64,000 bases of DNA. Source: a virus (lineage: Duplodnaviria; Heunggongvirae; Uroviricota; Caudoviricetes). The DNA is taken from IMG/VR virus record IMGVR_UViG_3300024341_000001, one strand, 5' to 3'. The notes beneath the pieces were generated by a model, which was not told where the DNA came from, did not search any database, and was given only the letters and a program-made list of their open reading frames with translations. The translations under genes were made by a program, and so were the position numbers. Of this stretch, positions 1-64,000 are shown one piece after another; within the stretch, counting starts at the first letter, position 1, and every line of letters starts with the position of its first letter.

Positions 1-175
1 TTATTGGGTTTACACAAGGTCCTTATATGACACATAATATATCTTCACCAGGCAGCTAGAGTCGTCGACTCCATAAATGTATTAAAACCCGAAGTTAACA
101 AATCAAGTTATGTTAATATCTTTGACATTTTTTTACTGGTTCTACAAACTAGCTAGTTATATTACTGGACTATAA

Positions 176-184
176 TCTTATACC
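176..184 (+). repeat. TCTTATACC motif copy 1
   Basis: part of the 14-mer TCTTATACCAAAAT, repeated 69 nt later. Confidence 0.6.
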
Positions 185-244
185 AAAATCCCCACCCTCC
201 TACCACCGCATCTCCGATGCCGCTCCCGTTCTTGGAAACATGAT

Positions 245-253
245 TCTTATACC
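245..253 (+). repeat. TCTTATACC motif copy 2
   Basis: TCTTATACCAAAAT; just before the terminator. Confidence 0.6.
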
Positions 254-261
254 AAAATAGT

Positions 262-294
262 AAAAAAATGTGACGGATATTCGTCACATTTTAC
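262..294. terminator. bidirectional rho-independent terminator
   Basis: A-run, perfect stem GTGACG/CGTCAC with loop, then T-run, immediately after the stop of the 298..1515 gene. Confidence 0.7.
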
Positions 295-297
295 TTA

Positions 298-1515
298 TTA
301 ACCTAGCCGTCGGGTTCTATGTGCCTTAAGTCCCGCAACGGCCATTTTCTTGGTGCCGGTCAACTTAGCAATAGCGTTTGAAGACATAGTAGGATTTTTT
401 TCTACTAAGACCTTCGCCGCCTGCATTTTGTCGCCTGCTTTTAAATGAACTCGTATTGAATCCATAAGTATTCTCCTTTCCGCCTCTTTTTCTTTTCCCA
501 GATCAATACGGGCTTGTATTGTGGGAACTACGTTTCGATCTATAAACCAATCTAGCGCTTCACATATGGTGGACACTAATGCTGCTGTTCCATGATCTAC
601 AATATCTTTTAAGGCTTGCTCTAATGTCTGTATGGTTGCTGGAATATGCATATTTATCATTATTGGAGCAAATGAAAACATATCAATGAACATGGGGCTA
701 GGATTACTATTGTACTTAAATGCAGAGTGATCCATCACACGACGTGGCTGAACTTTGGCTGCCCACAAGAATTTTGCAAGCGCCTCATAGGGAATGTTAT
801 GATCAGCAGCTTTGAGGAATTCTTTTAATAAATCTTGACAATATCTACGTGTCATGTTTACGGCATCCTCTTCTATACATTCCCATGTATCCTCGGAGAT
901 TACATTATTTGTACTTGTTGCTGATATCCGTTCGTGAAATGAATTATCGAATTCCTCTTTATTCATACCGGTCACAAAATCGACTGCATTACAAGGGTAA
1001 TTCTCGGAAAACATGCTTAATACAAAAACACTGACAAGCGCCTCTTTGTTTAAATCTTTATAGATATTTTTCATAAAAGCGTAGGTTTCGGCAGAAAATC
1101 CGTTTTCACGTGCTCCCAAAAAATTAGTGATTACAATACCATCTTTGGCTAAGATATTAGGGGACGTGCCACCAATTTGTGTAAATTGTCCTTGAAAATC
1201 AAGCCACATTACATCAAATACCTGAGTGGTGATTGTTGCGAAATCAGCATAGGTAGTCCTTGGTAATAGATTAAATTTTAACTGTTGCGCAATTTTTTGT
1301 ACTTGAGGATACAGCGAAGGATTACATTCTAAACCATATAAGTTTTCCCTCTTGAACCCTAATGGATCAAAAATTTCAAATACATCATACGCGGTGACCC
1401 CTGGAAGAAATAATACTTTTTTATTCTTAGCATCACCAACAAGGTTGTGCTGAATAAATTTACGAATCTTTTTTCTTGATCGTCGTTTTACGATCATATC
1501 ATAATCTTTTTCCAT
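298..1515 (-). CDS. hypothetical protein (N-terminal region faintly Rossmann/methyltransferase-like)
   Basis: 405-aa ORF ending at a rho-independent terminator; no diagnostic motif recognised. Confidence 0.3.
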   Translation of the reverse strand: MEKDYDMIVKRRSRKKIRKFIQHNLVGDAKNKKVLFLPGVTAYDVFEIFDPLGFKRENLYGLECNPSLYPQVQKIAQQLKFNLLPRTTYADFATITTQVFDVMWLDFQGQFTQIGGTSPNILAKDGIVITNFLGARENGFSAETYAFMKNIYKDLNKEALVSVFVLSMFSENYPCNAVDFVTGMNKEEFDNSFHERISATSTNNVISEDTWECIEEDAVNMTRRYCQDLLKEFLKAADHNIPYEALAKFLWAAKVQPRRVMDHSAFKYNSNPSPMFIDMFSFAPIMINMHIPATIQTLEQALKDIVDHGTAALVSTICEALDWFIDRNVVPTIQARIDLGKEKEAERRILMDSIRVHLKAGDKMQAAKVLVEKNPTMSSNAIAKLTGTKKMAVAGLKAHRTRRLG

Positions 1516-1540
1516 GACTGGTTCTCCTTTCGTTATTTAA

Positions 1541-1549
1541 TCTTATACC
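1541..1549 (+). repeat. TCTTATACC motif copy 3
   Basis: on the minus strand GGTATAAGA sits 13 nt upstream of GGAGA-N7-ATG of gene 298..1515. Confidence 0.6.
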
Positions 1550-1552
1550 CGT

Positions 1553-1590
1553 AAAAAAAATGCACGAGTAACCAGTCAGAAACTCGTGCA
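1553..1590 (-). terminator. rho-independent terminator (minus strand)
   Basis: stem TGCACGAGT...ACTCGTGCA followed on the minus strand by an 8-nt U-run; lies between genes 1648..2607 and 298..1515. Confidence 0.7.
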
Positions 1591-1637
1591 TTAGGAAGGC
1601 TTAGATACACGAAAGGGAGGGTATCGTGTACTTATAT

Positions 1638-1646
1638 TCTTATACC
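1638..1646 (+). repeat. TCTTATACC motif copy 4
   Basis: 1 nt from the stop codon of 1648..2607. Confidence 0.6.
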
Positions 1647-1647
1647 G

Positions 1648-2607
1648 TTACTTAGTGTCTTTCAAATCCAATATAAACATCGGCTCTTTTCCAGCTCCAC
1701 CTACATATGTTTGTGGAGGTTGCCCATTCCACCTTTCGATCCATTTTAGTGCTACTATTTTTGGATTGTTAGTAACAGATTGCCCCTCGATTTGCAATGC
1801 ACGCGCCCGCCCCTCAGCTCCGACTATTGCAATCGATTTATCTATATCGGCTTGTTTCTTGAGTTCGATTTTTTGCTGTGTTACAACCTCAAGACGTAGC
1901 TTTTCTTGTTCTTCAAGTTTTTTCTTGTTTATCATGGCTTCATATGCTTCATTATAAAATACCTCTCTAAGAGATATGCCATCGCAAAGAATATGATATT
2001 CACGGAAACTAGCTTGCATTTTTTTCCAAGCCGCTGCCTGTAAATCTTTACGACGTTCACCATACAGTTCAACAGGGGTAAAATCATTGGCCGACATTTG
2101 TAGAGCCGCAACTGCCATTGGTCGGATAATGTTTTCTTCGATCCACTCAAACCGATCTTTACCATCTTGTTCACTTACATTGGCATAAATCCATGGTGCA
2201 TAATTTGGATCTATACGCCAAGGTACGGTAAGATTAAATCCCATCTTGATACCATCTTTGGTAGGAGCCCATATAGCGTCATACTCACTTTTTGCGCCCT
2301 CATTATGCTTATTTGAAAATGTGTATACCTGTACAGTTTTATCCATAAGAAAAAGATCATACCATATTGGTACAAAGCGCCAGCCGGACTGAACTGCTAC
2401 CGTATCAATACCACTAGGTTTAAATAACACACCAACTTTTTGTCCGTTAACAATCTTGAAATTGATGATAGCAATGAAAACTATAAATCCAATGGCGAGT
2501 ATGGTACGAGGAGCGCGTAATCGAAACTCCGGATTCTTTTTGTTTACAATACCAATTATACCATAAGCCATACCAATACATCCCAATATTCCGATAAATA
2601 CAAGCAT
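1648..2607 (-). CDS. SPFH/band-7 (HflK/C-prohibitin-like) membrane protein
   Basis: N-terminal TM helices; central beta-rich domain; C-terminal coiled coil with ADIDKSIAIVGAEGRARALQIEGQ resembling HflK/C. Confidence 0.45.
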   Translation of the reverse strand: MLVFIGILGCIGMAYGIIGIVNKKNPEFRLRAPRTILAIGFIVFIAIINFKIVNGQKVGVLFKPSGIDTVAVQSGWRFVPIWYDLFLMDKTVQVYTFSNKHNEGAKSEYDAIWAPTKDGIKMGFNLTVPWRIDPNYAPWIYANVSEQDGKDRFEWIEENIIRPMAVAALQMSANDFTPVELYGERRKDLQAAAWKKMQASFREYHILCDGISLREVFYNEAYEAMINKKKLEEQEKLRLEVVTQQKIELKKQADIDKSIAIVGAEGRARALQIEGQSVTNNPKIVALKWIERWNGQPPQTYVGGAGKEPMFILDLKDTK

Positions 2608-2638
2608 AAATTACTCCTTAAAAAATGTGGTTAATATG

Positions 2639-2869
2639 TTAATTAATGATACGATGTGGTAGAATTCGACCTCCCATAGAAACATGCTCATAGTCGCTAT
2701 GGGTACGATGACTTATACTACCAACTTGATTCCCTAGATCACGGGGAATATGTGTTGGCTTTGACGTTAACACGGTTTGAATCACAGGCTTTCCGCACCT
2801 AGGACACGGATCGCCTGGATGTGCATTTTTGCATTCTCCGTGTTTAGAACACATTACATATACCGCCAT
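2639..2869 (-). CDS. small zinc-ribbon protein
   Basis: CSKHGEC...CPRCG paired Cys motifs. Confidence 0.3.
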   Translation of the reverse strand: MAVYVMCSKHGECKNAHPGDPCPRCGKPVIQTVLTSKPTHIPRDLGNQVGSISHRTHSDYEHVSMGGRILPHRIIN

Positions 2870-3374
2870 AGACTACTCCTTTCTTTTGTTTAACAGCTTC
2901 TGCAATCATTTTCATCTTAATTCGTTTACTTGGCCAAGGAATCAAATGCTGGTCCTTTATTATATTGTTACCTTTTTTATGGTTGCATTTAACACATAAT
3001 GTCTGCAAATTTTCTAGGTCATCTTTGCCGCCCAGTGACTTGGGTAATATATGATCTTTAGTAAATAATATTTCTTCATCACCAACACGTGCGTATAAAT
3101 TAAGATGATATCTGGTGTTCTCAACACTGGCATCGTACCCGTGAATATGTTTTTCCACAGCAAAATATTCTCCACGTAGTCCGCAGTGTTTACAGCTTAG
3201 GCTTTGACGAAATACCTTATAACGTATTGACTCCATGTGTATCCATTGTCCACAGATTAATCGATCTGGACGCCCTCGGCCGTCATAAATCTGTGTGAAT
3301 ACCTCATCTATAGGTACTATTCCGAGGCGTATCATAGAAGATAAAATCCCGAGATGAAAGCTAGAATCATACAA
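2844..3374 (-). CDS. HNH homing endonuclease
   Basis: DHILPKSLGGKDDLENLQTLCVKCNHKK = canonical HNH motif; upstream CKHCG Zn knuckle. Confidence 0.75.
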   Translation of the reverse strand: MYDSSFHLGILSSMIRLGIVPIDEVFTQIYDGRGRPDRLICGQWIHMESIRYKVFRQSLSCKHCGLRGEYFAVEKHIHGYDASVENTRYHLNLYARVGDEEILFTKDHILPKSLGGKDDLENLQTLCVKCNHKKGNNIIKDQHLIPWPSKRIKMKMIAEAVKQKKGVVYGGICNVF

Positions 3375-3502
3375 AATATGTGTAGGACTAGCCCCCAGCG
3401 CTTATTTTTGAATAGTATTAATTGTATCGCCAAAAAATCTAATAACAACGCTACAATAAAACCAATTACAGCATAAATATTAACATTTTGCATAATGCTC
3501 CT

Positions 3503-3730
3503 TTAATGATATAGATAATAAGTTTTTATAGAATCAGAAGATATCTTTAAACTGTCGATTGTCTTTTGCATTTGTTTCATACGATCCTTAATTTTTGCTT
3601 TCTCAGCTACATAATCTAGTTGTCGCATTTGTGCTTCAGTGTAATTATCATTTATCTGTAGCTGTTGTTCAAATAATATTACGGCAAAAAGAATAAGTAT
3701 GCCCGTATAAATTATATCTTTGGTACTCAT
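3503..3730 (-). CDS. small membrane protein with coiled-coil tail
   Basis: single TM (GILILFAVILF) then charged helix. Confidence 0.3.
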   Translation of the reverse strand: MSTKDIIYTGILILFAVILFEQQLQINDNYTEAQMRQLDYVAEKAKIKDRMKQMQKTIDSLKISSDSIKTYYLYH

Positions 3731-4008
3731 GTTTTATTTCCTTGCGAGATTATTAAAAACGCGGCTCCAGCAGTAAGCGAGAAGAAAAATATTCCTTCGG
3801 GATTAAGGATGGCGCACCAACATATACAAAAAAGAGATGTCACTAAACATATTACTGCAATCTTAACAAAATTATTTATTTTCATAATGATCTCCAAATT
3901 AACTACTGAACCGACAGTATGTTGTGCTGCCGGTTCAGGAAAGAAGTAACCTAATGGTTCTGGGCATCGGGCTACAATGGGATAGGAGTAAGCTGTTGTA
4001 AAATACAT
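3727..4008 (-). CDS. hypothetical membrane protein
   Basis: two hydrophobic segments; overlapping-stop arrangement with neighbours. Confidence 0.25.
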   Translation of the reverse strand: MYFTTAYSYPIVARCPEPLGYFFPEPAAQHTVGSVVNLEIIMKINNFVKIAVICLVTSLFCICWCAILNPEGIFFFSLTAGAAFLIISQGNKT

Positions 4009-4367
4009 TGATCTAATCGTTCTTTAAAAAAGCTTTCAGGTGGTTGTTCAGGCACAGGCATGCCCCAAGCCCTGAAAAAATGGTGTTTGAAATCTGATAG
4101 AGATCCTATTAATACTTTATTATTAAATTCGATCTCTGCAAACATATGTAACAATAACGACATCGGCATTGGAGCGCCGGTCGCGGCTATTTGTAAATGA
4201 AGATACTTAGGCATTACAGTTCCTTGAAGAACTATTTTTTCAGGAGATACATATATCAACCGTGCCAATGTATGGGCTCTACGATTGAATAGATATATGG
4301 CGGCATCGTTTGGACATATTCCTTCCATACATAATGATGGTGTTAATGATTCTCGAATTGTGATCAT
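3972..4367 (-). CDS. hypothetical protein
   Basis: 131-aa ORF in a compact leftward array. Confidence 0.3.
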   Translation of the reverse strand: MITIRESLTPSLCMEGICPNDAAIYLFNRRAHTLARLIYVSPEKIVLQGTVMPKYLHLQIAATGAPMPMSLLLHMFAEIEFNNKVLIGSLSDFKHHFFRAWGMPVPEQPPESFFKERLDQCILQQLTPIPL

Positions 4368-4552
4368 GGTACACCTATTTCAAAATCATCGCCATTAATT
4401 ATAGCATGTGGTTTGTATTTATTATCATCTGTACGATATACTTTATCGTTCCAGGTATAGAACTCATAACCACTCGCTCTTGCTACTCTTTGAACAGACA
4501 ATATACCTTCCCAACGAACATGGGCAGAACAAAAAACATTTCTCCAGCTCAT
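4364..4552 (-). CDS. hypothetical protein
   Basis: 62-aa ORF with AGGAG 8 nt upstream. Confidence 0.3.
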   Translation of the reverse strand: MSWRNVFCSAHVRWEGILSVQRVARASGYEFYTWNDKVYRTDDNKYKPHAIINGDDFEIGVP

Positions 4553-4569
4553 AAATTACTCCTTTAAAA

Positions 4570-4607
4570 TGGAGGATCCGCTAGGACGATCCTCCAGATT
4601 TTGTTCT
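4570..4607. terminator. stem-loop GGAGGATC/GATCCTCC with flanking U-runs on both strands
   Basis: perfect 8-bp stem; plus strand followed by AGATTTTGTTCTT; minus strand followed by AUUUUAAAGGAG (the SD of gene 4364..4552). Confidence 0.5.
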
Positions 4608-5020
4608 TGGCTGAATCATCTAGTATTCAGAAGTATGTATTTCGATGTACACACTGTACCTTTTCGCCGGTACCCCTCGGCTATCCTAGTAATAGTCCAG
4701 TTCGACCCAACCCTATGTAGATGCATAGACCCAATGTAGGTTGGATGAATTTTTTGTTCGCGCATACCCTTCAGTCATACATTGAATAGGCTGAAAAGAG
4801 TACCTGCTTTTATCATCACCCAAGCAACGACTTTTGCATAGTCATCACCAGTTTGGAGATAATACGTTGTTATCTTCCAACGGTCCCTTTTAGTATATGC
4901 TTCGCGTTAGCATACTACTATTTAGAACCACACTCACGTCCGCAGATTAGAGTAACATGATTTAATCATTAATATGGTTGGTATGCGCCTTCCATATAAT
5001 GATAGCTTTGGTACTTATTA

Positions 5021-5029
5021 TCTTATACC
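5021..5029 (+). repeat. TCTTATACC motif copy 5
   Basis: overlaps the stop codon of 5023..5571; followed (minus direction) by a 470-nt noncoding stretch. Confidence 0.6.
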
Positions 5030-5571
5030 TGAATTAAACATTGCTGTATCTTTTGTTTTGTAATGATTCCGTTTTGCGTAAGTTCGTTAAGTTTTTCAAG
5101 ATCTATATGATCTTCAGCTTTTACCTTAACCTGAATCCACAGTGGTTCATTTGGACGATAATCAAGAAAAGTTTTTGGTTTACACCGTAGTATCTCTGTA
5201 AACATTTGAACTATTCGTTCTCCGGCTTGCTTACATCTTACAAATCCAGCCAAATCATAACCAACACCTCTGGGCGCAAAATATTCCCCCTCGGGAGGTG
5301 GGTTGTCTGGCACTACCAAATTATGTGCTGGAACATGCGCACGTGGATGTGGTGATACCTCTGGAAATACGGCAGGATCACCATGACCTATGGTAGATAC
5401 TGATAGATGATCCGAAACAATATAAAAAGCTTCCTTGCATTCAAGGCATTGTACGCAAGTTGTCCCATTCCCAGAAAGATAACCAGTAGCGGAAGAACAC
5501 CCGCATTGCGGACACCCATATGCATTGAAGTCGGCAAAGTGAATCGCTATATTCATATTATACTCCGACAA
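5023..5571 (-). CDS. hypothetical Zn-ribbon protein with dUTPase-like fragment
   Basis: N-terminal CPQCGC...CVQCLEC; C-terminal GVGYDLAGF...GERIVQMF resembles dUTPase motifs I and IV, but the middle motifs are absent. Confidence 0.3.
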   Translation of the reverse strand: MSEYNMNIAIHFADFNAYGCPQCGCSSATGYLSGNGTTCVQCLECKEAFYIVSDHLSVSTIGHGDPAVFPEVSPHPRAHVPAHNLVVPDNPPPEGEYFAPRGVGYDLAGFVRCKQAGERIVQMFTEILRCKPKTFLDYRPNEPLWIQVKVKAEDHIDLEKLNELTQNGIITKQKIQQCLIQV

Positions 5572-6100
5572 TAAATTTTGCGTAAGAGTTTAATTTAACT
5601 TTAGGCAAATTGGTTAATGGTTTTGGTGTTTTATTAAATACATAATATCTATAGTAAGCTTTTTTTGTTGCCTTACAAAGCTTACCCTTGAAGTGCCTAG
5701 ATATAGTAGCACCGGGTCCTTCATAGTATGAACACATGGCTAACTGCATTGCTTTGCTCGAATCATATCCTAGATAAATATAAAATCCACGCAAATGCAA
5801 TAAGTAGCGTATTCCTATAGTTACGTTGAATAATTTATCTTTCAACATTTCGATAGTTATTGAATATTGACAGAAATCGCTGGCAGTTGATGGCAACACC
5901 TGCATTAATCCTACCGCGCCTTTATGGCTGATAACATGTGGTCGATAAGACGACTCACGGAATATTTGTCGTTTGATCATACTATAGGACACCTGTCTAA
6001 TTTCGCACAGTTCCTGTATAGACGTAATTTTTGGTAATGTGCTGGAATCTATCACGTTATATAAAAGAATCGTGCTAATGAGTAATATTGCGTATTTCAT
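5558..6100 (-). CDS. lytic transglycosylase (SLT domain), secreted/anchored; endolysin candidate
   Basis: ESSYRPHVISHKGAVGLMQVLPSTA matches the SLT catalytic-Glu motif (ES...GA.GLMQ..P.TA); N-terminal signal/TM segment. Confidence 0.7.
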   Translation of the reverse strand: MKYAILLISTILLYNVIDSSTLPKITSIQELCEIRQVSYSMIKRQIFRESSYRPHVISHKGAVGLMQVLPSTASDFCQYSITIEMLKDKLFNVTIGIRYLLHLRGFYIYLGYDSSKAMQLAMCSYYEGPGATISRHFKGKLCKATKKAYYRYYVFNKTPKPLTNLPKVKLNSYAKFIVGV

Positions 6101-6119
6101 AATATACTCCTTTCTATGT

Positions 6120-6128
6120 TCTTATACC
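6120..6128 (+). repeat. TCTTATACC motif copy 6
   Basis: on the minus strand GGTATAAGA-N9-GGAG-N8-ATG of the SLT gene. Confidence 0.6.
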
Positions 6129-6239
6129 ACGGTGAATGGCTATGGGACCACAAGCAGATTTTTTCGTCATTTTATCATATTTTTGACAAAGTCGCGTGAC
6201 AAAATTAAATGGCCGTTTTGGTGTATTTTAAGCAGTTGA

Positions 6240-6820
6240 TTGAAGGCCTTTAAACTTACGTTTTGAAATTAGCGATTTTGGAACAAAATCGCCGTTTAGG
6301 GACCGGTCGCGTTTTTCGCGTTTTTGAGGGATTAAGTTCTTATAAATTAAGCACTTAGCACACCACGCTAAAGTAAAATCTTAAATAAAAATGAGGGTTT
6401 TAGCGTAATATCGATCCTCATTTTTAGGGGTCGTTTTTTAATATTTGAAAATCAATTTTATTTCAACTTTAGAATATTATTACTTTTACTAAAAATAAAT
6501 ATAAATAGGTCTAATTCTGAGTTCACAATTTACTTTAAGCTGATTTCATTGATCGGAAATGCGATTTTTCATGGGACCGGTCGAAGTTGATTTTGAAAAA
6601 AATTTTTCTGGCCCCTGTTTATGCGGGTCCGCTGCTGCACCGGTCATTTTTTGTTGCAAAATCATTGGGGTTTTTGACCAAAAAAGTGTATCAAAATGAG
6701 AATTTTTTGCGAAGGAAAATTTTTTCGGATTTTTTGGGTAAAAAGTTTTTTTGAAAAGTAAAAAATGTACTTTTCAATATTTGCCTGGAGGGTCAGTCCA
6801 GGCAAATATTTAGGTGGCGA
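6240..6820. promoter_or_regulatory. AT-rich repeat-laden noncoding region (candidate replication origin or regulatory hub)
   Basis: 580 nt without a credible ORF; phased T5-7/A5-7 tracts; GGGACCGGTCG twice (about 6298 and 6573) plus near copy GCACCGGTCA (about 6647); several perfect hairpins (GCGATTTTG/CAAAATCGC; ATGAGG/CCTCAT; TTTGCCTGGA/TCCAGGCAAA). Confidence 0.4.
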
Positions 6821-7219
6821 TTATGAGTGAAATTCGCGGTCGTAACTACGTGCACATTTTTCACAAAGACTTAGGGGGATGTCGCTTATATATTTTTTAG
6901 GTAATAGCTGTAAGTCTATGTAAATACTGAGACTTGGTAGGTAGCCTACATTTGTGACAGTGTGCGCATTTTTGGTATGACATATAACACACGTTTCAAT
7001 TGGTATATTTGTATGTTTTACTAACACTTCTTCGTTTATCGCAGTATCCAGGTATTGGTACTGTTGGCCGCATTCTTGACAAAAATCATAATTAGTTAAT
7101 TTCGCACTATCATTCCGTATGCAACCTAGTACACCTTCAGCACAGCATGGACATAAAACACGATACGCCGATATTGTAGACGCGGACTGCAACGCAGAAT
7201 GGAAAAGTTTGATAATCAT
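6821..7219 (-). CDS. Cys-rich zinc-binding protein
   Basis: CPCC, CQEC, CVICH and CEKC motif pairs. Confidence 0.35.
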   Translation of the reverse strand: MIIKLFHSALQSASTISAYRVLCPCCAEGVLGCIRNDSAKLTNYDFCQECGQQYQYLDTAINEEVLVKHTNIPIETCVICHTKNAHTVTNVGYLPSLSIYIDLQLLPKKYISDIPLSLCEKCARSYDREFHS

Positions 7220-7221
7220 AA

Positions 7222-8337
7222 TTAATTCCTTATTGTGAAAAATATAATAGTTATTATTAGTACCATTAACAATAATGAAAGAATAAGTATTTGTATGATT
7301 GGTTCTATTTCTACAGTCAAATAGTCAAATTCCTTAAATTGCCGCCGCTCAAATTTTTGGGCCACTATATCTTTAAGATTAGTCACCGTAGTCAATGGAT
7401 CGAATTTACTTTGAGCTAATATCATAGCTTGTATATCTTCTTTCATATCATTCCGTTTAGTCCATGAGAAGACTTTAGCCCACTGTATTTTGGCCGTATC
7501 GTTAATACTTACACATACAACTACTTCGTTCTTATTACCACCTTTCCAATAGCTTTCTTGATGAACAGCGTATCCATCTGGCCGGTCGTGGAATATTAAT
7601 AACCACATACGTACTTGTTTTACTGATCCGATTAAGCCATTGTAATTTGTCAGCAGCTGATCTGCTTGAGTATAATCCATTATATTCCCTTCTTGCAATA
7701 TCGAAGGACAGGTGTTATTTATCACTTTCGGATAATTAAACAATTTTATATGTGCTGTATCAGGCTGATAGAATTTAAATACACTTGGCGCATGTCGTGT
7801 TTTATTAGTGTATAGTTGTGTACTAATATATGGAATAATAGTATGATCATCGTTATTCCAATGTGTAGTATATTTATCACCATCCTGTGTATAATAATTT
7901 CGGCCTAGGTCTATGTATTGTTTATTTTTCCATATCTTGGTTAAGTAGTTATACATACCCAAATCTACGTCATAATTTTTACCGAGATTTGTAGTTATTT
8001 TATAACTAGGTCCATGACTATCCACATGTGAACAATCATAGTAATATGTGGTATATGTAATATTACCGTCTGAATCAGTCCCCGAAGGAATGTCGCGTGA
8101 ACACATATCATGATGCCATTCATTCCATGGTTCATAGTAATCACATGCTAACGCATATTCGCCGATATATTCAGTTTCTAAAGCTGTTCCATATGTAGCT
8201 ATTAATTGACTACCGAATAAAATTATAAACCCAATATTCAGTAGTATTACATATTTCTGCCAAGACATTTTGTCTTTAAAAAACACAAAACAAACTGCTT
8301 CAGCAATTGCAATAATAACGATTCCGATAAGAATCAT
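7222..8337 (-). CDS. hypothetical membrane protein
   Basis: N- and C-terminal TM helices flanking a Tyr/Asn/Asp-rich extracytoplasmic domain. Confidence 0.35.
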   Translation of the reverse strand: MILIGIVIIAIAEAVCFVFFKDKMSWQKYVILLNIGFIILFGSQLIATYGTALETEYIGEYALACDYYEPWNEWHHDMCSRDIPSGTDSDGNITYTTYYYDCSHVDSHGPSYKITTNLGKNYDVDLGMYNYLTKIWKNKQYIDLGRNYYTQDGDKYTTHWNNDDHTIIPYISTQLYTNKTRHAPSVFKFYQPDTAHIKLFNYPKVINNTCPSILQEGNIMDYTQADQLLTNYNGLIGSVKQVRMWLLIFHDRPDGYAVHQESYWKGGNKNEVVVCVSINDTAKIQWAKVFSWTKRNDMKEDIQAMILAQSKFDPLTTVTNLKDIVAQKFERRQFKEFDYLTVEIEPIIQILILSLLLMVLIITIIFFTIRN

Positions 8338-8380
8338 GATTTATCCTTTCTAAGTATAGTGGGTATATTAGTTATCATAT

Positions 8381-8389
8381 TCTTATACC
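8381..8389 (+). repeat. TCTTATACC motif copy 7
   Basis: abuts the -35 of the 8424 promoter; 44 nt upstream of the minus gene start 8337. Confidence 0.6.
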
Positions 8390-8418
8390 TTGCATTTTTG
8401 AATATACTTTCGTATATT
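8390..8418 (+). promoter_or_regulatory. sigma70-type promoter TTGCAT-N17-TATATT, leaderless start
   Basis: -10 hexamer ends 5 nt before ATG 8424; no SD. Confidence 0.55.
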
Positions 8419-8423
8419 CTTGT

Positions 8424-9695
8424 ATGGAAACTTTTTATGCTAAGGTATTAGAACAGCTGGACGATTATCGATTCAAGGTCAAGCGTATGAATGCAGTTGA
8501 AAGGAGCGAAGCGTCATTAGCTGAAGTAGCAACAGTACTGTCTATGATGCCAACAGGACGAGGTGCTGGATTTCGTGCTGGTGCTAGTAAATGCGATAAT
8601 TTATATGCTGTATGTTTTAAAGATTCTGCATATATGGTTTTTATCCTGGGGTTTGTTCCAGGTAGTTTTGCGCGAGAAATTACTAGATCTGAACCTGGTG
8701 GATTTGTATTAGCTAGTGCAGATAATACACATGTTAAAGCATTCGGTGACGGATCATTAAGTTTATATACATCTGAATATTCACAATTAGTATTAGAGCC
8801 ACGAGCTGAATCGTTATTTGGACAATTCAAAAATGTAACCTTTAAATATTGGACAGGCAGTAATAGTATCAGACCTGGTATATACCGATTCTATTATGCC
8901 AAGGATCAAGATCTTACCGCATTACCTACACACAAAACAGATACTAAGCCAGATAATTTTATAATCGATATTGGTAAATCAGATGAAGCTAAAGGCACTG
9001 TTAACTTTTGGATAAAAGAAAATTATGATTCAACTGGATCTTCCATATATTCATTAACTGGTACAATAGGCGACAAAAATATTATTGCTTTGTCGTTTGC
9101 TGAGACAGATTTAAAAATTACATCAGATATTACATGGACAACCGATGGTGCATTATTATATTCTGTAAAAAACACTGACACAAAAAATAATGTTCAGTGG
9201 AAGTTTGATGAGAAGTCATTGATAAGCACACTGACCTTCAACGATGCTAAAGCTAAAGTTGATCTAATACTGGATTCATCAGTGGACAATCAATTTAGTA
9301 TTATTGGTAGTGGCGAAGGTGCAAGTAAGAAATATTCATTAGCAATGGGCACGGGTTCAAGTGCATTAATACTACGTCTAGCCGATGATAAAGTTAAATT
9401 AGATATTGCCAGTGATGGTGGTATTATATTAGATAATGGTAAATGTGTAATTACTGTTACCGCTAGCGGTGATGTTACGATTAAAGCGGACGGTACAATT
9501 AAGATTGGTGGATCCGGTAATGAACAGCGATTAGTGACAGAAAGTTGGGTCAAGGACGAGTACGCTAAGCATCAACATCAAGCACAAGGCCCGGCATCAC
9601 CTACAAGTACACCTTTTCCATTAGATATGAGTATATATTCACCAGGCTCAGACAGCAGTTCAAATCAATTTACAAATACAACGAGGGCAGAATAA
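8424..9695 (+). CDS. hypothetical beta-rich protein (possible virion/fibre-like)
   Basis: 423 aa; Ser/Thr/Gly-rich beta-strand repeats; leaderless. Confidence 0.35.
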   Translation: METFYAKVLEQLDDYRFKVKRMNAVERSEASLAEVATVLSMMPTGRGAGFRAGASKCDNLYAVCFKDSAYMVFILGFVPGSFAREITRSEPGGFVLASADNTHVKAFGDGSLSLYTSEYSQLVLEPRAESLFGQFKNVTFKYWTGSNSIRPGIYRFYYAKDQDLTALPTHKTDTKPDNFIIDIGKSDEAKGTVNFWIKENYDSTGSSIYSLTGTIGDKNIIALSFAETDLKITSDITWTTDGALLYSVKNTDTKNNVQWKFDEKSLISTLTFNDAKAKVDLILDSSVDNQFSIIGSGEGASKKYSLAMGTGSSALILRLADDKVKLDIASDGGIILDNGKCVITVTASGDVTIKADGTIKIGGSGNEQRLVTESWVKDEYAKHQHQAQGPASPTSTPFPLDMSIYSPGSDSSSNQFTNTTRAE

Positions 9696-9946
9696 TGTCA
9701 TTAAGTGCGAGCGATCTTGTGGTTAAGATAAAAGCTGAGGTCGACAAGAAAAAACAAAAAATAAAATTACGTGATAATTATACTAATGATGAAATGTTTG
9801 AAGCCATTGCAAAAGCTATTATTGATTACTTAACAGCCAACACCGTCGTGTCAGTAACAGCTAATATTGGTGAAATCATGGTAGCAGGTAGTCCGTCAGC
9901 ACAACAAAATGCGGCACCTATTACAATAAAAGGAACAATCAGTTAA
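9695..9946 (+). CDS. hypothetical protein
   Basis: 83 aa; ATGA start-stop overlap with upstream gene. Confidence 0.3.
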   Translation: MSLSASDLVVKIKAEVDKKKQKIKLRDNYTNDEMFEAIAKAIIDYLTANTVVSVTANIGEIMVAGSPSAQQNAAPITIKGTIS

Positions 9947-9985
9947 TACTATTGACATACTCAGATTATTTGAGTAATATTACGT

Positions 9986-10303
9986 ATGAATCTAAATAAA
10001 CTCGGATTTGAAAAGAAAAGAACAGATGACTTAATAGCTGGTGGTACCGCAGGTGCCTTGGCTAATTTAGTTGTCGCCCCTATTGATGCAATCGCAGATT
10101 CACGTCGCGCTGGTACATTTTTAGGACATAAACTTATGTCAAAAACTATTCCGGCGCAGATAAAAGAAATGTATTACATAGGTGGCCCCAAAGGATTTTT
10201 TTCTGGAGCCGGTGTAAAAATGCTTAAAGTAGCACCTGCTTCAGCTCTATCATTTGCACTCTATGGAATTACCAAAGACATACTTCAACGAAAAAATAAG
10301 TGA
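9986..10303 (+). CDS. small Gly/Ala-rich membrane protein
   Basis: LIAGGTAGALANLVVAPI hydrophobic Gly-rich segments. Confidence 0.3.
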   Translation: MNLNKLGFEKKRTDDLIAGGTAGALANLVVAPIDAIADSRRAGTFLGHKLMSKTIPAQIKEMYYIGGPKGFFSGAGVKMLKVAPASALSFALYGITKDILQRKNK

Positions 10304-10994
10304 TCCACAAACACCACTACTGCCCGCAGTTAGTTTAGGTGCAGCTTACGGTATACCCATGGCTATATTATATCAGTTAGCACGTGGGCGCAATGTAGGA
10401 TGGAAAGACGCATTAATAGGTGCGGGTATTGGCGCAGGATCTGCATTAATTGCCAATACGGTAAATCGTAAATATTTTGCAGATGAATGGGATAGATATC
10501 GTGAAGGTAAAAAAATGCAAGAACTAGGATTTCAAAAGACCGCAAAAGACATGCCGTCATTCACCAGCCAGGATCGTCCTGAAAAGGTAAAAGAAATATA
10601 TCGTGCATTAAAACGCGAACACCCAGAATGGTCTGCTGGTAAAAAGGCACGTATTGCTGAAAGCACATATAATAAAATGGCTGCCGTTAGTCCTAAAGCA
10701 TTACGACAGGCATTGGATAAACGAATTACCACAACAAACGAATTGATTTTAAACGGCAATGTACCATTAACAAAACAATTATTGAAACGTAATATATCAC
10801 AGGGGTCTAATCTAATACAAAAGATGACCGCAGAAAAAGCGCCTGCATCTGAAGGAGCTAACGCAATAAGAACGACAGCATTGGCTCCAGCACAATTACA
10901 AGATAAACTAAATTATGTAAATTATTTTGTTAATCGTTCCAAAGAGGCGCTCAACGAATTAAAAATTATACCTTATATAAAGAAAACAAAATGA
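10254..10994 (+). CDS. glycine-zipper membrane protein (start uncertain)
   Basis: GAAYGIPMAILYQ...LIGAGIGAGSALIA glycine-zipper TM; overlaps the upstream ORF by 50 nt in another frame, so the true start is probably an internal ATG. Confidence 0.3.
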   Translation: MHSMELPKTYFNEKISDPQTPLLPAVSLGAAYGIPMAILYQLARGRNVGWKDALIGAGIGAGSALIANTVNRKYFADEWDRYREGKKMQELGFQKTAKDMPSFTSQDRPEKVKEIYRALKREHPEWSAGKKARIAESTYNKMAAVSPKALRQALDKRITTTNELILNGNVPLTKQLLKRNISQGSNLIQKMTAEKAPASEGANAIRTTALAPAQLQDKLNYVNYFVNRSKEALNELKIIPYIKKTK

Positions 10995-12721
10995 CAGATC
11001 TATTTATTAAACCATTAGAATTTGAAAAGACTGCATACCTACGAGTAAGTGAAAATCCTACTGAATGGACTAGAGATGTAATGGAACAGTTCTATGTGGC
11101 ATTTCCTTATTTTATTAATTATCCGGTCAGAGTAGAATTCAAACAAAAAGATGAACAAAAAGGATATGCAATTGGTGCAATCATTGTTGAAAATGGTGGA
11201 GGTGTCGCAGTGCCCATCGTTATTAAAAATCGTGAATTGTATCCATTTGACGTTTGCTTAATTAATGGACAAGTTATACCATTAACTGATTATACAATCA
11301 ATACATATATTGCAGGTAAAACTCCGTTCCTGAAAACGGTGAAACGAGAAACAGGTGATATCACTACATTGTTATTTAGTTCAGGCGGATTGGGATATAT
11401 GAGAGAGGCACCAATCGAAACCTACAAAACTGCTGGTGCAGACGAATCATTATTAGATAAAGTATTGCCTTTAACAACAAAGGCCGAACGTGAAAAGATT
11501 TTGACAGAAATTGAAAACGAGCAAGTAACTGAAGGTTATCGTATGAACGGCACAGCGTCGTGTGTAGTTAAGATTGCCAGTGAATCGCACGAAGATGTGG
11601 TTCTCGAGAAAACTGCAGCACGTGTAAATGATTTACTCGACCGTGATATTTGGTACATTTATAAAAATGGTGAGTTTTCATATCATGGTACATTCGGGAA
11701 TAGTAAGGTTGCCGATACTGCAATTACATTTGATAACATGACCGAAGCAGATGTTGCCGCATTTAAAGGACAGCTTATTAAATGTGCGAAAGCCAAAACA
11801 TTAGAAGCTAAACAGCAATCTAAGCCTGTAGTAATACTACCAATTAAAAATAGTGACACGTCAATTGTGTTACTTGAAAATGGTGACTATGTTCGTATAC
11901 CTAATCACATGTATGTAGATGCACCGGTAAAAATATCAATGGAACCTCCTGGACAGCCGCCTGAATTACATAAATCCGGTATGTTTAAATACGGAGATGG
12001 TACATATAGCGATGTATTAACCGTAGATCGATTACTTGCTATGCGTGATATACAGTATGTGTATGCAAATAATGGAGCCAAGTTTGCGGTGTATAGTGGT
12101 ATTGAAAAGACTGCAAATGTTGATGGGTGGACATGGGTGCCAGAAAATGCATTTGTTAAGTTAGGTTGTGAACAATGCACAGAAAAGAAAGTAAAAAATA
12201 TAAAACATCGTGTTATTAAAACAGCTACTGAATTATCAATAGATGGTGCAACACCAGTCAACCTACATGATGGCATTTGGACGTTAATTCAGAAAGGTGC
12301 ACTAGAGGATGATGTAAAAAAACTTGGATCGTTACGGGATGGTGAAGCCTTAGAGTTTGAATACGAATTTACTGAACCAGTTTCGTCCATTGAAAAGATA
12401 GCATTTGAGTATGACAGTATTGTTGCAAAAGAATTAAGTGATATCCAAAGAGTATCTCGAAATTATGTTAAAGAAGCAAGCGCTATACCTGATGTACCTA
12501 CTGTTGATAAAGTGTTAGCACTAAATTTTGTTAACAAAGATACAATTGCGGTATTTATAGACTCAATCCCGTTATTTGAAAATGCTGTGGCAGCGTTAGC
12601 AGAAATGATTATGAAAGCAAGAATTGGTGTACAGTTAGTAGATGAAGGCGCATTGCGCAAAGTAATGTTTGGTTTGTTAGATATAATTGAAATATTACGT
12701 GGAGTAAAGGGATTAAAATGA
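10991..12721 (+). CDS. hypothetical large protein
   Basis: 576-aa ORF; no recognisable catalytic motif. Confidence 0.4.
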   Translation: MTDLFIKPLEFEKTAYLRVSENPTEWTRDVMEQFYVAFPYFINYPVRVEFKQKDEQKGYAIGAIIVENGGGVAVPIVIKNRELYPFDVCLINGQVIPLTDYTINTYIAGKTPFLKTVKRETGDITTLLFSSGGLGYMREAPIETYKTAGADESLLDKVLPLTTKAEREKILTEIENEQVTEGYRMNGTASCVVKIASESHEDVVLEKTAARVNDLLDRDIWYIYKNGEFSYHGTFGNSKVADTAITFDNMTEADVAAFKGQLIKCAKAKTLEAKQQSKPVVILPIKNSDTSIVLLENGDYVRIPNHMYVDAPVKISMEPPGQPPELHKSGMFKYGDGTYSDVLTVDRLLAMRDIQYVYANNGAKFAVYSGIEKTANVDGWTWVPENAFVKLGCEQCTEKKVKNIKHRVIKTATELSIDGATPVNLHDGIWTLIQKGALEDDVKKLGSLRDGEALEFEYEFTEPVSSIEKIAFEYDSIVAKELSDIQRVSRNYVKEASAIPDVPTVDKVLALNFVNKDTIAVFIDSIPLFENAVAALAEMIMKARIGVQLVDEGALRKVMFGLLDIIEILRGVKGLK

Positions 12722-13125
12722 ACGAAATAGCTAACTTATTTGCAAAAGCAATTAACAAAGTAAGACAATTTCCTCGCACAACTACGGGAATTGCTGGCGG
12801 TGCAGTGGGGGCCGTTGGAGGCAATGTTATCGATGATGGTAATGCACGTGGTACTATTGTGGGCACCGCATTTGGTACTGGAGCAGGCGTGGCATTTGGT
12901 GCTAAATTTAATAAAGCAATAACACCCTTAGTTAATAAAGTACGTGAAACCGTGCCTTCCATGGCTAATATAGCTTTGTCTGAAAAAGAATTGCGTATGA
13001 ATCGAATTCAGCATGCGCAAAATGCACAGGCACACGATAAACGCTTACTTAATTTAAAGAAACAACAGAAACCAGTAGATTCAGCTATTCCCGGCGTAGA
13101 AGGGTTTAGAGTAGTGAAAGGATAA
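12718..13125 (+). CDS. glycine-zipper (SlyB/17-kDa-antigen-like) protein
   Basis: GIAGGAVGAVGGNVIDDGNARGTIVGTAFGTGAGVAFGA. Confidence 0.4.
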   Translation: MNEIANLFAKAINKVRQFPRTTTGIAGGAVGAVGGNVIDDGNARGTIVGTAFGTGAGVAFGAKFNKAITPLVNKVRETVPSMANIALSEKELRMNRIQHAQNAQAHDKRLLNLKKQQKPVDSAIPGVEGFRVVKG

Positions 13126-13128
13126 GTT

Positions 13129-13377
13129 GTGGTAAAACAATCTAGTATAGGTGAATTATTTACACCAGTTGCGAAACACTTAGCAAAAAATCCCAATTTA
13201 GCTGGGGGTGCGATTGGTGCATTAACTGGTGGAATTTTGGGAGCAAACACATTCAATGACACCCCAATTGCCGGAGTATTAGGTGGTGCAATCATGGGAG
13301 GTGCAACGGGTGCATTTATTGCAACAACCAAGCGTGGTAAACAAACAATGAAGGTTTTATTTGGCAAAGGAAAATAA
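13129..13377 (+). CDS. glycine-zipper protein
   Basis: GGAIGALTGGILGA...GVLGGAIMGGATGAFIA. Confidence 0.4.
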   Translation: MVKQSSIGELFTPVAKHLAKNPNLAGGAIGALTGGILGANTFNDTPIAGVLGGAIMGGATGAFIATTKRGKQTMKVLFGKGK

Positions 13378-14116
13378 TAACACACTAACTGGTGTAGCAT
13401 TAGGCACCGGTGGTGGGATAGCTTATACATATGGACGTTCTAGTCTGCCGAAGGTCAGTAAGCCAGTACATATTTCAGCACTGGAAAAAGAAAAATTTAT
13501 ATCCAAGTTGAAACCTGGCGACGTGTTACTAACTGGGGCGTACGACAAGGGTCCATGGGAAAAAGGTTTTGATACATTTCTAAATCGCAATAAACCTGTT
13601 TATCATATTGGTGTATATACTGGCAAGGGGCAATATTCCGAATTTTTATTACGTCATCAACAGCCGGGCGGAGATACAACCAAAAAAGATTTACGACAAG
13701 CACTCACTGAAGAAGCACATGAAGCATGGCGTCCTCACATTACTGATACTGAGCGCAAAAATTTCTTAAAGGGTGTAAATAAACGTTATACTAAGTCTTC
13801 ATACAGCTCTCCCGCTGCTATAAAAGCGTATCTAGCGAACTCATTTGGATTAAAAAATATAAAGTGTGAAGGAGATTTTTGCAGTAATGCTCCAGCCAAA
13901 CATTTACCACAGCGATTATTCAAAGTCAATAAATCAATTGCTATGCCAAAAGATTTCACCAATCCAAAAAAATTTACATTAGTAGCAGAACTAAAGAAAG
14001 TAGAAACACATCTACCAGCATCAAATAAATCATTATTAAAGTATGTCGTAGCTCCTGCTGTAGCATTAGGTGCATTAGGGTTTGCATTAGATCATGCCAA
14101 AAAACGAAAAGAATAA
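13361..14116 (+). CDS. hypothetical protein, possibly permuted papain-like/NlpC-P60-type amidase
   Basis: Gly-rich N-terminus; KPGDVLLTG...VYHIGVYTG resembles YiiX/NlpC-family cores; weak. Confidence 0.25.
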   Translation: MAKENNNTLTGVALGTGGGIAYTYGRSSLPKVSKPVHISALEKEKFISKLKPGDVLLTGAYDKGPWEKGFDTFLNRNKPVYHIGVYTGKGQYSEFLLRHQQPGGDTTKKDLRQALTEEAHEAWRPHITDTERKNFLKGVNKRYTKSSYSSPAAIKAYLANSFGLKNIKCEGDFCSNAPAKHLPQRLFKVNKSIAMPKDFTNPKKFTLVAELKKVETHLPASNKSLLKYVVAPAVALGALGFALDHAKKRKE

Positions 14117-15254
14117 ATATATTATTCCCGGATTAGCCGCAGCCGTAGGCGCTGCAACTTATGCTGTAGCACGTAAAGCATGGAATCCTACAGCATTACA
14201 ACGAGCATCAAAGGGTAAACTTACCTGGGTTAGTGACGCAGGCACGCGAAAAATAATGAGCGGTAAAAATCCACTAAGTAGAACATTAAAGAATATATTC
14301 TACGGCGACATTGATGTTACATCTGTTGATAAGCTCAAGAATGTAAAAAAAGTTGAAGGTGCGTTGTACGCAGACATTGATGTATTAGGCAAAACACCAA
14401 ATTTACCTAAAGCCGATATTGGTCTTAATACGGCATCACATATTATTCGTGAGAAATTACAAAACAAAATAGAGTTTTCAAGACTTAAAGATCCAACACA
14501 CAGTATCGTGCCAGGTCGTGCATTTAGTGAAGCAGTTGGTTCGCCTAAATCAAAGGCAAAATTTTTGGAAGCATTCAGTAAGATTCGTAATAAGCATTAT
14601 ATTAAACCTACTGTTGATTATGCATCCAGACAAGAAGGACATTTTCCGTCATCAGTTATTAGTGAGATTCAAGAGCATTATAAATTAACAGGCGAAGTCC
14701 CAAAACAATATCGTAAAGCAGTCGGACACTTATTTAAGAATCAGTCTAAATATGTTATACAGCCTGAGGTCGATTACGAAAGAATTAGTAGTGGTATGGA
14801 TAAAGGTAAACCAAGACACGAATTTAGAGTTGAGTTTTCTGTACATAAGAATAAAGTTAGTCCGGTTAATATTACCGGACGTAACGCAGATTGGGCTGGT
14901 GGGGTAATACCAATAAATAAATCTCATGCAGATAAAAAATTTATATCATCAACTATGGGATCATTACAAAGGATAGTAAAAGCTAATCCAAAAGTATTCA
15001 AAGAACGCAGTTTCTTGCTTGGTGCTGATGTCATTAAAGATGTGAAAGGCAAAACACGGATAGTAGAAATAAATGATCAAAGCGGTAATTTAGATCCCGC
15101 GATACTAACAGTCAATTATCGTCCAAATACTGCCCACAATTTGTACAAAAAAGTAACTGGTCGCGATACTAAAGTTACAGCAGGCATTAAAGCAATAGCT
15201 ACATCTACCGTTGTAGGTAGCACTGCACTTATAGAACGTAAAGAAAAAGCCTGA
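14094..15254 (+). CDS. hypothetical protein with N-terminal TM anchor
   Basis: 386 aa; IIPGLAAAVGAATYAVA anchor. Confidence 0.35.
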   Translation: MPKNEKNKYIIPGLAAAVGAATYAVARKAWNPTALQRASKGKLTWVSDAGTRKIMSGKNPLSRTLKNIFYGDIDVTSVDKLKNVKKVEGALYADIDVLGKTPNLPKADIGLNTASHIIREKLQNKIEFSRLKDPTHSIVPGRAFSEAVGSPKSKAKFLEAFSKIRNKHYIKPTVDYASRQEGHFPSSVISEIQEHYKLTGEVPKQYRKAVGHLFKNQSKYVIQPEVDYERISSGMDKGKPRHEFRVEFSVHKNKVSPVNITGRNADWAGGVIPINKSHADKKFISSTMGSLQRIVKANPKVFKERSFLLGADVIKDVKGKTRIVEINDQSGNLDPAILTVNYRPNTAHNLYKKVTGRDTKVTAGIKAIATSTVVGSTALIERKEKA

Positions 15255-15275
15255 GATTAATCAGGCTTTTCTCAT
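15243..15275. terminator. bidirectional rho-independent terminator
   Basis: AAAGCCTGA-gattaa-TCAGGCTTT stem with A-run upstream and TTCTCATTT downstream; separates convergent genes. Confidence 0.7.
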
Positions 15276-15299
15276 TTATATCAGCCAGTGTTCTCTGGT

Positions 15300-15905
15300 T
15301 TATGACTCTTTATTTTCCTTTGATGCGGCTGGCTCTTTACTTGAAAGAGCTTTTACCTGATCGGCGATTGATTTATTCTCGTCCTCATCCTCACTCTCAT
15401 CCTCATCATTTTCGATCTGCAGGACCTTTGAGGGGTCAAGAATTTCGATAGCATCGATTTCGTTGAAAGTAAGGAGCAAGTTATATGGCTTGTCGTCGGA
15501 GTCAGTGATAATGCAATTCTCAACGTCACCTTCGGCAACAGCTTCAAAATGAATTATATGATCGTCAGCATATATCTTAGTGACTTTTGCTAACACCACT
15601 GCGTCTGACTCATCATATCCCCCATGCCAGCGTTTACTTATTACTCCCTCATCGAGCAATCGAAGCATCCCTTCGTGTTGCACGTGTAACCGCACGATTT
15701 TGTCGGGCAGTGTATCGCACATGACCTTGAGGACATCATCGGGATTACCTTTTGGATATTGCGGCTTGCTCCATTTAGCACTGTAATTTACAAAAGCACC
15801 AAGTTTGTGAATGCCGCCATCTTTAATCCAGGATAATGGCGCAGCTGCGATTGTGATCGCTTTTAGGGCAAGCATAATGCCACTATTTAATAAAGCGTGT
15901 AACAT
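15300..15905 (-). CDS. hypothetical protein with acidic C-terminal tail
   Basis: 201 aa; DEDESEDEDE tail. Confidence 0.35.
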   Translation of the reverse strand: MLHALLNSGIMLALKAITIAAAPLSWIKDGGIHKLGAFVNYSAKWSKPQYPKGNPDDVLKVMCDTLPDKIVRLHVQHEGMLRLLDEGVISKRWHGGYDESDAVVLAKVTKIYADDHIIHFEAVAEGDVENCIITDSDDKPYNLLLTFNEIDAIEILDPSKVLQIENDEDESEDEDENKSIADQVKALSSKEPAASKENKES

Positions 15906-16007
15906 ATTATTACTCCTTTACCTGTTTATGCATACCCGTTGCAATGGCCCAGGTAGGCCGATTGTTATTGATTTATTGTGAACAATCCGGGTAAATTGCT
16001 CATATTC

Positions 16008-16016
16008 TCTTATACC
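16008..16016 (+). repeat. TCTTATACC motif copy 8
   Basis: divergent gap, 5 nt before the -35 of the 16056 promoter. Confidence 0.6.
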
Positions 16017-16021
16017 ACTAT

Positions 16022-16050
16022 TTGACTTTGTTTAAATAATTTCGTATATT
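16022..16050 (+). promoter_or_regulatory. sigma70-type promoter TTGACT-N17-TATATT, leaderless start
   Basis: -10 ends 5 nt before ATG 16056. Confidence 0.55.
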
Positions 16051-16055
16051 ATACC

Positions 16056-16280
16056 ATGAAATTAAATGATATAAAACTAGCTCTTGTACATCAAGAAGTT
16101 GATATGAAGATGCAAATTGCAGAGTTAGCGGCGCAATTAATCCAGCTTACCGTGCCTGGCGGAGTAGTAACCACAAAAGATTTTTTTGAGTTATACAACG
16201 AGCTTTGCAACGAAATATTGGAATCGTTAATAGAAGCAAAAGACGATGTGGTGTCCCAAATGCAATCAAAAGAAGTTTAG
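16056..16280 (+). CDS. hypothetical protein
   Basis: 74 aa, leaderless. Confidence 0.35.
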   Translation: MKLNDIKLALVHQEVDMKMQIAELAAQLIQLTVPGGVVTTKDFFELYNELCNEILESLIEAKDDVVSQMQSKEV

Positions 16281-16428
16281 GTTGGAACTTATCTGTACTA
16301 CTGAATCAGTAGCAACGGATGAAGCAACTTGCGAAGGATGTGGTTATAAATTTAAAATCACATGGCGATTAAAAAATAGACAAAAATACATATACTCACA
16401 AATTGAAAATTATGAAAAGGGTGGCTGA
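16246..16428 (+). CDS. small zinc-ribbon protein
   Basis: CPKC...CEGCG. Confidence 0.25.
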   Translation: MWCPKCNQKKFRLELICTTESVATDEATCEGCGYKFKITWRLKNRQKYIYSQIENYEKGG

Positions 16429-16450
16429 GGCTGCCCTTTTTCATTTATGT
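16424..16450. terminator. GC-rich hairpin between A-run and T-run in a convergent gap
   Basis: AAAAGGGTGGCTGAGGCTGCCCTTTTT. Confidence 0.5.
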
Positions 16451-16543
16451 AAAAGAGAAGGTGGCGATAGTTACTCGCCTTCCCTTTGTGACAAAAACCG
16501 TGCACGGTGTCGGTTAGAAAGAGGACATCTAATCCTTCTATGT

Positions 16544-16552
16544 TCTTATACC
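16544..16552 (+). repeat. TCTTATACC motif copy 9
   Basis: convergent noncoding gap 16430..16660. Confidence 0.6.
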
Positions 16553-16659
16553 GCATTACTTCCTTCAGCCCTAAAGCACATTACATTCGCCAAAAATAAA
16601 TCAAAAAAATATATCCCCTCATCCTCAAGAAAATAAAAAAAAATAGCCCATGTTCTGAG

Positions 16660-17490
16660 CTATTTTGGCCAATCACTCTTTTCGAGTAAATTGTCATAAA
16701 AACTTTGTAACGCTCCAGCAGCAACAACACCAAAAGCTTCGAATTGACTGCTCGGTACATTTGTAATTAACCAGTTATTAAAATTATCGCGATGTGTATT
16801 TAATATAGTCGGATCGATTGTTTGTAACATCTGAACAAATATGGGCAGCGCTCTTGGATGATATATAGCGCTAAATTTTAGATCAGATGCGTGCAATGTA
16901 CGGGGCACACATTCGAGAATTGGTGCAATTGAAAATAATGGTGCCGAATTTACATAAGCTTCAAATAATTTAAATAGATTTTCATCAACGCCAGCTATTC
17001 GATCTTGAATTATCATAAAAGCAGCGGGGGTCAATATACGTTCATGATCTGCATTTAATATCGTGGTGGCAAATACACCGAAACTATTTAATAACTTGTA
17101 CTGTGTGCTGTATGTATACATGCTTGATTCAAGTATGTCTTTAACGGTGATACTATCTGCCTTGTTATTACGTGTTAATACGTTATATGCGTCTAGTCCG
17201 TACTTATTTAATACTTTGTGCAATTTTAGCGCAGAGTACTCTTCGAAGTATTGTATGGCTCCCGATGCTATAGCTGAATCAGATAGATCTGTGAATGTGA
17301 CATTTAGTGGACTTGAGTGCTGTTCGGTGTATATATATTTAGCTATTATATCGAAACCAAATTCAGTTAAAAATTCACGTGCTTCGTCGCTAGTTAATGC
17401 AATCATAAAATGAGCCTCAACCCGTGATTCCGGTCTTTCGTGTTCAAGGATGCTAGTATGTGGTGAATCAAAGTCAACAGGTTCTCCCAA
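16660..17490 (-). CDS. hypothetical protein
   Basis: 276-aa ORF. Confidence 0.4.
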   Translation of the reverse strand: MGEPVDFDSPHTSILEHERPESRVEAHFMIALTSDEAREFLTEFGFDIIAKYIYTEQHSSPLNVTFTDLSDSAIASGAIQYFEEYSALKLHKVLNKYGLDAYNVLTRNNKADSITVKDILESSMYTYSTQYKLLNSFGVFATTILNADHERILTPAAFMIIQDRIAGVDENLFKLFEAYVNSAPLFSIAPILECVPRTLHASDLKFSAIYHPRALPIFVQMLQTIDPTILNTHRDNFNNWLITNVPSSQFEAFGVVAAGALQSFYDNLLEKSDWPK

Positions 17491-17926
17491 AATTTTTTAA
17501 TTTTTGAATTATTTGCCTATATAAGGGATTTTTTGGTTTTTCCGGCTCATGGGCGCACGGTATTAATTTTTTTCCAATTTTTAATTTGGATGATATTACC
17601 TCTGTATCATTTTTTAAATAAAACGCGCCAAATGGTATAACTGCCATTACATCACGATAAAAAATATTACGAATTTTAAAATGACAACAAAACTTGTCCC
17701 CTTTTTCTGCGGCGTACAGGTAACTATGAATCCAACCCTCTTCGGCATAATGTACAGTTTCTTTATAATTTACTTTAACTTCAGGGCGCTGTGTTACGCC
17801 TGGCTTAATCTGGACTTTCAGCGCCGCGGTATACCATATCCCATCCACAATTTTAATTGCTTTTACAACTTTTATTGGCCACCAGGCCCTCTTCGGTTTT
17901 GCCGGCGATTTCGGATAGAAGCACAT
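17474..17926 (-). CDS. hypothetical protein
   Basis: 150-aa ORF. Confidence 0.35.
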   Translation of the reverse strand: MCFYPKSPAKPKRAWWPIKVVKAIKIVDGIWYTAALKVQIKPGVTQRPEVKVNYKETVHYAEEGWIHSYLYAAEKGDKFCCHFKIRNIFYRDVMAVIPFGAFYLKNDTEVISSKLKIGKKLIPCAHEPEKPKNPLYRQIIQKLKNFGRTC

Positions 17927-18239
17927 TTTTTTTCTCCATAACCATTGATAATATTAAACTATTCTCGAGTACTAAGTTGATTTCACTTTCGTCTACTTCC
18001 TCGAAGCAACTTGCTTGTCGTAATAAGACTTCTTTTCCGGGATATTCACCAGTGTATATAGATCCAACTGCACTTCCTATACGTCCGTCATCCAATAGTA
18101 CAATTGCCTCGGAATCCTCCACACGATACCCTATTATTGGAAAACGATATATGAAATAGGTGCTGTCTTTGTCATCTTCTCCGCGCCAGTATCCATAATA
18201 AGCATGTATATTAGGATTATGATTTTCGATGATTGTCAT
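17853..18239 (-). CDS. hypothetical protein
   Basis: 128-aa ORF. Confidence 0.35.
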   Translation of the reverse strand: MTIIENHNPNIHAYYGYWRGEDDKDSTYFIYRFPIIGYRVEDSEAIVLLDDGRIGSAVGSIYTGEYPGKEVLLRQASCFEEVDESEINLVLENSLILSMVMEKKNVLLSEIAGKTEEGLVANKSCKSN

Positions 18240-18426
18240 CTAATGTTACCTCTCCATGAACCAAGGCACAGCCTGTTTCACTTAAGAAGTGCTCGAGTCC
18301 TGTTGTAATGTTTTTGCAAACTTCCTCTATAGATATCCCAGCTTCTAATTCAATATCGCACACAATTTTCAAACTGGCCTTAGCTTTTATCTTTTGTGGT
18401 TTAACTTTTTTGTTAATGATTGCCAT
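18217..18426 (-). CDS. hypothetical protein
   Basis: 69-aa ORF. Confidence 0.25.
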   Translation of the reverse strand: MAIINKKVKPQKIKAKASLKIVCDIELEAGISIEEVCKNITTGLEHFLSETGCALVHGEVTLDDNHRKS

Positions 18427-18432
18427 CTATTA

Positions 18433-18738
18433 CTAATCCTTATAAATTATCGGTTCTTCTTTGTTTGACAGCCTTTTATAAATAGTTACTAAATATATTA
18501 TTACTGCTATTACAATGGTTATACTAATTATAATAATCCGAATTAGCCAAGGACATAATAAAACAACATACAGAATTAATCCCGCCATGCCTCCATAAAC
18601 TACAATTGTTACCGTCATTATGAGTAACGCACCCGCAAATAGCAGCCTCGATTGATATTTTGTAACGGCTGTTTTCTCCAGGTCCGGAAATACACTTTTT
18701 GAAATAGCATACTTCCAACTTTTACGTGATACATTCAT
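18433..18738 (-). CDS. small multi-TM membrane protein (holin-like?)
   Basis: 2-3 hydrophobic helices in 101 aa. Confidence 0.3.
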   Translation of the reverse strand: MNVSRKSWKYAISKSVFPDLEKTAVTKYQSRLLFAGALLIMTVTIVVYGGMAGLILYVVLLCPWLIRIIIISITIVIAVIIYLVTIYKRLSNKEEPIIYKD

Positions 18739-19100
18739 AAAATTATTTTACTCCCTATACCCAATTTTGATAATATATTTTCTAACATCTTGCTTGTCTC
18801 CATTCGTCCCATTAAAAACATCGGTTCTCCGGTCATAGATATGATCAGTAATGACGGCAGTGCACGTATACCAAGCATCTCAGCTAATTCATAACCAGCA
18901 TCACTAACATCTACTCCATATAAATTTAATTTACCAGTATATTTTTGTGAAATATTTTCTAACATATCAACAGTAGATTTCATAAATGAACACGGTATAT
19001 AAAACAAAATTAACGCCGGCACTAATCCTGAAAATCCAGTATTAACACCGGACACATTATAAATTTTTTCGTTAAACTCTTTCACGTTTAGCGATTGCAT
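18735..19100 (-). CDS. thioredoxin-fold protein (monothiol variant)
   Basis: FYIPCSFMKS at the WCGPCK position; GVDVSDAGYELAEMLGIRALPSLLII matches the thioredoxin beta-alpha-beta core. Confidence 0.35.
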   Translation of the reverse strand: MQSLNVKEFNEKIYNVSGVNTGFSGLVPALILFYIPCSFMKSTVDMLENISQKYTGKLNLYGVDVSDAGYELAEMLGIRALPSLLIISMTGEPMFLMGRMETSKMLENILSKLGIGSKIIL

Positions 19101-19461
19101 TTAATCTCCTTTGTATAAATGTAGCGCGTTTTCGAAATGCCGTTAACAACTCCTCAGGTGTTTTTGCAGACTTGATGTTCTTATAAGTAGAAGAATTTCC
19201 ACAATAAGCTTTCATATATGCATTTTTTGGTCCATTCTTGGGGGCATATATACATAAGGCACATTGGCTGTTTACGGCTTTACATAAACTACATGAATGA
19301 TATCTATTAAATCCAATTAATTTTCGAGCAATCAGCTCTCCATCTATAATTATGGAACATTCATAACAATGCGCGTTCCAAACATCTTTTATAGTTTCTA
19401 ATGTCACAGTTTTATAAAACTTCATTAACTGTCTTGCAGCCGTTATATTTTTAGGATGCAT
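19072..19461 (-). CDS. Cys-rich protein, paralog A
   Basis: 8 Cys; shares N-terminal and C-terminal blocks (SAKTPEEL...IQRRL) with 19937..20323. Confidence 0.4.
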   Translation of the reverse strand: MHPKNITAARQLMKFYKTVTLETIKDVWNAHCYECSIIIDGELIARKLIGFNRYHSCSLCKAVNSQCALCIYAPKNGPKNAYMKAYCGNSSTYKNIKSAKTPEELLTAFRKRATFIQRRLNAIAKRERV

Positions 19462-19675
19462 TTACACCTTCCGTTTTTAACAGCATTGTTTCTTTTTCTA
19501 ATAATACCATAATTTTATTAATGTCTTCTGCAACATGACAGTGCAGTTGGTTATTATTGTCCAAATAAAATACAACATGTTTGTCTGCTGAGTTTTCATG
19601 GATTTCAATCGATATAATTTTATCAACGTTAATAACTGCTGGACGGCGACATCGATCCATTACTACTATAAACAT
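19451..19675 (-). CDS. hypothetical protein
   Basis: 74-aa ORF. Confidence 0.25.
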   Translation of the reverse strand: MFIVVMDRCRRPAVINVDKIISIEIHENSADKHVVFYLDNNNQLHCHVAEDINKIMVLLEKETMLLKTEGVNAS

Positions 19676-19995
19676 TCTATTTCCACCTTTCTTATTTCAG
19701 TAACACCTGGGTACTTGATCGAGAACTCGCGCATAGTATACATTCCAAAGTATACTTCTGTACCACCGCTTATACCATTAAGTGTTATATTTATTTGAAC
19801 ACTTACTGCGGTATCTTTGAGATTCTTTGCTTCACCGGACACAAGGACATGGTCGGCCCCCATGGTTATTCGTAAATTTTGTATTTGGATTTTTGGATCA
19901 TTCTTTGATGGAGCAGGAGCTTCTAACAATCCGCAGCTATATAATAGCATACTTACCACTAACATCATCATCCATTTCATATTCGCACCTTTCAA
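19666..19995 (-). CDS. lipoprotein
   Basis: signal peptide with LYSC lipobox. Confidence 0.4.
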   Translation of the reverse strand: MKGANMKWMMMLVVSMLLYSCGLLEAPAPSKNDPKIQIQNLRITMGADHVLVSGEAKNLKDTAVSVQINITLNGISGGTEVYFGMYTMREFSIKYPGVTEIRKVEIECL

Positions 19996-20323
19996 TAAGT
20001 TGTTGTATATAGTTCATTCTTGCTTTATAGGCCAAGTATAATTTTTCTGGTGTATCTGCGCTGGCGATTGCACGATAAGTTTTCTCATTAACACCCGCTG
20101 TGCAATGTTCTTCAGCTACTTGCATGTAAAAGCAATCTATACATGTGTCCGCAATAGCACAAATTATACATTCATTGGTATCACCAAACCCTGTTAACGC
20201 CCTAGCGACATCTTTAACACCATAAGTCTTAAACGCGTTCTCTACTTGTACGCATGTAAGATCTCGATACAGCTGAGCTAGTCTCTTAGCTGCATTTAAT
20301 GCTGGTATACTAAATGCCTTCAT
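19937..20323 (-). CDS. Cys-rich protein, paralog B
   Basis: SADTPEKL...IQQLI block shared with 19072..19461; AGGAGA SD. Confidence 0.4.
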   Translation of the reverse strand: MKAFSIPALNAAKRLAQLYRDLTCVQVENAFKTYGVKDVARALTGFGDTNECIICAIADTCIDCFYMQVAEEHCTAGVNEKTYRAIASADTPEKLYLAYKARMNYIQQLIERCEYEMDDDVSGKYAII

Positions 20324-20378
20324 ATTTGCTTTTCTCCTAAATTTTATGTATATTATATATGTAAATGCATAACAAATA

Positions 20379-20387
20379 TCTTATACC
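20379..20387 (+). repeat. TCTTATACC motif copy 10
   Basis: 3 nt before ATG 20391; 55 nt upstream of the minus gene start 20323. Confidence 0.6.
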
Positions 20388-20390
20388 ATA

Positions 20391-20660
20391 ATGCCAGTAA
20401 CTATAGACGATTTAGAATTATTAGCCACTACTCGAATTGCGTCGGAAATATCACAATATGTCAATATGCAATACGATGCTGGTAAGATATTATGTATTCA
20501 AAACAATGTACGACACGTTACAGATAAAATTTTTAGCAGAGCGGTTGCTAGTCGGATCGTGCGTATTTTTCAAAAACAATACAACACCGCAAACTATCCA
20601 GACACTTTAAAGATCGATGATGAGTACACCTTCTCTTGGCAGTCCGATATTAAGTGGTAA
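20391..20660 (+). CDS. hypothetical protein
   Basis: 89-aa ORF. Confidence 0.3.
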   Translation: MPVTIDDLELLATTRIASEISQYVNMQYDAGKILCIQNNVRHVTDKIFSRAVASRIVRIFQKQYNTANYPDTLKIDDEYTFSWQSDIKW

Positions 20661-21180
20661 TATATATAGTATAAATACTGGTATTTCTTTGACCGCTGAT
20701 TTAAGAGAAAAAGGCCGTCAGGTTTTATTGGTATTAAATACATTATTTAAGGGCCGTGTTATAATAGCTCGAAATACATTTTATAAATTTTCTTCCAGAC
20801 TTCTTACAAAAGATGAAGCCACTAATTATATCGAAAAGCTGTTTCCGGAAAAACTTTTTCAACGGGTAATAAATAAAGATATTTATGCAGTATCTCCGGC
20901 AGAGATACTAAAATACTACGAAGCTTACGATCAAACGTCTTGTTTTGATATTCGTTTTCCAAAAACATCTGCTGAAGCACCCGAGGCTATCGTAGTAATA
21001 GAAAAAATAATATTTTATAATGAATTATACTTAGAATTCAACGCCGCACAAGCGCAGTTTAATCCATTACCATCTACAAACAAATTATACATGTACCCTC
21101 CATTAATATTTACTGATAATACAGATAGACCGCCTGACGCACCGGTGTCGATAAATTATGACCAAACAAAAACAAACTAA
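20617..21180 (+). CDS. hypothetical protein
   Basis: 187-aa ORF. Confidence 0.35.
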   Translation: MMSTPSLGSPILSGNIYSINTGISLTADLREKGRQVLLVLNTLFKGRVIIARNTFYKFSSRLLTKDEATNYIEKLFPEKLFQRVINKDIYAVSPAEILKYYEAYDQTSCFDIRFPKTSAEAPEAIVVIEKIIFYNELYLEFNAAQAQFNPLPSTNKLYMYPPLIFTDNTDRPPDAPVSINYDQTKTN

Positions 21181-21667
21181 TGGTAACAATGGCTTTCGAT
21201 TTTCATTGAAGGCTCTCGTAACAAATAAAATAAAAAGATTCAGTGACGATATTTCGAAACGTAACGGTAAAAGTAACATCACTGAAGAATGGCTTTACAA
21301 TCGACTCAAGCAATTATTACTCCCAGGCAATTTTATAGCCTGCGAGACATGCGGCATGCCAATGACGTGGGATGCCCTGACGATCGATCACAAAGTTCCT
21401 CGATCGTACTATAAACGATACCGTGGTAATATACATAATACTGATAATTTAAATATTATATGCCCGGCTTGTAATAGTTTAAAAGGTCAACGTACCTTAC
21501 CACAATTTCTAACGGTATTACGTGCCAGAAATGATGAGATACAAAAAATGGCCGCTCCTTATCGTAACCAACCACAACCTCCTATTATAGCCCCGATGTA
21601 TCCAGATATCGGATTAGGTCTAAAAATATTTGGACCAGATAAAGCGCATAAACGATTGAAACAGTAA
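21158..21667 (+). CDS. HNH homing endonuclease
   Basis: CETCG...DHKVPRS...NLNIICPACNSLKG. Confidence 0.7.
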   Translation: MTKQKQTNGNNGFRFSLKALVTNKIKRFSDDISKRNGKSNITEEWLYNRLKQLLLPGNFIACETCGMPMTWDALTIDHKVPRSYYKRYRGNIHNTDNLNIICPACNSLKGQRTLPQFLTVLRARNDEIQKMAAPYRNQPQPPIIAPMYPDIGLGLKIFGPDKAHKRLKQ

Positions 21668-21703
21668 AAAAAAAGACCCGGGTCATCATCTCGGGTCTTT
21701 TAG
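21666..21703. terminator. bidirectional rho-independent terminator
   Basis: A9-GACCCG...CGGGTC-TTTT between convergent genes. Confidence 0.7.
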
Positions 21704-21706
21704 TTT

Positions 21707-21922
21707 CTAGCGCGGTTTACTACATAATTCACGAATTCGGTCTGATTCCAGCAATGCAAGTTGTTTACGTGATTCTTCTGCAGATAGATACGGTTTCTTA
21801 CTGTTGCCGCATTGATCAGTTTCAGGCAAACATAAATAGGTCGACCCAACCACTCGATCAGGTAGCACCAAAAAATCGTTGTGTGTTTTATTAAGCGCTT
21901 CTAAGTCTTTCGGGGTAAGCAT
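21707..21922 (-). CDS. hypothetical protein
   Basis: 71-aa ORF. Confidence 0.3.
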   Translation of the reverse strand: MLTPKDLEALNKTHNDFLVLPDRVVGSTYLCLPETDQCGNSKKPYLSAEESRKQLALLESDRIRELCSKPR

Positions 21923-21926
21923 ATTA

Positions 21927-22562
21927 CTATCCTATGATACCATAATGTAATTCAATAGTGGCGACCTTATGTAGTCGTACCAATAACGCCTGAAAAGCCG
22001 GTGTATATTTTTCCCATTCGGGTGGCAATGCCTGATTTTTTGGCACTACGCACATGGCATCTTCATGGATCCATGCTTCTTCACCATCAACATATGGTGT
22101 GAGTTTGCTTATCGTAACCACATTTTGGTCTTGGTAGGCCTTTAATACCATTAATGTTGGGGCATCAAAAATCGCACGATGTCCGCCGGGAGCTACGTAT
22201 CCGCCTTTTACTTTGGCGAAATCTACGATTGGCCTTAATTTGTTTCCTTCGAGATCTGTTACAACCTGTGCAAATGATCCCGAACCCTTGGAAAATGGTC
22301 CGCACTCATTTGCTTGGATATGTAATGTTGCTCCTTTTACCTCTGGGTAAAATTTACGGCGATCTGATCCAGGTGCAACTCGATCCTTCAACACCACAAC
22401 AATGCGGCGCTTATCAAGACTCGAGTACACATTGGTGAGCAAGGCTTTTTTCAGTTCTTGCCTTCGCATATCATGCACGCGCGCGAAAGCCCGAAATTCG
22501 GCCACCAATTGTGTGGGAACTAACGGAAGTTGACTCATGTGAATCTCCTTAAATATTAACAA
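21927..22562 (-). CDS. hypothetical protein
   Basis: 211-aa ORF; AAGGAG SD supports start. Confidence 0.4.
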   Translation of the reverse strand: MLIFKEIHMSQLPLVPTQLVAEFRAFARVHDMRRQELKKALLTNVYSSLDKRRIVVVLKDRVAPGSDRRKFYPEVKGATLHIQANECGPFSKGSGSFAQVVTDLEGNKLRPIVDFAKVKGGYVAPGGHRAIFDAPTLMVLKAYQDQNVVTISKLTPYVDGEEAWIHEDAMCVVPKNQALPPEWEKYTPAFQALLVRLHKVATIELHYGIIG

Positions 22563-22624
22563 CAGTTCGACTAAGATAGGAAGTCGAACACATAAGTAAT
22601 AAAACCCTATCTTAAAAGTAAAAT

Positions 22625-22633
22625 TCTTATACC
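22625..22633 (+). repeat. TCTTATACC motif copy 11
   Basis: 5 nt after the stop of 22639..23121 (minus); followed by a hairpin and the SD of the next minus gene. Confidence 0.6.
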
Positions 22634-22638
22634 ATAAA

Positions 22639-23121
22639 TTAAAAGAAGAAACAACCTATTTTATCGGCTTTGCCAAAGTATGTAAGTATATATGCATAAT
22701 CAGCAAATGTTATGCCTTCCATTGGATTTATACAAAGCATATTACTACCATACTCTTCTTTCATACAGGCATCATCCAAGATAATCCATCTTTCTGGTTG
22801 AAATGTTAGCAGTCCATAATTGACGCGATTTTTGCGCCCACGTACATCGATACCGCCAATAACCGGAGCATTTGCCCACCCATATTTCTCTAACGCAGCA
22901 ACAAAATATTCAGTGTCGTATATACCGTCATGCCACCACGTACTGTGTATGAATATTTTTAAGTCGCATATTTCACACACCCGCTGAAGCAATTTTACTG
23001 ATGTCGGATCAAAATTAACATCTGTTGCACGACTCGGTTGTCCAATATCATGTAGATCGTGCGCAATACAACCACGTGCGTTAATTAATACACCGTCAAT
23101 GTCTAAAAATAATAAGTTCAT
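22639..23121 (-). CDS. HAD-superfamily hydrolase/phosphatase
   Basis: LFLDIDGVLI = HAD motif I (hhhDxDGTL). Confidence 0.45.
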   Translation of the reverse strand: MNLLFLDIDGVLINARGCIAHDLHDIGQPSRATDVNFDPTSVKLLQRVCEICDLKIFIHSTWWHDGIYDTEYFVAALEKYGWANAPVIGGIDVRGRKNRVNYGLLTFQPERWIILDDACMKEEYGSNMLCINPMEGITFADYAYILTYFGKADKIGCFFF

Positions 23122-23216
23122 AAATACACCTTTTCCAATGTTTAAAGGTCATATGCCAATTTATTACTTTTATCACTTGTGGCATACTAGTATACCCGCT
23201 AATCATGACATCTTCT

Positions 23217-23534
23217 TTAATGAATATCATTTATCGCCTGACTTATCTTTGTGAAACAACGAATGAACGTCTCTAGCACTTCTTCTAACAATGTGTCTGG
23301 AGAATAAAAATTAGTTGAAATTACGGGATTTGTATAATACGAAGTTTTATAACACCAAGCACGGAAGCCATATTCAGTTTGTATAATAGTGAAATCTAAG
23401 ATCTCTGCTCCAACTATTGAACAGGTAATAGAACGCAAAGCACTATGTGTCCAATCACTTTTATAAAGGTTTATTCCTTTATAAGTCTTGGGCAATTCTA
23501 CCTTGTCGTCAAATATATCACGTAGCTTTATCAT
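23217..23534 (-). CDS. hypothetical protein
   Basis: 105-aa ORF. Confidence 0.3.
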   Translation of the reverse strand: MIKLRDIFDDKVELPKTYKGINLYKSDWTHSALRSITCSIVGAEILDFTIIQTEYGFRAWCYKTSYYTNPVISTNFYSPDTLLEEVLETFIRCFTKISQAINDIH

Positions 23535-23694
23535 TTACCACCTTTTTAGCAAAGAGCGTTTTAATACTATCAACCATATCTGTACTTCTAATTATTTTTT
23601 TCCTATTATTCAAAATATTTATTTCGTACAGGTTTTTATGTTTTCCATGTTTCCAAAAGGCTTTCGCCTTATTACGAATTTTGCGGATCATTCG

Positions 23695-23928
23695 TTAGCA
23701 AACCCTATAAGATTGAACTACGTTTCCTTGTAGATCTACAATATCTACCTGATCCGCGCCTTGATCACTTATACACCCGGCATATTGTTCTTGTACAAAT
23801 GCGTCGGCTTCTAGTATCGTATCAAATTCTGCCATTTCTAAAGTGCGCCAATCCTTTGTGATTAGAATGGTTTCATTATCGAATGTATCCCAATGGTATA
23901 CTCCGAATTGTTTTTTATGTTTGATCAT
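23695..23928 (-). CDS. hypothetical protein
   Basis: 77-aa ORF. Confidence 0.25.
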   Translation of the reverse strand: MIKHKKQFGVYHWDTFDNETILITKDWRTLEMAEFDTILEADAFVQEQYAGCISDQGADQVDIVDLQGNVVQSYRVC

Positions 23929-24154
23929 GTATATTAAATTCTAATTCCGCTCTAACGGGTTGTAATGGTTTATTAAACGTTAACTGGTGCCAATATAACT
24001 TTGCACCAAACAATATTTTCAGGCGGTCACGCCAATTAAATTCCCAACAGCTAATAACTTCGCCATCTAATTTTTTATGTACATGCAGAGGCAGGTACTC
24101 AGGCTGGTCTTTAGCGTAAATGCAGTTACATCCTTTAAAACATATTGGTTTCAT
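23915..24154 (-). CDS. hypothetical protein
   Basis: 79-aa ORF. Confidence 0.25.
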   Translation of the reverse strand: MKPICFKGCNCIYAKDQPEYLPLHVHKKLDGEVISCWEFNWRDRLKILFGAKLYWHQLTFNKPLQPVRAELEFNIHDQT

Positions 24155-24188
24155 GCTAAACTAAACTCTATATAAGTATGAATGTGGT

Positions 24189-24461
24189 TCAATAACTCTT
24201 ACTTTTCGCGTCATTATATTTTCCTTTTAATTTAAATTTTAATCTTTTTTGCGACGATGGTTCGCCCCGAAGAACTTCAACTTTTGTATGTGCGCTTGCA
24301 TGATAGATTGTTCCGTCATATGTAGCACAAACAGAATACATGCCATCGAGATGATAAAAATTCAGTACCATTCCTTTATATATAGGTAATGCGCCTATTG
24401 GTGTCACGACATCTTCTAGGACGCGAATTCTGGCCGGACCTTTTAATTCGTATAAATACAT
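24189..24461 (-). CDS. hypothetical protein
   Basis: 90-aa ORF; GGAGA SD. Confidence 0.3.
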   Translation of the reverse strand: MYLYELKGPARIRVLEDVVTPIGALPIYKGMVLNFYHLDGMYSVCATYDGTIYHASAHTKVEVLRGEPSSQKRLKFKLKGKYNDAKSKSY

Positions 24462-24487
24462 ATAGTCTCCTTTCTATAAACTGTATA

Positions 24488-24496
24488 TCTTATACC
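24488..24496 (+). repeat. TCTTATACC motif copy 12
   Basis: on the minus strand GGTATAAGA-N17-GGAGA-N4-ATG (gene 24189..24461); 6 nt before the -35 of the 24537 promoter. Confidence 0.6.
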
Positions 24497-24502
24497 ATAC
24501 TA

Positions 24503-24531
24503 TTGACATTTATATTAAATATGCGTAAATT
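24503..24531 (+). promoter_or_regulatory. sigma70-type promoter TTGACA-N17-TAAATT, leaderless start
   Basis: -10 ends 5 nt before ATG 24537; first promoter of the long rightward operon. Confidence 0.5.
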
Positions 24532-24536
24532 TCTCT

Positions 24537-25001
24537 ATGAAATGGAGTGCATATGTTTTAATCCAAAAAGACAAAGGTTACACTCCCGAACAGATAGTGG
24601 AGGAAGCCGGCGATCCGTTGATTTCGTTACAGTATGTGAAAGACGTTATATTTCAAGATCAGAAGTGGCATCCAAAACCAAGATGGGGTCGTAGATGTCC
24701 CGGTGTTTTGCGTCGTCAACCACAGAGTTCTGAAAATAAAAAATTGTTAGAATACTATAATACAATTGGTAAGGAAGCATTTTTTAAAGAACTGCGGGAA
24801 TGTACGTACAAAGGCATGGCGCAAAAGCATGGCATTCCGCTTAGCAAGTTTGTTAATTTTGTTCGTAGATACCTCATGGGAGAAAAGAGACCCTATTGGC
24901 TTGGGAATCGTACCAATTACGAAGTTAAGCTGAGAAAAGAAGGAAAGTTAAAACGTAAACCCAAACCAGTCACTATACAAGACGTGAAAAACTTATGGTA
25001 A
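24537..25001 (+). CDS. hypothetical protein
   Basis: 154-aa basic protein. Confidence 0.35.
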   Translation: MKWSAYVLIQKDKGYTPEQIVEEAGDPLISLQYVKDVIFQDQKWHPKPRWGRRCPGVLRRQPQSSENKKLLEYYNTIGKEAFFKELRECTYKGMAQKHGIPLSKFVNFVRRYLMGEKRPYWLGNRTNYEVKLRKEGKLKRKPKPVTIQDVKNLW

Positions 25002-25891
25002 AGAAAATTATACGTGTACCTGAAAAGCTTTATATACAAACATTAATCGCAGGAGGATTCAAGCCTGAGATGGTGTTGGAAGATTGTAAATTGCATAATA
25101 TAGAGTTAGACTTAGCAACTTTAGCACCTATTGTAGATCAGCTCCGCGAGACTTCTGCGAATTTACAATTCGATGATATCGAGCTTGAAGATTTGCAGTT
25201 ATCTCCGATGTATTATTATCGCTTTAAAAAACCAGCACCGGCTAAGACCAGTATCGACGGGTGCGAGGGAGCTTTTGAAATATTAGCAGATTCTAGATTA
25301 CGAAAAATTATTACAGCACTGGCGTTATCTGGAATTAATCCCATGGATATTGAATTACTGGTAAACGGCCGCTATGAAGTGTCACACGACTCGCCTGATT
25401 TTCAAAACTTCTTAAAATATTTTGCTAACTTCGAAGAATGGGGTTATGCTGACCGAGAATTTTTTGTAGAGTCTCAGCGTGACGCTGAATTCAAAATGAT
25501 TCTAAAGAAAGCAGCATTAAAGGGTGACAGACATTATTTGGTATGGAAGTTAGGTCTTGGCACCGATCCTCATATGTCATTAGAACAAGTATTTTCTGAT
25601 ATGTTGTCTGATGCATATTTTACCTTTAAAGAAAATGTACGTTTACGTCCGGATGATGCGCAGAAGTTTGCACAATTAGCATTAAAGATAGCCGATCGAT
25701 TAGATTCAAGCGATGCGCGCAAGAAGGAAAGTCATAACTTATTGGATGAACTTAAAATTAAACTGGTCGTAGAAAATACTTCTGATAAAACTGAGTCCAA
25801 AATAACCGACATTAGCGAAGTTCCCGTCGAGTTGCCCAAACGTGGCACTGGTGGCACCAGTATAGCTTTAGATAAATTAAAATTTGAATAA
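24995..25891 (+). CDS. hypothetical protein
   Basis: 298-aa ORF. Confidence 0.4.
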   Translation: MVKKIIRVPEKLYIQTLIAGGFKPEMVLEDCKLHNIELDLATLAPIVDQLRETSANLQFDDIELEDLQLSPMYYYRFKKPAPAKTSIDGCEGAFEILADSRLRKIITALALSGINPMDIELLVNGRYEVSHDSPDFQNFLKYFANFEEWGYADREFFVESQRDAEFKMILKKAALKGDRHYLVWKLGLGTDPHMSLEQVFSDMLSDAYFTFKENVRLRPDDAQKFAQLALKIADRLDSSDARKKESHNLLDELKIKLVVENTSDKTESKITDISEVPVELPKRGTGGTSIALDKLKFE

Positions 25892-25900
25892 ATTAATATT

Positions 25901-26605
25901 ATGGGAATACTAGATCCTCCACGACATGTTTTAAATCCATATATATTCGAAAACGAGACTGTTCGTCCTGAAGTAAAAGAATGGATATTTGATCATTTAT
26001 CAACTTTCTTCCCTCTCACTAAATTATATAATGCCGTTATGCAGGGTAGTAATGTGACATTGCAGTATAGCGATGATTCCGATATTGATGTACAAATTAT
26101 GTCTACCAAGGAAGAAGAGTTTGATAAGTGGCATCCTTTATTTAAAGAATTTAATCGGCAGGAAGTATTACTGCCGGGCACTAACCACCCACTACAATTT
26201 TTCTTTATTGAATATATACCCCCAGATAAAATTACCCGCGGGTGGGAGCGATCACTAGGCGCTTATGATCTTATGACTGATCGTTGGTTAAAACGCCCCA
26301 CACCATATGATAAAATAAAAGACCCTGAAGTCGAGTACGCAAGTGAAATTGCGTATGTTAAAATGATGATGATTATGATCGAAAGTGAAATTGATAGTGT
26401 GCGTACGGCCATCCGAAATAAAGACTATGATAAGGCGCTCACATCGCTTAAAACCTTGCAAAGGTTTTTTAAACGTATAGACGAAGATTCTAAGGACGCA
26501 TATAGATGGGGTGCAGGCACTCCTAATAAAGAAGAAGATCACGTAATATTTAAACTTCTATCACGCGGACCGTACGGCAAATTACTGAAAGACCTGGTTG
26601 GATGA
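25901..26605 (+). CDS. putative nucleotidyltransferase-fold protein
   Basis: MQGSNVTLQYSDDSDIDVQIM fits the Pol-beta-type GS-x(9-13)-DxD signature. Confidence 0.3.
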   Translation: MGILDPPRHVLNPYIFENETVRPEVKEWIFDHLSTFFPLTKLYNAVMQGSNVTLQYSDDSDIDVQIMSTKEEEFDKWHPLFKEFNRQEVLLPGTNHPLQFFFIEYIPPDKITRGWERSLGAYDLMTDRWLKRPTPYDKIKDPEVEYASEIAYVKMMMIMIESEIDSVRTAIRNKDYDKALTSLKTLQRFFKRIDEDSKDAYRWGAGTPNKEEDHVIFKLLSRGPYGKLLKDLVG

Positions 26606-26822
26606 TAATACCGATTACATCGCAAAGCGAATTAAATAAATATTATCAATATCACGGAGGTGGTTGGCACGAAATGCCAAAATATCCAGCTCGAACATTC
26701 ACTGGTTCAGCAATAACTGCTACACGGTTTAAGGCATTTACAAAAATACAATTACGAGCAGCTATGTTAGCACGAAATTTGTTTTTACGCACAGGTAATA
26801 TTCAAACATTATTGGTGAAGGT

Positions 26823-27557
26823 ATGAATAAATACATTCTTCCAGCAGCAGCAGCTGGTTTTTTAATAGGTGCTGGGTTTGGTTACGCCAACAGAGATAAG
26901 ATCAAACAACACGTCGGCTATGCTGGATATTTGCTTCCACATAAATGGTACACGGGAAAAGCTATGCTCGAGATGAATTTGCCGTTAGTGCAGGCTATAA
27001 CACATGACAGTACTAAATTTCGTCCATCCGAGTGGTCTGCTTATTCTGCATGGTTCAATGGACCAGAAGGATTACAAGGGGCCAAGGATCCTAAGTTATA
27101 TATGCAATGGCGTGATGTAGTACAACAACATTATCATCGAAATCCTCATCATTGGCGGGCATTACATAAACATCCAAAGGATGTACCGACAAAATACAAA
27201 TTAGAGGCCATAGCAGATTGGTATGGAGTGAATCGGGCCAAAGGACTTACTAATAAATCCTTTAAGGATTGGTTTGAAGAACGTAAAAATAGATTTCCTA
27301 TAGACAAAGGTACAATTATGGACGCAGAACAAAGATTAAAAATAGCGGCTAAAAAAGAAAATAAATATACATCACTTGAATATACAATTGCCTCAGGTGA
27401 CCCCTTAGTAAAAGCTTTGACCAGAAATATGGCGGTAGATAAACAAAAAGCTGTGTGGAAACGATATGCGCAGATTGTGTTGCGTAATCGTAATTATGGG
27501 CGATCAGCTAAAGTGCCTGGCGAATATATAAAAAACAAGGAAAGCACCCATGTTTGA
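26823..27557 (+). CDS. membrane-anchored hypothetical protein
   Basis: N-terminal Gly-zipper TM (AAAGFLIGAGFGYA). Confidence 0.35.
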   Translation: MNKYILPAAAAGFLIGAGFGYANRDKIKQHVGYAGYLLPHKWYTGKAMLEMNLPLVQAITHDSTKFRPSEWSAYSAWFNGPEGLQGAKDPKLYMQWRDVVQQHYHRNPHHWRALHKHPKDVPTKYKLEAIADWYGVNRAKGLTNKSFKDWFEERKNRFPIDKGTIMDAEQRLKIAAKKENKYTSLEYTIASGDPLVKALTRNMAVDKQKAVWKRYAQIVLRNRNYGRSAKVPGEYIKNKESTHV

Positions 27558-27921
27558 CGAAATAAAAAAATATATCGGTAAAAAATGGACGCTAATAATT
27601 TCATTCATTGCCTTTGGATTTATTGTAGCAACGACGTATACAAATTTTTTAGTAACTCCCGAAGTAATGGCACAAGAAGTTAAACGATTAGAACTTAAAC
27701 TTGATACAAATATAGCATCGTTAAAAATAGCTAATGGTGACCTCGAAGTTTCGTTACTGAAAAAAGAGAAAAATGAATTGTTGGATTTAATCGACTCAGG
27801 CAAGGCAAAGCAACGTCATCGCGAACGTTTAGAGGAAGTTAAGAAACGTATTGACTTTTTAGAAGCAACTAAAGTGCAACTAAACAAGATTCTCGAAGGA
27901 AGTAATGATAAAGCAAAGTAA
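27550..27921 (+). CDS. TM + coiled-coil protein
   Basis: 123 aa. Confidence 0.3.
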   Translation: MFDEIKKYIGKKWTLIISFIAFGFIVATTYTNFLVTPEVMAQEVKRLELKLDTNIASLKIANGDLEVSLLKKEKNELLDLIDSGKAKQRHRERLEEVKKRIDFLEATKVQLNKILEGSNDKAK

Positions 27922-28025
27922 CGCTCCATATAAAGGCGGAAGTAAGAAAAATACTCGTCAAGGAGCTGGTACATTTACAAAAATAGGTCGGCATAAAGGC
28001 AGTATTTGTAAATATCGGGGACAGG

Positions 28026-28535
28026 GTGGAAGACGCAAATCAGTTAAACATTAATAAAGACGCCGGTCTTAAATCTAAGGCCATTACTTTAGGATTAGCG
28101 GCAGCACTAGCTGCCAATCCGGCAAAAGCGCAGTTTACCAAGAAATTATTTGCGCCAATAGTTGAGAAACTCATGGGTTCACATAAAATACCTGAACTCA
28201 TGAATACATTTTCATCCAAATCAGGCGTTCGCTGGATTTCTAAAGAACATCCGTTATATGCAGGATTCATGGACGAACTGAAATCAAGTATGAATGACAC
28301 CACATTAAAATTCAAAGATCTTGCTGTAGACACAGCTGAGGCCGGTAAAGAGTTCCACATTAATGTTTTTGGCACCGATGAGAAAGGTAATATCACTCAT
28401 AGATTATTTCGAAGAGAACCGGCAATAAAACGTTATCCACATCTGATAAATCGCGAGCAATGGGTTGATGAAATCGCTGACGCTGACGCAAGAAAATTTA
28501 TAGATACACGTACTAAATCATTGGCAAGGAGATAA
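28026..28535 (+). CDS. hypothetical protein
   Basis: 169 aa. Confidence 0.35.
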   Translation: MEDANQLNINKDAGLKSKAITLGLAAALAANPAKAQFTKKLFAPIVEKLMGSHKIPELMNTFSSKSGVRWISKEHPLYAGFMDELKSSMNDTTLKFKDLAVDTAEAGKEFHINVFGTDEKGNITHRLFRREPAIKRYPHLINREQWVDEIADADARKFIDTRTKSLARR

Positions 28536-28536
28536 T

Positions 28537-28812
28537 ATGACAAAAGCAGAGATTGTAATGGAGAAATTAGCGTTAAGTTCAGAATTATATGAGCGTGCTT
28601 TTTTAAAGGCTCAGCGAATAGGTAATAAACGGCAGATGCGGCTTTTTCGTAAAGCACAAGATAAAGCGTTGGACCGCGAGATTAAAACATTATTAGGCCC
28701 TGATTTTGTAAAACGACAAGGTGAAAATAAAGTCCGACAAAAAAAGCTATATGGCACAGACGGTGTGTCAGAATGGAATAGTGTTGGCGGTACGTTTATA
28801 AATAGAAAATAA
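28537..28812 (+). CDS. putative small terminase subunit
   Basis: 91-aa basic helical protein immediately upstream of TerL; position-based only. Confidence 0.25.
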   Translation: MTKAEIVMEKLALSSELYERAFLKAQRIGNKRQMRLFRKAQDKALDREIKTLLGPDFVKRQGENKVRQKKLYGTDGVSEWNSVGGTFINRK

Positions 28813-28814
28813 TT

Positions 28815-31475
28815 ATGTTACAATTTAAATTATCAGACTTCGTACAAAAGTTTTTTTATCTTAATAATGAACCATTCAGTTTGGATGACTATCCACACAT
28901 GAAATTGATTTATGATATTGATCCAATGAAGTTGTGTTTACATACGAGTCGCCAAGTCGCTAAATCTACCACGCTGTCAAATTTCATGTTAGCTAAATGT
29001 ATTTTAATGCCATATGTTAGCAACAGGCATAAGGGTGGATTTAAAATTTTGGCAGTATCGCCCACTGTTGAACAGGTACGCGTATTTTCATATGATCGTG
29101 TTGATACTGTTATAGAACAAAGCCCGATATTTAAAAAATATTTTGTAAGTAGTTCCACAATTCAAAACGTATTCCAAAAACGTTTCCTTAATGGTAGTGT
29201 TATTTATTTACGTTATGGATCTGCAACTGCCGATCGTATTCGTGGTATATCTGCTGACATGAATTGTTTTGATGCAAATACAGAAATTCTCACCGAGAAT
29301 GGTTGGAAATTATTTAAAAATCTTCTCGACGATGAAAGAGTTGCTACAGTAAATGACAAAACGGGAATGGTAGAATATCATTTACCCGATATGTATATCC
29401 AAAAAGCATATCAAGGTAAACTAGTTAAATTTACGCAGCGCAGTTTTAATCTTTGCGTGACCCCTGATCATATAATGAACGTATCACAGGAATTAAGTAC
29501 TGGTTACTATCAGAATCCAAAAGTTAAAGGCTGGTTTAATATAAAAGCACAACAGTTAGCAGGAAAAAATTTTAAATTAGGTGTTAGGGGAAATTGGGAG
29601 TCAGCCAATCCCGTCGATTTTTAATTACCTGAACAAATTGTTGCAAATAAGTTAGACGGATCTCCGTATAAATATCCCAAAAAGATACCCAGTTTTTCAG
29701 CGCCATTGAAAATTTTCATGCAATTTATGGGGTGGTTTTTAGCTGAGGGGTATATATCTCCTGCGGGACAAATACGTATAATACAAAACGAAGGTGCATA
29801 CTCAGACGAAATTCGACATTGCTTAACAGCAATGGGAGTTAAATGGGGCGTTGTTGCCAGACATAATAAAAATGCTGTATGTAATACATTTTACTTTGCA
29901 AACGCTGCTTTATCTAGATACTTATATGCTTTGGGCACCTCGCATGATAAATATATACCTAGGGAATTATTAAATTACATACAATATCTACCGGACCTTT
30001 TAAATGCCTTATATAAAGGAGATGCCATGCATGTACAAGACTTCGGTCATAACGGGGGACAGTTAGTTACAGCATCAATCGAGTTAGCAAATACAGTACA
30101 GGAGGCATGGCTTCGCTTGGGGTATCTTTGTAGTATTAGAAGTCGAAAACCAGCATATAACGGAACAATTTTATATAACGTCGGACGCTATAAAAAAGAC
30201 AGCATAATATTTTGGAACGGATATACAAATAATTCGCGCATCGAATATATAGATTACATTGGACCAGTTTATTGTGTCGGCGTAAAGAATCACTTGATTT
30301 TTGTAAGAGATGCGATAGAAAAGTTACCTATAGTGTGTCATCAGTGTCTGGACGAAATCCAAGATATTCCCGATGATAACATCGATGTCATTGAACAAAC
30401 AATGGCGCGATCATTTTACAAACATTCGATATATGCAGGAACTCCAAAACATATTATCGGGCCATTAGCAAATCGATGGCGTCAGACTACTAGAAATGAA
30501 TGGATTGCAAAATGCCAGCATTGTGAGAAACAAAACTTTCTTGACGAAGAAAACATTCAACCATGGGGGCTTGCTTGTAGATATTGCAAAATGTCTCTAG
30601 ACGCGCGCAACGGACAATGGGTGCGTACAAATCCCGAATCAGACAAATCTATTCATGATGGATCGTACTTGTTTGAGGGGTTTAGAGTTAGTGTTTTAAT
30701 GTTTGCCCACGCGCCTTGGGTAAATTGGCAGACGGATGTTTATATACCATTTCAAACAAAATCCAAAGGCGTATTTTTTAACGAGTATCTAGGGCTACCA
30801 TATGATGCCGGTGTCGCTCCAGTAACCGAAGAGGAAATTAAAGCATGTTGCACTGGTGGGCCAATGATTCAGGAACCAGATCGTCGCACCAGAGATTATC
30901 CCACGTTTATGGGAATGGACTGGGGGCCAATTAACAGCGAAATGTCAAAAACGTTGATGACAATTTCGCAACGTCGCGGTGATGTTACAGAAATAATCTA
31001 CCTACATAAGTATGAAGGTAAAGAAGCTGATTATGCTTATCTACATGAGCATATACCGGCAGAATATTACAGATGGGGCTGTGCATTAATAGGAGCTGAT
31101 GCCGGTTTTGGTGAGGCAGTGAATGCTGAAGTACGAAATCGTATAAATGATAAAACCAGATTAATAGCATTTCAACATGTGCCGAATCAAAAACAACGTG
31201 GTCAGTTCAATGGGCATATTCAGGCATATACCTTATCTCGCAACACCGTGATGACTGATTTATTTACTAAGATAAAACAGCGGAAGATCGTTTTCCCGCA
31301 ATGGAGTGACTTTCAATATTATGCGAAAGATATACTGGCTATTGCGATTGAATATAACGAAGAAAAGAACACGTACAGATATATTAAGTCTGCCGCCGAC
31401 GACACCTTCCATAGCATTTTGTATGGAGACCTGGCTGCAGAATTATATTACCGTGCCTCTGCATTTAATAATTAA
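28815..31475 (+). CDS. terL: terminase large subunit (ATPase-nuclease), interrupted by an intein
   Basis: Walker A TSRQVAKSTT. The spliced junction ...ISADMN|CLDEIQD restores the Walker B hhhhDE motif. The C-extein carries a nuclease-type domain. N-extein = 28815..29264, C-extein = 30345..31475. There is an in-frame TAA at 29622..29624 inside the intein. Confidence 0.85.
29265..30344 (+). mobile_element. intein with LAGLIDADG homing-endonuclease domain (C-terminal Gln variant)
   Basis: Block A CFDANTEILTENGW (Cys1). Block B LCVTPDHIMNV (TxxH). LAGLIDADG motifs FMGWFLAEGYI and LLNALYKGDAM. Block G VYCVGVKNHLIFV, ending CHQ followed by the +1 Cys. 1080 nt = 360 codons. Confidence 0.8.
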
Positions 31476-31486
31476 TAAAGAACTAT

Positions 31487-31864
31487 ATGAAGACACCTAT
31501 TAAACGTTTTTCAAGGCTTACCGATACTTCCGGCAACGCGGTAAATGAAAGATTAACTAAACTTTATCTAAACACAAAAAGGACCGAAGCGCATCAACCA
31601 TTAGCTACTCCTAAAACAGTGCTAGAGTCAGCTAAACAAATAGCTAACGTATTTCACAACTTAAACCCCGAAGAACGGGAAGTAGCAAAAAAAGTGGTAT
31701 TTTCATACGCAGGTGTCGAAAAAATAGGTAGTAATAATCGTACTACTCCTGGCTGTATTAATGCTATTGGTATGAAACGCACTGCTCCCGGGTTTAAAGG
31801 TATAAATGCAAGCAAGATCGCTGCATTCAAAACAGAATTACTTAAGGTCTTGACTGAGAGTTAA
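31487..31864 (+). CDS. hypothetical protein
   Basis: 125 aa. Confidence 0.35.
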   Translation: MKTPIKRFSRLTDTSGNAVNERLTKLYLNTKRTEAHQPLATPKTVLESAKQIANVFHNLNPEEREVAKKVVFSYAGVEKIGSNNRTTPGCINAIGMKRTAPGFKGINASKIAAFKTELLKVLTES

Positions 31865-31900
31865 GATTTTTGTATAATCTACTATAGGAGAATCAATTAC

Positions 31901-32848
31901 ATGGTATCAAGTTATGAATTAGAACTCTTTGCTAAACAAGCAGCAACAGAGTACCTGAAAGACGGAAAGTCGCTAAATGAGTCGATCATAAAAATTGCGG
32001 CGGATAATGGATTAAATCAAGCACAAGTAGCTAGGGTAATCGAAGCTGCCAACACCGATGTGTATATGAATTTATTTAACAAGAGTGATGAGAAATATAT
32101 ACAATTTGATACTGCAGATCCAATAGCTATTCAGGCCGCAACTACATCGACAAAGACGGCCGAAACTAAAAATTATAATATCGATTATTACGAAGCTCCA
32201 GAATACGAAGTTCCTGAGTTTGCACCTATTTTTGAAAAGGTCGCAGAAACTCAGCCGCAAGAAGCTGCAGATGCTAAGTTAAAAGACTATTGGCGTTTTA
32301 AGGCAGCTGAAGCAACTATATTGGGAATGATTACTGATGGTCAATTATTGTTTGCAAAGGAAGCGTGCGTTCTGGAAGACATGATAAAACAAGCAGTACT
32401 TGGTGGCACAAGTTATAACGATATTAGTGCGGCACTTAGTATAAATAATGACCCGATATTTGTTGAAACGTTAAAGGAAGTGGAAACCAGGTTAACTTCC
32501 AATATGCCGATTGGATCTATGACAAAAACAGCGGATGTGGCTTATACACATCCGGTAAACACACGCCATCCTTTGTTTCAACAATCGTTATTGTTAATAA
32601 AGATTGCTAATGAGTATAAAACACTGCAAGATAAACTTGCACAACTATACGAAGAATGGGAACTTTATAAACTTGGTGGAGTAATTGGTGAGACAGTGAA
32701 AAAAGTTTTAAAGCACCCAGCAGTATTTGGTACTGGTCTAGCTGTTGGTACTGGAATAGGCGCATTAGCACTTCCAGTTGTGGCTAAGGAAACAATAAAA
32801 CGAGAAAATAGCCCGTTACACAATATTCCAGTAAACTATCGAGGATAA
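31901..32848 (+). CDS. hypothetical virion-module protein with C-terminal Gly-zipper TM
   Basis: AGGAGA SD; AVFGTGLAVGTGIGALALPVV. Confidence 0.35.
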   Translation: MVSSYELELFAKQAATEYLKDGKSLNESIIKIAADNGLNQAQVARVIEAANTDVYMNLFNKSDEKYIQFDTADPIAIQAATTSTKTAETKNYNIDYYEAPEYEVPEFAPIFEKVAETQPQEAADAKLKDYWRFKAAEATILGMITDGQLLFAKEACVLEDMIKQAVLGGTSYNDISAALSINNDPIFVETLKEVETRLTSNMPIGSMTKTADVAYTHPVNTRHPLFQQSLLLIKIANEYKTLQDKLAQLYEEWELYKLGGVIGETVKKVLKHPAVFGTGLAVGTGIGALALPVVAKETIKRENSPLHNIPVNYRG

Positions 32849-32849
32849 T

Positions 32850-33422
32850 ATGTCAGCACTAGGAAAATTTATTGAATTATATAAAGCCGGAAAAATTCGC
32901 CCAAGCACAATGGCGAAGGCAGCTGCATTTAAAGAGGAACTAGAAAAAGTTGCGACACCAGACATATCGACCTTTTTACGTTATCTGGCCACTGGATTGG
33001 CAGTAAGTACTGGACTAGGATTAGCAGCAGGTGCGGCAAAGATTGGTATAGGACTTTATGAAAAAAGTGTTATTGAATCTCAAAAAGATACCCTCTTTAA
33101 AGAAGTATTAAAACTACATCCTGATTTAACCAGTAATAAAGAACGTGCCAAATTATATTTTGAAGCATTGATACACTTTTCACCGGCTGTTGCACAGAAC
33201 CCACTTACCGCTGGTGCATACATTCGACAAGCACTGCAATATGATCATGTTGCAGGAGGTCCATTACCGGCAAGTGTTGGTGAACTAACACAGATACAAA
33301 AACAAACTATGGAAGCAAAAAAGAATGCACCACCATCAATACTAGGTTCAGTATTAAGCGGTTTGACTGAGGCACCGAGTAAATCAGTGCCAAGTTTTAT
33401 GACGTATCATGATTTTCAATAA
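32850..33422 (+). CDS. hypothetical protein with Gly-zipper TM
   Basis: LATGLAVSTGLGLAAGAAKIGIGL. Confidence 0.3.
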   Translation: MSALGKFIELYKAGKIRPSTMAKAAAFKEELEKVATPDISTFLRYLATGLAVSTGLGLAAGAAKIGIGLYEKSVIESQKDTLFKEVLKLHPDLTSNKERAKLYFEALIHFSPAVAQNPLTAGAYIRQALQYDHVAGGPLPASVGELTQIQKQTMEAKKNAPPSILGSVLSGLTEAPSKSVPSFMTYHDFQ

Positions 33423-33425
33423 CCT

Positions 33426-35192
33426 ATGATAAAATTTACAAGTTTTGATTTACATAACGATTCCGGAACTTTTATTCAATTCTGGTCAGACTCGTTAACG
33501 AAGACTGCTGAATATTCACAAGAACTCCGTGATCGTGTAAAAGGGCTCGAAAAGAAAGCAAGCAAGACGTATGTGCTTGTTAACGCAATGGGATCTGGCG
33601 AATTCTGGGGTCCAAATCGCAATGGCGATTATTTCCCCGACTTGTCGTTATGTCGTGATCACAAGACATTTGAAAAACTTGGGCACGCATACAAGCATCA
33701 TGTGAACAAAGATCCCTTGAAAAGTTTTGGTCAGGTAAAGATCGCGGTATTCAATCCCGATATGCATCGTGTCGAACTAGTGCTTGAGCTTGACAATGAA
33801 CGGGCAAAAGAAATTCTTGATCGTATAGAAAAAGGCGAATATCCAGCAGTGTCTATGGGGGTAAAAGTTCCCTTTGACACATGCAGTATATGTAAGAAAA
33901 AAAGCAAGCGCGTGTCTGACTATTGTGATCATTTAAAAAATCAAATGGGCATTACATTACCAGACGGTCAAAAAATTTACGCTATAAATGATACTGATTT
34001 GAAATTTTTTGATATTAGTTTTGTACGAATTCCAGCCGATCGTACCGCTAGTGTACTTAGTAAAATTGCATCTGTACAAGCTGAAATTCCATCAGCAGTA
34101 ATAGCGCAACAGTTCTTCAAAGAATCAGGTGTAAAAGAATCAGCTATAAATAAATTGGTTGATGGTACAATAGCGGCTGTTGATGCGGATCCGAAGCGTT
34201 TAATATACGCATCACAACAACCGATGCCTAAAGAAGAATTAAAAGAAGTAGTAGCAAAATATGCATCTAATGAAATTCTTTCGACTATGTTGGGTATGCG
34301 TATAGTTCCGACTCCGACAGAATTTCAATACATTATTCTATCAAAGGGCGGGCAAGAAAAATTAGCCGAGTCGTGTTACGACTCTAACATATCATTAATG
34401 GATATGGATGAAGATCCTGAATTTCCAAATGATATATCACTTCAAAACTTTAATGACGAACTAGCCCAAAAAATTGCTCATTGGGCACCAGGTATGTCAT
34501 TAACAGTTCCTCATGTTATAAAACGTGTTTTGATAAAACGGGCCGAACTCACTACAGAGTCATCGCCCGTAGCAATTACTATTAATCCAGGAGTTCATGC
34601 CCCAACCTTGAAACGTCCGGCGGAATCTACTTTTGCTCCTATAAAAAATCCGTTGATGCCGTTATTGGGTTTGGGCGCATTGTATATTGGTTACAATGCC
34701 TTGATGGATAAGATTGGGCTGACTGGAAAAACTCTTGCGGAAACGGGAAACTTTGAAAAATTTCTCCTATCAAAACCATGGCTTATTCCTATCGTGTTGG
34801 GTGCGGCAGCAGCCGGCACTGTTGGAATCCAAGATCTTATGTTTAATAAGACCGCGGCTATCATACGTCCACATTTTTTGAAACGTTTGCTTATGGCTGT
34901 GCCAGCATCGTATATCTATGCTGGATCACAAGAAGCAAAACTTCAGAAAGGTGAGCCGATAACTGAATTTGGAGACTTCGTACGACGTCATCCATTTCTA
35001 GCTGGCGCGGGCGGCACATTTACCCTAGGCCAGCTTCACAAGATAATGAAAATGCCCCCTATCGGGGTCATGGCAAAAACATCCGAATACTCTTTGGATG
35101 CAATAGATCGTCTTATCTTGGGATTGAAGCCAGACAAACTAGAAAAATTTTACAACGACGTTATAGATTACATCCCTATTGACATTAAGTAA
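33426..35192 (+). CDS. large head-morphogenesis protein (portal or protease/scaffold-fusion candidate)
   Basis: 588 aa; lies between terminase and scaffold-like genes; CSIC...CDH Zn knuckle; no diagnostic motif. Confidence 0.3.
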   Translation: MIKFTSFDLHNDSGTFIQFWSDSLTKTAEYSQELRDRVKGLEKKASKTYVLVNAMGSGEFWGPNRNGDYFPDLSLCRDHKTFEKLGHAYKHHVNKDPLKSFGQVKIAVFNPDMHRVELVLELDNERAKEILDRIEKGEYPAVSMGVKVPFDTCSICKKKSKRVSDYCDHLKNQMGITLPDGQKIYAINDTDLKFFDISFVRIPADRTASVLSKIASVQAEIPSAVIAQQFFKESGVKESAINKLVDGTIAAVDADPKRLIYASQQPMPKEELKEVVAKYASNEILSTMLGMRIVPTPTEFQYIILSKGGQEKLAESCYDSNISLMDMDEDPEFPNDISLQNFNDELAQKIAHWAPGMSLTVPHVIKRVLIKRAELTTESSPVAITINPGVHAPTLKRPAESTFAPIKNPLMPLLGLGALYIGYNALMDKIGLTGKTLAETGNFEKFLLSKPWLIPIVLGAAAAGTVGIQDLMFNKTAAIIRPHFLKRLLMAVPASYIYAGSQEAKLQKGEPITEFGDFVRRHPFLAGAGGTFTLGQLHKIMKMPPIGVMAKTSEYSLDAIDRLILGLKPDKLEKFYNDVIDYIPIDIK

Positions 35193-35239
35193 ATTTTTCG
35201 TTAATATTTAACACAATTTAATTAGGAGAACTTTCTACT

Positions 35240-35806
35240 ATGCCTATCGATTTACAAGAAATCATCAATCGCATCACTTTAGAAAAGAATGCGCAAGAAG
35301 CAGTTCCTGAACCAGTACCAGCAGCAACAGAGCCAGCACCAGTAGTTGCGGAGCCGGCACCAGTTGTACCGGCGGCAACACCAGCACCAGTACCGGCACC
35401 AGCTGTAACAGAACCAACTTTAGAAGAACAACAGAAAGTTGCAGCAGAGATGGACGAAGCAGGCCGAGTAATGGCACGTGCATTTCACGATGAACTGTAT
35501 AAATTGGCAGTCGGCGCACATGGATATGTTGAAACCAAAGCCGAAGATCCAGCCAGTCCAGCGCAAATTTCTTTGAAACCAGAGAGACAAGAAAATGCGA
35601 TGAAAGCAGTTTCTATTATTCAGCAACTAACTGCGGGTGAAAGACTAAAAGGACCCGAGGGCTACATCCAAGTAAATGGTCAACCAACAGTACCAACCGC
35701 ACCTGAATTGCCAGTTGAAGAACATCCAACTGCATATGATCAATCAAAGAATGCAAGTGCAAAAATTATCACGGCCGTTTATAACAAGTTTTTCGGAGGT
35801 AACTAA
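35240..35806 (+). CDS. scaffolding-like acidic protein with Pro/Ala/Val repeat
   Basis: AGGAG SD; PAPV low-complexity repeats; EEQQKVAAEMDEAGRVMARAF motif shared with the next gene. Confidence 0.4.
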   Translation: MPIDLQEIINRITLEKNAQEAVPEPVPAATEPAPVVAEPAPVVPAATPAPVPAPAVTEPTLEEQQKVAAEMDEAGRVMARAFHDELYKLAVGAHGYVETKAEDPASPAQISLKPERQENAMKAVSIIQQLTAGERLKGPEGYIQVNGQPTVPTAPELPVEEHPTAYDQSKNASAKIITAVYNKFFGGN

Positions 35807-36107
35807 TATGGGTTTACTTCAAGTTCACGAACAGATGCTGAAAGAAGCAGCAGAAAAAGAACAACAGACAAAATTAGCCGAAGAGCGCGTACGTATTATT
35901 GAGAAATACGCATCTGCTGCTAAAGATCTTATGGTCCAGAATTATCCAAAGGATCATACTGACGAAGATGTTGCGCAATTAACTGAACTCATGATCAACC
36001 ATGATTTACAGGTTGAGGAAGAGCAACAGAAGGTTGCCGAACTCGAAGAAGCAGGTCGCATCATGGCACGTGCTTTTGTTGAGGAAGTAACAAAAGAAGG
36101 TAAGTAA
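35807..36107 (+). CDS. scaffolding-like protein, paralog of 35240..35806
   Basis: GGAGG SD then ATG at about 35807 (coordinate +/-1); EEEQQKVAELEEAGRIMARAF duplicates the upstream motif; the ORF-track entry 35676.. is an upstream extension of this frame. Confidence 0.4.
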
Positions 36108-36109
36108 TC

Positions 36110-36484
36110 ATGCTTTCTGTAGAAAATCAAGAAGCCGTTATAGTAAAGGCCTTTTTTCAGGAATTTGAAAAAACAGCTGGACCTAAATGGAATTTATTTA
36201 AAACTCGAGTATTCGGTACGATAGCGGATGTTGCCGCTGCAAAGCAACAAAAAGTAAAAGGTAAAGTACAAACTTTTATAAATGAAGTGCAAAAGGAATT
36301 AAATGAGACACCAACTTTTGTACAAAGAAGCAAGGTTATCGAGGAACAAGAGAAGAAAAATAAAAATCTATTAGGTACTGCAGCTGCTCTTGGTTTGGGT
36401 GCAGCGGGTTTTGGTTATTATCAATACAAGAGGGATTTAAATGATAGACTTGCAACAAATTATCCGCAAGTCAGCCGAGGCTAA
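36110..36484 (+). CDS. hypothetical head-module protein
   Basis: 124 aa; C-terminal Gly-zipper. Confidence 0.3.
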   Translation: MLSVENQEAVIVKAFFQEFEKTAGPKWNLFKTRVFGTIADVAAAKQQKVKGKVQTFINEVQKELNETPTFVQRSKVIEEQEKKNKNLLGTAAALGLGAAGFGYYQYKRDLNDRLATNYPQVSRG

Positions 36485-36647
36485 ACCTCAACCTCTTGCC
36501 TCTACACCAGACGAAGATGTAGAGAAACTAGCAGAAGCTTTGGAAGCATTTGCTGAAGAAGACACGCTGCTAGACAAGTTAGCAGAATTAGCAGTTGTAG
36601 CCGATTATTTAGAAGGAAAGTATAATGGTCGACAAACAACTACTTAA
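36441..36647 (+). CDS. small acidic protein
   Basis: 68 aa. Confidence 0.25.
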   Translation: MIDLQQIIRKSAEAKPQPLASTPDEDVEKLAEALEAFAEEDTLLDKLAELAVVADYLEGKYNGRQTTT

Positions 36648-36957
36648 AACTGCAGCGAACACTTTACGTACTTTAAGTCGTGAACGTAATGAAGCGATTC
36701 AAAAACTTGCACGATATGAAAAGGCGGAGGAGCTGATTCGAAAGTTGTTGACTACTCAGGAATTTGAAGCAAGTGATGTTTTGCAAAAGGTTTCTGAGTT
36801 CAAGCAAATGGCTCTGGAAGAGTTGGAGACAGCGATAAAAGCGCTTGACATGATAAAAGGCGGTACATTAAAGTTAGGATCGCTTACTGAAACACCAGCT
36901 CCCGGAGGTCAAATAGACAATCTAACTTATTATTTATTATATGGAGACAGTAATTAA
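36625..36957 (+). CDS. coiled-coil protein
   Basis: 110 aa. Confidence 0.3.
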   Translation: MVDKQLLKTAANTLRTLSRERNEAIQKLARYEKAEELIRKLLTTQEFEASDVLQKVSEFKQMALEELETAIKALDMIKGGTLKLGSLTETPAPGGQIDNLTYYLLYGDSN

Positions 36958-36959
36958 CT

Positions 36960-37403
36960 ATGTTTAAAATATTCAGCGATATTTCGTTAGTTCTTAGAAA
37001 AGAATTAACATTATCACAATCAGGCGCTGGTCAAGTGTTATCTTCGGGTGTTCAGGGATCATGGGTTACACTAAACGCTAGTAATGAAGCGACCCTGACA
37101 CAAGCTGCCACAGGATTAGCATGGCCTATTTGGAACGAATCATATCGAACCGGCTTAGTAGGCTGGACACCAGATGTGGTTAACACCAAAAAAGTGACTG
37201 TCATTGTTGGTAAAGTATTTGCAACGACAGATCAATATTTATCAACTCCAAGTTTAGGTGATCCTCTAAAGACTGGCGCGGGTGGAAAACTTGCAACAGC
37301 AACTTTAGGAACAGATCACATTGTGGCTTTTTGCGTGAAAGCCCCGTATTCACTCACGTACCTCGGAACAACGTATACCGTTATCGATATTCAGACTGTC
37401 TAA
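36960..37403 (+). CDS. hypothetical head protein (decoration/Ig-like?)
   Basis: 147 aa, beta-rich. Confidence 0.3.
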   Translation: MFKIFSDISLVLRKELTLSQSGAGQVLSSGVQGSWVTLNASNEATLTQAATGLAWPIWNESYRTGLVGWTPDVVNTKKVTVIVGKVFATTDQYLSTPSLGDPLKTGAGGKLATATLGTDHIVAFCVKAPYSLTYLGTTYTVIDIQTV

Positions 37404-37415
37404 GGAGATTAGAAA

Positions 37416-38330
37416 ATGGAAAGTGTAAACACTAAAGCATTGAACGAAATTTTCGTTAACCGCCTTGATACTGAATTAGAGAAGGTGGCACAAGAGGTTG
37501 GTCAGTATATTCGTACCAAATTGCGTGAGAACGCATTTTCTCGCAAAATTATTAACCCACAATATGTAACTAAGGCTGATTTACAGCGTACTACATTACA
37601 CGAGCAATTAGTTAAAATCGTTGACATCGAACCGGATGCAGGTGCAATGATGATTACTCTACGCGGACAACCAGACGTTCAATACGTTGAAGGCGACCGT
37701 GCAGAGGTTTCTTTCTTTGGTATTAGTTCGAAAGAATTCCAAAAGGTTGAAGAAGAGCTATTAGCATATGAAATGCCAATAACTGAACTAGTTGAACGTA
37801 ATGCAGTAAAAGAGATCATGAAGATTGAAGATACAGCATTCATGACTGCAGTAGCAGCAGCAGTTGCAGCTTCGAGTAAGACGGTAACGTACACAACCAC
37901 AACTTCAGGAATTATGGAGTTGAACATGTTCACAAAACTATTCAACAAGATGGAAGATTCCACAACTGGAACAAATCCATTGGTAGTTGATGTAGTGTTA
38001 ATGAACCAAGCAGATTACAATAAACTAGCTACACTACCTGCAACGACAGTAGGTTCGCCGGCTGCAAGTGAAGTGTATATTAACGGTTTTAAATACGCAA
38101 CAATTTTGGGCAAAAAGTTCGTAACGACAATTAAGGGCGATTTGGTTCCAGAAGGCACAATGTATGCGTTCGCACCTCAGGAATTTATGGGTAAATTCTA
38201 TGTCCTAAACGATGTTAAATTCTGGATAGAGAAGAAACGTAACCTGATTAAGTGGTCCGCATATGAGACCATTGGTATGGCTATTATCAACAACAAGGCA
38301 GTTGCAAAATTAACTTGGTCAAATGCATAA
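37416..38330 (+). CDS. major capsid protein candidate
   Basis: Strong AAGGAG SD. 304 aa. Downstream of the scaffold genes. Followed by a strong terminator. Fits the portal-scaffold-capsid order. Confidence 0.5.
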   Translation: MESVNTKALNEIFVNRLDTELEKVAQEVGQYIRTKLRENAFSRKIINPQYVTKADLQRTTLHEQLVKIVDIEPDAGAMMITLRGQPDVQYVEGDRAEVSFFGISSKEFQKVEEELLAYEMPITELVERNAVKEIMKIEDTAFMTAVAAAVAASSKTVTYTTTTSGIMELNMFTKLFNKMEDSTTGTNPLVVDVVLMNQADYNKLATLPATTVGSPAASEVYINGFKYATILGKKFVTTIKGDLVPEGTMYAFAPQEFMGKFYVLNDVKFWIEKKRNLIKWSAYETIGMAIINNKAVAKLTWSNA

Positions 38331-38356
38331 CATTTGGTAAAAGCGGTACATTATTT

Positions 38357-38388
38357 TAAAGGCCAACAGATTTGTTGGCCTTTTTTAT
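38357..38388 (+). terminator. rho-independent terminator
   Basis: GGCCAACA-gatt-TGTTGGCC followed by TTTTTTA. Confidence 0.75.
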
Positions 38389-38391
38389 TAG

Positions 38392-38420
38392 TTGACATTT
38401 ATATAATTTTTTAGTATATT
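38392..38420 (+). promoter_or_regulatory. consensus sigma70-type promoter TTGACA-N17-TATATT
   Basis: perfect -35, 17-nt spacer, then AGGAG SD and ATG 38434. Confidence 0.65.
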
Positions 38421-38433
38421 AATAGGAGAACAA

Positions 38434-38814
38434 ATGCAAGATATTAAAAATATCGATGATTTTACTATTGGTGACACGTATTCTTTAACCCGCACGTTGA
38501 GTACAGTGCCTGGCAGCCATATTGTAACAGATGCTTTCTGGACCGTTAAATCTGATGTTGATCTTCCTGATGTAGATGCTGTATTTTCAATTCATATAAC
38601 AAGGTATACGACAGCCTCGGGTATAGGTGAGGTTACAAATAACGCTGACGGTTCAGCACAATTACAATTTATTGCAGAGCCCACTGTGTCGCTATTAATG
38701 GATGGAGCCAGTGTATATTATTATGATATACATATCAACTTAGACTCCGGCGAAAAGTATATGGTGGAGAATGGCAAGTTATTTACCAATAGGATTGTTC
38801 GTCGTACACATTAA
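38434..38814 (+). CDS. small, probably highly expressed virion protein
   Basis: 126 aa, beta-rich; own strong promoter plus SD. Confidence 0.35.
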   Translation: MQDIKNIDDFTIGDTYSLTRTLSTVPGSHIVTDAFWTVKSDVDLPDVDAVFSIHITRYTTASGIGEVTNNADGSAQLQFIAEPTVSLLMDGASVYYYDIHINLDSGEKYMVENGKLFTNRIVRRTH

Positions 38815-38822
38815 GAGGCACT

Positions 38823-39299
38823 ATGGCATATACAACTTACGAAGAAGCTGCAAAAGCATTAAGACGCTATCTGAACGATCAGCCACAACTCAACGAATTA
38901 GACGAAGATTTTGAATCCACTGATGATGAGTTAGCTGATTTTATAAAACAATCTTTAAACACCATCAACATGGAATTTTCACCAATTACTTATTGGACTA
39001 TCGCAGATGTGGTAGTTGAACCAGGTGAGAATGGCTATATGCCTTGGAGTACAGTTAGATTAGGAGCTATATTAGAATTACTGACCGCAAAGGGAATCAG
39101 CTCGGCTAGAAATATGCTGGCTTTTTCTGATGCTGGTGGAGTACAAATAAGCCATCACGATAAATGGGGACGTTATATTAATTATTATAATGTAATGAGA
39201 CCAAAATTTGAGAAAGCAGTGGAGACTGCAAAAATTCGCTTTAATGTTAATCAAGCTTATGGCGGTTTTAGTTCTCCATTTTCTTTTGACGTATATTAA
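38823..39299 (+). CDS. hypothetical virion protein
   Basis: 158 aa. Confidence 0.3.
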   Translation: MAYTTYEEAAKALRRYLNDQPQLNELDEDFESTDDELADFIKQSLNTINMEFSPITYWTIADVVVEPGENGYMPWSTVRLGAILELLTAKGISSARNMLAFSDAGGVQISHHDKWGRYINYYNVMRPKFEKAVETAKIRFNVNQAYGGFSSPFSFDVY

Positions 39300-40081
39300 T
39301 GATAAAGATTCTTGATACCGCATTGGCGCAAGTGTCGCCGTCGTTTATAACTGTTAGTTGGACATTGGAACCAACAACTGAAAGTTTCTTAGATTATCAT
39401 ATTGATATTTATAGAAGCGAATTACCTTCCCTGCAAGCAGCGGATTATGATTTAGTTGCGTCAGGTATTTCTCCGTATTATCATGGATCGTATAATGATA
39501 TAACCATTTCTGGTCTAACTACAAAGTACGCCACATACAATTATAAAATAGCCGTAATAAATAATACTACTGAAGAGACTGTTTATTCTTTGCCAAAGGG
39601 TCTTTCAGTAACATCCGACAACGATGCTAGGTATATTATTAAACATCGTGAATTGGTGCTTAATCGATTAAGTGGTGCAGATTTTATATTATTAAAACGC
39701 AAGACTTTTGGAACTTTTTGCACCGCATGTTATGATGAGACTTTGCAGCGTCAATCTGACTCTAAATGCACAGTTTGCTTTGATACCAAGTATACTGGAG
39801 GTTATTATCTTCCACACAGGTTCAGAGCTCAAATGAATAATAATCCTCCCAGACATGTGTTAACAACATATGGTGACTGGCAGGATAGTGATGCTATAAT
39901 AACGATGAGTAACACCCCTGTTTTAAGTCCCACCGATATAATCGTCGATAGATTAGGTGTCAGATGGCGTGTAGTAACTATAAAAACAGTTAATAAAGCA
40001 ATGTTTTTGATATCACAGCAGGCACAAGTTAGACAGGTAGAAATTGACAATATCGTATATTCTTTTCCTATTTCTTGGTAA
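39299..40081 (+). CDS. hypothetical virion protein with Cys knuckles
   Basis: 260 aa; CTACYDE...CTVCFD. Confidence 0.3.
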   Translation: MIKILDTALAQVSPSFITVSWTLEPTTESFLDYHIDIYRSELPSLQAADYDLVASGISPYYHGSYNDITISGLTTKYATYNYKIAVINNTTEETVYSLPKGLSVTSDNDARYIIKHRELVLNRLSGADFILLKRKTFGTFCTACYDETLQRQSDSKCTVCFDTKYTGGYYLPHRFRAQMNNNPPRHVLTTYGDWQDSDAIITMSNTPVLSPTDIIVDRLGVRWRVVTIKTVNKAMFLISQQAQVRQVEIDNIVYSFPISW

Positions 40082-40084
40082 AGT

Positions 40085-40117
40085 AAAAAAAGTTTTAGGT
40101 CCTTTCGGACCCAAAAC
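40085..40117. terminator. hairpin terminator (clearest on minus strand)
   Basis: GTTTTAGGTCC-tttc-GGACCCAAAAC; the minus strand is followed by a U7 run. Confidence 0.55.
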
Positions 40118-40311
40118 TAATTTGACCCAAAGGCTACATTTAGATTTTCATCATAAAATACAGGACGTACTTGTCCACCATCTGTTCTTGTTAGTCTTGG
40201 ATCGCGCAAGTTCGCAAGTGTTATTGTATCTTCACTAGGTAAAACCTTATACGACTGTAGTGCTTTTATATGAAAATTAGAAAACTTTTTCTTTCTACGA
40301 CGTTTAGCCAT
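40117..40311 (-). CDS. small basic protein
   Basis: MAKRRRKKK N-terminus; GGAGA SD. Confidence 0.3.
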   Translation of the reverse strand: MAKRRRKKKFSNFHIKALQSYKVLPSEDTITLANLRDPRLTRTDGGQVRPVFYDENLNVAFGSN

Positions 40312-40363
40312 AGTTCTCCTTTTTTAGAGTTTTTGTTTGAAGAAAGCTTCTAAATTATAACTA

Positions 40364-40372
40364 TCTTATACC
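40364..40372 (+). repeat. TCTTATACC motif copy 13
   Basis: 9 nt before ATG 40382; 53 nt upstream of the minus gene start 40311. Confidence 0.6.
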
Positions 40373-40381
40373 GGAAAAAAC

Positions 40382-40789
40382 ATGTTAAAGTCTGCATTAT
40401 TTACAATAAAACAAGACGAATTATTATCAAAAGATAAGCCACTTGAATTCATTTCAACATCTATACTACATGCTTTTAAACAAGTCAATCCAAAAATCAC
40501 AAAAGAATTAATAACAGTTTTTACCCAATTAAAAGGTGATTCAATGTCTTTTTGGGGCGAAGTAGATGAACGCCCATTACTAAAAGAAGATATATTGCAA
40601 ACAGTGGCCAACGCTGTGGATCATATTGGTCCAAATGGTGAAGGGCTCAAAGCACAAATTACGAAGACTGGTACTGAAGTGTGTATAGTAATAGGTTTTG
40701 TTTATAAAGAAATTACACCTGAATTGTTGGAAAAAGAAAATCCACAACACCATAAAAATGTACAAAGATGGATGGAGATAGGCACATAA
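40382..40789 (+). CDS. hypothetical protein
   Basis: 135 aa. Confidence 0.35.
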   Translation: MLKSALFTIKQDELLSKDKPLEFISTSILHAFKQVNPKITKELITVFTQLKGDSMSFWGEVDERPLLKEDILQTVANAVDHIGPNGEGLKAQITKTGTEVCIVIGFVYKEITPELLEKENPQHHKNVQRWMEIGT

Positions 40790-41052
40790 AGCGCACTAAA
40801 ATATTTACATCTGTGCTCGAGAAAGTTAAAAGTGACAATATAAACAAATACGGAGTATTGACATGCGAAATATGCAAACAGCAAATAGAACACGAGATAT
40901 ACCATTTTGATCATATAATACCAGTATCACGGTATTCCAAAAAACGTACTCCCTTTCGTATGAATGGTGTTCGTAATTTACAAATTACGTGTGAGCGATG
41001 CAATTTAAAGAAAAGTAATAAAATAAAGAAAGTGAAATTTAAGACATTATGA
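40768..41052 (+). CDS. HNH homing endonuclease
   Basis: CEICK...HFDHIIPVSR...NLQITCERCNLKKS. Confidence 0.7.
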   Translation: MDGDRHIKRTKIFTSVLEKVKSDNINKYGVLTCEICKQQIEHEIYHFDHIIPVSRYSKKRTPFRMNGVRNLQITCERCNLKKSNKIKKVKFKTL

Positions 41053-41891
41053 AGATATTTGAATTTCGTAGAAATGAATGGGGTATAGCTTTTAAACGCA
41101 TTTCAGATGCGTTGCATAGGTATGCGCCTGATTGGGTCGAATGGACCAACTATGAAAATTGTGACATTATGATTGTTCATGTAGTTGGAGGCGGAGAAAT
41201 TCCTGCATTAGAGATGCCTAAACCGAAAGTGGTGATTCAACATTGTTATTTTACCGCCAGTGCGCATGAAATAGATTACGCAAAATATTGGGCACAATCT
41301 ATTATGGCCGTTTCATTTCATGACTTACGTAAATATACTGATAAAGATATCCCTTATTATGGTATGCCATGGGGTGCAGACGATAATGTTTTTTGTCGCA
41401 CAAATACGGGTAATCGTGCCATTAAAGTAATTGCTACGGGGCATATCGCTGAAACTGAGGCCATAGATAAAGTATATGAAGCAGTCAAACAATTAAAACA
41501 AACTTTATATCATACCGGACAAAATTTTGGATGGGACAAACGATTCTACAGATACTTAGATTATATGCCAGATAATGAGTTCGCTGAGGTACTTAATGGC
41601 ACACAATATATATCAGCGTTACGTTTTATTGAAGGCTTCGAATTAATGGCAATTGAAGGCTTGTTTTGCGGGGCACGCCCGATTATACCAGATGATCCAA
41701 CTTATGATTGGTATCGGGAACATGCATATACAATAGTCAAGGACAAAGATATAGTAGAACAATTAGTTGAAATTCTAAAAGATACCCCGCGACCAATGGA
41801 TGAAAATGAACGCTTAGTGATTGTAAATAAATTTAAATGGTCTCATTTAATTGGAGACTTTTTTACCACTTTAAAACAAAGGATAAATTAA
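41049..41891 (+). CDS. GT-B fold glycosyltransferase (GT4-like)
   Basis: EGFELMAIEGLFCGARPI matches the E-x7-E donor-binding motif EGFGLxxLEAMAxGxPVI. Confidence 0.5.
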   Translation: MKIFEFRRNEWGIAFKRISDALHRYAPDWVEWTNYENCDIMIVHVVGGGEIPALEMPKPKVVIQHCYFTASAHEIDYAKYWAQSIMAVSFHDLRKYTDKDIPYYGMPWGADDNVFCRTNTGNRAIKVIATGHIAETEAIDKVYEAVKQLKQTLYHTGQNFGWDKRFYRYLDYMPDNEFAEVLNGTQYISALRFIEGFELMAIEGLFCGARPIIPDDPTYDWYREHAYTIVKDKDIVEQLVEILKDTPRPMDENERLVIVNKFKWSHLIGDFFTTLKQRIN

Positions 41892-42322
41892 TGGAGGCTC
41901 AAACACGTTACTATGTACCTACTTTTGCCGAACTTATAGATCGTCTTAGTATAGTTATCTTGAAGTCAATATTCGCATCTGAGAATTCTGCAGCATACGA
42001 AGAAGAACAAAAACTTATCATGGCCGATATCAATATGTTATTAACTACAACACCGTCAGTTAGTGCTGATATGATTCGTGCTATATTAATAGTTATGCTA
42101 ACCAATAGGTATATATGGGAGAACGAAAGCAAGGCGCGTGCTGGTGGTTCAGAACAAGATAAACTTTTAAAATTGACGCACTCGATAAATGGTGTACGTA
42201 ATACAGCTAAGAATGTTATTTCGCGTGAACGCGGAGAGCGTGTAGACTTAAAAATAGATGCGCTGGCTGCAGGGTTAATTCAGGAGTTCGGTAATTGGAA
42301 TATATTTAAAGGCGACAAATGA
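41891..42322 (+). CDS. hypothetical protein of the sugar island
   Basis: ATG at 41891 overlaps the upstream stop (TAATG); the track ORF 41837.. is an upstream extension. Confidence 0.3.
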   Translation: MEAQTRYYVPTFAELIDRLSIVILKSIFASENSAAYEEEQKLIMADINMLLTTTPSVSADMIRAILIVMLTNRYIWENESKARAGGSEQDKLLKLTHSINGVRNTAKNVISRERGERVDLKIDALAAGLIQEFGNWNIFKGDK

Positions 42323-43167
42323 AATTAACTGCCGTCGCAACTTGTAGAAATGATGGTTATCGGGGTGATTTACATTTACGAGTACCATTTAGTATTAATG
42401 CATTGACCGCCACATTCGATGAAGTAATTTATGTTGATTGGAATTCACCGTCAGGTATAGACTTGATAACAGCGCTTGGAGATGCCATAAATAAAACAGG
42501 TAAATTACGAGTATTAAAAGTAAATAAGGCACAAACAGATCAAGTCACAAAGAACGATCCTGGTGCGCCGGCAAGTTGTGGGTTACTAGGTAATAATATG
42601 GCAATACGTAGGTCCACAGGAGACTGGATATTAATAACATCATTAGATTCGATTGTACCCGATCGAGCATCATTTGAAAAATTAACCGCAGACCCAAAAA
42701 TAGGTTGGGTCATTTCTAGGCATGATGTAGATTTTGCGGAATTAAAACAATTTAATGCTAAAGATATAGAAGTTGTTCAAAGGTATTTTAGGGAAAATCT
42801 ACCAAGATATGGTGGGCACGGTTTTAGTGGGGCCTGCGCTGGTGATGTGTGGTCTATCCTTGATTGTTGTGGTGATTTTCAGTTTTTTCATAAAGACGTT
42901 TTATTTGAAATACGTGGTTATGAAGAAGAATATTTTTATAAAGGGTACACTGATAGTAATTTAAATAAGAAAGCTATTCTCGCAGGATATCCCGTAAAAC
43001 CATGTTTTGATATCGCTACCATGCATATGAGTCATCCGGGATATGGTTTCGGTGGAACCGGCTCACGAATAAATGACATCTACGGTTGTTTAATAAATGC
43101 AGGTGCTACCAAGAACGCCGCCACATGGGGCGCGTCTCCATTTACATTAGAAGAATTTACTGTATGA
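42319..43167 (+). CDS. GT-A fold glycosyltransferase (GT2-like)
   Basis: IYVDWNSPSG and LITSLDSIVPD resemble the GT2 nucleotide-binding/DXD motifs; RGYEEEYFYKG region. Confidence 0.4.
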   Translation: MKLTAVATCRNDGYRGDLHLRVPFSINALTATFDEVIYVDWNSPSGIDLITALGDAINKTGKLRVLKVNKAQTDQVTKNDPGAPASCGLLGNNMAIRRSTGDWILITSLDSIVPDRASFEKLTADPKIGWVISRHDVDFAELKQFNAKDIEVVQRYFRENLPRYGGHGFSGACAGDVWSILDCCGDFQFFHKDVLFEIRGYEEEYFYKGYTDSNLNKKAILAGYPVKPCFDIATMHMSHPGYGFGGTGSRINDIYGCLINAGATKNAATWGASPFTLEEFTV

Positions 43168-44525
43168 AAATTTTGTTCTGTATATATGAATTGGATTATG
43201 CTGATCATATAGCGATAGCGCACTTATCCGCTATTGCTAAAAAACGTGATCATCAGACATTTTTCTGTGCTTTAACAGATTATCCAACTGTTTTGAATTC
43301 ATATAAACCGGACATTGTAGCTTATTCTTTAAATGTTTATGGATATAAAGAAATGATTGATGCACATAAATTAGCGAAAACAAAACACAATTTTTTATCT
43401 ATAGCTGGTGGGCCTCAGATTACTTTTGCACCGCAAGATTTCGAAAACACGGCCATCGACGCTTTCTGTGTTGGCGAGGGAGATCTTGTATTTGATGACT
43501 TTCTTAAATGTGTAGAAAATAATGAATCCTACGACAATGTTTTAAATATAATAACAAAAGAAAAGATAAATCCTATACGACCACTCATTAGTGACTTAAA
43601 TATTTTGCCCGAAGCGGACAGGGATTTGGTGTTGAATAATTCCTTCTTAAAGAATACTCCTAAAAAAACCTTTTACGCTACAAGGGGATGCCCGTTCTTT
43701 TGTCATTATTGTGCAAATAGCGCGTATCGTGCTTTGTATAAAGGGAAGGGTAAATCTGCTAGACGGTTTTCACCAGATCGAATTATTGATGAAATACAAC
43801 GTGTTCGTAAAAATTATCGCACAGAGTTCATAAAATTCGGGGACGATCTTTTCGCATTAAAAGCAGATAGTTGGCTTGATGCGTTTACCCGTAGATATAA
43901 GAAGGAAGTAGATTTGCCGTTCAATTGCTATTTACGCATTGACCACGTAGATAAAGATTTACTTGCTATGTTGAAGTCCGCCAATTGCTACTCCGTTCAT
44001 CTATCCGTTGACAGTATGTCAGAACATGTGCGCGAAGCAGTATTGGGACGACATATGCAAAAGATCGATGTAACGAAAACAGCGCGTATGATCGCAGATA
44101 CAGGAATACGCACGTGGGTTAATTTTATGTTGGCGGCTCCTGAATCTACGGTGAAAGATGATATGGATATCATTGATTTTGGTTATAAAGGTAAGGTTAC
44201 ATATTTGGCCTGTTCAACTACAGTACCAATGAATGGTACCAAACTTTATGAATATAGTTTACAAAAAGGTATTCTTGATCCAACATATGTAGGAGATATG
44301 ACAGACTGTTCAAAGAAATCCCCGTACAAGTCTTTTTCTGAACGTGAAAAAGAAATACGCTATAATATTTTCTTACTTGGAAGTTTTGCGGCTAAATTAC
44401 CTAATCCATTACGCGCGTGTATGAAATTACTTATACGCTATATAAAACCTAATAAATTATTTATATTTGTCAGAGATAAGTATTACAAGTATAGTATAGA
44501 AAACAGAATTTTTAAATTAGCATAA
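43164..44525 (+). CDS. B12-binding radical SAM enzyme (class-B rSAM, methyltransferase-like)
   Basis: CPFFCHYCAN = CxxxCxxC radical-SAM cluster; N-terminal cobalamin-binding-like domain; ATG 43164 overlaps the upstream stop (ATGA). Confidence 0.6.
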   Translation: MKILFCIYELDYADHIAIAHLSAIAKKRDHQTFFCALTDYPTVLNSYKPDIVAYSLNVYGYKEMIDAHKLAKTKHNFLSIAGGPQITFAPQDFENTAIDAFCVGEGDLVFDDFLKCVENNESYDNVLNIITKEKINPIRPLISDLNILPEADRDLVLNNSFLKNTPKKTFYATRGCPFFCHYCANSAYRALYKGKGKSARRFSPDRIIDEIQRVRKNYRTEFIKFGDDLFALKADSWLDAFTRRYKKEVDLPFNCYLRIDHVDKDLLAMLKSANCYSVHLSVDSMSEHVREAVLGRHMQKIDVTKTARMIADTGIRTWVNFMLAAPESTVKDDMDIIDFGYKGKVTYLACSTTVPMNGTKLYEYSLQKGILDPTYVGDMTDCSKKSPYKSFSEREKEIRYNIFLLGSFAAKLPNPLRACMKLLIRYIKPNKLFIFVRDKYYKYSIENRIFKLA

Positions 44526-44527
44526 TT

Positions 44528-45181
44528 ATGGAATTATTTAGAGAAAAACAAAGAGAAATAACTATTACAAAACAAGAGCTCATTGATTTTGAAAGTGATG
44601 TCGCTGCTCGATGGGAACAAGGGCAAATAAAAGCTCCTGTTCACCTGTCTTTTAATAATGAGGATTATTTGATCGAATTATTTCAATTTATTCATCCAGA
44701 TGACTGGGTGTTTACAACTTGGCGAAATCATTATCATGCATTATTACACGGAGTTCCCAAAGATGAGTTATTAAATAAAATATTGGCAGGCCAAAGCATA
44801 TCATTTCAATCTCCACAACATCATCTTTATACGTCAGCTATCGTTGGTGGTATACTACCTATTGCAGTTGGTGCGGCGGCTGGACTGAAACTAAATCTTA
44901 ACACAACTCGCATGGTGTGGTGCTTTGTTGGTGATATGGCCAGTGAAAGTGGTATCTTTTACGAAGCAGTGAAGTATTCGGTACGTAATGATCTTCCTAT
45001 TCATTTTGTTATAGAAGATAATGGATTAAGCACAAATACGCCAACACAGGAAGCATGGGGTAAATTACGATCGGCCGAATTATTTGTAGATATTGAATCC
45101 CCCGAAAAATATATATCATATTTTAGTTATAAACGTGAACGCTATCCGCATGTAGGGATAGGGAAATGGATACATTTCTAA
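44528..45181 (+). CDS. TPP-dependent enzyme, PP-domain subunit (E1-alpha/transketolase-N-like)
   Basis: GDMASESGIFYEA...N...FVIEDNG = GDG-x(25-30)-N thiamine-diphosphate fold. Confidence 0.55.
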   Translation: MELFREKQREITITKQELIDFESDVAARWEQGQIKAPVHLSFNNEDYLIELFQFIHPDDWVFTTWRNHYHALLHGVPKDELLNKILAGQSISFQSPQHHLYTSAIVGGILPIAVGAAAGLKLNLNTTRMVWCFVGDMASESGIFYEAVKYSVRNDLPIHFVIEDNGLSTNTPTQEAWGKLRSAELFVDIESPEKYISYFSYKRERYPHVGIGKWIHF

Positions 45182-45726
45182 TGGACTATTTTGATGAATT
45201 AAAGCGAGCAATGAAGTATTTGGGCGAACAATCAAATACAAAGTTTATCGGACAATCAGTGGTGTGGGACGGTCATGCCTTATTTAAAAGTTTAGTAGAT
45301 GTGCCAATGGAAAAACGTATTGAATTACCAGTATTCGAAGATTTCCAGATGGGGCTTAGTATTGGTATGGCCTTGGAAGGAATAGTTCCAATCAGTATTT
45401 ATCCAAGAGCCGACTTTTTAATCATAGCTGCGAATCAAATAACTAACCATTTGGCAAATATACGTAAAGTATCCGAAGGCGGGTATAAACCTAAAATTAT
45501 AATACGAACTAGCGTCGGCGCTATCGAGCCGCTATATCCTGGTCCTCAACATTGTCAGGATCATACTGAGGCATTGAAGTTATTATGTCGCGGAGAAATT
45601 GAGGTTGTCCAATTAAAAAGTAAGTATGATATATTATATGCTTATTATATTGCATATACCCGAGAAGATGGTAAGTCTACAATATTAATTGAATACGGTG
45701 ATCTATATCATAAGGTGGAGGCATGA
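45166..45726 (+). CDS. TPP-dependent enzyme, pyrimidine-binding subunit (E1-beta/transketolase-C-like)
   Basis: FIGQSVVWDG...FEDFQMGLSIGMALEG transketolase-type Pyr domain; overlaps the partner gene. Confidence 0.5.
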   Translation: MDTFLMDYFDELKRAMKYLGEQSNTKFIGQSVVWDGHALFKSLVDVPMEKRIELPVFEDFQMGLSIGMALEGIVPISIYPRADFLIIAANQITNHLANIRKVSEGGYKPKIIIRTSVGAIEPLYPGPQHCQDHTEALKLLCRGEIEVVQLKSKYDILYAYYIAYTREDGKSTILIEYGDLYHKVEA

Positions 45727-46436
45727 TCGAGGTAAGTATTTTTGGTGCGGCAATACGTACTAATATTTGGCTTGAGTTATACGAGAATTTTCGCAAGGCA
45801 GGCGTTTCCTTTGAAATGATATTTGCTGGTCCTAACATACCATCATATACTTTACCCGATAATTTTAAACACATTCATACGTCGGTTAAACCCGCACAGG
45901 CAATTGAGATTACCAGACGAGCCTGCACCGGTCGATTTATAATGAATACGGCTGATGATATGTGTTATCCTGACGATATGTTAGCTAGATTTGTAGACGC
46001 GTGGGAAAAAGCACCGAATAAAAAAACAATGTTTTCGGGTAGATATGCCTCCGCAGATCTTATAAGTATTGAGAGTATACAACATTACAATATGAATGTT
46101 ATGACTAGTCCGTTAGTGCCCTTAAATGGATTCTTATCTAGAGAAACATCGGATGAAATCGGAGGGCTTGATACTAATTTTATAGGATTATATTGGGACC
46201 TGGATCGAGCATTACGTCTTTATGAATTAGGCGGACTTGTGCAAATTTTGTGGGATATCGCTGCATATGAAACACAGCCACATCAATTGTTAAATAATTA
46301 TGGTGCGGCAGATCGTATGTATTTAAATTTTCTTTATGGGGAATATGGGAAACAGAAAAGAAAGAAACCAGTAGATCATTATAAGGATAATGATCTATTA
46401 ACAATATCACAGGGGCAAAAAGGAAGCTGGACATGA
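45723..46436 (+). CDS. hypothetical protein of the sugar island
   Basis: 237 aa. Confidence 0.3.
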   Translation: MIEVSIFGAAIRTNIWLELYENFRKAGVSFEMIFAGPNIPSYTLPDNFKHIHTSVKPAQAIEITRRACTGRFIMNTADDMCYPDDMLARFVDAWEKAPNKKTMFSGRYASADLISIESIQHYNMNVMTSPLVPLNGFLSRETSDEIGGLDTNFIGLYWDLDRALRLYELGGLVQILWDIAAYETQPHQLLNNYGAADRMYLNFLYGEYGKQKRKKPVDHYKDNDLLTISQGQKGSWT

Positions 46437-47386
46437 AAAAAATATTAGTTTGTGGTTGCACAGGATTTATGGGGTATAATATTTCGTATTATTTTAGACA
46501 CGATTACGAAGTAGTGGGCGTTGCTCATACTAAAGCAAATTGTCCTGATAATATAAAATTATTATCGTGCGATCTAACAACGCAAAAAGGCGTAGATCAT
46601 GTGATGAGTTATGGCCCATATGATGTAATAATTCAAGCAGCCGCAACAACATCTGGATCGAAAGATATAACAACAAAACCTTACATACATGTAACTGACA
46701 ATGCTGTAATGAACTCATTGTTATTACGTGCGGCTTATGAACACAGTGTACCGCAGTTTATATTCCTGAGTTGTGGGGTGATGTATCAACCTGGGGACAC
46801 GCCGAGAAAAGAAACGGACTATGATGAATCGGATAAAATAGTACCGGCTTATTTTGGTGTCGGGTGGACTAAGGTATATATCGAAAAAATGTGTTAATTT
46901 TATTCAAGATTAGGTCGTACTAAACATATGGTTATACGACATTCGAATACTTTTGGACCACAAGATAAATATGATTATGAGCACTCACATGTATTCGGCG
47001 CCACGGTTAGAAAAGTAATGGATGCGGAGTACGGAGACACGATTACGGTGTGGGGTAATGGCACTGATACAGCACGCGATTTGATCTATGTCGACGATGT
47101 AGTACATTTTATTGATTTGGCTATTAACTTACAACATAAACCATACGATTTAGTGAATGTGTCTTATGGCAAAGCTATAACTGTAAAAGAAATGGTTGAA
47201 AGTATTATAGTGCAATCAGGCAAGGATTTAAAAATAACATATGACACTTCTAAACCCGCGATTCCAACTATTCTAGCGTTAGATAATAATAAAGCATTAG
47301 TTGACTATGGATGGAAGCCGCTACATACATTTTCACAGGGTATTTTTAAAACAATGAAATGGTATGGATCTGAATTTAAAGGCTAA
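46433..47386 (+). CDS. NAD-dependent epimerase/dehydratase interrupted by one in-frame TAA (46895..46897)
   Basis: GCTGFMG Rossmann motif. YFGVGWTKVYIEKMC = YxxxK block. The TAA sits in frame at one residue position of the conserved segment, and ...RHSNTFGP continues in the same frame (46928..47386 in the track). Confidence 0.5.
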
Positions 47387-48143
47387 ACAATTACGTAAGA
47401 AAATGTTTGAGACTGCGGTAAGGGCTGGTCGCGGTCATCTTGGCGGTGCGTTGTCATGCATGGACATATTAGTGTCGTTATATTATGGCGATATTGTTAC
47501 AAATGATACTAAATTTATTTTAAGTAAAGGCCATTCTGGGATTGCTTTATATACTGTACTTGCGGAACGTAACATTATATCTAACACCGAATTACATACA
47601 TTCTGCAAAAATGGTAGTTTGTTATCAGAGCATCCTAACAATCATATTCCTGGAATCATAACTATAACAGGATCGTTAGGTAATGGACTTGGTATTGGCG
47701 CAGGAATAGCTTTTGCCAAAAAACTTAATAATACTCCGGACAATGTTTTTGTATTAATGGGAGATGGCGAGTGCAATGAGGGGTCAGTGTGGGAAGCCGT
47801 ACGTTTTGCAGCTGTTCATGCCCTAACAAATTTACGAGTCATTGTTGATTGCAATGGATTTCAGTCCACCGATGCTGTGGATAAAAACACCACATATAGA
47901 CAGTTAATGAAAATATGGTCGGCATTTGGATGGATGTCGTATGTTGTGGATGGACACAATATTTTGCATTTGATAGAAGCCTATAAAAATGCATCTATAG
48001 TAACACCGACAGTTTATATAGCTCGTACAGTAAAAGGTAAAGGAATATCCTTTATGGAGAATAATGTAACAAGTCACCACGGATTACCAAATAAGGGTGA
48101 TACAATTTCTGCATTGGAGGAATTATCATATGGACTTGCGTGA
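47364..48143 (+). CDS. transketolase, N-terminal subunit
   Basis: GHLGGALSCMDI, SKGH, GSLGNGLGIGAGIA, MGDGECNEGSVWEA, IVDCNG. Confidence 0.7.
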   Translation: MDLNLKAKQLRKKMFETAVRAGRGHLGGALSCMDILVSLYYGDIVTNDTKFILSKGHSGIALYTVLAERNIISNTELHTFCKNGSLLSEHPNNHIPGIITITGSLGNGLGIGAGIAFAKKLNNTPDNVFVLMGDGECNEGSVWEAVRFAAVHALTNLRVIVDCNGFQSTDAVDKNTTYRQLMKIWSAFGWMSYVVDGHNILHLIEAYKNASIVTPTVYIARTVKGKGISFMENNVTSHHGLPNKGDTISALEELSYGLA

Positions 48144-49008
48144 TGCTATTTTTAATGAATTAATATTATTGGCAGATACATCTAAAGATGTATTTATATT
48201 ATCAGCCGACATGGGTGCTACCGAATTAGACAAATTTAAAGCAAAATATCCAAAACAATTTGTCAATGTTGGTATATCAGAACAGAATCTCATAAACGTT
48301 GCTGCCGGCATGGCAATGGAAGGTAAGAGAATATATGTATACACTATTGCCGCATTTCTTATTCAACGTGCCTTAGAACAGATAAAAGTAAATCTATGTG
48401 CTATGAAGTTACCTGTTACGTTAATAGGCATCGGTGGTGGGATGAGTTATAGTTATGATGGATTAACACATCATATACCACAAGACATAGGAATCTTGAA
48501 TACATTACCTAATATTGAAATTTTTGTACCTTTTGATGAAAGTAGTATGAGGAATTCGGTACATATTCTCAAGAACTCAACGACACCTCGGTATATTCGA
48601 CTTGACAAAGGAATTTATCCAGACTTACCAGCAATAACTTCCAATAATTATGTTCATGTTTTGAGGCAAGGAAGAACTCGGGCCGTTTTAACTTATGGCA
48701 CTTTAACGCACGAAGCATTGGATACTTTTCCGGAGGCTGGATGCATTTGTGTAGAGCGATTAAAACCATTAGATGAGGGTGAATTTCTGAAAGCCATAAA
48801 ACCATATCAAGAATTAATAGTATATGAGGAACATTCAAAAATAGGTGGATTAGCCTCTATTGTAGCATCGCTTTTATTACAACATGGGTTGGACAAGAAA
48901 TTAAATGTTTATGCGTTTGAAGATGAATATTGTAATATAGCGGGAGATCGTATTTATATCAATAATAAATTTTTAAAGAAAGTGGAGAGTAATAATGTCG
49001 TGGACTGA
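48097..49008 (+). CDS. transketolase, C-terminal subunit
   Basis: GISEQNLINVAAGMAMEG pyrimidine-binding motif plus C-terminal domain. Confidence 0.7.
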   Translation: MIQFLHWRNYHMDLRDAIFNELILLADTSKDVFILSADMGATELDKFKAKYPKQFVNVGISEQNLINVAAGMAMEGKRIYVYTIAAFLIQRALEQIKVNLCAMKLPVTLIGIGGGMSYSYDGLTHHIPQDIGILNTLPNIEIFVPFDESSMRNSVHILKNSTTPRYIRLDKGIYPDLPAITSNNYVHVLRQGRTRAVLTYGTLTHEALDTFPEAGCICVERLKPLDEGEFLKAIKPYQELIVYEEHSKIGGLASIVASLLLQHGLDKKLNVYAFEDEYCNIAGDRIYINNKFLKKVESNNVVD

Positions 49009-49699
49009 TCATGGTGCCGTGAATACAATTAAGGGGTTAGCAAGGGAATTTAAAGTAGAAACATATATAGAAACAGGCACATTTCGAGGACAAGGAATAC
49101 AAATAGCGGCGCGTTATTTTAAACACGCTTATTCATGTGAAATCATTGAGGATTTTTATACTGATGTTGTGTTAAGAACTATAAATAAACATAATATAAA
49201 AATTTTCCACATGGATAGTTCAAAATTCTTAAAATATATATCTACAACATTAAATGAACCGCTCATTTATTATTTGGATGCTCATTTTTACGATCCCAGT
49301 CTACCTAAAGAATTACGTTTTGTTGTAAAACAAGAATTAGCATCAATGGCCCCATCCAATAACTGTATCATTATAATACATGATTTTGATACTAGAAACG
49401 GATTAGGCCATATTACATATGACGGCATACCTTTGGATTTTGAGATAGTGCGTGATAACCTTTTGAAGATAAATCCGCGATTTTCTTTTTATACCAATTA
49501 TAAAGAAGCCTGCGATATAGTAACCGAGAAAGACTTCATAGATGGTAAAATGGATCCGTTGTTGCTTGACGATGAAATGAGAGATACGTTAAAATTCATA
49601 TGGTCAGCCCCACAGAAAACTTATCGTGGGCTATTGTACTGTATACCTAGAGATGTAAATGCATCTAAATATCATTTAAGAAAGGTGAATTGGAGATGA
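48995..49699 (+). CDS. putative SAM-dependent methyltransferase (FkbM/TylF-like)
   Basis: YIETGTFRGQG glycine-rich motif-I-like segment. Confidence 0.35.
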   Translation: MSWTDHGAVNTIKGLAREFKVETYIETGTFRGQGIQIAARYFKHAYSCEIIEDFYTDVVLRTINKHNIKIFHMDSSKFLKYISTTLNEPLIYYLDAHFYDPSLPKELRFVVKQELASMAPSNNCIIIIHDFDTRNGLGHITYDGIPLDFEIVRDNLLKINPRFSFYTNYKEACDIVTEKDFIDGKMDPLLLDDEMRDTLKFIWSAPQKTYRGLLYCIPRDVNASKYHLRKVNWR

Positions 49700-50421
49700 A
49701 TGTACTAATAACTGGCGGAACGCATGGTATCGGATGGGCCATCGCTAACAGATTTGCTATCGACGACCGTAACGAACATATTTATATAGCTGCTCGACAT
49801 GTAGATGATTTAGCTCATTCCTATGTATATGAAGGTATACAAGCCGATTTTACGAACACAGTAGATATAGGAAAAGTTGCTGAACAGATAAAGAATCTAC
49901 ATATCGACATTCTTATAAATAATGTAGGAGGTGGAGGGCGTTGGGGTACAGATGATGTTTTAACAACTCCCGAAGAATCTTGGGATGGTGTGATATTAAA
50001 AAATTATGAAACGGCACGACAGTTAACCCTGGCCGCGTTGCCGTGGATGAAACAAAATAATTTTGGCCGCGTTGTTACTATTTCGTCCATCTATGGTAAG
50101 GAATCCGGAGGACGTCCGTGGTTCACTGTAGCAAAAGCAGCTGAGATTGCGTTAATGAAATCGTTAGCGATACGAAAAGAACTGGTTCGACATAATATTA
50201 CATTTAATACGGTATGTCCTGGTGCGATAGCAATTCCTGGGACGGGATGGGATAAATTAACGCCGGAAGAAAGAAGTACATTCGAGGAAACATTACCGTT
50301 AGGGCGTATGGGAACGCCGGAAGAAGTTGCCGCTTTGGTTTGCTTCTTATGTTCGGAAGAGGCGAGTTTAATAAATGGAGCATGTATAACCGCAGATGGC
50401 GGAGAAAGCAGGAGTTTTTAA
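49690..50421 (+). CDS. short-chain dehydrogenase/reductase (SDR)
   Basis: LITGGTHGIGWAIA = TGxxxGIG; catalytic Ser/Tyr/Lys region. Confidence 0.6.
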   Translation: MEMNVLITGGTHGIGWAIANRFAIDDRNEHIYIAARHVDDLAHSYVYEGIQADFTNTVDIGKVAEQIKNLHIDILINNVGGGGRWGTDDVLTTPEESWDGVILKNYETARQLTLAALPWMKQNNFGRVVTISSIYGKESGGRPWFTVAKAAEIALMKSLAIRKELVRHNITFNTVCPGAIAIPGTGWDKLTPEERSTFEETLPLGRMGTPEEVAALVCFLCSEEASLINGACITADGGESRSF

Positions 50422-51419
50422 TGTTGAGACAATCAGAATACGATGAATTTAGAGGAAAGAAAGTTTTGGTAATAGGCGGCACAGGATTAATAGGTCGTCC
50501 TGTTGTTGATATTTTAGTTAACGCCGGCGCCATCGTTACTGTGGTATCATTAGACGATCTTCAGCCAAATCGATTAGCAGAATATGTATATTTGGATCTA
50601 CGATATTTCAATGCCGCAGAGTTTATAACTAAAGGAATGGATTATGTATTTCATTTGGCGGGTATCAAAGGATCGATTGAAGTTACAAAAACGAAACCAG
50701 CTAGTTTTTTTGTGCCCTTGTTACAATTTAATACAAACATACTTGAAGCATGTCGTATTAATAACGTAAAAAAAGTCGCCTTCACTAGTTCTATTGGCGC
50801 ATACGAAAGTGCTGAAATATTTCACGAAGACGGTATAACGCAAGGGCTACCGATGGATATGTATCCAGGTTGGGCAAAGCGCATGGCTGAGTTACAAATA
50901 CAGGCTTATAAAGAACAATACGGTATTAAAAATTTTGTCGTATTGCGTCCTTGTAATGTCTATGGTCCTGGAGATAACTTCGATCCAAATAATGCAATGG
51001 TTGTGCCTTCGTTGATGTATCGTATTGCTTCGGGCGAGAACCCTGTAAAAATATGGGGGGATGGTTCAGCAATTCGTGACTTTGCTTATAATGTAGATGT
51101 AGCTGAGGGTATTATACAAGCAATGCATTATATGCCAGATGTAAATTATATTAATTTGGGCAGTGGCAAGGATTATACAATAAAAAATTTAGTTGATACA
51201 CTACATGAGTTTATTGATTTCAATCATGAATGGGATACAACAAAATCAAACGGATTTCCAAAACGCGTTATGGATATAACGAAAGCGCGTATGTTAATAA
51301 ACTTTGAACCTATCACTACATTACGCGATGGATTAGAACATACGTGGAAATGGTTTTTAGCAAACAAAGAAGAGTATTTAAAGAGAAAGAATTATTTTAA
51401 TGAAGATAATAGACACTAA
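50421..51419 (+). CDS. NAD-dependent NDP-sugar epimerase/reductase
   Basis: VLVIGGTGLIGRPV Rossmann; YPGWAKRMAE YxxxK; ATG 50421 overlaps the SDR stop (TAATG); the track start 50340 is an extension. Confidence 0.55.
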   Translation: MLRQSEYDEFRGKKVLVIGGTGLIGRPVVDILVNAGAIVTVVSLDDLQPNRLAEYVYLDLRYFNAAEFITKGMDYVFHLAGIKGSIEVTKTKPASFFVPLLQFNTNILEACRINNVKKVAFTSSIGAYESAEIFHEDGITQGLPMDMYPGWAKRMAELQIQAYKEQYGIKNFVVLRPCNVYGPGDNFDPNNAMVVPSLMYRIASGENPVKIWGDGSAIRDFAYNVDVAEGIIQAMHYMPDVNYINLGSGKDYTIKNLVDTLHEFIDFNHEWDTTKSNGFPKRVMDITKARMLINFEPITTLRDGLEHTWKWFLANKEEYLKRKNYFNEDNRH

Positions 51420-51909
51420 ATTTGAAAAAGCAAAATTAATTATACCAGAGGTATTCTATGATTTTCGTGGCGAATACTTAGAGACCTTCAACAAAGAGAA
51501 CTACAAAGCATTAAATGTACCAGATGAATTTATACAAGATGATATTTCAATTTCATACAAGCATGTCCTTCGAGGATTCCACGGTGATTTTAAAACATGG
51601 AAATTGGTACAATGTGTGTACGGCAGTATATACGTTGTTATTATTGATAATAACAAAGAGTCTAAAACATATTATCAATGGCAAGCATTTACACTAAATG
51701 ACAAAAATCGTTATCAGTTATTAGTGCCGCCAGGATTCGGCAATAGTCTGCTAGCTATGACGGACATTATCGTGTATAGTTATAAGCAGACTACATATTA
51801 TGAACGTGCGTCGCAGTTTACTATAGCTCCATTTAATCCTTATCTAGGAATTTACTGGCCGATAGCAAAAGAGAACATTATTATATCAGAAAGGGATAGA
51901 AATGCCTAA
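51400..51909 (+). CDS. dTDP-4-dehydrorhamnose 3,5-epimerase-like (RmlC cupin)
   Basis: DFRGEYLETF, VLRGFHGD, KLVQCVYGSIYVVIID, LLVPPGFGNS follow the RmlC motif order. Confidence 0.65.
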   Translation: MKIIDTKFEKAKLIIPEVFYDFRGEYLETFNKENYKALNVPDEFIQDDISISYKHVLRGFHGDFKTWKLVQCVYGSIYVVIIDNNKESKTYYQWQAFTLNDKNRYQLLVPPGFGNSLLAMTDIIVYSYKQTTYYERASQFTIAPFNPYLGIYWPIAKENIIISERDRNA

Positions 51910-52927
51910 TTATCTTATAACCGGTGCCACTGGATTTGTTGGTTCACATATGATTGATTATTTATTAGCTAATACTGATGGCATGATTTACGCTTCTAGA
52001 CGTTGGCGCAGTCGTGACGAGAATATAGTACATTTGTACGGTAATCCGCGAGTCAATTTCATAGAGGCGGATCTGATGGATCGTGGCAGTCTAAGTTTGT
52101 TATTGCGAAAAGCAAAACCAGATATTATTTGGCATTTTGCCGCCCAGAGTTTTCCTGAAACGAGTTTTATTTATCCGATACATACTTTACAAACAAATAT
52201 CATTGGAACTGCCAATTTATTAGATGAAATACATCTTGCGGTATTAGATGGCCGTATAGATCCGATTATAGTAAGTGTTAGTTCCAGCGAAGTATATGGT
52301 ATGCCGGATCCTTCAGAAGTGCCTATAAAAGAAACTAACCCAATTAGAGCGGCAAATCCATATAGTATATCAAAAGTCGGACACGATCTGATGTCACAGT
52401 ATTATCATAAAGCATTTGGATTAAAAATAATAACTACCAGGATGTTTAGTCACGAAGGTGCACGCCGGGGAAGGAAATTTGCATTATCTAGTTTTGCATA
52501 TCAAATTGTACAAGGCGAAATGCAGTATAGACAAGATATAAATAATCGCTCTTATGGAAATTCAAAATATATAATTCGTGTGGGAAATCTTAATTCTGTG
52601 CGCACTTATGCTCATATAGACGATGCTGTACATGCTTATTGGTTAGCCGCCAATAAATGTACAGTCGGCGAAGTTTATAATATAGGTGGCAATCACACAT
52701 GTACTGTCGGTGAAGCATTAAATGATTTAATATCTAAAAGTTATATACAACCAACTGATTTCAAAATAGAAATAGATTTAGCATTAATCAGGCCTACTGA
52801 TATTACACTACAAATACCCGATTGTACTAAATTTATGCAAGCTACTGGATGGAAACCAACAAAAGGTCTTGATGATATAAATAAGGATCTTTTAATTTAT
52901 TGGAGAAACGTATTGCGCCGGTCGTAA
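51902..52927 (+). CDS. NDP-sugar 4,6-dehydratase/epimerase (extended SDR)
   Basis: ITGATGFVGSHMIDYLL; SSSEVYG; YSISKVGHD YxxxK. Confidence 0.6.
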   Translation: MPNYLITGATGFVGSHMIDYLLANTDGMIYASRRWRSRDENIVHLYGNPRVNFIEADLMDRGSLSLLLRKAKPDIIWHFAAQSFPETSFIYPIHTLQTNIIGTANLLDEIHLAVLDGRIDPIIVSVSSSEVYGMPDPSEVPIKETNPIRAANPYSISKVGHDLMSQYYHKAFGLKIITTRMFSHEGARRGRKFALSSFAYQIVQGEMQYRQDINNRSYGNSKYIIRVGNLNSVRTYAHIDDAVHAYWLAANKCTVGEVYNIGGNHTCTVGEALNDLISKSYIQPTDFKIEIDLALIRPTDITLQIPDCTKFMQATGWKPTKGLDDINKDLLIYWRNVLRRS

Positions 52928-52946
52928 TTTTTTAGTATTATTAGAT

Positions 52947-54980
52947 ATGATAGTACATAGAAAAGACGGTTGGCACGTATTGTCCGAAAAAGGCAAGAAT
53001 TTGGGCGGGCCGTATTCATCACGTTCAGCGGCTGTACATAGACTTCAACAGGTTGAATATTTTAAGCATAAAGGAAAAGCAGGTGCTTTAGGTATTCCTG
53101 ATCGGGACGTAAAAACACGTCCACGCGAATTCTCTACACCAGAAAATTGGCACTTTAATGTGCAACAGCATAAAGCGCATAAGGCTGGAGAACATTTCGA
53201 TTTACGACTTGTTGATCCACGTACCGGAATTGCACATAGTTGGGCCGCTCGTAACTTACCTAAGTTTCCAGGCGAAAAAGTTCTTGCTGTGCATCAACCT
53301 GATCATACTGCAGAGTACTCGGCATGGTCTGGTGAAATCAAATCAGGTTACGGCGCTGGAACAGTAAAGTTATTCTCAGCGGATAAGGTTGAAGTTACTA
53401 AAAGTACACCTGATCATGTATCTTTTAATGTGTATAAGTCTAATGGCGACACTGAAAAATATACTTTAATACATACTGGTGGGGATGATTGGCTGTTTAT
53501 GAACTCTACACCTACGCGAGATACTCGACCAGAAGTTAACATTTCGAAACCTAAATTTCAAAGTATAAAGCCTGAATCCATCGATGTAACAAAGTCGACC
53601 GAGATATTAGCACCGAAGTATGATGGAGCAATGAATGCGTTTTTGCTTAGACGTGGAATGCCTATTGAAATATACTCTTATCGTCCAAGCAAGAAAGGAC
53701 CTGCAAAGTTAATTAATCATACGTTTCGTACTGGACTTCATACTGCAATAGTTCCGGAGAGTATGCCAGGCAAAACAGTATTATTAGGAGAACTATTTGC
53801 AAAAGATAGAACATCTGGTAATGTTTTATCATCAAGAGACACTGCAGCTAGATTATTGTCAAATGTATGGCGTTCAAGAGAACTCCAAGAAAACGCGCCG
53901 CTTGATCATGTAGTTTTTGATGTGGTTCGTTATCAAGGTAAAGATGTAAGTAGTCATCCATATAGTGAAAAACTCGAGATACTAAAAAATATTTCAAAAG
54001 AAATACCAGAATTAAAAATGCCGCCGCTAGCGACGACTATAAATGAAAAACAAGTATTACTAGATGAAATACGTTCTGGCAACCATCCGTTAACACAAGA
54101 GGGCGTTGTAGTATATGATTTAAATAAGTCGGTACCATTGAAGGCAAAATTATTCAAAGATTATGATGTACGTATAATGTCGGTATTTCCGGGGGAAGGA
54201 AAATATAAAAATAAAGCTGCTGGTGGATTTACTTATTCATACAATGGTAAAGAGGAAATTGGTCGGGTTGGTAGTGGATTCACAGATCAAATGAGAAAAG
54301 AAATGTTTGAACTTCCAAATAAATATGTAGGACAGGTAGCGCGTGTGCTGGCGCAGGAGAAATTACCAAGTGGTGCACTTCGTATGCCTGTATACAAAGA
54401 CATTAGAAGTGAAACTTGGCCAAGACGCAAACAAGCTGCATTACTTGAACCGTTTCACAAAAAAGCACCGGATCCAAAAATACATAAAGGTTTAAAGACT
54501 GTTCAGACAGCTACATTAAACGATACATCTGCACCAATGCCTGTATTAGGAGATTCTATGAGTAATTATCATCCAGCATTTACTAAGACTGGATTAATTA
54601 AACTGAAATTTAAACCAACAAGACCAGATGCGCAATTAAACATAGCCAGATTAAAGGAAATGCGTATACCGCCGGACGATCCACAACAAATGCAAACCGA
54701 AGATAGTATACCGATTCTGGGTGATAATTTGGCAAATATGCCAAAGACGGGCGGAATAGATTGGAAACATATGACAAAAGAATATTTGTTACCATCATTG
54801 GTTGCTGGCCCTGTAATTGGTACTGCGGTAACTGCAGCCACCTCATCGAAAAATGAGTTTAATAAAAATATTGGAAAAGGAATAGCCACTGGTATAGGTA
54901 TCGACCTAGCCACTGGATTAAGTATGGGATTATGGAATCAACGGAAGAATCTGAAGAAACTATTCAAGACAAAACTATAA
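52947..54980 (+). CDS. LigD-like 3'-phosphoesterase + ATP-dependent DNA ligase fusion with Gly-zipper C-terminus
   Basis: PE domain: HKAGEHFDLRLV, SWAARNLPK, LAVHQPDHTAEY, GYGAGTVKLF match the LigD PE H-x-D-x-R/H/Y core. Ligase motifs: KYDGAM (I), LLGELF (III), EGVVVYD (IV), KAKLFKDYD (V). C-terminal VAGPVIGTAVTAA...GIATGIGIDLATGLSMGL. Confidence 0.65.
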   Translation: MIVHRKDGWHVLSEKGKNLGGPYSSRSAAVHRLQQVEYFKHKGKAGALGIPDRDVKTRPREFSTPENWHFNVQQHKAHKAGEHFDLRLVDPRTGIAHSWAARNLPKFPGEKVLAVHQPDHTAEYSAWSGEIKSGYGAGTVKLFSADKVEVTKSTPDHVSFNVYKSNGDTEKYTLIHTGGDDWLFMNSTPTRDTRPEVNISKPKFQSIKPESIDVTKSTEILAPKYDGAMNAFLLRRGMPIEIYSYRPSKKGPAKLINHTFRTGLHTAIVPESMPGKTVLLGELFAKDRTSGNVLSSRDTAARLLSNVWRSRELQENAPLDHVVFDVVRYQGKDVSSHPYSEKLEILKNISKEIPELKMPPLATTINEKQVLLDEIRSGNHPLTQEGVVVYDLNKSVPLKAKLFKDYDVRIMSVFPGEGKYKNKAAGGFTYSYNGKEEIGRVGSGFTDQMRKEMFELPNKYVGQVARVLAQEKLPSGALRMPVYKDIRSETWPRRKQAALLEPFHKKAPDPKIHKGLKTVQTATLNDTSAPMPVLGDSMSNYHPAFTKTGLIKLKFKPTRPDAQLNIARLKEMRIPPDDPQQMQTEDSIPILGDNLANMPKTGGIDWKHMTKEYLLPSLVAGPVIGTAVTAATSSKNEFNKNIGKGIATGIGIDLATGLSMGLWNQRKNLKKLFKTKL

Positions 54981-55295
54981 AAATTAATATCGTAGGCATC
55001 AAACGCATGAAATCTACACATGTGTGGAGATTGGAATTAGATATATACGAGGAAGATAGTCCAAAAGTGAAAGCGTTAGTTGATCAAGTGGATAAGGATT
55101 TTCATATGCTTTTAGTGCCTATTGACAATCAGCAGAATAATACGTAATATATGAATATTAAAGTGCGATTGGAGCCAAAAGTACATCAAACTGATGTGCA
55201 ATTGGCCCAAAAAATGCGAAAAGAAGCAGAGGATAAAATAAAACCGAAGAAAGAAAAATCTTTGGAAGAGTTGTTGTTTGGAGAGGAAAAGATAG

Positions 55296-56123
55296 ATGAG
55301 TCTATCTCTAAACATTAAACGTACATTTTTATCTTTTGCGCAACATTATTTTAGGGACGTGCCAAATAAGTATACTTGGAACGTAAATCCTAAATTAACA
55401 GGTATTTTCATAGGCGATAAATTTTCGGCTGTAGCCGGCACCAATGAAAAGTATCCAGCAATAATATTAACCGAAAATACTAAACGTTGGGCACGCACTT
55501 CCATCGATCAACGCGAGGCGTTTCCTGGTCTTGGCATTGATAACAAAACAAAAGTTAGATCCGATTTGGTAGTTGGATCTGTGACTTATCAATGTATCTC
55601 GCCTAATGGTATTGAGGCAAATTTAGTTGCAGATGTTCTTTTTAATGCCTTAGTAGCTTACAAAGATGATTTTCGAAAGAATGAAATTCATCAATTGTTA
55701 GATATACAAATGGGCGAAGAATCGTTAATTCGATTAGATGTAATTGGTCGCGCAGTAGTAGTTCCAGTCACAGTATATTATTCGAAACAAAGTGTCATAG
55801 CTACTGTAGCGGGTAATTACGATATAAGAATTTATACAGGCGGGTTTGGCACTGCTTACTTACAATCGATCATCGGATATGATGAAGTTGCAGATTATGC
55901 AACGTATACTGTATCTGGCCAATATATTTGGTTCACACGTCCATTAGTATCAGGGTTAACAGTTTATGCAAGATTTTTAGATGGTATTACATTACAAGAA
56001 AAAACGGAAGAGTTAGGCCCAGGTAATGGTATAGATAGGTTGTTTACATTAAGCGGTGCACCATATATGTATGATACATTATTGCATTACATTGAATTCA
56101 CTACAACCACAGAAATTACATGA
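55296..56123 (+). CDS. hypothetical virion protein
   Basis: 275 aa. Confidence 0.35.
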   Translation: MSLSLNIKRTFLSFAQHYFRDVPNKYTWNVNPKLTGIFIGDKFSAVAGTNEKYPAIILTENTKRWARTSIDQREAFPGLGIDNKTKVRSDLVVGSVTYQCISPNGIEANLVADVLFNALVAYKDDFRKNEIHQLLDIQMGEESLIRLDVIGRAVVVPVTVYYSKQSVIATVAGNYDIRIYTGGFGTAYLQSIIGYDEVADYATYTVSGQYIWFTRPLVSGLTVYARFLDGITLQEKTEELGPGNGIDRLFTLSGAPYMYDTLLHYIEFTTTTEIT

Positions 56124-57010
56124 TAAAAGAAGCAAATCCTTTAGCAGCACTTTTTGGTAAGATAGCCCCCAGATTAATAAATCTGAGTTCAAAGGCAATT
56201 AATCCTATTACTGCAAAAGCGGTTGGTTCCACCGCCGGAGCTTTGGGTGGTGGAATACTTGGCGCTAGTCAGGCGCCTGAAGGGGAAAAATCAAAAGGGT
56301 TTCTAGTAGGAGCGACCGCAGGCGGGCTAGCCGGATATTTTGGCGGGAAAACATATGCAGGATTTGGTGCAGGTGGCGCGGATTCGGCAAGAATATTGGG
56401 GTTAGGTAATAATCTAAAGCAATTAGCAACCGAAGGCGGTACAATAAAGGATAGTGTTCGTGGAGCAGCAAAATATATTTCTCAAAATTGGGCAACTCCG
56501 GAACATTTAAGACCAATACCAACTAAAAAAATAGATGGTCCTCTAAATAGACCGATGTTATCATTTACGAAAAAAGCTCCGATACAACAAATGAGTGTCC
56601 CACAAGGATCTGCGGTTACACGCGCAATTGGTAATGCATTTCGTGGTGGAATGGCCATTGCAGATCCGGCGACTGCCGCTGAATTGGGAATAAAAGGAAA
56701 TGTCGCAACACGTACAATGAAAGTTTTAGGACGTGAAGCAAATGAGTCCATGCATTATATAAAAGATGGTTATCGTTATCGCCGTTCGTTGTTAGGTAAA
56801 GCGCTTGGTGCCGGGATGGGATCAGGCATAGGTTTTGGTGTACTCGAGGGTGCGACGACTACAAATCCGGATGGAAGTCCAGCACCATTACATAAAAAAT
56901 TATTTAAAGGCACCTCTACAGCATTAGGCTGGGGACTAGCTAGTCCAATCATGGGTGCGAAGATGCTAGCATATGATGTACCAAAAACATTAATTAATCC
57001 AGAAAGTTAA
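56120..57010 (+). CDS. Gly-rich virion/internal protein
   Basis: repeated GxxxG zippers throughout. Confidence 0.35.
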   Translation: MIKEANPLAALFGKIAPRLINLSSKAINPITAKAVGSTAGALGGGILGASQAPEGEKSKGFLVGATAGGLAGYFGGKTYAGFGAGGADSARILGLGNNLKQLATEGGTIKDSVRGAAKYISQNWATPEHLRPIPTKKIDGPLNRPMLSFTKKAPIQQMSVPQGSAVTRAIGNAFRGGMAIADPATAAELGIKGNVATRTMKVLGREANESMHYIKDGYRYRRSLLGKALGAGMGSGIGFGVLEGATTTNPDGSPAPLHKKLFKGTSTALGWGLASPIMGAKMLAYDVPKTLINPES

Positions 57011-57015
57011 CTATT

Positions 57016-58659
57016 ATGGCATATAATCCGCCTCAAGTAGAGGTAAATCAAATTCAAAAGACAGTTTCTCCAACACTAATTCAGCCAGATTTAGTACCGG
57101 CTGTTATTGGCCCAGCGTACCATGTAGAAGCATTAGATTCAACCAAAGACAGTGATTATGCTGTATTTGATGGCTCACAGACAACTTATACATTGCATGG
57201 TTTTGAAGCAGGAATGGCTTTAGATTCGACGTCAGTCTATGTTGATCTAGTTATGAAAGCTACTGGTACAGTGACCAATCCAGTGGGATCTCGTCTTATT
57301 ATAGCAAGTGGACTGACGATAGATGCGAATGCCGGCACAGTGACCGTTCCGGCTAATGCTGATTGGAATGGCGCCTCTGTGTTTATCGGTTATCGCGCAT
57401 TACGTTCAGATCTGATGTCGGTAGAATTATATGAATCTTTACAAGCCGTTGTAGATGAAATGACAGATGTATCGGCGCTGAATCCGTTGGGATTTGCGTT
57501 GGTCGAGACTTTGAATAACGGTAACGCAGCTACATATGCATACGGAACTGTTGTTGACGATTTTGCATCTATTACTTGTAATGTGTCAGGTATTGCAACT
57601 GCCTCAGCAAGTCACACGTTGGCTATGACAGATTTAGAAGCAAAAGAAGTGTACGCGTTAGCGCCATTAACTTATGATACAGCAATTATTGCAAATTATA
57701 AAACACATGTAAACGCTATGTCGTTATCGACAGCTAAGAAAGAGCGAATAGTGTTTGGTGGGCCTAAGATTCCTTGGGGTGCATCAAAAGCAGCTACTGC
57801 GACCGCTTATTCTGCAATGTCGGCCGGCGTAGGCGCAAAACGCGTTATTTACGTTTTCCCTGATGTAGCATTTATAAGAGAACTAAGACATATCTCAACA
57901 TTGAGACCCCAGTATATTAGTGATTTATATACGAGCGGTTATAGTGTAACTGTAAATGCATACATCGATCAATTAGTAACATTTAGTGCCACCAATTCAC
58001 AAACAGCTTACCGAAATTACACAGTTCGTCCAGTTGCTGGACTTGGTGTAGAAATAACTGAAGCACTATGGTTGGCATTAAGAGCGCATGCTATGGAAAC
58101 TGGTGATGTGTTCTTTTATGCTTATGTACCAGTACCTATTTCAGTAATAGGTGTGCCAGCAGTAGCAGGCATGATTGCGGGAAATACACCACAACAACCA
58201 ATGACGAACCTTTCGTTAGCAAACATTAATTCACTAAAATATAGTTCCGATTATTTCACTGAAGCACAATTAAATACAATCGCACAAGGCGGAACTTATA
58301 TTTTGAAGCAATCAAAACTCACGTCTCCTATCGTATGTCGTCATCAGTTATCGACCGACATGAGTTCGATAGAAAAACGTGAAGTAAGTATTACAAAAAC
58401 TGTAGATTATACAGCGAAATTTGTACGTAGTGCCGTAGAGCCATTTATTGGTAGATATGTAATTAATCGTGCTACATTAGATATGATTACAATCGCGATA
58501 AAGGGCGCCGGTAGCTTGTTAATACGTGATGGAATTTTGAATGATTTTGTTGTAGCATCTGTTGCACAGGATACTGTAAGCAGGGATACTGTGTTGGTAA
58601 GTATAACAATATTACCACCATATCCAGTAAATTATATTAAGATCGATTTGATATTCTAA
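57016..58659 (+). CDS. large structural protein (tail/fibre candidate)
   Basis: 547 aa, beta-rich. Confidence 0.35.
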   Translation: MAYNPPQVEVNQIQKTVSPTLIQPDLVPAVIGPAYHVEALDSTKDSDYAVFDGSQTTYTLHGFEAGMALDSTSVYVDLVMKATGTVTNPVGSRLIIASGLTIDANAGTVTVPANADWNGASVFIGYRALRSDLMSVELYESLQAVVDEMTDVSALNPLGFALVETLNNGNAATYAYGTVVDDFASITCNVSGIATASASHTLAMTDLEAKEVYALAPLTYDTAIIANYKTHVNAMSLSTAKKERIVFGGPKIPWGASKAATATAYSAMSAGVGAKRVIYVFPDVAFIRELRHISTLRPQYISDLYTSGYSVTVNAYIDQLVTFSATNSQTAYRNYTVRPVAGLGVEITEALWLALRAHAMETGDVFFYAYVPVPISVIGVPAVAGMIAGNTPQQPMTNLSLANINSLKYSSDYFTEAQLNTIAQGGTYILKQSKLTSPIVCRHQLSTDMSSIEKREVSITKTVDYTAKFVRSAVEPFIGRYVINRATLDMITIAIKGAGSLLIRDGILNDFVVASVAQDTVSRDTVLVSITILPPYPVNYIKIDLIF

Positions 58660-58673
58660 GGAGATAAATTATC

Positions 58674-59345
58674 ATGGCAGTAGAAACAACGTCAACCGTT
58701 GCACAATGGGAGTTTAAAACGAAGCATGCACAACAGCAGGATATTTTATTACCTGATGGAAAACTCAATAATTTTATTTCTGCAGAATCTATAGTACTTG
58801 CCGCAGGTCCGGCAGTCTTTAGTGGGAACGTAACCGACTTAGTTCCAATCGGGCTTACTGACTCAGCGTCTATACAGCAGAATAAAAATATTATTCAATT
58901 ATTTGAATTAGGGTCACGTGTACCTTACTTGTTACCAGGTCGAACCTATGCACAAATACAATTGAATAGAGTAGTATTCAATGGAAATTCGTTGTTGGGA
59001 GCTATAACTGATAAATCAACTGCAGTTACTCCAACAACTAGAGACGATGCACCTGGATTTGAACAAGCATATAATGCATCGGATCCATCAGTTGAAACAG
59101 GCGGTAAATTCTATATGAACTTAGCATCATCATTCTTTAATACACCTTTTGGATTGGCCATTTTGTATCAAAGCAGCGACACTGTTACACAAATTGCTGA
59201 AGGTGCCGGTCCATGGGTCGCAGCTTTTTATGCAGAGAATTGCATGATTCAAAGTCATCAAATGACAATACAAGGACAACAATATATTGTTATGGAAAGT
59301 GCATTAGTACGCTGTACAAAAATTATACCTATAGAATTACCTTAA
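58674..59345 (+). CDS. structural protein
   Basis: AAGGAG SD; 223 aa; last gene before the terminator. Confidence 0.35.
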   Translation: MAVETTSTVAQWEFKTKHAQQQDILLPDGKLNNFISAESIVLAAGPAVFSGNVTDLVPIGLTDSASIQQNKNIIQLFELGSRVPYLLPGRTYAQIQLNRVVFNGNSLLGAITDKSTAVTPTTRDDAPGFEQAYNASDPSVETGGKFYMNLASSFFNTPFGLAILYQSSDTVTQIAEGAGPWVAAFYAENCMIQSHQMTIQGQQYIVMESALVRCTKIIPIELP

Positions 59346-59350
59346 TTAGG

Positions 59351-59392
59351 TAAAAAAAATAAACCCCGATAGTTATCTACCGGGGTTTATTG
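59351..59392. terminator. bidirectional rho-independent terminator
   Basis: A8-AAACCCCG...CGGGGTTT-ATTGTTTAT between convergent operons. Confidence 0.7.
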
Positions 59393-59393
59393 T

Positions 59394-59771
59394 TTATACT
59401 TTAGGTCTTTTACTATGTCCGATGTCATCAAGTTCTACAGGCAGTTCTCCATTGTTGATACGTTCCAATGTATGTAAATATGCGAACATATTCCAACTTA
59501 CTGCACTAACATGATCCTCGTCAGTTTGTCCCTCCATGACACATATTAAGTGTCTGAAAGCACTATCTAGATAACGGCCTAATGGCTGACCTTTTTCCCA
59601 GTTACGATCACCATATTTTACAGCACCGTTTTCGTAATGTCTTGCTAATCTACGCAGAGGTATTGTGGGTATTAGATCAAAACGTCCTTTACCTTCACGA
59701 GTATCTCTCCGTGAGCCAGTGACAAACTCTTCCCGTACTCCGTTGTCTTTTACTGAATTAAATTCTTGCAT
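59394..59771 (-). CDS. hypothetical protein
   Basis: 125 aa. Confidence 0.3.
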   Translation of the reverse strand: MQEFNSVKDNGVREEFVTGSRRDTREGKGRFDLIPTIPLRRLARHYENGAVKYGDRNWEKGQPLGRYLDSAFRHLICVMEGQTDEDHVSAVSWNMFAYLHTLERINNGELPVELDDIGHSKRPKV

Positions 59772-60064
59772 TAATTTTTATAGAAAAATTTTGATATATT
59801 TTCGATGTCTTTTGCTATATAAGCCAGACTGGTACTTGAATACCGATCGTTCAACTTATTCAGCTCCGCTGGTATAGAACTTAATGCACCAGTCAATACG
59901 CGAAAGCTATCTGTTAAGTCACATAATGCCATTCCTTGCGCATATTTTGTTGCTATATTGTAACGCTCATATTCTGTTAATTTAGTACCTTCTGTCAGTT
60001 CTAATCCCTTCATGAAATAATATTGAAATCCATTCATTATTTCTTCCAATAGGGGGCTATGCAT
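59771..60064 (-). CDS. hypothetical protein
   Basis: 97 aa. Confidence 0.3.
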   Translation of the reverse strand: MHSPLLEEIMNGFQYYFMKGLELTEGTKLTEYERYNIATKYAQGMALCDLTDSFRVLTGALSSIPAELNKLNDRYSSTSLAYIAKDIENISKFFYKN

Positions 60065-60834
60065 GATTCAACTTTTATTTTTACGTTTTTTACGTAAAGC
60101 TCACCTGCTTCTAACATGCATTTTCGAAGCATAGCTTCGGCTTCTTCAGCCTGAGATTTTTTCACGTTTAGTATAATCTCATCATGAATTGTGCAAATAA
60201 TCTTTGCAGTTGATTTACTTTTTTTTATTTCTTCGCGTATGTGTGTAAGAGCAATTTTTGTTATACTAGCATTTCCCGACTGCATCGGAAAATTCATTGT
60301 CATATTACGCACGCGAGCGCGCTCTTTATTGGAATCGAAATCGAATCCTTCTAGCCAGCGCAATCTATTATCATATGGCGAACGCACACATCTATTAGTT
60401 ATGCACTTCGCAACATATGCGTCAAAGAAGTTTTTGACGTTTGGGAAACTAGCCCAATAACTATTAATTATTTGTCGGGCCTCCGCAAAAGGTATTTTTG
60501 CTTCTCTCGCGAGTTTTTGTGCCCCCATTCCATATGAAATTCCGAAATTAAGCGATTTTACAATTTTGCGTAATTCAAGATTTTCACCTGGGTCGTCGGG
60601 CCCATTAGTACCTTTTAGTCGTATAGGTTTTCCCATAACTACGGAACCAATTTCGCAGTGCATATCTAAATTCTTTTCAAAAATTTCCATCCATTTAGGT
60701 TCTTTTGAAAGGTCTGCGAGAATTCGCAATTCCATATTTGAGTAGTCAGCATCTACTAACAAATCTTCGTCCGTGTGAGCAACAAATGCTTCACGGTATA
60801 GCGATGTATCTTTTACAGGTATATTTTGTAAGTT
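60037..60834 (-). CDS. polA: family-A DNA polymerase, exon 2 (palm/fingers: motifs A, B, C)
   Basis: NLQNIPV...DYSNMELRILA (motif A), RKIVKSLNFGISYGMG (motif B), CTIHDEII (motif C); the ORF-track ATG 60837..60835 is the last 3 nt of the intron. Confidence 0.85.
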   Translation of the reverse strand, partial: NLQNIPVKDTSLYREAFVAHTDEDLLVDADYSNMELRILADLSKEPKWMEIFEKNLDMHCEIGSVVMGKPIRLKGTNGPDDPGENLELRKIVKSLNFGISYGMGAQKLAREAKIPFAEARQIINSYWASFPNVKNFFDAYVAKCITNRCVRSPYDNRLRWLEGFDFDSNKERARVRNMTMNFPMQSGNASITKIALTHIREEIKKSKSTAKIICTIHDEIILNVKKSQAEEAEAMLRKCMLEAGELYVKNVKIKVESCIAPYWKK

Positions 60835-61107
60835 CATTTTGTTCGAGGTAATGCGTTAAATTACCTCCGGAATATTTTCCAGCTATATATTACTATATAG
60901 ATCAGACTATTTCATCACAAATGTGAGGTGTATTTCGCGATACTTATCGCTACGTCTTTCGACTAGTCGTTACACGTTTCTTAAGTCGGTGTTTAGATTT
61001 CCACAAAGATAAAACAATCTTCTTAAGTTTAGCTCGAGATTGGCTCTTTGAGCGTTTCCTCGAATTAGCACCTTTTTGTTTAATTTTCATTAAACCCCCA
61101 ATATTTT
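60835..61107 (-). mobile_element. group I self-splicing intron (no ORF) splitting polA
   Basis: Splits the invariant TGRxSSxxPNLQNIP motif. Exon 1 ends ...AAAAACCCU. The intron has an IGS GGGGGUUU giving a 7-bp P1 with U.G at the splice site. P7-like GACUA...UAGUC pair about 55 nt apart. GNRA-capped hairpin CTATATAgtaaTATATAG. The last intron nucleotide is G. Confidence 0.75.
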
Positions 61108-62106
61108 AGGGTTTTTACTGCTATACCTGCCGGTATCAGTTTCGGCTTGATTAAATTCAGTATGTATTAATCCAGTTAGTTCGTGTATATTTTTTAAAAA
61201 CGCTTCACCATAAGTAGTTACACGTTTTTCCATTCCACGATAATATAACAACGCATCGATAATGGGATGACTAATTTCTTTCAATTCCCCTTCACGAGTC
61301 GTTGTGATATTTTTGTCGACAGCCGTTTGTAGCACGTTAAGTAACTGTTTTGGGCTGTTATAATTAATAATAGGTCTTCCAAAAATGTCATTTTCGATAT
61401 ACGGTATCAGCATTTTATCTAACTTATCTAAGGCAACAGTTCTTTCACGTTTTGCCACAGCTTCAGCTGCTAGCCATTTGGTACGGTCTATTTTCATACC
61501 ATTTAATTCCATATCACCAGTAGCCATAATAACACCCATCTCAGTATTTATAACCTGTTGCAAATTATCTCTAATTATAAGTTTTTGTTGGGCGTCCATT
61601 ATTGCTGCCAAATGCTTTATATCACCTGCCGCATATTCAACTTGTGGGGTACTTATTGCATCCCCGTAAGACATATTTTGAAACGTCTGGCGTACTGTTT
61701 TATTTAACAAAACACCGGTATATTTTTCACTTACTACATCTAATCCGAACCCGGACATTTTTCGCCCTTTTTGTAACAATTGTTCGGCTAACATAGTATC
61801 AAATATATTTTCTGTTTCTATACCCAGGTCTCTTTTTAGGAATTTATAATCAAATTTTGCGTTATGCATTATTTTCGTTATGCTTTGACTCTCAAAGAAG
61901 GGGCGTAATAACTGGATGCTATCATGTAAACGTGCGACATCAAAGACATATTGTTGATACATATTTCCCATTTGTATTAACAATATTTTATCACGTATGG
62001 CATCAATGCCTGTAGTCTCTGTATCTACGTTTATTACTTTCAAAGTCTTTAGAAAAGTTAATGCCTCATCGAATTCTTTCCCTGTGGTTTTTATAAAATG
62101 TACCAT
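61108..62106 (-). CDS. polA: family-A DNA polymerase, exon 1 (3'-5' exonuclease + N-terminal polymerase region)
   Basis: VDTETTG (Exo I), YAAGDI (Exo III), ...QAETDTGRYSSKNP ends at the splice point; the intron-encoded tail KILGV* follows in the raw ORF. Confidence 0.85.
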
Positions 62107-62907
62107 TTAATCTTTCAGATTCTCGAGTTTTCGTCTACGGTTTAATCTACGTAGATCTTTTATAGCTTTGTTTCTTAATTGTCTTATACGTTCTCTGGTA
62201 AGACCTAGTTTTTCACCTATTTCTTCCAGTGTATAAGTTCGTTGTGCATCGAAACCATAATACATTTTTAATATAGTACGTTCTCGTGTAGGAATCAATG
62301 CCAACACATGACGTATTTCTTGTTTCAATGCATCTTTTAATAAAGCCGCATCAGGAGATTCGCCGTCTGGATTAGGTAGCAAATCAATAAGCATAGTACC
62401 CTCATCTATGATGGTATGGTAACTTACACTTGATTGACGCACAAGATCTTCGGCTTCCAATCCCAACTCTGCCAATACTTCACCCGAAGACACCTCTCTA
62501 TTCAACTCCTGTTCCATCTGCATTATCGCTTTATTGTATTGTTGTAATATACCAATTCGATTGGCTGGCAACCGAATTTGTCTATTGTGTTCAGCTAAAG
62601 CAAATAATATAGATTGTCTGATCCACCATGCGGCATAAGTCAGGAATTTAGTACCTTGATCTGGATCGAAGCGATCAATAGCTTTTAAAATACCTAAATT
62701 TCCTTCGGCAATTAGATCTTCTAACGGTATTCCTTGTCCTACATATTGACGAGCCACTGAAATGACGAATTTCAGATTGGACGCAACGAGATGATGCTGC
62801 GCTTTTTTATCTCCCTGTTGTGCACTCAGCACCATCTCTGTTTGTTTATCTGCGTCTAATACCCCATATTTTGAAACATCTTTAAAATAGGTATTTAATG
62901 CGTTCAT
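62107..62907 (-). CDS. sigma-70 family (RpoD/RpoS-like) sigma factor
   Basis: Region 2 LVASNLKFVISVARQY...DLIAEGNLGILKAIDRFD...TYAAWWIRQSI. Region 3 IRLPANRIGIL. Region 4.2 YTLEEIGEKLGLTRERIRQLRNKAIKDLRR. Confidence 0.85.
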   Translation of the reverse strand: MNALNTYFKDVSKYGVLDADKQTEMVLSAQQGDKKAQHHLVASNLKFVISVARQYVGQGIPLEDLIAEGNLGILKAIDRFDPDQGTKFLTYAAWWIRQSILFALAEHNRQIRLPANRIGILQQYNKAIMQMEQELNREVSSGEVLAELGLEAEDLVRQSSVSYHTIIDEGTMLIDLLPNPDGESPDAALLKDALKQEIRHVLALIPTRERTILKMYYGFDAQRTYTLEEIGEKLGLTRERIRQLRNKAIKDLRRLNRRRKLENLKD

Positions 62908-62909
62908 AT

Positions 62910-63557
62910 TTAATATTTGTTATTGTACAACCACGCTCCTATGACCTTTGGAGCAAAATTATATGTTTCTCGGTTTGTAAATTCTATATGCCAAAAATTC
63001 TTAGTTTGAAATATTTTGGCATGTGTTGCAACACCGGTTTCGCCTCCATTATAAGCGAATAGTACCGCCGCAACATCTCCACTATATAGGGAATCCAAAA
63101 AAATCAGATATTTTATAGCGCATTGTGTAGCTTTTGCTGGCTCATACATATCATTTGGTTTATACCCATATCGTTTTGCAGTGTTAGGCATTATTTGCCA
63201 TAATCCCATGGCGCCACGATGCGAAATGGCAGAGGGTTTCCACAGACTTTCTACATCAGGTATTTCTGCGTAGATTTCTGCACGTTCCCTAGGAATCTTA
63301 CTATTAGCGAGCATATTAGTTATAGCCGTAAAATAAAATTCCCTGCTCTTTCTAGTTTCCAAGGATCTGGTCTGTACAACTTCATAATAATGTTTCCATT
63401 GTTGTACCCGTGTATTTTTTGAATACATATCTATAAACGTATTCTTTTGTACACCTTTTATATCTGTTGTTGTATTCGATGTTGATACAAATATCACTAA
63501 TGCTGTTACCAAAATACATGCACAGATAATTAAAATTATTTTAAGTCTAGTTGCCAT
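62910..63557 (-). CDS. membrane-anchored lytic transglycosylase (SLT domain)
   Basis: N-terminal TM; ESLWKPSAISHRGAMGLWQIMPNTA SLT motif. Confidence 0.7.
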   Translation of the reverse strand: MATRLKIILIICACILVTALVIFVSTSNTTTDIKGVQKNTFIDMYSKNTRVQQWKHYYEVVQTRSLETRKSREFYFTAITNMLANSKIPRERAEIYAEIPDVESLWKPSAISHRGAMGLWQIMPNTAKRYGYKPNDMYEPAKATQCAIKYLIFLDSLYSGDVAAVLFAYNGGETGVATHAKIFQTKNFWHIEFTNRETYNFAPKVIGAWLYNNKY

Positions 63558-63708
63558 TTTCTCCTCTTATATATAAACTTTATATAATATGACTTGGCGA
63601 ACTAAATTAGTCCGCCAAGCGTTATAACCTAATAGGTGTGAAAATTTTTTTTGTTGGCGGCAACCCAACAAATATATTCAACTTGTTCCAATTATATAAA
63701 GGATTTCC

Positions 63709-63999
63709 TTAAAATCGTCTCACAAAGGAAGCGGTATTTTGCTCTCCGCGGACCACATTAAGGAGGTATTGAGCCCCGATATTAGCAACTATACGATTAC
63801 CCAGTTGTACAATACCGGCTGATAGTTCGAAAGCTAATTGACAGCTTCCCGAACCCGAATCTTCTGCCGAACCTAAGGTGTTTTTAAGTTCAGCTAAAGT
63901 ATTTTTCGGATTTTTTGCGAAGACTGCTATTGATTTTCCTTCTGATCTTAGATCTATCCATTGCTTATCAGTATGCTCATCCATGTATTCAAATAACAT
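63709..63999 (-). CDS. hypothetical protein (may extend beyond window)
   Basis: 96-aa ORF starting 1 nt from the window edge. Confidence 0.25.
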   Translation of the reverse strand: MLFEYMDEHTDKQWIDLRSEGKSIAVFAKNPKNTLAELKNTLGSAEDSGSGSCQLAFELSAGIVQLGNRIVANIGAQYLLNVVRGEQNTASFVRRF

Positions 64000-64000
64000 C

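Follow-up and report, generated by a model that had tools for sequence, protein, structure and literature searches.

The DNA analysed here, a 64,000-nt stretch that we call the window, forms with its flanks ~84 kb of sequence from the ~215-kb genome of an uncultured phage. Its rightward genes, including the structural ones, have canonical promoters of the form TTGACA-N17-TAWAWT (class I), and its leftward units are accompanied by a different recurrent element, the 9-mer TCTTATACC. This is the commonest 9-mer of the window, with 13 exact copies compared with 0.49 expected by chance and a maximum of 3 in 100 shuffles. All 13 lie on the plus strand and read GGTATAAGA on the minus strand, a recount that agrees with the number, strand, and coordinates given in a preliminary description of this DNA. 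Although intergenic DNA makes up only 6.3% of the window, it holds 12 of the 13 copies whole. The remaining copy, at 5021, shares 7 nt with the end of the ORF at 5023-5556 (-), and its TAA is the stop codon of that ORF, so that the earlier statement that every copy is intergenic was a slight overstatement. Allowing one mismatch adds 17 sites, which are scattered over both strands and equal the chance expectation of 17.0; thus, the 9-mer is essentially invariant.

At the left end of the window, the box at 176-184 (predicted transcription start site, TSS, ~170; all boxes are given on the minus strand) is followed by a ~340-nt leader and then by the next leftward gene, in the left flank (L001:11694). 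The box at 245-253 (predicted TSS ~239) stands 8 nt after the terminator (292-265) of gene 298-1515 (-), with a G-rich segment of 55 nt between it and box 176. The gene 298-1515 itself is preceded by the box at 1541-1549 (predicted TSS ~1535), located 3 nt after a terminator T-run, with AGGAG 12 nt downstream (GGAG 13 nt) and then the ATG. Similarly, the box at 6120-6128 (predicted TSS ~6114) has GGAG 9 nt and the ATG 19 nt downstream, the gene being the SLT-domain gene 5558-6100 (-), and the box at 24488-24496, with GGAG 17 nt downstream, heads the operon 24461->21707. On recomputation, therefore, the described distance of 9-17 nt to GGAG holds for copies 1541, 6120, and 24488. The boxes at 8381-8389 and 20379-20387 head the operon 8337->6821 and a ten-gene leftward operon (20323->16660), respectively, and the one at 40364-40372 heads a single leftward gene, 40117-40311 (-), inside the rightward structural block. 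All four leftward units at divergent junctions (8337, 20323, 24461, and 40311) have a box 27-56 nt upstream of the start codon, measured from motif start to gene start, and the box is also found ahead of units 1515, 6100, 15905, and 22562. For unit 15905, it lies at 16008-16016, ~100 nt upstream of gene 15300-15905 (-), and for unit 22562 it is the internal box 22625-22633, between genes 22639-23121 (-) and 21927-22562 (-). The distance to the start codon at 8381, 20379, 40364, and 22625, measured here as 43-62 nt, bears out the earlier account.

Counting beyond the window added two copies in the flanks, each co-oriented with its downstream gene: L001:12076 lies directly after a terminator and precedes a gene, and L003:6382 follows a stop codon and precedes a tRNA-Val. 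In the ~84 kb of this one genome seen so far, there are no cases of a rightward gene preceded by a copy on the other strand. All copies fall on one strand because the genes that the box would drive point left in this part of the genome; strand exclusivity, for which a DNA-level site had been among the earlier alternatives, instead follows the orientation of this gene class, and reverse-complement copies elsewhere would therefore not refute a promoter reading.

Class I promoters, for their part, are found only on the plus strand ahead of rightward genes, and the genes for the terminase, a protease-like protein, the major head protein, and the sheath all point rightward, lack the box, and have class I promoters. 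Three junctions have the two elements arranged back to back, their predicted start sites being 49-55 bp apart. Box 8381 abuts the -35 (8390-8395) of its divergent partner, TTGCAT-N17-TATATT at 8390-8418 (+), where the ATG of 8424-9695 comes 5 nt after the -10, so that the mRNA is predicted to be leaderless. The same 5-nt spacing between -10 and ATG is seen at TTGACT-N17-TATATT (16022-16050, +; ATG 16056), also predicted to give a leaderless mRNA, whose -35 at 16022-16027 is divergent to box 16008, and at TTGACA-N17-TAAATT (24503-24531, +; ATG 24537), whose -35 at 24503-24508 is divergent to box 24488 and with which the rightward ~35-kb block begins. Other plus-strand class I sites are located at 9952-9980, 31850-31878, 35179-35207, 38392-38420, and 55122-55150.

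Some boxes, namely copies 1638, 5021, and 22625, do lie directly 3′ of a stop codon, as had been noticed, but several of the copies in this position seem to start small RNAs, a tRNA, or the gene that follows, and do not look like the termination signals that had been considered. For instance, the box at 1638-1646, which 1 nt separates from the stop codon of 1648-2607 (-), heads a candidate 83-nt small RNA at 1550-1632 (-). The predicted fold of this RNA (MFE -26.2 kcal/mol, z -7.5) shows a hairpin at the 5′ end with CCCUCCC in its loop, an unpaired CCUUCC, and a strong intrinsic terminator. The order on the minus strand is box 1638, the 83-nt RNA with its terminator, and box 1541, and the same box-sRNA-terminator-box layout is repeated in contigs L091 and L113. 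The box at 5021-5029 (predicted TSS ~5015) has a structured, ORF-free region of 470 nt on its 3′ side. The orphan box at 16544-16552 has no ORF downstream and is followed by short hairpins and then by a bidirectional terminator (16414-16441); it may drive a small RNA, with a weak downstream fold (z -1.8), and for boxes 16544 and 245 the fold analysis gave no convincing RNA product.

The anatomy of the box was defined from a pooled set of 87 unique sites from 18 loci. In minus-strand register it reads G-14 G-13, T-12 A-11 T A A G-7, A-6, and usually A-5. The TA at -12/-11 is invariant (87/87), as is G-14, and position -7 is G in all 87 sites, that is, never T. A T at -15 is present in 45 of the 87 pooled sites and 7 of the 13 window sites, and the base directly 3′ of the box is A in 80% of the pool. 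Only 9-10 positions are informative in the alignment; the 9-mer core of the extended consensus proposed earlier stands, while its T(A/G)T flank is only weakly conserved. Upstream of the box, the information content is below 0.3 bit at every position of the 87 sites, which agrees with the earlier view that a conserved -35 is missing; this holds for the window copies and the pooled sites alike, and no second conserved promoter element is found within 40 nt on either side. Downstream, T is found 5 nt past the box in 60/87 sites (69%) and a purine 6 nt past it in 78/87 (90%), so that the predicted +1 falls exactly 7 nt past the hexamer TATAAG. The boxes are followed by a Shine-Dalgarno sequence (SD) and ATG, a tRNA, or a terminator-bounded small RNA, and often preceded by an intrinsic terminator: an SD with an ORF start occurs within 150 nt downstream in 67% of pooled sites versus 33% of random positions, clustered at 15-55 nt, and a run of at least five Ts occurs within 45 nt upstream in 54% versus 16%.

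The preliminary description had proposed to look for the motif in related phages. Its conservation turned out to be wider: GGTATAAGA recurs, in a matching context, in over 12 metagenomic phage contigs that are unrelated to this phage or related to it only distantly. The densest are L091 (7 copies in 13.8 kb), L142 (12 in 13 kb), and L113 (11 in 10.8 kb), and the box is also present in L155, L112, L149, L145, L139, L143, L124, L157, and L128. The proteins of these contigs have little or no similarity to those of this phage, and in other phage contigs, too, the orientation of the box matches the genes it precedes. Among relatives, L162, whose sigma factor is 64% identical, keeps the box at a syntenic HNH-[box]-tRNA site; in the two closest syntenic relatives, L160 and L161, the 20 kb surrounding the sigma gene contain no copy. 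The box also lies 3.3-5 kb upstream of a sigma gene in the contigs L168, L187, L195, L197, L213, and L198.

On these grounds, we consider it very probable, from sequence, that GGTATAAGA forms the core of a class of promoters that work without a -35 (class II). This would be a real class and, with its unusual invariant G-7, a variant of the T4-late-like or extended -10-like promoters that phages are known to use with a single box. The earlier leading hypothesis of a phage promoter element without a -35 thus gains in silico support from the position of the box relative to SD/ATG, tRNA, and terminators, and further support from the purine at the predicted +1, the lack of a second conserved element, and the recurrence in other phages. 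In the proposed mechanism, an RNA polymerase holoenzyme would bind GGTATAAGA in the geometry of a sigma70-family -10, and transcription would start on the minus strand ~6 nt past the last base of the box, at motif start minus 6, with T at -1 and a purine at +1. The products would be the leftward early/accessory operons, the tRNA operon of the right flank, and several short terminator-bounded RNAs, and the rightward genes, head and tail included, would run from class I promoters.

Three rivals, namely RNA processing, an operator, and a nick or packaging site, fit poorly; a fourth keeps the promoter but changes the enzyme. In the latter case, the box could be a promoter for a non-sigma70 enzyme, be it a single-subunit, YonO-like, or multisubunit phage RNA polymerase, perhaps delivered with the virion and encoded in the remaining part of the genome. 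We find this improbable, even if the invariance without degenerate copies is more like phage-polymerase than sigma70 promoters, G-7 is non-canonical, the early-type genes require a reader at time zero, and ~130 kb of genome lies beyond the sequence seen. T7-type single-subunit polymerase promoters have ~17-23 conserved bp, spanning -17 to +6, whereas the conserved stretch here is 9-10 bp; TA at -12/-11 and a +1 purine 7 nt past the hexamer are the exact sigma70-family geometry; and the presence of a sigma70-family gene in the phage implies the use of the host core polymerase. Moreover, no phage RNA polymerase gene was found in the 84 kb seen, where no ORF has the DxDGD catalytic motif.

It is distinctly less probable that the box is an operator or activator site for a phage or host regulator beside the promoters. 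Its sequence is invariant and asymmetric, and three copies directly adjoin the -35 of a divergent canonical promoter, which a protein bound there could regulate; nevertheless, most copies have no divergent partner, the leftward genes show no alternative promoter element within 40 nt on either side, and a non-palindromic 9-bp sequence with -10-like composition and a fixed purine distance fits a core element. A signal in the RNA, GGUAUAAGA, at which leftward transcripts are processed or terminated, would account for copies 1638, 5021, 22625, and L003:6382 coming right after stop codons. It is very improbable, given that the terminator T-run just upstream in 54% of pooled sites means that transcripts would mostly end before the box, that no leftward transcript whatever arrives from upstream at the divergent junctions (copies 8381, 20379, 24488, and 40364), and that there is neither a conserved RNA structure around the box nor an Rfam match. 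The least probable explanation, to which we give hardly any weight, is a strand-specific DNA site, such as a T5-like nick, packaging, or replication signal. All copies in the visible region are indeed on one strand, as are T5-type nick sites, but gene orientation fully accounts for this bias, in other phage contigs the box also follows the genes it precedes, and its tight coupling to gene starts, SD, tRNA, terminators, and a +1 purine would be unexpected for a nick or packaging site.

Among known systems, the putative class II promoters share most with two. T4-type late promoters carry a TATAAATA box, which gp55 recognizes together with gp33 and the sliding clamp. TATAAGAA and TATAAATA are identical at 6/8 positions, the differences being invariant in class II, and both classes have a single, nearly invariant A/T-rich -10 box without a -35, kept across very divergent phages, with the start (predicted for class II) a few nucleotides downstream. 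The likeness to the T4 late box that had been pointed out is therefore sound for the single box and missing -35, but not for the genes: class II, unlike T4 late promoters, has an obligatory 5′ GG and a G at the sixth position, (GG)TATAAGA(A), and would drive early/middle-type non-structural genes, tRNA, and sRNAs, while the structural genes have canonical -35/-10 promoters. In the 84 kb seen, where the sole sigma factor is RpoD-like, a scan of ~40 proteins identified no homologues of gp55, gp33, or gp45. Extended -10 sigma70/SigA promoters, TGnTATAAT, are used without a -35 by several phages, for example, for middle/late genes of Thermus phages, and they share with class II the G-14, the TA at -12/-11, the missing -35, and a purine 7 nt after the hexamer, where class II transcripts are predicted to start. 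The T-15 is found in only about half of class II sites (45/87), and class II differs in its invariant G-13 and G-7, its A at -6/-5, and the lack of degeneracy among copies. A distant relative, L010, has at the equivalent places the true extended -10 version, TTGTATAATAT, instead of GGTATAAGA.

The resemblance to other systems is more partial. Bacteroidetes-type housekeeping promoters have TTTG at -33 and TAnnTTTG at -7; class II shares their TA at -12/-11 but neither fits TAnnTTTG nor has TTTG at -33. Within the window, TAnnTTTG does not lie upstream of genes, and, also unlike that type, the phage genes have strong Shine-Dalgarno sequences. As in the early host-takeover modules of SPO1 and T4, there are short units of small genes of unknown function, alternating terminators and promoters, and tandem promoters. 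SPO1 and T4 early promoters have canonical host-type -35/-10 elements, whereas here the canonical type is on the other strand, ahead of structural genes.

The RpoD-like sigma factor is encoded at 62107-62907 (-) and comprises regions 1.2-4 without region 1.1. Among cellular proteins it is closest to the short primary sigmas of the FCB group (Ignavibacteria/Bacteroidota-type), which also lack region 1.1. The reader of the box may have the FCB-type residues L440, N455, and G458 (E. coli numbering) where TG-reading residues normally stand. Judging from its sequence, the phage sigma is a candidate for reading either class I or class II promoters. Recognition of the -10 by sigma70/SigA-type factors normally needs a T at -7, so that with G-7 in its place the standard housekeeping holoenzyme would be an awkward reader. 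Within the promoter models, we nonetheless name the host holoenzyme, tentatively, as the reader of the box; the phage sigma seems somewhat less likely, and so, to the same degree, does another phage factor or polymerase from the remaining ~130 kb.

If class II is indeed a promoter class, GGTATAAGA would give a large group of uncultured jumbo phages, which lack any cultured relative, a transcription signal that is precise and can be searched for, and a single 9-mer could delimit transcription units, small RNAs, and tRNA operons in their genomes and be used for recruiting related contigs from metagenomes. It would also raise the mechanistic question of which sigma tolerates, and seemingly requires, G-7 and GG at -14/-13. 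A bolder reading, possible but doubtful, is that the box represents a new sigma-promoter specificity, with an obligatory G-7 and no -35, common to a large clade of uncultured, sigma-encoding jumbo phages of FCB-group (Ignavibacteria/Bacteroidota-like) hosts and part of a strand-segregated two-promoter programme. If so, class II would drive pre-replicative genes, tRNAs, and sRNAs, and class I, several of whose promoters would be leaderless, the virion genes, with the phage RpoD-like sigma reading one class and the host holoenzyme the other. This strand-segregated arrangement, in which divergent promoters overlap, is a candidate for a compact temporal switch: two polymerases may compete at the back-to-back pairs, which, under this bolder reading, would be competitive switches. 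The same divergent pairing of class I and class II elements is found in L091.

The window contains 13 copies of the 9-mer TCTTATACC (starting at 176, 245, 1541, 1638, 5021, 6120, 8381, 16008, 16544, 20379, 22625, 24488, and 40364), exactly where the preliminary description had placed them and on the plus strand only, against 0.49 copies (maximum 3) in shuffled sequences, and this 9-mer is the commonest of the window. Allowing one mismatch added 17 sites, on both strands and in coding DNA too, when 17.0 were expected by chance; thus, TCTTATACC is essentially an invariant 9-mer, with no degenerate family behind it. The claim that all copies are intergenic holds for 12 of the 13, in a window whose intergenic fraction is 6.3% according to an ORF-based gene map, but not for copy 5021, which overlaps the ORF at 5023-5556(-) in its last two codons and its stop, the TAA in the copy being that stop. 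The distances reported earlier from the box to GGAG/ATG and to stop codons were correct when re-measured. Identical contigs on the left (L001) and right (L003) supplied ~20 kb of additional flanking sequence with two more copies, both co-oriented with the downstream genes: L001:12076 lies immediately 3′ of a terminator and 45 nt ahead of a gene, and L003:6382 lies 1 nt past an HNH gene and ~100 nt ahead of tRNA-Val.

A second promoter class helps to understand this strand exclusivity. Intergenic matches to TTGACA-N17-TAWAWT (class I) were found in the window on the plus strand only, ahead of rightward genes, at 8390, 9952, 16022, 24503, 31850, 35179, 38392, and 55122, some of them within the head and tail gene blocks. 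At four of these sites (8390-8418, 9952-9980, 16022-16050, and 24503-24531) an ATG follows exactly 5 nt past the -10 hexamer, so that leaderless mRNAs are predicted for the respective ORFs at 8424, 9986, 16056, and 24537, and this fixed distance speaks for the four sites being real promoters. Given that gene direction and promoter class coincide, the strand exclusivity of the motif is a consequence of the genes that it serves, which are leftward in the case of the box (class II). The two classes stand back to back at 8381, 16008, and 24488, where the GG of the box is separated by 0, 5, and 6 nt, respectively, from the class I -35 element upstream of it. The predicted start sites of such pairs (8381-8395, 16008-16027, and 24488-24508, together with a divergent pair at 2100-2151 of the box-rich contig L091; gaps of 0-9 nt) are ~49-55 bp apart, and polymerases may compete at these junctions.

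In the orientation of the leftward genes, the motif reads GGTATAAGA. The earlier statement that it lacks a conserved -35 was borne out, as there is no other strong conservation from -45 to +30 nt around the 13 copies, only a weak A/T preference just 5′ of the box and a T and then a purine 4-6 nt 3′ of it. All four leftward units at divergent junctions (gene starts 8337, 20323, 24461, and 40311 in the ORF map) have a box 27-56 nt ahead of the start codon, measured from motif start to gene start, and other leftward units with a box ahead of the start begin at 1515, 6100, 15905, and 22562. The T-runs of intrinsic terminators end 8 nt before box 245 and 3 nt before box 1541. In the latter case, the order downstream of box 1638 is an 83-nt segment with a 5′ hairpin and a strong terminator, box 1541, an SD, and an ATG. 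The segment folds at -26.2 kcal/mol (z = -7.5) and, together with box 1638, would constitute a complete small transcription unit without an ORF. The candidate 83-nt sRNA (1550-1632, minus strand) presents CCCUCCC in a hairpin loop and CCUUCC in a single strand. Its 5′ ACACGATACCCT is similar to ACCACGATATCCT in ~45-nt box-driven RNAs of three other contigs (L113, L112, and L139), and a complementary GGAGGGUGGGG is found at 185-239(-), in the segment that separates box 245 from box 176. Downstream of box 5021, a 470-nt ORF-free stretch, 4553-5007(-), is strongly structured (MFE z = -4.0) and may be a large non-coding RNA; it has no Rfam match, and no Rfam family reached its gathering threshold at the boxes or close to them. 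Another ORF-free stretch, the 720 nt at 6101-6820 upstream of box 6120, contains short repeated words of the GGGACCGGTCG type and a perfect 14-bp hairpin at 6776-6810.

The box is also found in other phages. Metagenomic collections were scanned for two boxes 60-88 nt apart, with a stricter version that also demanded a T-run before the second box, and these scans gave many chance matches plus phage-like contigs with strong one-strand enrichment. For instance, 7 copies were counted in the 13.8 kb of L091/L122, where 0.12 would be expected, while L142 has 12, L113 11, L155 8, L112 7, and L149 6; further enriched contigs are L145, L139, L143, L124, L157, and L128. The proteins of these box-rich contigs have little or no similarity to those of the window phage (L091 gave a single 32-residue tblastx match, E 7e-4), and what they share is the context: a terminator hairpin and T-run, ~10-15 A/T-rich nt, GGTATAAGA, and 15-55 nt to an SD and ATG, or, alternatively, GGTATAAGA with a short RNA, its terminator, and another box downstream. 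In a pooled set of 87 non-redundant sites from 18 loci, every position upstream of the box carries less than 0.5 bit, with no -35 signal. The base after the box is A in 80% of the sites, the position 5 nt beyond it is T in 69%, and the position 6 nt beyond is a purine in 90%. With TATAAG as the hexamer at -12 to -7, this conserved purine would be exactly +1. A run of at least five T within 45 nt upstream accompanies 54% of the sites compared with 16% of random positions, and an SD-preceded ORF start lies within 150 nt in 67% compared with 33%.

Three of the contigs also show a box followed by an SD with a 6-8-codon mini-ORF, a terminator, and a second box (L142 9193-9293, reverse strand; L157 877-974; L143 3507-3622), possibly leader-peptide/attenuator units. 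Double-motif matches in MORN-repeat genes, where TGGTATAAGAATGG encodes WYKNG, and in tandem repeats (including L118/L146/L156) were discarded as false positives. The 9-mer recurs within MORN-type repeat genes (W-Y-K-N-G) in L014 and L086, and the equal 81-nt spacing of box pairs in the ~216-kb IMG/VR contigs L032, L064, L065, L067, and L071 suggests that such repeats may explain these pairs as well; MORN-type repeats are a systematic false positive for motif-pair scans.

Closer relatives can be recognized by the RpoD-like sigma factor of the window phage (62107-62907, minus strand), whose homologues, 54-79% identical, are found on 90-200-kb contigs with the conserved order OmpA-ABC-HNH-tRNAs-650 aa-ThiF-SLT-sigma-DNA polymerase; the SLT-sigma-DNA polymerase arrangement is kept in all of them. 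In L162 (sigma 64% identical), the box comes right after HNH, the same position as in the window phage, with tRNA-Ser 22 nt past the predicted start, and the 20 kb of L160 and of L161 contain no copy. Eighty IMG/VR loci with more distant members of the sigma family gave a weak overall signal, 29 copies against 20.3 expected, with a 24:5 strand bias that may come partly from the purine bias of coding strands, and only individual loci with promoter-like contexts were taken as evidence. Such copies occupy the syntenic place in L168, L187, L195, L197, L213, and L198, where they precede sigma by 3.3-5 kb. A copy in L165 thought to stand in front of the SLT-sigma operon was rejected, as it is located inside an ORF. 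Three loci with distant homologues of the 7222-8337 protein (L010-L012) have no box and have motifs of their own instead. The distant relative L010, whose neighbour protein shares 45% identity with the 7222-8337 product, carries TTGTATAATAT in the corresponding places, repeated upstream at 2839, 5103, and 10645, and L012 repeats CTGGAAA-N13-GGTGATATA at 620, 5336, and 9019. The seven clustered copies at L011:17412-17660 share the core AACCATTAAGATACAA, extended to CAACCATTAAGATACAA in five, and look like iterons rather than promoters.

We consider it highly probable, from position and conservation, that the box is a promoter. An RNA-processing or termination signal is unlikely, given that terminators precede the box and that the copies at divergent junctions have no leftward transcript upstream of them. 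A nick, packaging, or replication site would leave unaccounted for the coupling to SD/ATG, tRNAs, and terminators and the conserved +1 purine. The binding site of a regulator is still conceivable, but there is no other conserved element that could be the real promoter.

As a promoter, the box has no exact counterpart among the known types with which it was compared. The resemblance to the T4 late promoter TATAAATA pointed out previously is sound with regard to the single-box logic and to the 6/8 identity with TATAAGAA of the window box; however, the differences are invariant, and the box does not drive structural genes. Extended -10 promoters also share the single-box logic, but the box has an invariant G in place of T-7. 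Since the box lacks a defining feature of each family, it belongs to neither, nor does it belong to the TTTG/TAnnTTTG type of Bacteroidetes. It appears to be a variant of single-box phage promoters for which our literature searches, with GGTATAAGA or TATAAGA, found no earlier description, only primers and unrelated matches.

What reads the box is less clear. The phage sigma has 266 aa, with regions 1.2, 2, 3.0, and 4 and without region 1.1, and its region 4.2 retains the TRERIRQ residues, which read TTGACA in sigma70. The equivalents of E. coli T440, R441, H455, and E458, residues whose functional roles are described in the sigma70 literature, are L, F, N, and G. The idea that T440L, H455N, and E458G adapt this phage sigma specifically to the GG box was abandoned because these residues are also present in cellular FCB-group primary sigmas; in the alignment, L440, N455, G458, and F386 are common to the nearest cellular relatives. 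The latter are FCB-group primary sigmas of 284-290 aa, 43-47% identical (Bacteroidia, Melioribacteraceae of the Ignavibacteria, Marinilabiliales, and Gemmatimonadetes), which makes an FCB-group host more likely than a firmicute. A Firmicutes host, suggested by the best PDB hits of the sigma, was dropped after the large-database search and alignment had led to these relatives. Ignavibacteria-like chromosomes have a matching GC content (35%) and use SD sequences, and the binning of two box-bearing phage-like contigs, L099 and L097, in Ignavibacteria and Bacteroidota MAGs is weak evidence of host. Two Ignavibacteria-like chromosomal loci, whose 40 kb are too little to judge host usage, contain no copy.

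In the window phage, class II serves accessory genes, tRNAs, an RNA-repair-type (Swiss Army Knife) HAD-domain gene of the window, and PARP-like and NAD-synthase genes of the flank, while class I serves virion genes. This gene content suggests that class II is pre-replicative and class I late; on this view, class II would more likely be read by something already available at time zero, and class I by the phage sigma. The location of sigma downstream of a box does not show that the box is independent of the phage sigma, as several relatives have a terminator between sigma and the class II operon upstream, so that no order can be deduced for the cascade. In the 84 kb examined of the ~215-kb genome, a search for the RNA polymerase catalytic motif found none. 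The host holoenzyme is a slightly likelier reader than the other candidates, though at somewhat less than even odds; the phage sigma and another phage factor come close behind, on a par with each other.

The window (37% GC) has no nucleotide match among cultured phages, no cultured relative was found, and no close relative turned up in IMG/VR when it was scanned for the protein patterns of two window proteins. The longest contigs with the same sequence reach 215,168 bp, and the window has genes for a large terminase, a protease-like head protein, a major head protein, a tail sheath, an ATP-dependent ligase, and a split family-A DNA polymerase; its source is an uncultured jumbo myophage. The polymerase gene (61090-62106 / 60037-60837) is split by a group I intron at 60883-61117(-) (Rfam RF00028, 69.4 bits, E 1e-17), which the whole-window gathering-threshold scan had missed. 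The large terminase also seems to be split, into plus-strand ORFs at 28815-29624 and 29706-31475 with 81 nt between them, the N-terminal PHROG match falling in the first and the C-terminal one in the second, which could reflect an intron, a frameshift, or two real genes. The window itself has no tRNA according to ARAGORN; the right flank has tRNA-Met, tRNA-Val, and tRNA-Ser genes at L003:5653-7086. In the left flank, WGR+PARP-like, NAD synthase, RNA ligase, and ClpP genes (L001:13576-21218) form one long leftward operon, which stands behind the box at L001:12076.

Follow-up and report, generated by a model that had tools for sequence, protein, structure and literature searches.

The gene coding for the large terminase subunit (TerL) of an uncultured jumbo phage with a genome of ∼215 kb contains, within the strand that forms its Walker B motif, a genuine class-1 intein composed of a Hint domain and a LAGLIDADG endonuclease. 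This member of the intein family, found in a jumbo-phage terminase, is previously undescribed. In the 64-kb stretch of DNA analysed (the window), the intein is broken by an in-frame TAA codon, which is a one-base difference (AAA to TAA) private to one JGI assembly. On the comparison of assemblies, a consensus error is the most probable source of the TAA; a non-viable or complemented allele is the next possibility. The explanation considered probable is therefore that of an ordinary Walker B intein within a TerL made as a single 886-aa precursor, rather than that of a split or recoded gene, since the TAA is a one-base change private to one assembly. The features of the locus are as follows:

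28815..31475, + strand: TerL gene, interrupted by the intein
28815..29264, + strand: TerL N-extein (150 aa), containing the Walker A motif (HTSRQVAKST) and the opening half of the Walker B strand (...RGISADMN)
29265..30344, + strand: class-1 intein of 360 codons (Cys1 to His359-Gln360) with a LAGLIDADG homing endonuclease nested in it
29265..29303, + strand: block A (CFDANTEILTENG), with nucleophile Cys1 (29265..29267); C1, T6-T10, G13, W14 and K15 are invariant in an eight-sequence family alignment
29451..29471, + strand: block B (LCVTPDH), with the TxxH motif Thr66 and His69, both invariant in family alignment A1
29622..29624, + strand: in-frame TAA at codon 120 of the intein; its first base, 29622, is T here, whereas all other assemblies have A (AAA, Lys)
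29724..29756, + strand: LAGLIDADG motif 1 (FMGWFLAEGYI), acidic Glu kept; aligns to the family motif G(W/I)(F/W)LAEG
29997..30029, + strand: LAGLIDADG motif 2 (LLNALYKGDAM), acidic Asp kept; aligns to the family GDG motif
30267..30305, + strand: block F (VYCVGVKNHLIFV); its His is present and position F:4 is Cys (alignment A1)
30327..30347, + strand: block G (PIVCHQ) plus Cys+1 (30345..30347), with penultimate His and C-terminal Gln, read directly
30345..31475, + strand: TerL C-extein (CLDEIQD...), completing Walker B (D-E) and carrying the nuclease domain; stop codon included

Once the insert was removed, the TerL sequence gave a contiguous match to the phrog_675 terminase large subunit profile (1.6e-60), as well as Pfam matches to GpA_ATPase (6e-11, above the cut-off) and Terminase_6N (23.1 bits; cut-off 22). 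The Walker A motif, the Walker B motif and the family profile expected of a large terminase were all present. Searches with tblastn aligned TerL in a single piece (residues 7-514) to those of cultured phages at 25–29% identity, and no cultured phage matched the TerL region by megablast; judging by TerL, the source phage is only distantly related to isolates. The Walker B motif was mapped by hhalign to lambda gpA because a phmmer search of spliced TerL against PDB sequences returned nothing beyond two matches at chance level, to proteins that are unrelated (E 0.35 and 0.89), and hmmsearch with the TerL profile yielded none. In the hhalign alignment (76.6% probability), D-M-N|C-L-D-E of the window paired with D173-V-A-G-Y-D178-E179 of gpA, which bears out, at D178/E179, the proposal that the insert occupies a Walker B site restored by excision.

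The boundaries of the insert were clearly defined by its relatives. It was missing at exactly the same point in three orthologues: L002 and L003, which read ...ADMN/ADTN-LIDE... and were 83–84% identical to the window from the start of the C-extein onward, and L004, which reads ...VDQIFADE.... The L002-type allele runs across the insertion point as ...GATATGAAT|CTTATAGACGAA..., and the extein +1 position of the intein-less orthologues is Leu or Phe, versus Cys in the window. A further orthologue, L001, carries a homologous intein at the same site (63% identity) within an uninterrupted 891-aa ORF. A second IMG/VR scan performed with the intein retrieved L001 only, and a metagenome scan with the two-intein alignment retrieved, among the matches listed, only the source contig of L001. 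The intein family profile matched the solved inteins 7qsu (5e-12), 7qss, 2cw7, 6zgq and 2jmz. An AlphaFold model of the intein, built from a seven-sequence alignment, was poor (mean pLDDT 58) and was therefore used for a coarse fold search only; the best Foldseek matches of this low-confidence model were all inteins or Hedgehog Hint domains.

The insert thus has Cys1, a TxxH motif, a nucleophile at the extein +1 position, similarity to Hint domains and a motif-restoring location at which orthologues lack it; the C-terminal Asn usually found after His is replaced, the ending being His-Gln (CAT CAG). The endonuclease, with both its motifs and their acidic residues (GWFLAEG and YKGDA), matched Pfam LAGLIDADG_3 (2.5e-6, intein residues 246-311) and the family alignment, and FMGWFLAEGYI also aligned by HMMER to the first LAGLIDADG helix of a VMA intein. 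Assignment to class 3 was rejected: Cys1 is present, there is no WCT triplet but just the F:4 Cys, the position after His69+1 is Met and not Trp, and the penultimate residue is His and not Thr. Cys is the second commonest residue at intein position F:4 (PMC4031507). The intein call made in the earlier note, with an element of exactly 360 codons that begins with CFDANTEILTENG and ends in PIVCHQ before a Cys, therefore holds, supported by the contiguous spliced TerL, the insert-free orthologues, L001 and the profile matches; LCVTPDH, FMGWFLAEGYI and LLNALYKGDAM, its block B and LAGLIDADG helices, were all found as claimed.

The TAA at 29622 separates two ORFs in the same frame (28815..29624 and 29706..31475) and is followed by 27 sense codons, as counted earlier. 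The first in-frame start after it is found 84 nt downstream, at 29706; this codon had been taken for an ATG, but is TTG. The earliest ATG codons follow at 29718 and 29727, the latter being the start chosen by the JGI gene caller for the second gene (product P0001). The truncated products P0015 and P0001 were found in one contig only, of 214,965 bp, and were missing from the Logan and ENA assemblies; exact look-ups of both gave no match, and both appeared in a cluster listing. The intact 886-aa protein (P0010), with Lys (AAA) at the stop position, was encoded by 13 contigs from JGI, Logan and ENA, six of them of at least 200 kb, and P0010, P0011, P0012 and P0014 of the protein cluster all have Lys at this codon. 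Four independent assemblies (L005-L008) were 100% identical to the window over 8.4–17.7 kb except for base 29622, and a further one, L009, also has A there. Over the entire 64 kb, only two bases distinguish the window from the other assemblies. Exact-pattern scans of genome and viral contig sets for the TAA region gave no match, and hence no clue to the host. A frameshift was rejected, as homology to L001 runs in one frame before and after the TAA, and so was an artificial change, the truncated proteins being recorded in JGI/IMG. The TAA is therefore present in the window but not reproducible, base 29622 being A in every other public copy. The earlier note had offered a sequencing error among its options, and had held that a sense codon at 29622 in the reads would reduce the stop to an assembly error; in substance, and by assemblies, this is what was found, since all others, otherwise identical, show AAA. 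An error or a private variant is the option that these data favour.

The other private base of the source assembly likewise creates a TAA, at 46895, which splits an epimerase gene. Since this gene is free of inteins, the phenomenon is not specific to them. Two stops arising from two differences are somewhat unexpected for random errors. Both TAAs might instead be real mutations of a defective sub-lineage that dominated the sample, a reading considered possible but doubtful. Where multiplicity is high, co-infecting wild type could maintain such a sub-lineage by complementation; alternatively, its genome could persist in a non-productive carrier state. It would account for both private differences being nonsense changes in genes with trans-acting products, the joint chance of which under random substitution is ∼0.002 for all classes, or ∼0.01 for the relevant transversion classes, and for the record of the truncated products in JGI/IMG for the source contig. 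However, with a stop rate of ∼10% per event in these transversion classes, p is just ∼0.09 once the first stop, which was the reason for looking, is discounted. Further, relaxed selection does not enrich for stops, and the truncated products are absent from Logan and ENA. Private stops can also be artefacts: in L009, 12 of 16 substitutions (29622 excluded) were G>T or C>A, including one that creates a TGA inside the intein, which shows damage-type artefacts to be one source of private stops in this phage.

It is very unlikely that the genome with the two ochre codons is a genuine replicating variant in which TerL is still made. Were it so, a 269-aa fragment comprising the N-extein and the N-terminal part of the intein might trans-splice with a reinitiated fragment containing the endonuclease, the intein's C-terminal part and the C-extein; this would be a contiguous LAGLIDADG intein caught turning into a split one. 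Alternatively, an ochre-suppressing tRNA might be supplied by the host or by the remaining phage genome. Readthrough of the TAA in general, either programmed or through ochre suppression by a phage or host suppressor tRNA, appears highly improbable. Genes for tRNAs (Met, Val and Ser, in L022) do lie in the phage genome just beyond the window, ∼130 kb of its genome lies beyond the tRNA search, and two in-frame TAAs occur in one genome copy. However, there is no tRNA in the 64-kb window and no suppressor tRNA in the 10 kb on either side, and TAA terminates 54 of the 75 long ORFs (72%), most commonly as the tetranucleotide TAAT, the context in which the TAA at 29622 also lies. Work in E. coli has identified TAAT as the most efficient terminator context. 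A reassigned stop codon would be expected in frame in many genes and to be avoided as a terminator; here TAA is the main terminator and only two in-frame TAAs were found, both private to the source assembly, so global recoding was rejected. Nor are the stops conserved, and therefore nothing can have evolved around them. The programmed readthrough suggested earlier is accordingly not upheld.

The last residue of the intein is Gln (CAG) in all copies of the source phage, in agreement with the atypical ending noted earlier. The L001 intein ends in ...ISKN|C (codon AAT) and six other family members end in GN|C or GN|T; on this comparison, the C-terminal Gln is derived. All the copies with Gln represent one near-clonal genotype, so that their persistence is across samples and not across evolutionary time. 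A C-terminal Gln is a documented functional variant in inteins, for example in those of Pab PolII and CIV RNR (PMC4031507; PMC8175363). The window intein is therefore an atypical variant, the Gln not excluding it from class 1. Because the dS of the window against L001 has reached saturation, pN and pS are given instead of dN/dS for most segments. The pN was 0.22–0.25 in Hint-N, the LAGLIDADG domain and Hint-C, and 0.34 in the short linker that follows the TAA; pS was 0.68–0.82, and pN in the exteins was 0.18–0.21. Judged by these proportions, all parts of the intact intein are under purifying selection. The essential nature of TerL, the widespread genotype and a pN far below pS suggest that the intein splices, and its endonuclease is predicted to be active in homing. 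Splicing is known for inteins at the Walker B site of other TerLs (PMC5050341).

These observations leave very little probability to a dead intein, in which the change from Asn to Gln would have abolished splicing and the gene would be decaying. Gln does stand in place of a near-universal Asn, and some Gln inteins splice slowly (PMC4031507). Against this, the Gln genotype occurs, intact, on 13 contigs that come from several projects and include six near-complete genomes; Cys1, TxxH, the His of block F, that at the penultimate position and Cys+1 have all been retained; and over the whole intein pN is far lower than pS. A non-splicing intein would, in addition, be expected to be lethal, because it interrupts TerL inside Walker B. 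With purifying selection acting on all parts of the intein, the idea of a dead element in an essential gene loses its footing.

A naturally split intein, the two fragments of which trans-splice, is scarcely credible. In its favour, the TAA interrupts the stretch between blocks B and F, close to where the endonuclease is inserted, a region in which natural and engineered split inteins are broken (PMC2677866), and on either side of it the frame remains open and homologous. However, the break is missing from the 13 other contigs of the phage and from L001, all uninterrupted, the C-terminal fragment has no evident start of its own (the first, a TTG, is 84 nt away), and the second private TAA lies in an intein-free gene. 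When aligned to a 154-aa mini-intein from its family, the window intein has the TAA in the final segment of the N-terminal Hint part, immediately ahead of the endonuclease insertion; in the low-confidence model the TAA fell within a predicted strand. The claim that it lies exactly where split inteins are broken is thus only approximate. As noted earlier for the internal start, no Shine-Dalgarno-like motif precedes 29706, and none precedes 29718 or 29727. This is weak evidence, since only 40% of the long ORFs in the window have such a motif and TerL itself has none. Both the split intein and readthrough are unsupported because the TAA is private and the main terminator, no suppressor tRNA was found in the window or the 10 kb on either side of it, and no start signal follows the stop.

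In the reading of an ordinary intein with an assembly-private stop, the TerL of the circulating phage would be translated whole, as the 886-aa precursor. Cys1 would form a thioester, aided by Thr66 and His69 of block B, and Cys+1 would attack it. The C-terminal Gln, aided by the penultimate His, would then cyclise in place of Asn and free the intein. Ligation of the exteins would give a 526-aa TerL and restore ...ADMN-CLDE..., with GISADMNCLDEIQDIPDDNIDVIEQTMAR as the junction peptide. The endonuclease domain presumably cuts intein-less alleles (e.g. ...ADMN-LIDE...), so spreading the intein. The value of the present check is mostly negative: the striking reading of a split or recoded terminase rested on one base in one assembly.

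In mycobacteriophages, TerL inteins are found at a Walker B site (TerL1-e, Gaia gp2) and at a P-loop site (TerL1-a) (Kelley et al. 2016, PMC5050341). Like them, the window intein lies in the terminase ATPase domain within a catalytic motif, has a nested homing endonuclease and is sporadically present among close relatives. The TerL clade of the window also has a second intein site, at Walker A (Lys|Ser, in L004), so that a clade with inteins at both Walker A and Walker B parallels the mycobacteriophages. The window TerL differs, however, in belonging to GpA_ATPase/phrog_675 and not to terminase_1, in its Gln-ending intein, and in coming from an uncultured jumbo phage with another host range. 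Natural split inteins, or 'fractured genes', include those of DnaE as well as gp41-1, NrdJ-1 and IMPDH-1 (Dassa et al. 2009, PMC2677866). The break in the window likewise falls between the N- and C-terminal Hint subdomains, beside the endonuclease; unlike theirs, it is one private base change, a separate start signal is lacking, the endonuclease has remained an in-frame fusion, and all other copies are contiguous. The best profile and fold matches of the window intein were the endonuclease-associated VMA inteins (7qsu, 7qss, 7qst), PI-SceI (1vde) and PI-PkoII (2cw7), which share its Hint domain with an inserted two-motif LAGLIDADG endonuclease; it is only 10–15% identical to them, has other exteins, and its fold comes from a low-confidence model.

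Mills 2004 and Amitai 2004 are reportedly the sources for Gln-ending inteins. Known examples are those of Pyrococcus abyssi and P. horikoshii PolII, Methanoculleus marisnigri PolII and the Chilo iridescent virus RNR (PMC4031507; PMC8175363). The window intein resembles them in having Gln as its last residue and Cys at +1, and by analogy Gln cyclisation would be expected; it also shares a penultimate His with Pab PolII. It differs from the PolII examples, which are mini-inteins, in carrying a LAGLIDADG domain, and from all of them in its unrelated exteins and organism and in that its Gln is demonstrably derived within its family. Together with its Asn-bearing sister in L001, it offers a natural test of how, in the third splicing step, Gln co-varies with the penultimate His.

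The two open reading frames (ORFs) called over the large terminase gene (TerL; 28815..31475, +) share one frame and are separated solely by a lone TAA at 29622..29624:

28815..29624 (+), N-terminal half of TerL, 269 aa
29706..31475 (+), C-terminal half of TerL, 589 aa

When this TAA is read through, the TerL sequence ...RGISADMN runs into a 360-codon insert (29265..30344) and resumes as CLDEIQD.... The insert starts with CFDANTEILTENG, contains the segments LCVTPDH, FMGWFLAEGYI and LLNALYKGDAM, and ends in PIVCHQ; the TAA is its codon 120 and is followed by 27 sense codons. The codon at 29706, listed as an ATG in an earlier note, is TTG; the earliest ATGs lie at 29718 and 29727, the latter being the start of the JGI gene call for the second ORF (P0001).

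Without the insert, the 526-aa TerL matched phrog_675 (terminase large subunit) end to end (1.6e-60) and Pfam GpA_ATPase (6e-11), and aligned in a single piece with the TerLs of cultured phages (25–29% identity). A search of IMG/VR identified four TerL relatives (L001–L004). Two of them (L002 and L003, 83–84% identical) lack the insert and read ...RGISADMN-LIDEVQD... and ...ADTN-LIDE..., while L004 reads ...VDQIFADE... at the insertion site and in L001 a 63%-identical insert occupies precisely this position, within an unbroken 891-aa ORF. In an hhalign comparison with lambda gpA (76.6% probability), the TerL profile placed D-M-N|C-L-D-E on gpA D173-V-A-G-Y-D178-E179; D178 and E179 are the Walker B aspartate and the catalytic glutamate of the lambda terminase.

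Seven further, more divergent inserts of this family were found in PAPS reductase, thymidylate synthase, a methyltransferase, class III RNR, dCTP deaminase and a papain-like peptidase, and such a spread over unrelated host proteins is typical of inteins. In the family alignment C1, T66 and H69 (TxxH) were invariant, and both LAGLIDADG motifs, block F and block G were seen; a Pfam scan of the insert detected LAGLIDADG_3. The profile of this alignment matched solved inteins, namely the VMA inteins 7qsu (5e-12) and 7qss, PI-PkoII, AceL NrdHF and Mja KlbA, and the PDB matches to an AlphaFold model of low confidence (pLDDT 58) were all inteins or Hedgehog Hint domains. Alignment with Hint profiles, named beforehand as the point on which the intein call could fail, was thus obtained, and the call stands, as do the boundaries, the Walker B location and the C-terminal Gln proposed with it. 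The insert is of a known kind, a phage terminase LAGLIDADG intein whose atypical last residue also has precedents. Intein insertion into TerL ATPase motifs, Walker B included, is well documented, with splicing seen in reporter assays (PMC5050341). The TerL of L004 (4240..7134), a more distant relative, lacks the Walker B intein and contains another, canonical one (Cys1 ... THN|S) in Walker A, between Lys and Ser (HTSRQVAK|C...HN|STTL). This TerL clade thus has inteins at two catalytic sites.

The TAA at 29622..29624 is present in the window, as the earlier note had reported, but every other assembly of this phage that was compared has A at 29622 (AAA, Lys). A 90% protein cluster contained both truncated window products together with P0010, an 886-aa protein identical to the window read-through translation, with Lys at intein codon 120 (...NPVDF-K-LPEQIV...); three other members (P0011, P0012 and P0014) also have this Lys. 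P0010 is carried by 13 contigs (JGI, Logan and ENA), of which six reach at least 200 kb. The two truncated products, P0015 (269 aa) and P0001 (582 aa), come from one 214,965-bp JGI contig only, evidently the one from which the window was taken. Four assemblies from different runs (L005, SRR7617176, 17.7 kb compared; L006, SRR35384740, 15.8 kb; L007, SRR7616090, 13.6 kb; L008, SRR7617220, 8.4 kb) were 100% identical to the window save for base 29622, where the window has T and each of the four has A. The ENA assembly L009 has A as well. The TerL stop is therefore an AAA to TAA change seen once. In L001 codon 120 is GTT (Val), and the position varies across the intein family. From these comparisons, the in-frame TAA is a single-base difference private to one assembly, either an error or, at the most, a defective allele; among the origins suggested earlier, sequencing error is the one favoured by the other assemblies.

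The whole window was tiled with other assemblies (L021, 1-11515; L011, 991-22721; L005–L008, 19398-41475; L016, 38049-44891; L014, 42947-64000), and only two of its 64,000 bases differed, 29622 and 46895. The second, G to T, converts GAA (Glu) into an in-frame TAA at 46895..46897, dividing the gene of a 317-aa NAD-dependent sugar epimerase (PF01370) in two:

46433..46897, first part of the epimerase, 154 aa
46928..47386, second part of the epimerase, 152 aa

The epimerase is intact in L014, L015 and P0016, the last found in JGI, Logan and ENA, and its halves (P0017 and P0018), like those of TerL, occur in this one contig only. A random coding substitution yields a stop in 5.1% of cases, and A:T>T:A and G:C>T:A transversions in about 10%. 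Since the first stop was the reason for examining the window, the fair chance of the second is about 0.09, and two stops among two private bases are a mild oddity. Each new T repeats the base before it, at the border of a low-complexity run (TTTT|AAA and GTGT|GAA), which on our reading leans towards a base-calling or consensus artefact.

Artefacts of such a type do occur in assemblies of this phage: in L009, 12 of the 16 substitutions (29622 excluded) were G>T or C>A, and a GGA to TGA change at window position 30057 splits the intein at another place. The ENA assembly ERZ27250200 (L009, L017 and L020) has numerous private changes of the G>T and C>A types plus a 1-bp deletion (e.g. window-equivalent 30057, 32513 and 33282). 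These break TerL, through the TGA in its intein that yields P0012 and P0013, as well as two structural genes further downstream; the pattern resembles a signature of oxidative damage or of low-coverage errors. Separately, five substitutions lie within 47 bp at 6946..6992, inside the ORF 6821..7219 (−), in an otherwise near-identical genome. Because two independent assemblies, L012 (SRR7616076) and L020 (ENA), share them, they reflect genuine variation between strains or a small patch of recombination.

The remaining origins put forward for the TAA, namely readthrough or recoding, a split intein and decay, were not borne out, the stop being private to one assembly. TAA terminates 54 of the 75 long ORFs of the window, and TAAT, the context of the intein stop, is its commonest stop tetranucleotide. 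A tRNA scan found none within the window, and the 10 kb past each end held only tRNA-Met, tRNA-Val and tRNA-Ser, with no suppressor seen. No Shine-Dalgarno-like motif precedes the possible restarts (TTG 29706, ATG 29718 and ATG 29727), a test of limited value, as the motif occurs in only 40% of long ORFs against a 7% background. A split intein calls for a break that is conserved and a C-fragment that is translated on its own, and neither was found; genuine fractured genes are available for comparison (PMC2677866). The second private TAA, in a gene without an intein, also speaks against an intein-specific cause of the first.

Synonymous sites were saturated between the window and L001 (pS 0.68–0.82), and non-synonymous differences were few, with pN values of 0.225 for Hint-N, 0.254 for LAGLIDADG, 0.242 for Hint-C and 0.18–0.21 for the exteins. 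Purifying selection has thus acted on the splicing part as well as on the endonuclease part since the lineages of the window and L001 diverged. As the interruption of TerL falls within Walker B and the genotype recurs intact in many samples, the intein probably splices.

Other elements and genes were located in or next to the window:

2844..3374 (−), free-standing HNH endonuclease gene
21158..21667 (+), free-standing HNH endonuclease gene
about 40768..41052 (+), free-standing HNH endonuclease gene
about 43086..52927 (+), sugar-nucleotide/cofactor enzyme cluster
52947..54980, LigD_N-type DNA ligase, after the cluster
60037..60837, DNA polymerase ORF, 266 aa
60883..61117 (−), group I intron (Rfam RF00028)
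61090..62106, DNA polymerase ORF, 338 aa
L022 5653..7086, just past the right end, tRNA-Met(CAT), tRNA-Val(TAC) and tRNA-Ser(GCT), interleaved with an HNH gene

The intron (69.4 bits, E 2e-17, full-length model) interrupts a family A DNA polymerase gene and is present in all assemblies. With the three HNH genes (PF01844, PF14279) and the intein, it makes this genome rich in selfish elements. The enzyme cluster encodes a radical SAM/B12-binding protein, split transketolase-like subunits, several NAD-dependent epimerases/dehydratases, a short-chain dehydrogenase and a dTDP-sugar isomerase, and possibly serves glycan or DNA modification.

Every copy of the window phage has ...PIVCHQ|C. The L001 intein ends in ...ISKN|C (AAA AAT, against CAT CAG in the window) and six further family members end in GN|C or GN|T, so the Gln is derived, and it arrived along with the penultimate His. 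The presence of Cys1 and the absence of a WCT triplet assign the intein to class 1 and exclude class 3. At block F position 4, Cys ranks second in frequency among inteins (PMC4031507). Among known inteins with a C-terminal Gln, those of Pab and Mma PolII splice slowly, whereas in that of CIV RNR Gln supports splicing better than Asn does (PMC4031507, PMC8175363).

What the first reader, a model, noticed from the sequence alone, without database searches (positions are those of the whole stretch)
41049..52927. 12-kb nucleotide-sugar tailoring island embedded in the virion late operon
Between the structural genes there is a contiguous rightward block of about 17 genes. It holds a GT-B and a GT-A glycosyltransferase. 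It holds a B12-binding radical-SAM enzyme (CPFFCHYCAN). It holds two separate two-subunit thiamine-diphosphate enzymes: a PP/Pyr pair at 44528/45166 and a classic split transketolase at 47364/48097. It also holds an FkbM/TylF-like methyltransferase, an SDR, an RmlC-type 3,5-epimerase, three extended-SDR NDP-sugar dehydratase/epimerase/reductases, and two unknowns. No nucleotidylyltransferase (RmlA/ManC-type) is present, so the pathway would start from a host NDP-sugar. Taken together, the RmlC/4,6-dehydratase/reductase set, the C-C bond-forming TPP enzymes and the cobalamin radical-SAM enzyme look like a pathway for a branched-chain or C-methylated 6-deoxy sugar. That chemistry is typical of antibiotic sugars and rare O-antigens. 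I am not aware of it being described as a phage-encoded system. Its position inside the late operon suggests glycosylation of virion proteins. Hypermodification of phage DNA or of the host envelope are less likely alternatives.
Basis: partly seen in the sequence, partly recalled or inferred. Interest (0 to 1): 0.85.

Follow-up and report, generated by a model that had tools for sequence, protein, structure and literature searches.

The report
Variable sugar-making cassette in jumbo phage
A roughly 215-kb phage carries a tightly packed 12-kb block of 15 genes that remodels a GDP-linked sugar, probably adding carbon branches, and attaches it to an unknown target; phage sugar clusters are already known, but this enzyme set is not.

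Summary
Window 41049-52927 is a co-directional, overlapping block of 15 genes. They form 16 ORFs here because one gene carries a nonsense codon. Twelve genes have significant profile hits and the other three are assigned more weakly or not at all.

The block encodes:
- three soluble glycosyltransferases (one GT-B, two GT-A);
- a radical-SAM enzyme with a B12-binding-type domain;
- a minimal E1alpha/E1beta thiamine enzyme;
- a split transketolase-like enzyme;
- a methyltransferase-like protein and a classical SDR;
- two GDP-fucose-synthase-like reductases;
- an RmlC-type epimerase;
- a dehydratase closest to GDP-manno-heptose 4,6-dehydratase.

It is not chimeric. The same DNA and the same junctions recur in at least 16 independent assemblies. 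Composition is flat across the borders.

Relatives of about 200 kb carry a cassette at the same locus, after the head genes and before a DNA ligase. It always opens with the same GT-B gene, but the contents differ.

The chemistry is GDP-based rather than dTDP-based. A C2-branched 6-deoxy sugar is the best inference. The acceptor is unresolved: virion proteins are my favoured target, the host envelope is the published reading for such clusters, and DNA is less likely.

Polymorphic sugar clusters in jumbo phages and cyanophages are already described, so this is a new variant of a known kind.

The parts
41049..41891 (+). GT-B fold, GT4-like (retaining-type) glycosyltransferase, 280 aa. It is the conserved first gene of the cassette in all relatives.
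   Evidence: AlphaFold2 pLDDT 95.9, pTM 0.91. Foldseek PDB top hits are 7qsg mannosyltransferase, MshA, BshA and PimA at E about 1e-11. E195 and E203 (the EX7E motif) are invariant in 32 homologues. phrog_2170 glycosyltransferase E = 1.5e-4. Homologues open the cassette in L013 and L014.
41891..42322 (+). Conserved 143-aa protein of unknown function.
   Evidence: No significant family hit. Homologues sit in sugar islands of L013 (76% identity), L016 (44%) and L010 (25%).
42319..43167 (+). GT-A-like glycosyltransferase, 282 aa, restricted to this phage lineage.
   Evidence: Only 4 homologues among 5.8 billion proteins. The AlphaFold2 model has low confidence (pLDDT 61, pTM 0.70). All top Foldseek hits are GT-A enzymes: K4CP 4.9e-6, PcManGT, WrtF, SpsA.
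43164..44525 (+). Radical-SAM enzyme with an N-terminal B12-binding-type domain, 453 aa. It could be a C-methyltransferase or an AprD4-like sugar dehydratase.
   Evidence: Pfam Radical_SAM 5e-15; B12-binding 9.5e-6, below the gathering score. All NCBIfam hits fall far below their cut-offs. Best PDB hits are AprD4 6fd2 at 3e-12 and TokK at 6.8e-7. The CPFFCHYC motif is visible in the sequence.
44528..45181 (+). Minimal E1alpha-like thiamine-diphosphate (PP-domain) subunit, 217 aa.
   Evidence: Pfam E1_dh 3.8e-15. phrog_34187 1e-41. More than 5000 homologues. The GDM...EDNG thiamine-binding motif aligns to that of 1um9.
45166..45726 (+). Minimal E1beta-like (Pyr-domain) subunit, 186 aa, lacking the C-terminal transketolase_C domain.
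   Evidence: Transket_pyr 1.8e-3. PDH E1beta NF006667 5.3e-7. It matches the C-terminal half of phrog_34187 at 7.1e-28. It always follows the alpha gene in relatives.
45723..46436 (+). GT-A / GT2-like glycosyltransferase, 237 aa.
   Evidence: 529 family representatives. A profile of 81 members hits SpsA 1h7l at E = 0.0018 and heparosan synthase. 15 of 81 members match PF00535, best 3e-6. D78 is invariant and D79 is conserved in at least 90% of members.
46433..47386 (+). GDP-fucose-synthase-like extended SDR, 317 aa, interrupted in this window by an in-frame TAA at 46895-46897.
   Evidence: Pfam Epimerase hits to both halves, covering profile positions 1-153 and 166-238. The codon is GAA (Glu) in L003, L005 and L006. 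It is the only difference from L003 in 20,510 bases.
47364..48143 (+). N-terminal chain of a split transketolase-like enzyme, 259 aa.
   Evidence: Transketolase_N 6e-25. PDB 6yak split-chain TK N component 1.2e-51, with the active-site His residues aligned.
48130..49008 (+). C-terminal chain of the split transketolase-like enzyme, 292 aa, with an altered phosphate pocket.
   Evidence: Transket_pyr 2.3e-26 and Transketolase_C 3.9e-9. PDB 6yaj 7.5e-33. The equivalents of yeast His469 and Ser386 are Gly and Ala. The same change is seen in phage homologues of L010 and L014.
48995..49699 (+). Probable class-I SAM methyltransferase-like protein, 234 aa; family not assigned.
   Evidence: No Pfam, NCBIfam or PHROG hit. 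A two-sequence profile hits the methyltransferase 1vbf at E = 0.0025 over residues 23-76. Homologues lie in L013 (39% identity) and L015 (46%) islands.
49696..50421 (+). Classical short-chain dehydrogenase/reductase (FabG-like), 241 aa.
   Evidence: adh_short_C2 1.3e-38. NCBIfam FabG-type hits are all below their cut-offs.
50421..51419 (+). Second GDP-fucose-synthase-like extended SDR (4-ketoreductase/epimerase type), 332 aa.
   Evidence: Pfam Epimerase 4.9e-43. NCBIfam GDP-L-fucose synthase 6.5e-44. PDB 1bws/1bsv about 7e-32.
51400..51909 (+). RmlC-type cupin 3,5- (or 3-) epimerase, 169 aa.
   Evidence: dTDP_sugar_isom 1.1e-42. TIGR01221 5.4e-40. PDB hits to dTDP RmlC enzymes (1.5e-30) and to C. 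jejuni GDP-heptose epimerases 7m14, 8dak and 8db5 (1e-27 to 1e-29) are nearly equal.
51902..52927 (+). NDP-sugar 4,6-dehydratase closest to GDP-manno-heptose 4,6-dehydratase, 341 aa.
   Evidence: GDP_Man_Dehyd 9e-64. PDB 7us5 GDP-D-glycero-D-manno-heptose 4,6-dehydratase 4.8e-61; next are Rmd 2pk3 at 1.9e-44 and GDP-mannose dehydratases at about 1e-25. The SSSEVYG and YSISK motifs are visible in the sequence.
40768..41052 (+). Flank: free-standing HNH endonuclease gene abutting the cassette start. Not part of the pathway.
   Evidence: Pfam HNH 2.6e-8. An HNH gene occupies the same position in L013.
52947..54980 (+). Flank: LigD-N phosphoesterase plus ATP-dependent DNA ligase. It is the conserved downstream boundary of the cassette.
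   Evidence: LigD_N 1.7e-10 and ligase domains. phrog_114 2.5e-25. It holds the same position in L014 and in the P0123 contig.

Best explanation
This is the variable glycan cassette of a jumbo myovirus of about 215 kb.

What is shown: the gene content, the operon-like packing, its presence in many independent assemblies, and its replacement by differently composed cassettes at the same locus in related phages.

What is inferred (the mechanism):
1. A host-made GDP-sugar, either GDP-mannose or GDP-D-glycero-D-manno-heptose, is 4,6-dehydrated by the 51902 product to a GDP-4-keto-6-deoxy sugar.
2. The RmlC-type cupin (51400) epimerises it.
3. The minimal E1alpha/beta thiamine enzyme (44528/45166) adds a two-carbon unit from a 2-oxo acid to the keto carbon. 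This is what PDH-E1-like pairs do in branched-sugar pathways.
4. The two GDP-fucose-synthase-like reductases and the FabG-like SDR reduce the ring and side-chain ketones.
5. The radical-SAM enzyme and the methyltransferase-like protein add a methyl group or remove a hydroxyl.
6. The split transketolase-like enzyme lacks two canonical phosphate-binding residues. It most likely performs a second C2 transfer on a non-canonical substrate rather than ordinary pentose-phosphate chemistry.
7. Three soluble glycosyltransferases then build a short glycan on a cytoplasmic acceptor.

I favour virion proteins as the acceptor, made late alongside the head and tail genes. The conserved GT-B enzyme would prime a conserved phage acceptor, and the variable genes would set the glycan type.
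For: Gene families.

GDP chemistry: the dehydratase hits 7us5 at 4.8e-61, and both reductases are closest to GDP-fucose synthase.

Three glycosyltransferases.

No protein has a membrane-spanning segment. There is no flippase, polymerase or initiating phosphoglycosyltransferase.

A core of dehydratase plus minimal E1alpha/beta plus GDP-fucose-synthase-like reductases recurs in six other phage-like loci: L010, L012, L013, L015, L016 and L017. An RmlC-type epimerase is present in all but L016.

Precedent: E1alpha/beta-like enzymes add a C2 branch at C4 of NDP-4-keto-6-deoxy sugars after 4,6-dehydration and 3,5-epimerisation (PMC4802897).

The transketolase-like C chain has Gly and Ala where the canonical phosphate-binding His and Ser sit, in three independent phage islands.

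Locus: the cassette always follows the homologue of the 260-aa gene at 39299 and precedes the ligase. It always starts with the GT-B gene, with differing content.

Not chimeric: the sequence is 99.985-100% identical in four listed assemblies from four sequencing runs, out of 16 contigs read. GC content is flat at 0.34-0.39 across the borders.
Against: - No enzyme activity, glycan or acceptor has been observed; the whole mechanism is inferred from homology.
- Every NCBIfam hit is below its curated cut-off.
- The E1-like subunits are about 60% of the length of characterised branching enzymes and are distant from any solved structure (best 5.4e-9).
- The radical-SAM enzyme could be a dehydratase rather than a methylase.
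- The transketolase could simply supply sedoheptulose-7-phosphate for heptose synthesis.
- No sugar-activating enzyme was found in the window, so the starting substrate is a guess.
- The published interpretation of comparable phage clusters is host-surface remodelling (PMC7824862; PMC9602691), and nothing here excludes it.
- The block is separated from the head genes by a minus-strand ORF with a terminator and by an HNH gene, so co-transcription with structural genes is not shown.
- In this window one reductase gene carries a nonsense codon.
Confidence: 0.42

Rival explanations
1. The cassette and chemistry are the same, but the target is the host envelope. The glycosyltransferases act at the inner face of the membrane on host undecaprenyl-linked O-antigen, capsule or S-layer glycan intermediates. 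This changes the surface of the infected cell and blocks adsorption of competing phages.
For: This is the published reading of polymorphic sugar and glycosyltransferase clusters in jumbo phages and cyanophages (PMC7824862; PMC9602691). Cassette polymorphism between related phages mirrors O-antigen locus diversity. O-antigen glycosyltransferases are also soluble or peripheral, so the absence of membrane segments does not exclude it.
Against: No lipid-carrier enzyme, flippase, polymerase or ligase is present. The first glycosyltransferase is conserved across phages whose remaining genes differ, which fits a phage-borne acceptor better than variable host intermediates. The block lies between the head and tail modules. 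No lysogeny genes were seen among the window ORFs scanned. Host-surface remodelling has not been demonstrated experimentally for any of the cited phage clusters.
Confidence: 0.28
2. The glycan is attached to phage DNA, as glycosylation of a hydroxymethylated or hydroxylated pyrimidine, to evade restriction and CRISPR.
For: Phages are known to hypermodify DNA with diverse glycans using their own glycosyltransferases (references cited in PMC12619734; bioRxiv 10.1101/2025.06.16.659550 listed). All cassette proteins are cytoplasmic. The neighbouring gene is a DNA ligase. Diversifying selection would also explain the cassette polymorphism.
Against: Pfam or PHROG found no dNMP hydroxymethylase, TET/JBP dioxygenase or thymidylate-synthase-like gene in about 60 window ORFs, though most of the genome is unseen. 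The GT-B model matches MshA, BshA and PimA-type GT4 enzymes, and no T4 alpha- or beta-glucosyltransferase appears in the top 50. The phage assembles at 99.99% identity from many ordinary shotgun runs.
Confidence: 0.1
3. The thiamine enzymes are ordinary auxiliary metabolic genes. The transketolase would boost the pentose-phosphate pathway or sedoheptulose-7-phosphate supply, and the E1 pair would act on pyruvate. They merely sit next to a simple GDP-6-deoxy-sugar pathway, and no branched sugar is made.
For: The N chain keeps the catalytic His residues and is about 50% identical to an active split transketolase (6yak). Sedoheptulose-7-phosphate is the heptose precursor, and the dehydratase is heptose-type. 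Cyanophage islands holding the E1-like gene also hold heptose-activation genes.
Against: The phosphate-pocket His and Ser are replaced in three independent phage island transketolases. Both NCBIfam transketolase scores together (230 + 102 bits) stay below the 488-bit cut-off. The E1 pair lacks any E2/E3 partner and the beta C-terminal domain. It is embedded in sugar islands in every context read here (eleven distinct cassettes). L010 packs three thiamine systems into one sugar island.
Confidence: 0.1
4. The window is a chimeric assembly, and the island is bacterial contamination joined to phage DNA.
For: None found.
Against: Both junctions (glycosyltransferase side and ligase/sheath/PolA side) are reproduced at 99.985-100% identity in independent assemblies from different runs, and the protein occurs on contigs up to 215 kb. 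GC and skew are continuous across the borders. Related phages have a cassette at the same locus.
Confidence: 0.01

Closest known systems
Polymorphic sugar-production, sugar-modification and glycosyltransferase clusters of jumbo phages and T4-like cyanophages (Iyer et al. 2021, PMC7824862; S-SM2, P-TIM68, S-SCSM1)
   Same: Both have several NAD-dependent epimerase/dehydratase paralogues, a cupin sugar isomerase/epimerase and one or more glycosyltransferases. Content differs between related phages. The minimal E1alpha/beta enzyme is shared with S-SM2 and P-TIM68 at 39-41% identity, as a fused 'transketolase central region' protein, phrog_34187.
   Different: This cassette has no sugar kinase, SIS isomerase or nucleotidyltransferase in the window. 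It adds a split transketolase-like enzyme and a radical-SAM enzyme with a B12-binding-type domain; the word 'transketolase' does not occur in PMC7824862. It sits at a fixed locus between the head genes and a ligase, anchored by a lineage-specific GT-B gene.
GDP-6-deoxy-heptose and modified-heptose pathways of Campylobacter jejuni capsules (4,6-dehydratase 7us5; cupin 3- and 3,5-epimerases 7m14, 8dak, 8db5; GFS-like C4 reductases 7m13)
   Same: The enzyme trio is the same, and these are the closest solved relatives of the dehydratase (4.8e-61). The epimerase matches at 1e-27 to 1e-29.
   Different: The heptose-activation genes (GmhA, HddA, GmhB, HddC) are absent from the window. The reductases are nearer to E. 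coli GDP-fucose synthase than to the C. jejuni reductases. The thiamine and radical-SAM enzymes have no counterpart in those pathways, as far as I know.
PDH-E1 alpha/beta-like two-carbon branching enzymes of antibiotic sugars (Plm8/Plm9 for paulomycose, AviB1/AviB2 for eurekanate; YerE is the analogous single-chain enzyme for yersiniose)
   Same: A two-subunit E1-type thiamine enzyme is encoded next to an NDP-sugar 4,6-dehydratase and a 3,5-epimerase (PMC4802897).
   Different: The phage subunits are much shorter (217 and 186 aa) and lack the beta C-terminal domain. They are only remotely similar to any E1 (best PDB 5.4e-9). The sugar is GDP-linked rather than dTDP-linked, and the activity is untested.
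Virus-encoded virion glycosylation (mycobacteriophage capsid and tail-tube glycans, Freeman et al. 2023 as cited in PMC12619734; giant-virus glycan clusters, from my own knowledge)
   Same: The virus carries its own glycosyltransferases, and in giant viruses its own rare-sugar pathways, with clade-specific variation.
   Different: No glycan has been shown on this phage. The mycobacteriophage systems, as far as I know, use a few glycosyltransferases and host sugars, not a 15-gene tailoring pathway.

Membership tests
Jumbo-phage / cyanophage polymorphic sugar-modification clusters (PMC7824862) | One to four paralogous NAD-dependent epimerase/dehydratase genes plus a cupin sugar isomerase | tested here: met
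   Three extended SDRs and one RmlC-type cupin.
Jumbo-phage / cyanophage polymorphic sugar-modification clusters (PMC7824862) | One or more glycosyltransferase genes as the mainstay of the cluster | tested here: met
   Three: one GT-B and two GT-A.
Jumbo-phage / cyanophage polymorphic sugar-modification clusters (PMC7824862) | Polymorphism of the cluster between related phages | tested here: met
   L013, L014 and the P0122 and P0123 contigs have the same locus and the same first gene but different content.
Jumbo-phage / cyanophage polymorphic sugar-modification clusters (PMC7824862) | Complete clusters carry PfkB sugar kinases and nucleotidyltransferases that make the NDP-sugar | tested here: not met
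   Pfam found none in about 60 ORFs of the window. More than two thirds of the genome is unseen.
GDP-sugar 4,6-dehydratase (GMD / GDP-manno-heptose dehydratase clade) | Extended SDR with a catalytic Ser/Thr-x-Glu and a YxxxK motif | tested here: met
   SSSEVYG and YSISK are visible in the translated sequence. Pfam GDP_Man_Dehyd 9e-64 over the full length.
GDP-sugar 4,6-dehydratase (GMD / GDP-manno-heptose dehydratase clade) | Closer to characterised GDP-sugar dehydratases than to dTDP-, CDP- or UDP-sugar enzymes | tested here: met
   7us5 scores 4.8e-61, against 4.3e-24 for dTDP-glucose dehydratase 1g1a. The NCBIfam equivalog cut-offs are not reached.
GDP-sugar 4,6-dehydratase (GMD / GDP-manno-heptose dehydratase clade) | Substrate is GDP-manno-heptose rather than GDP-mannose | not testable with these tools
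   Needs an enzyme assay.
E1 alpha/beta-type C2-branching enzymes of NDP-4-keto-6-deoxy sugars (AviB1/B2, Plm8/9) | Two subunits homologous to 2-oxo-acid dehydrogenase E1 alpha and beta, with a thiamine-diphosphate binding motif | tested here: met
   E1_dh 3.8e-15. PDH E1beta NF006667 5.3e-7. The GDM...EDNG motif aligns to 1um9.
E1 alpha/beta-type C2-branching enzymes of NDP-4-keto-6-deoxy sugars (AviB1/B2, Plm8/9) | Full-length E1 architecture (alpha about 330 aa; beta about 330 aa with a transketolase_C domain) | tested here: not met
   The subunits are 217 and 186 aa, and the beta subunit has no Transketolase_C hit. The sizes of the characterised enzymes are from my own knowledge.
E1 alpha/beta-type C2-branching enzymes of NDP-4-keto-6-deoxy sugars (AviB1/B2, Plm8/9) | Encoded with an NDP-sugar 4,6-dehydratase and a 3,5-epimerase | tested here: met
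   True in this window and in L010, L012, L013, L015, L017 and the P0123 contig. L016 has the dehydratase but no RmlC-type hit.
E1 alpha/beta-type C2-branching enzymes of NDP-4-keto-6-deoxy sugars (AviB1/B2, Plm8/9) | Carboligation of a 2-oxo-acid-derived C2 unit onto the keto sugar | not testable with these tools
   Needs an enzyme assay.
Transketolase (EC 2.2.1.1), split-chain type | N and C chains homologous to the split transketolase, with catalytic His residues and a thiamine motif | tested here: met
   6yak 1.2e-51 and 6yaj 7.5e-33. The His residues align.
Transketolase (EC 2.2.1.1), split-chain type | Phosphate-binding residues of the sugar-phosphate pocket (yeast Arg359, Ser386, His469, Arg528; numbering from my own knowledge) | tested here: not met
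   The His469 equivalent is Gly and the Ser386 equivalent is Ala. The same holds in the L010 and L014 homologues. The Arg359 equivalent is kept.
Transketolase (EC 2.2.1.1), split-chain type | Reaches NCBIfam's curated transketolase score | tested here: not met
   NF004559 scores 230 bits (N chain) and 102 bits (C chain), against a cut-off of 488.
Cobalamin-dependent (class B) radical-SAM methyltransferases | CxxxCxxC radical-SAM core | tested here: met
   CPFFCHYC motif; Radical_SAM 5e-15.
Cobalamin-dependent (class B) radical-SAM methyltransferases | A functional N-terminal cobalamin-binding domain and methyl-transfer activity | tested here: inconclusive
   B12-binding scores 25.9 bits, below the gathering score of 32.1. 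The best solved relative is AprD4, a dehydratase; to my knowledge it does not use cobalamin. The methylase TokK comes next.
Phage virion glycosylation systems | A glycan covalently attached to capsid or tail proteins | not testable with these tools
   Needs virion glycoproteomics.
Phage DNA glycosylation systems | An enzyme that makes the hydroxymethyl or hydroxy pyrimidine acceptor, plus a DNA glycosyltransferase | tested here: inconclusive
   No such enzyme was found among the scanned window ORFs. No T4 AGT or BGT appears among the top 50 structural matches of the GT-B protein. Most of the genome is unseen.

The most novel reading that the evidence does not exclude
A widespread and so far uncharacterised phage module makes carbon-branched or chain-extended rare sugars. 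It consists of a GDP-sugar 4,6-dehydratase, usually a cupin epimerase, a minimal E1alpha/beta thiamine enzyme and reductases. Here it is extended by a non-canonical split transketolase and a radical-SAM enzyme. Jumbo phages would display these sugars on their own virions. Cassettes swapped at a fixed head-proximal locus would create phage 'glycotypes', analogous to bacterial O-serotypes.
Probability: 0.25. Interest if true: 0.8.

Novelty: new variant of a known kind. Interest (0 to 1): 0.58.

Why it matters
If the inferred chemistry is right, phages carry thiamine-dependent sugar-branching enzymes that have only been studied in antibiotic producers and a few O-antigens. They carry them in a stripped-down two-subunit form of about 400 residues. 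That form has more than 5000 metagenomic homologues, and it sat in a phage-like sugar island in every context read here. This gives a defined, testable enzyme family: phrog_34187, currently labelled 'unknown function'.

The fixed locus, with a conserved first glycosyltransferase and a swappable tailoring set, offers a natural comparative system. It could settle an open question: whether large phage sugar clusters decorate the virion, the host surface or the DNA. Published work has assumed host-surface modification without experiments.

If the cassette only makes an ordinary 6-deoxy sugar for the host envelope, it is one more example of a known class of auxiliary genes.

Tried and rejected
- Megablast of 24 kb against 50,697 GenBank phages found no match.
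- Viral-contig scans with the radical-SAM enzyme, the ligase and the sheath protein found no relatives. The scan with the capsid protein found only two short contigs that end before the cassette.
- PHROG, Pfam and NCBIfam searches, including E up to 10, gave nothing usable for 41891-42322. They gave nothing direct for 42319, 45723 or 48995, so those needed homologue profiles or structure prediction.
- tblastn of 48995 against phages gave one marginal hit in an unannotated record.
- The FkbM/TylF assignment of 48995 could not be confirmed.
- Rfam and ARAGORN found no RNA genes or introns in the window.
- Promoter-like sites are no more frequent than in shuffled sequence (84 found against a mean of 84.4), so I drew no transcription-unit conclusion from them.
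- I considered stop-codon recoding as the cause of the in-frame TAA and rejected it. The other assemblies read GAA at that site, and all other genes read normally with code 11.
- I considered phosphonate biosynthesis (thiamine decarboxylase plus a B12 radical-SAM enzyme) and rejected it. There is no PEP mutase, and the thiamine enzymes are of the E1/transketolase type, not the decarboxylase type.
- I considered nonulosonic-acid synthesis. There is no NeuB or CMP-transferase here, although L012 combines them with the E1-like pair.
- Literature searches for this gene combination in phages returned nothing specific.
- I did not walk the rest of the genome for sugar-activation genes, because look-ups are limited to 10 kb on each side.

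Full report
**1. Setting.** The window is phage DNA. It encodes:
- a terminase large subunit in two ORFs (28815-29624 and 29706-31475);
- a protein with a head-protease-like region (33426-35192);
- a major head protein (37416-38330);
- a tail sheath (57016-58659);
- a family-A DNA polymerase in two ORFs on the minus strand;
- a sigma factor and a transglycosylase.

The exact proteins of the island occur on contigs up to 215,168 bp. Relatives lie on contigs of 215,066, 203,470 and 198,583 bp. The phage is therefore a jumbo myovirus of roughly 200-215 kb. It has no near match among 50,697 GenBank phage records.

**2. The observation.** The block 41049-52927 is real and its coordinates are exact.
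- It holds 15 genes on the + strand, with spacing from a 23-base overlap to a 2-base gap.
- Twelve genes have significant profile matches. Section 3 lists them.
- There are 16 ORFs here because 46433-46897 and 46928-47386 are one 317-aa gene cut by an in-frame TAA at 46895-46897. Three other assemblies read GAA (Glu) there. That base is the only difference from L003 in 20,510 bases. It is a nonsense variant or a consensus error, not recoding.

**3. Gene by gene.**
- **41049** is a compact GT-B, GT4-type glycosyltransferase. AlphaFold2 gives pLDDT 95.9. Foldseek matches a mycobacterial mannosyltransferase, MshA, BshA and PimA at about 1e-11. The EX7E glutamates are invariant.
- **41891** is a conserved 143-aa protein with no assignable family.
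- **42319** is probably GT-A. The model has low confidence (pLDDT 61, pTM 0.70), but every top structural match is a GT-A enzyme. Only four homologues exist in 5.8 billion proteins.
- **43164** is a radical-SAM enzyme with a sub-threshold B12-binding domain. Its best solved relatives are the diol dehydratase AprD4 (3e-12) and the methylase TokK (6.8e-7). Its reaction type is open.
- **44528 and 45166** are a minimal E1alpha-like PP subunit (217 aa) and an E1beta-like Pyr subunit (186 aa). Together they equal phrog_34187, a fused 405-aa phage family of unknown function.
A profile of 81 homologues reaches SpsA at E = 0.0018, and 15 of 81 members hit PF00535. D78 is invariant and D79 nearly so.
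- **46433** and **50421** are both closest to GDP-fucose synthase.
- **47364 and 48130** are the two chains of a split transketolase-like enzyme. They match 6yak at 1.2e-51 and 6yaj at 7.5e-33.
- **48995** has only weak class-I methyltransferase similarity (1vbf, E = 0.0025). The FkbM/TylF label is not confirmed.
- **49696** is a FabG-like SDR.
- **51400** is an RmlC-type cupin.
- **51902** is a 4,6-dehydratase. Its best solved relative by a wide margin is GDP-D-glycero-D-manno-heptose 4,6-dehydratase: 7us5 at 4.8e-61, then Rmd at 1.9e-44, then GDP-mannose dehydratases at about 1e-25.
- None of the 15 proteins has a membrane-spanning segment.

**4. Not an artefact.** The same sequence, including both junctions to phage genes, is present at 99.985-100% identity in the four listed assemblies from four sequencing runs, out of 16 contigs read. 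GC content (0.34-0.39) and skew are continuous across the borders. The chimera hypothesis is refuted.

*A fixed locus with variable content.*
- In L013, L014, and the P0122 and P0123 contigs, a cassette sits after the homologue of the 260-aa gene at 39299. These phages have capsid or neck proteins 50-81% identical to the window's.
- In L014 and the P0123 contig the cassette runs up to the LigD-N/ATP ligase gene. L013 and the P0122 contig end before that point.
- The cassette always opens with the GT-B gene (49-65% identity where measured, in L013 and L014), but the rest differs.
- L013 has a different radical-SAM enzyme, a DJ-1/PfpI protein and full-size E1 subunits.
- L014 has a miniature transketolase-like pair.
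- The P0123 contig has an eight-gene minimal version with an FkbM methyltransferase.

*A widespread core module.*
- The minimal E1alpha/beta pair has more than 5000 homologues.
- In every context I read, it lies in a sugar island. These contexts are cyanomyophages S-SM2 and P-TIM68, a 735-kb uncultured phage, L010, L012, L013, L015, L016, L017 and the P0123 contig. Wherever annotation was available the pair lies next to a GMD-like dehydratase, and next to an RmlC-type epimerase in all annotated metagenomic loci except L016. In S-SM2 and P-TIM68 an RmlC-type gene is not evident.
- The metagenomic loci look like phage, with RNR, sigma factor, RecA, UvsW or ClpP genes nearby.
- L010 carries three thiamine systems in one island: ALS-like, split transketolase and minimal E1.

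**6. Mechanism (inferred).**
- The dehydratase and both reductases point to GDP-sugar chemistry, not dTDP.
- The association of a 4,6-dehydratase, a 3,5-epimerase and an E1alpha/beta-like enzyme is the one used to attach a pyruvate-derived two-carbon branch at C4 of NDP-4-keto-6-deoxy sugars. Examples are Plm8/Plm9 and AviB1/B2, with YerE as an analogue (PMC4802897).
- The SDRs would reduce the ring and branch ketones.
- The transketolase-like enzyme keeps its catalytic histidines. It has Gly and Ala where canonical transketolases have the phosphate-binding His and Ser (yeast His469 and Ser386; numbering from my own knowledge). The same substitutions occur in the L010 and L014 homologues.
- It also fails NCBIfam's transketolase cut-off.
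- I therefore think a non-canonical C2 transfer is more likely than plain sedoheptulose-7-phosphate supply, but the latter is not excluded.
- No activating enzyme was found in the window, so the substrate would come from the host or from an unseen part of the genome.

**7. The acceptor.** This cannot be decided from sequence.

For a phage-borne cytoplasmic acceptor, virion proteins first:
- all proteins are soluble;
- there is no lipid-carrier machinery;
- a conserved priming glycosyltransferase is paired with variable tailoring genes;
- the locus lies between the head and tail modules.

Against over-reading the position:
- a minus-strand ORF with its own terminator (40117-40311) and an HNH gene separate the block from the head genes;
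- the next gene downstream is a ligase.

The published view of comparable clusters is host-surface diversification to exclude other phages (PMC7824862; PMC9602691). That view is also untested. DNA glycosylation is less likely for two reasons. No base-hydroxymethylating enzyme was seen in the window, and the GT-B enzyme resembles GT4 enzymes rather than T4-type DNA glucosyltransferases.

**8. Novelty and score.**
- Large polymorphic sugar and glycosyltransferase clusters in jumbo phages and cyanophages are already known, and the E1-like gene is already catalogued as a family of unknown function.
- Apparently not described are the thiamine-dependent carbon-carbon chemistry in these cassettes, the non-canonical split transketolase clade, the radical-SAM component, and the fixed head-proximal locus with a conserved first glycosyltransferase. 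Literature searches found nothing on them.
- I rate this a new variant of a known kind, with interest about 0.58.

Noticed in passing
window 46895-46897: An in-frame TAA splits a 317-aa GDP-fucose-synthase-like gene into two ORFs. Three other assemblies read GAA (Glu) at this site. It is the only difference from L003 in 20.5 kb, so it is a nonsense variant or a consensus error.
   Followed up: yes
window 28815-31475: The terminase large subunit is encoded in two ORFs (28815-29624 and 29706-31475). The C-terminal half of the first ORF matches phrog_85, a profile labelled thymidylate synthase. This suggests an inserted mobile element. Rfam found no intron at gathering threshold.
   Followed up: partly
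window 60037-62106 (minus strand): The family-A DNA polymerase is split into two ORFs (60037-60837 and 61090-62106) with a gap of about 250 bases. The same arrangement is present in the independent assemblies L003 and L004.
   Followed up: no
window 2844-3374 (-), 21158-21667 (+), 40768-41052 (+): There are three free-standing HNH endonuclease genes. One abuts the start of the sugar cassette, and L013 has an HNH gene at the same position.
   Followed up: partly
window 52947-54980; P0123 contig: The ligase is a fusion of a LigD 3'-phosphoesterase domain with an ATP-dependent ligase. In a relative the same gene is further fused to an SNF2-type helicase (1064 aa).
   Followed up: no
window 38358-38420 and 40091-40311: A strong terminator-like hairpin follows the major head gene, and an 11/12 promoter-like site comes right after it. 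A 64-aa minus-strand ORF with its own terminator interrupts the rightward gene block. L013 has a 67-aa minus-strand gene at the same place.
   Followed up: partly
window 39299-40081: This 260-aa gene immediately upstream of the cassette is conserved in relatives. On reading the sequence, it looks like an N-terminal Ig/FN3-like region followed by a four-cysteine zinc ribbon. It is a candidate neck or decoration protein and a possible glycan acceptor. This is an untested impression.
   Followed up: no
L010 5135-11194; L014 15249-16332: Other phage sugar islands hold further thiamine enzymes. L010 has an ALS/YerE-like 548-aa enzyme, a split transketolase and the minimal E1 pair. L014 has a miniature transketolase-like pair of 208 and 158 aa. 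All the transketolase-like C chains lack the canonical phosphate-binding His.
   Followed up: partly
L010 (NCBI/JGI contig of 164,629 bp): NCBI labels a protein of this contig as 'Candidatus Omnitrophica bacterium'. The contig carries NrdD, a UvsW-like helicase and a sigma factor next to the sugar island. It is probably a phage binned into a bacterial MAG.
   Followed up: no
L017 2304-5048; L012 15032-20642: L017 has a 914-aa radical-SAM protein containing an intein, next to its sugar genes. L012 combines the minimal E1 pair with NeuB, a CMP-sugar synthetase, SAM synthetase, QueF and a B12-dependent methionine synthase.
   Followed up: no
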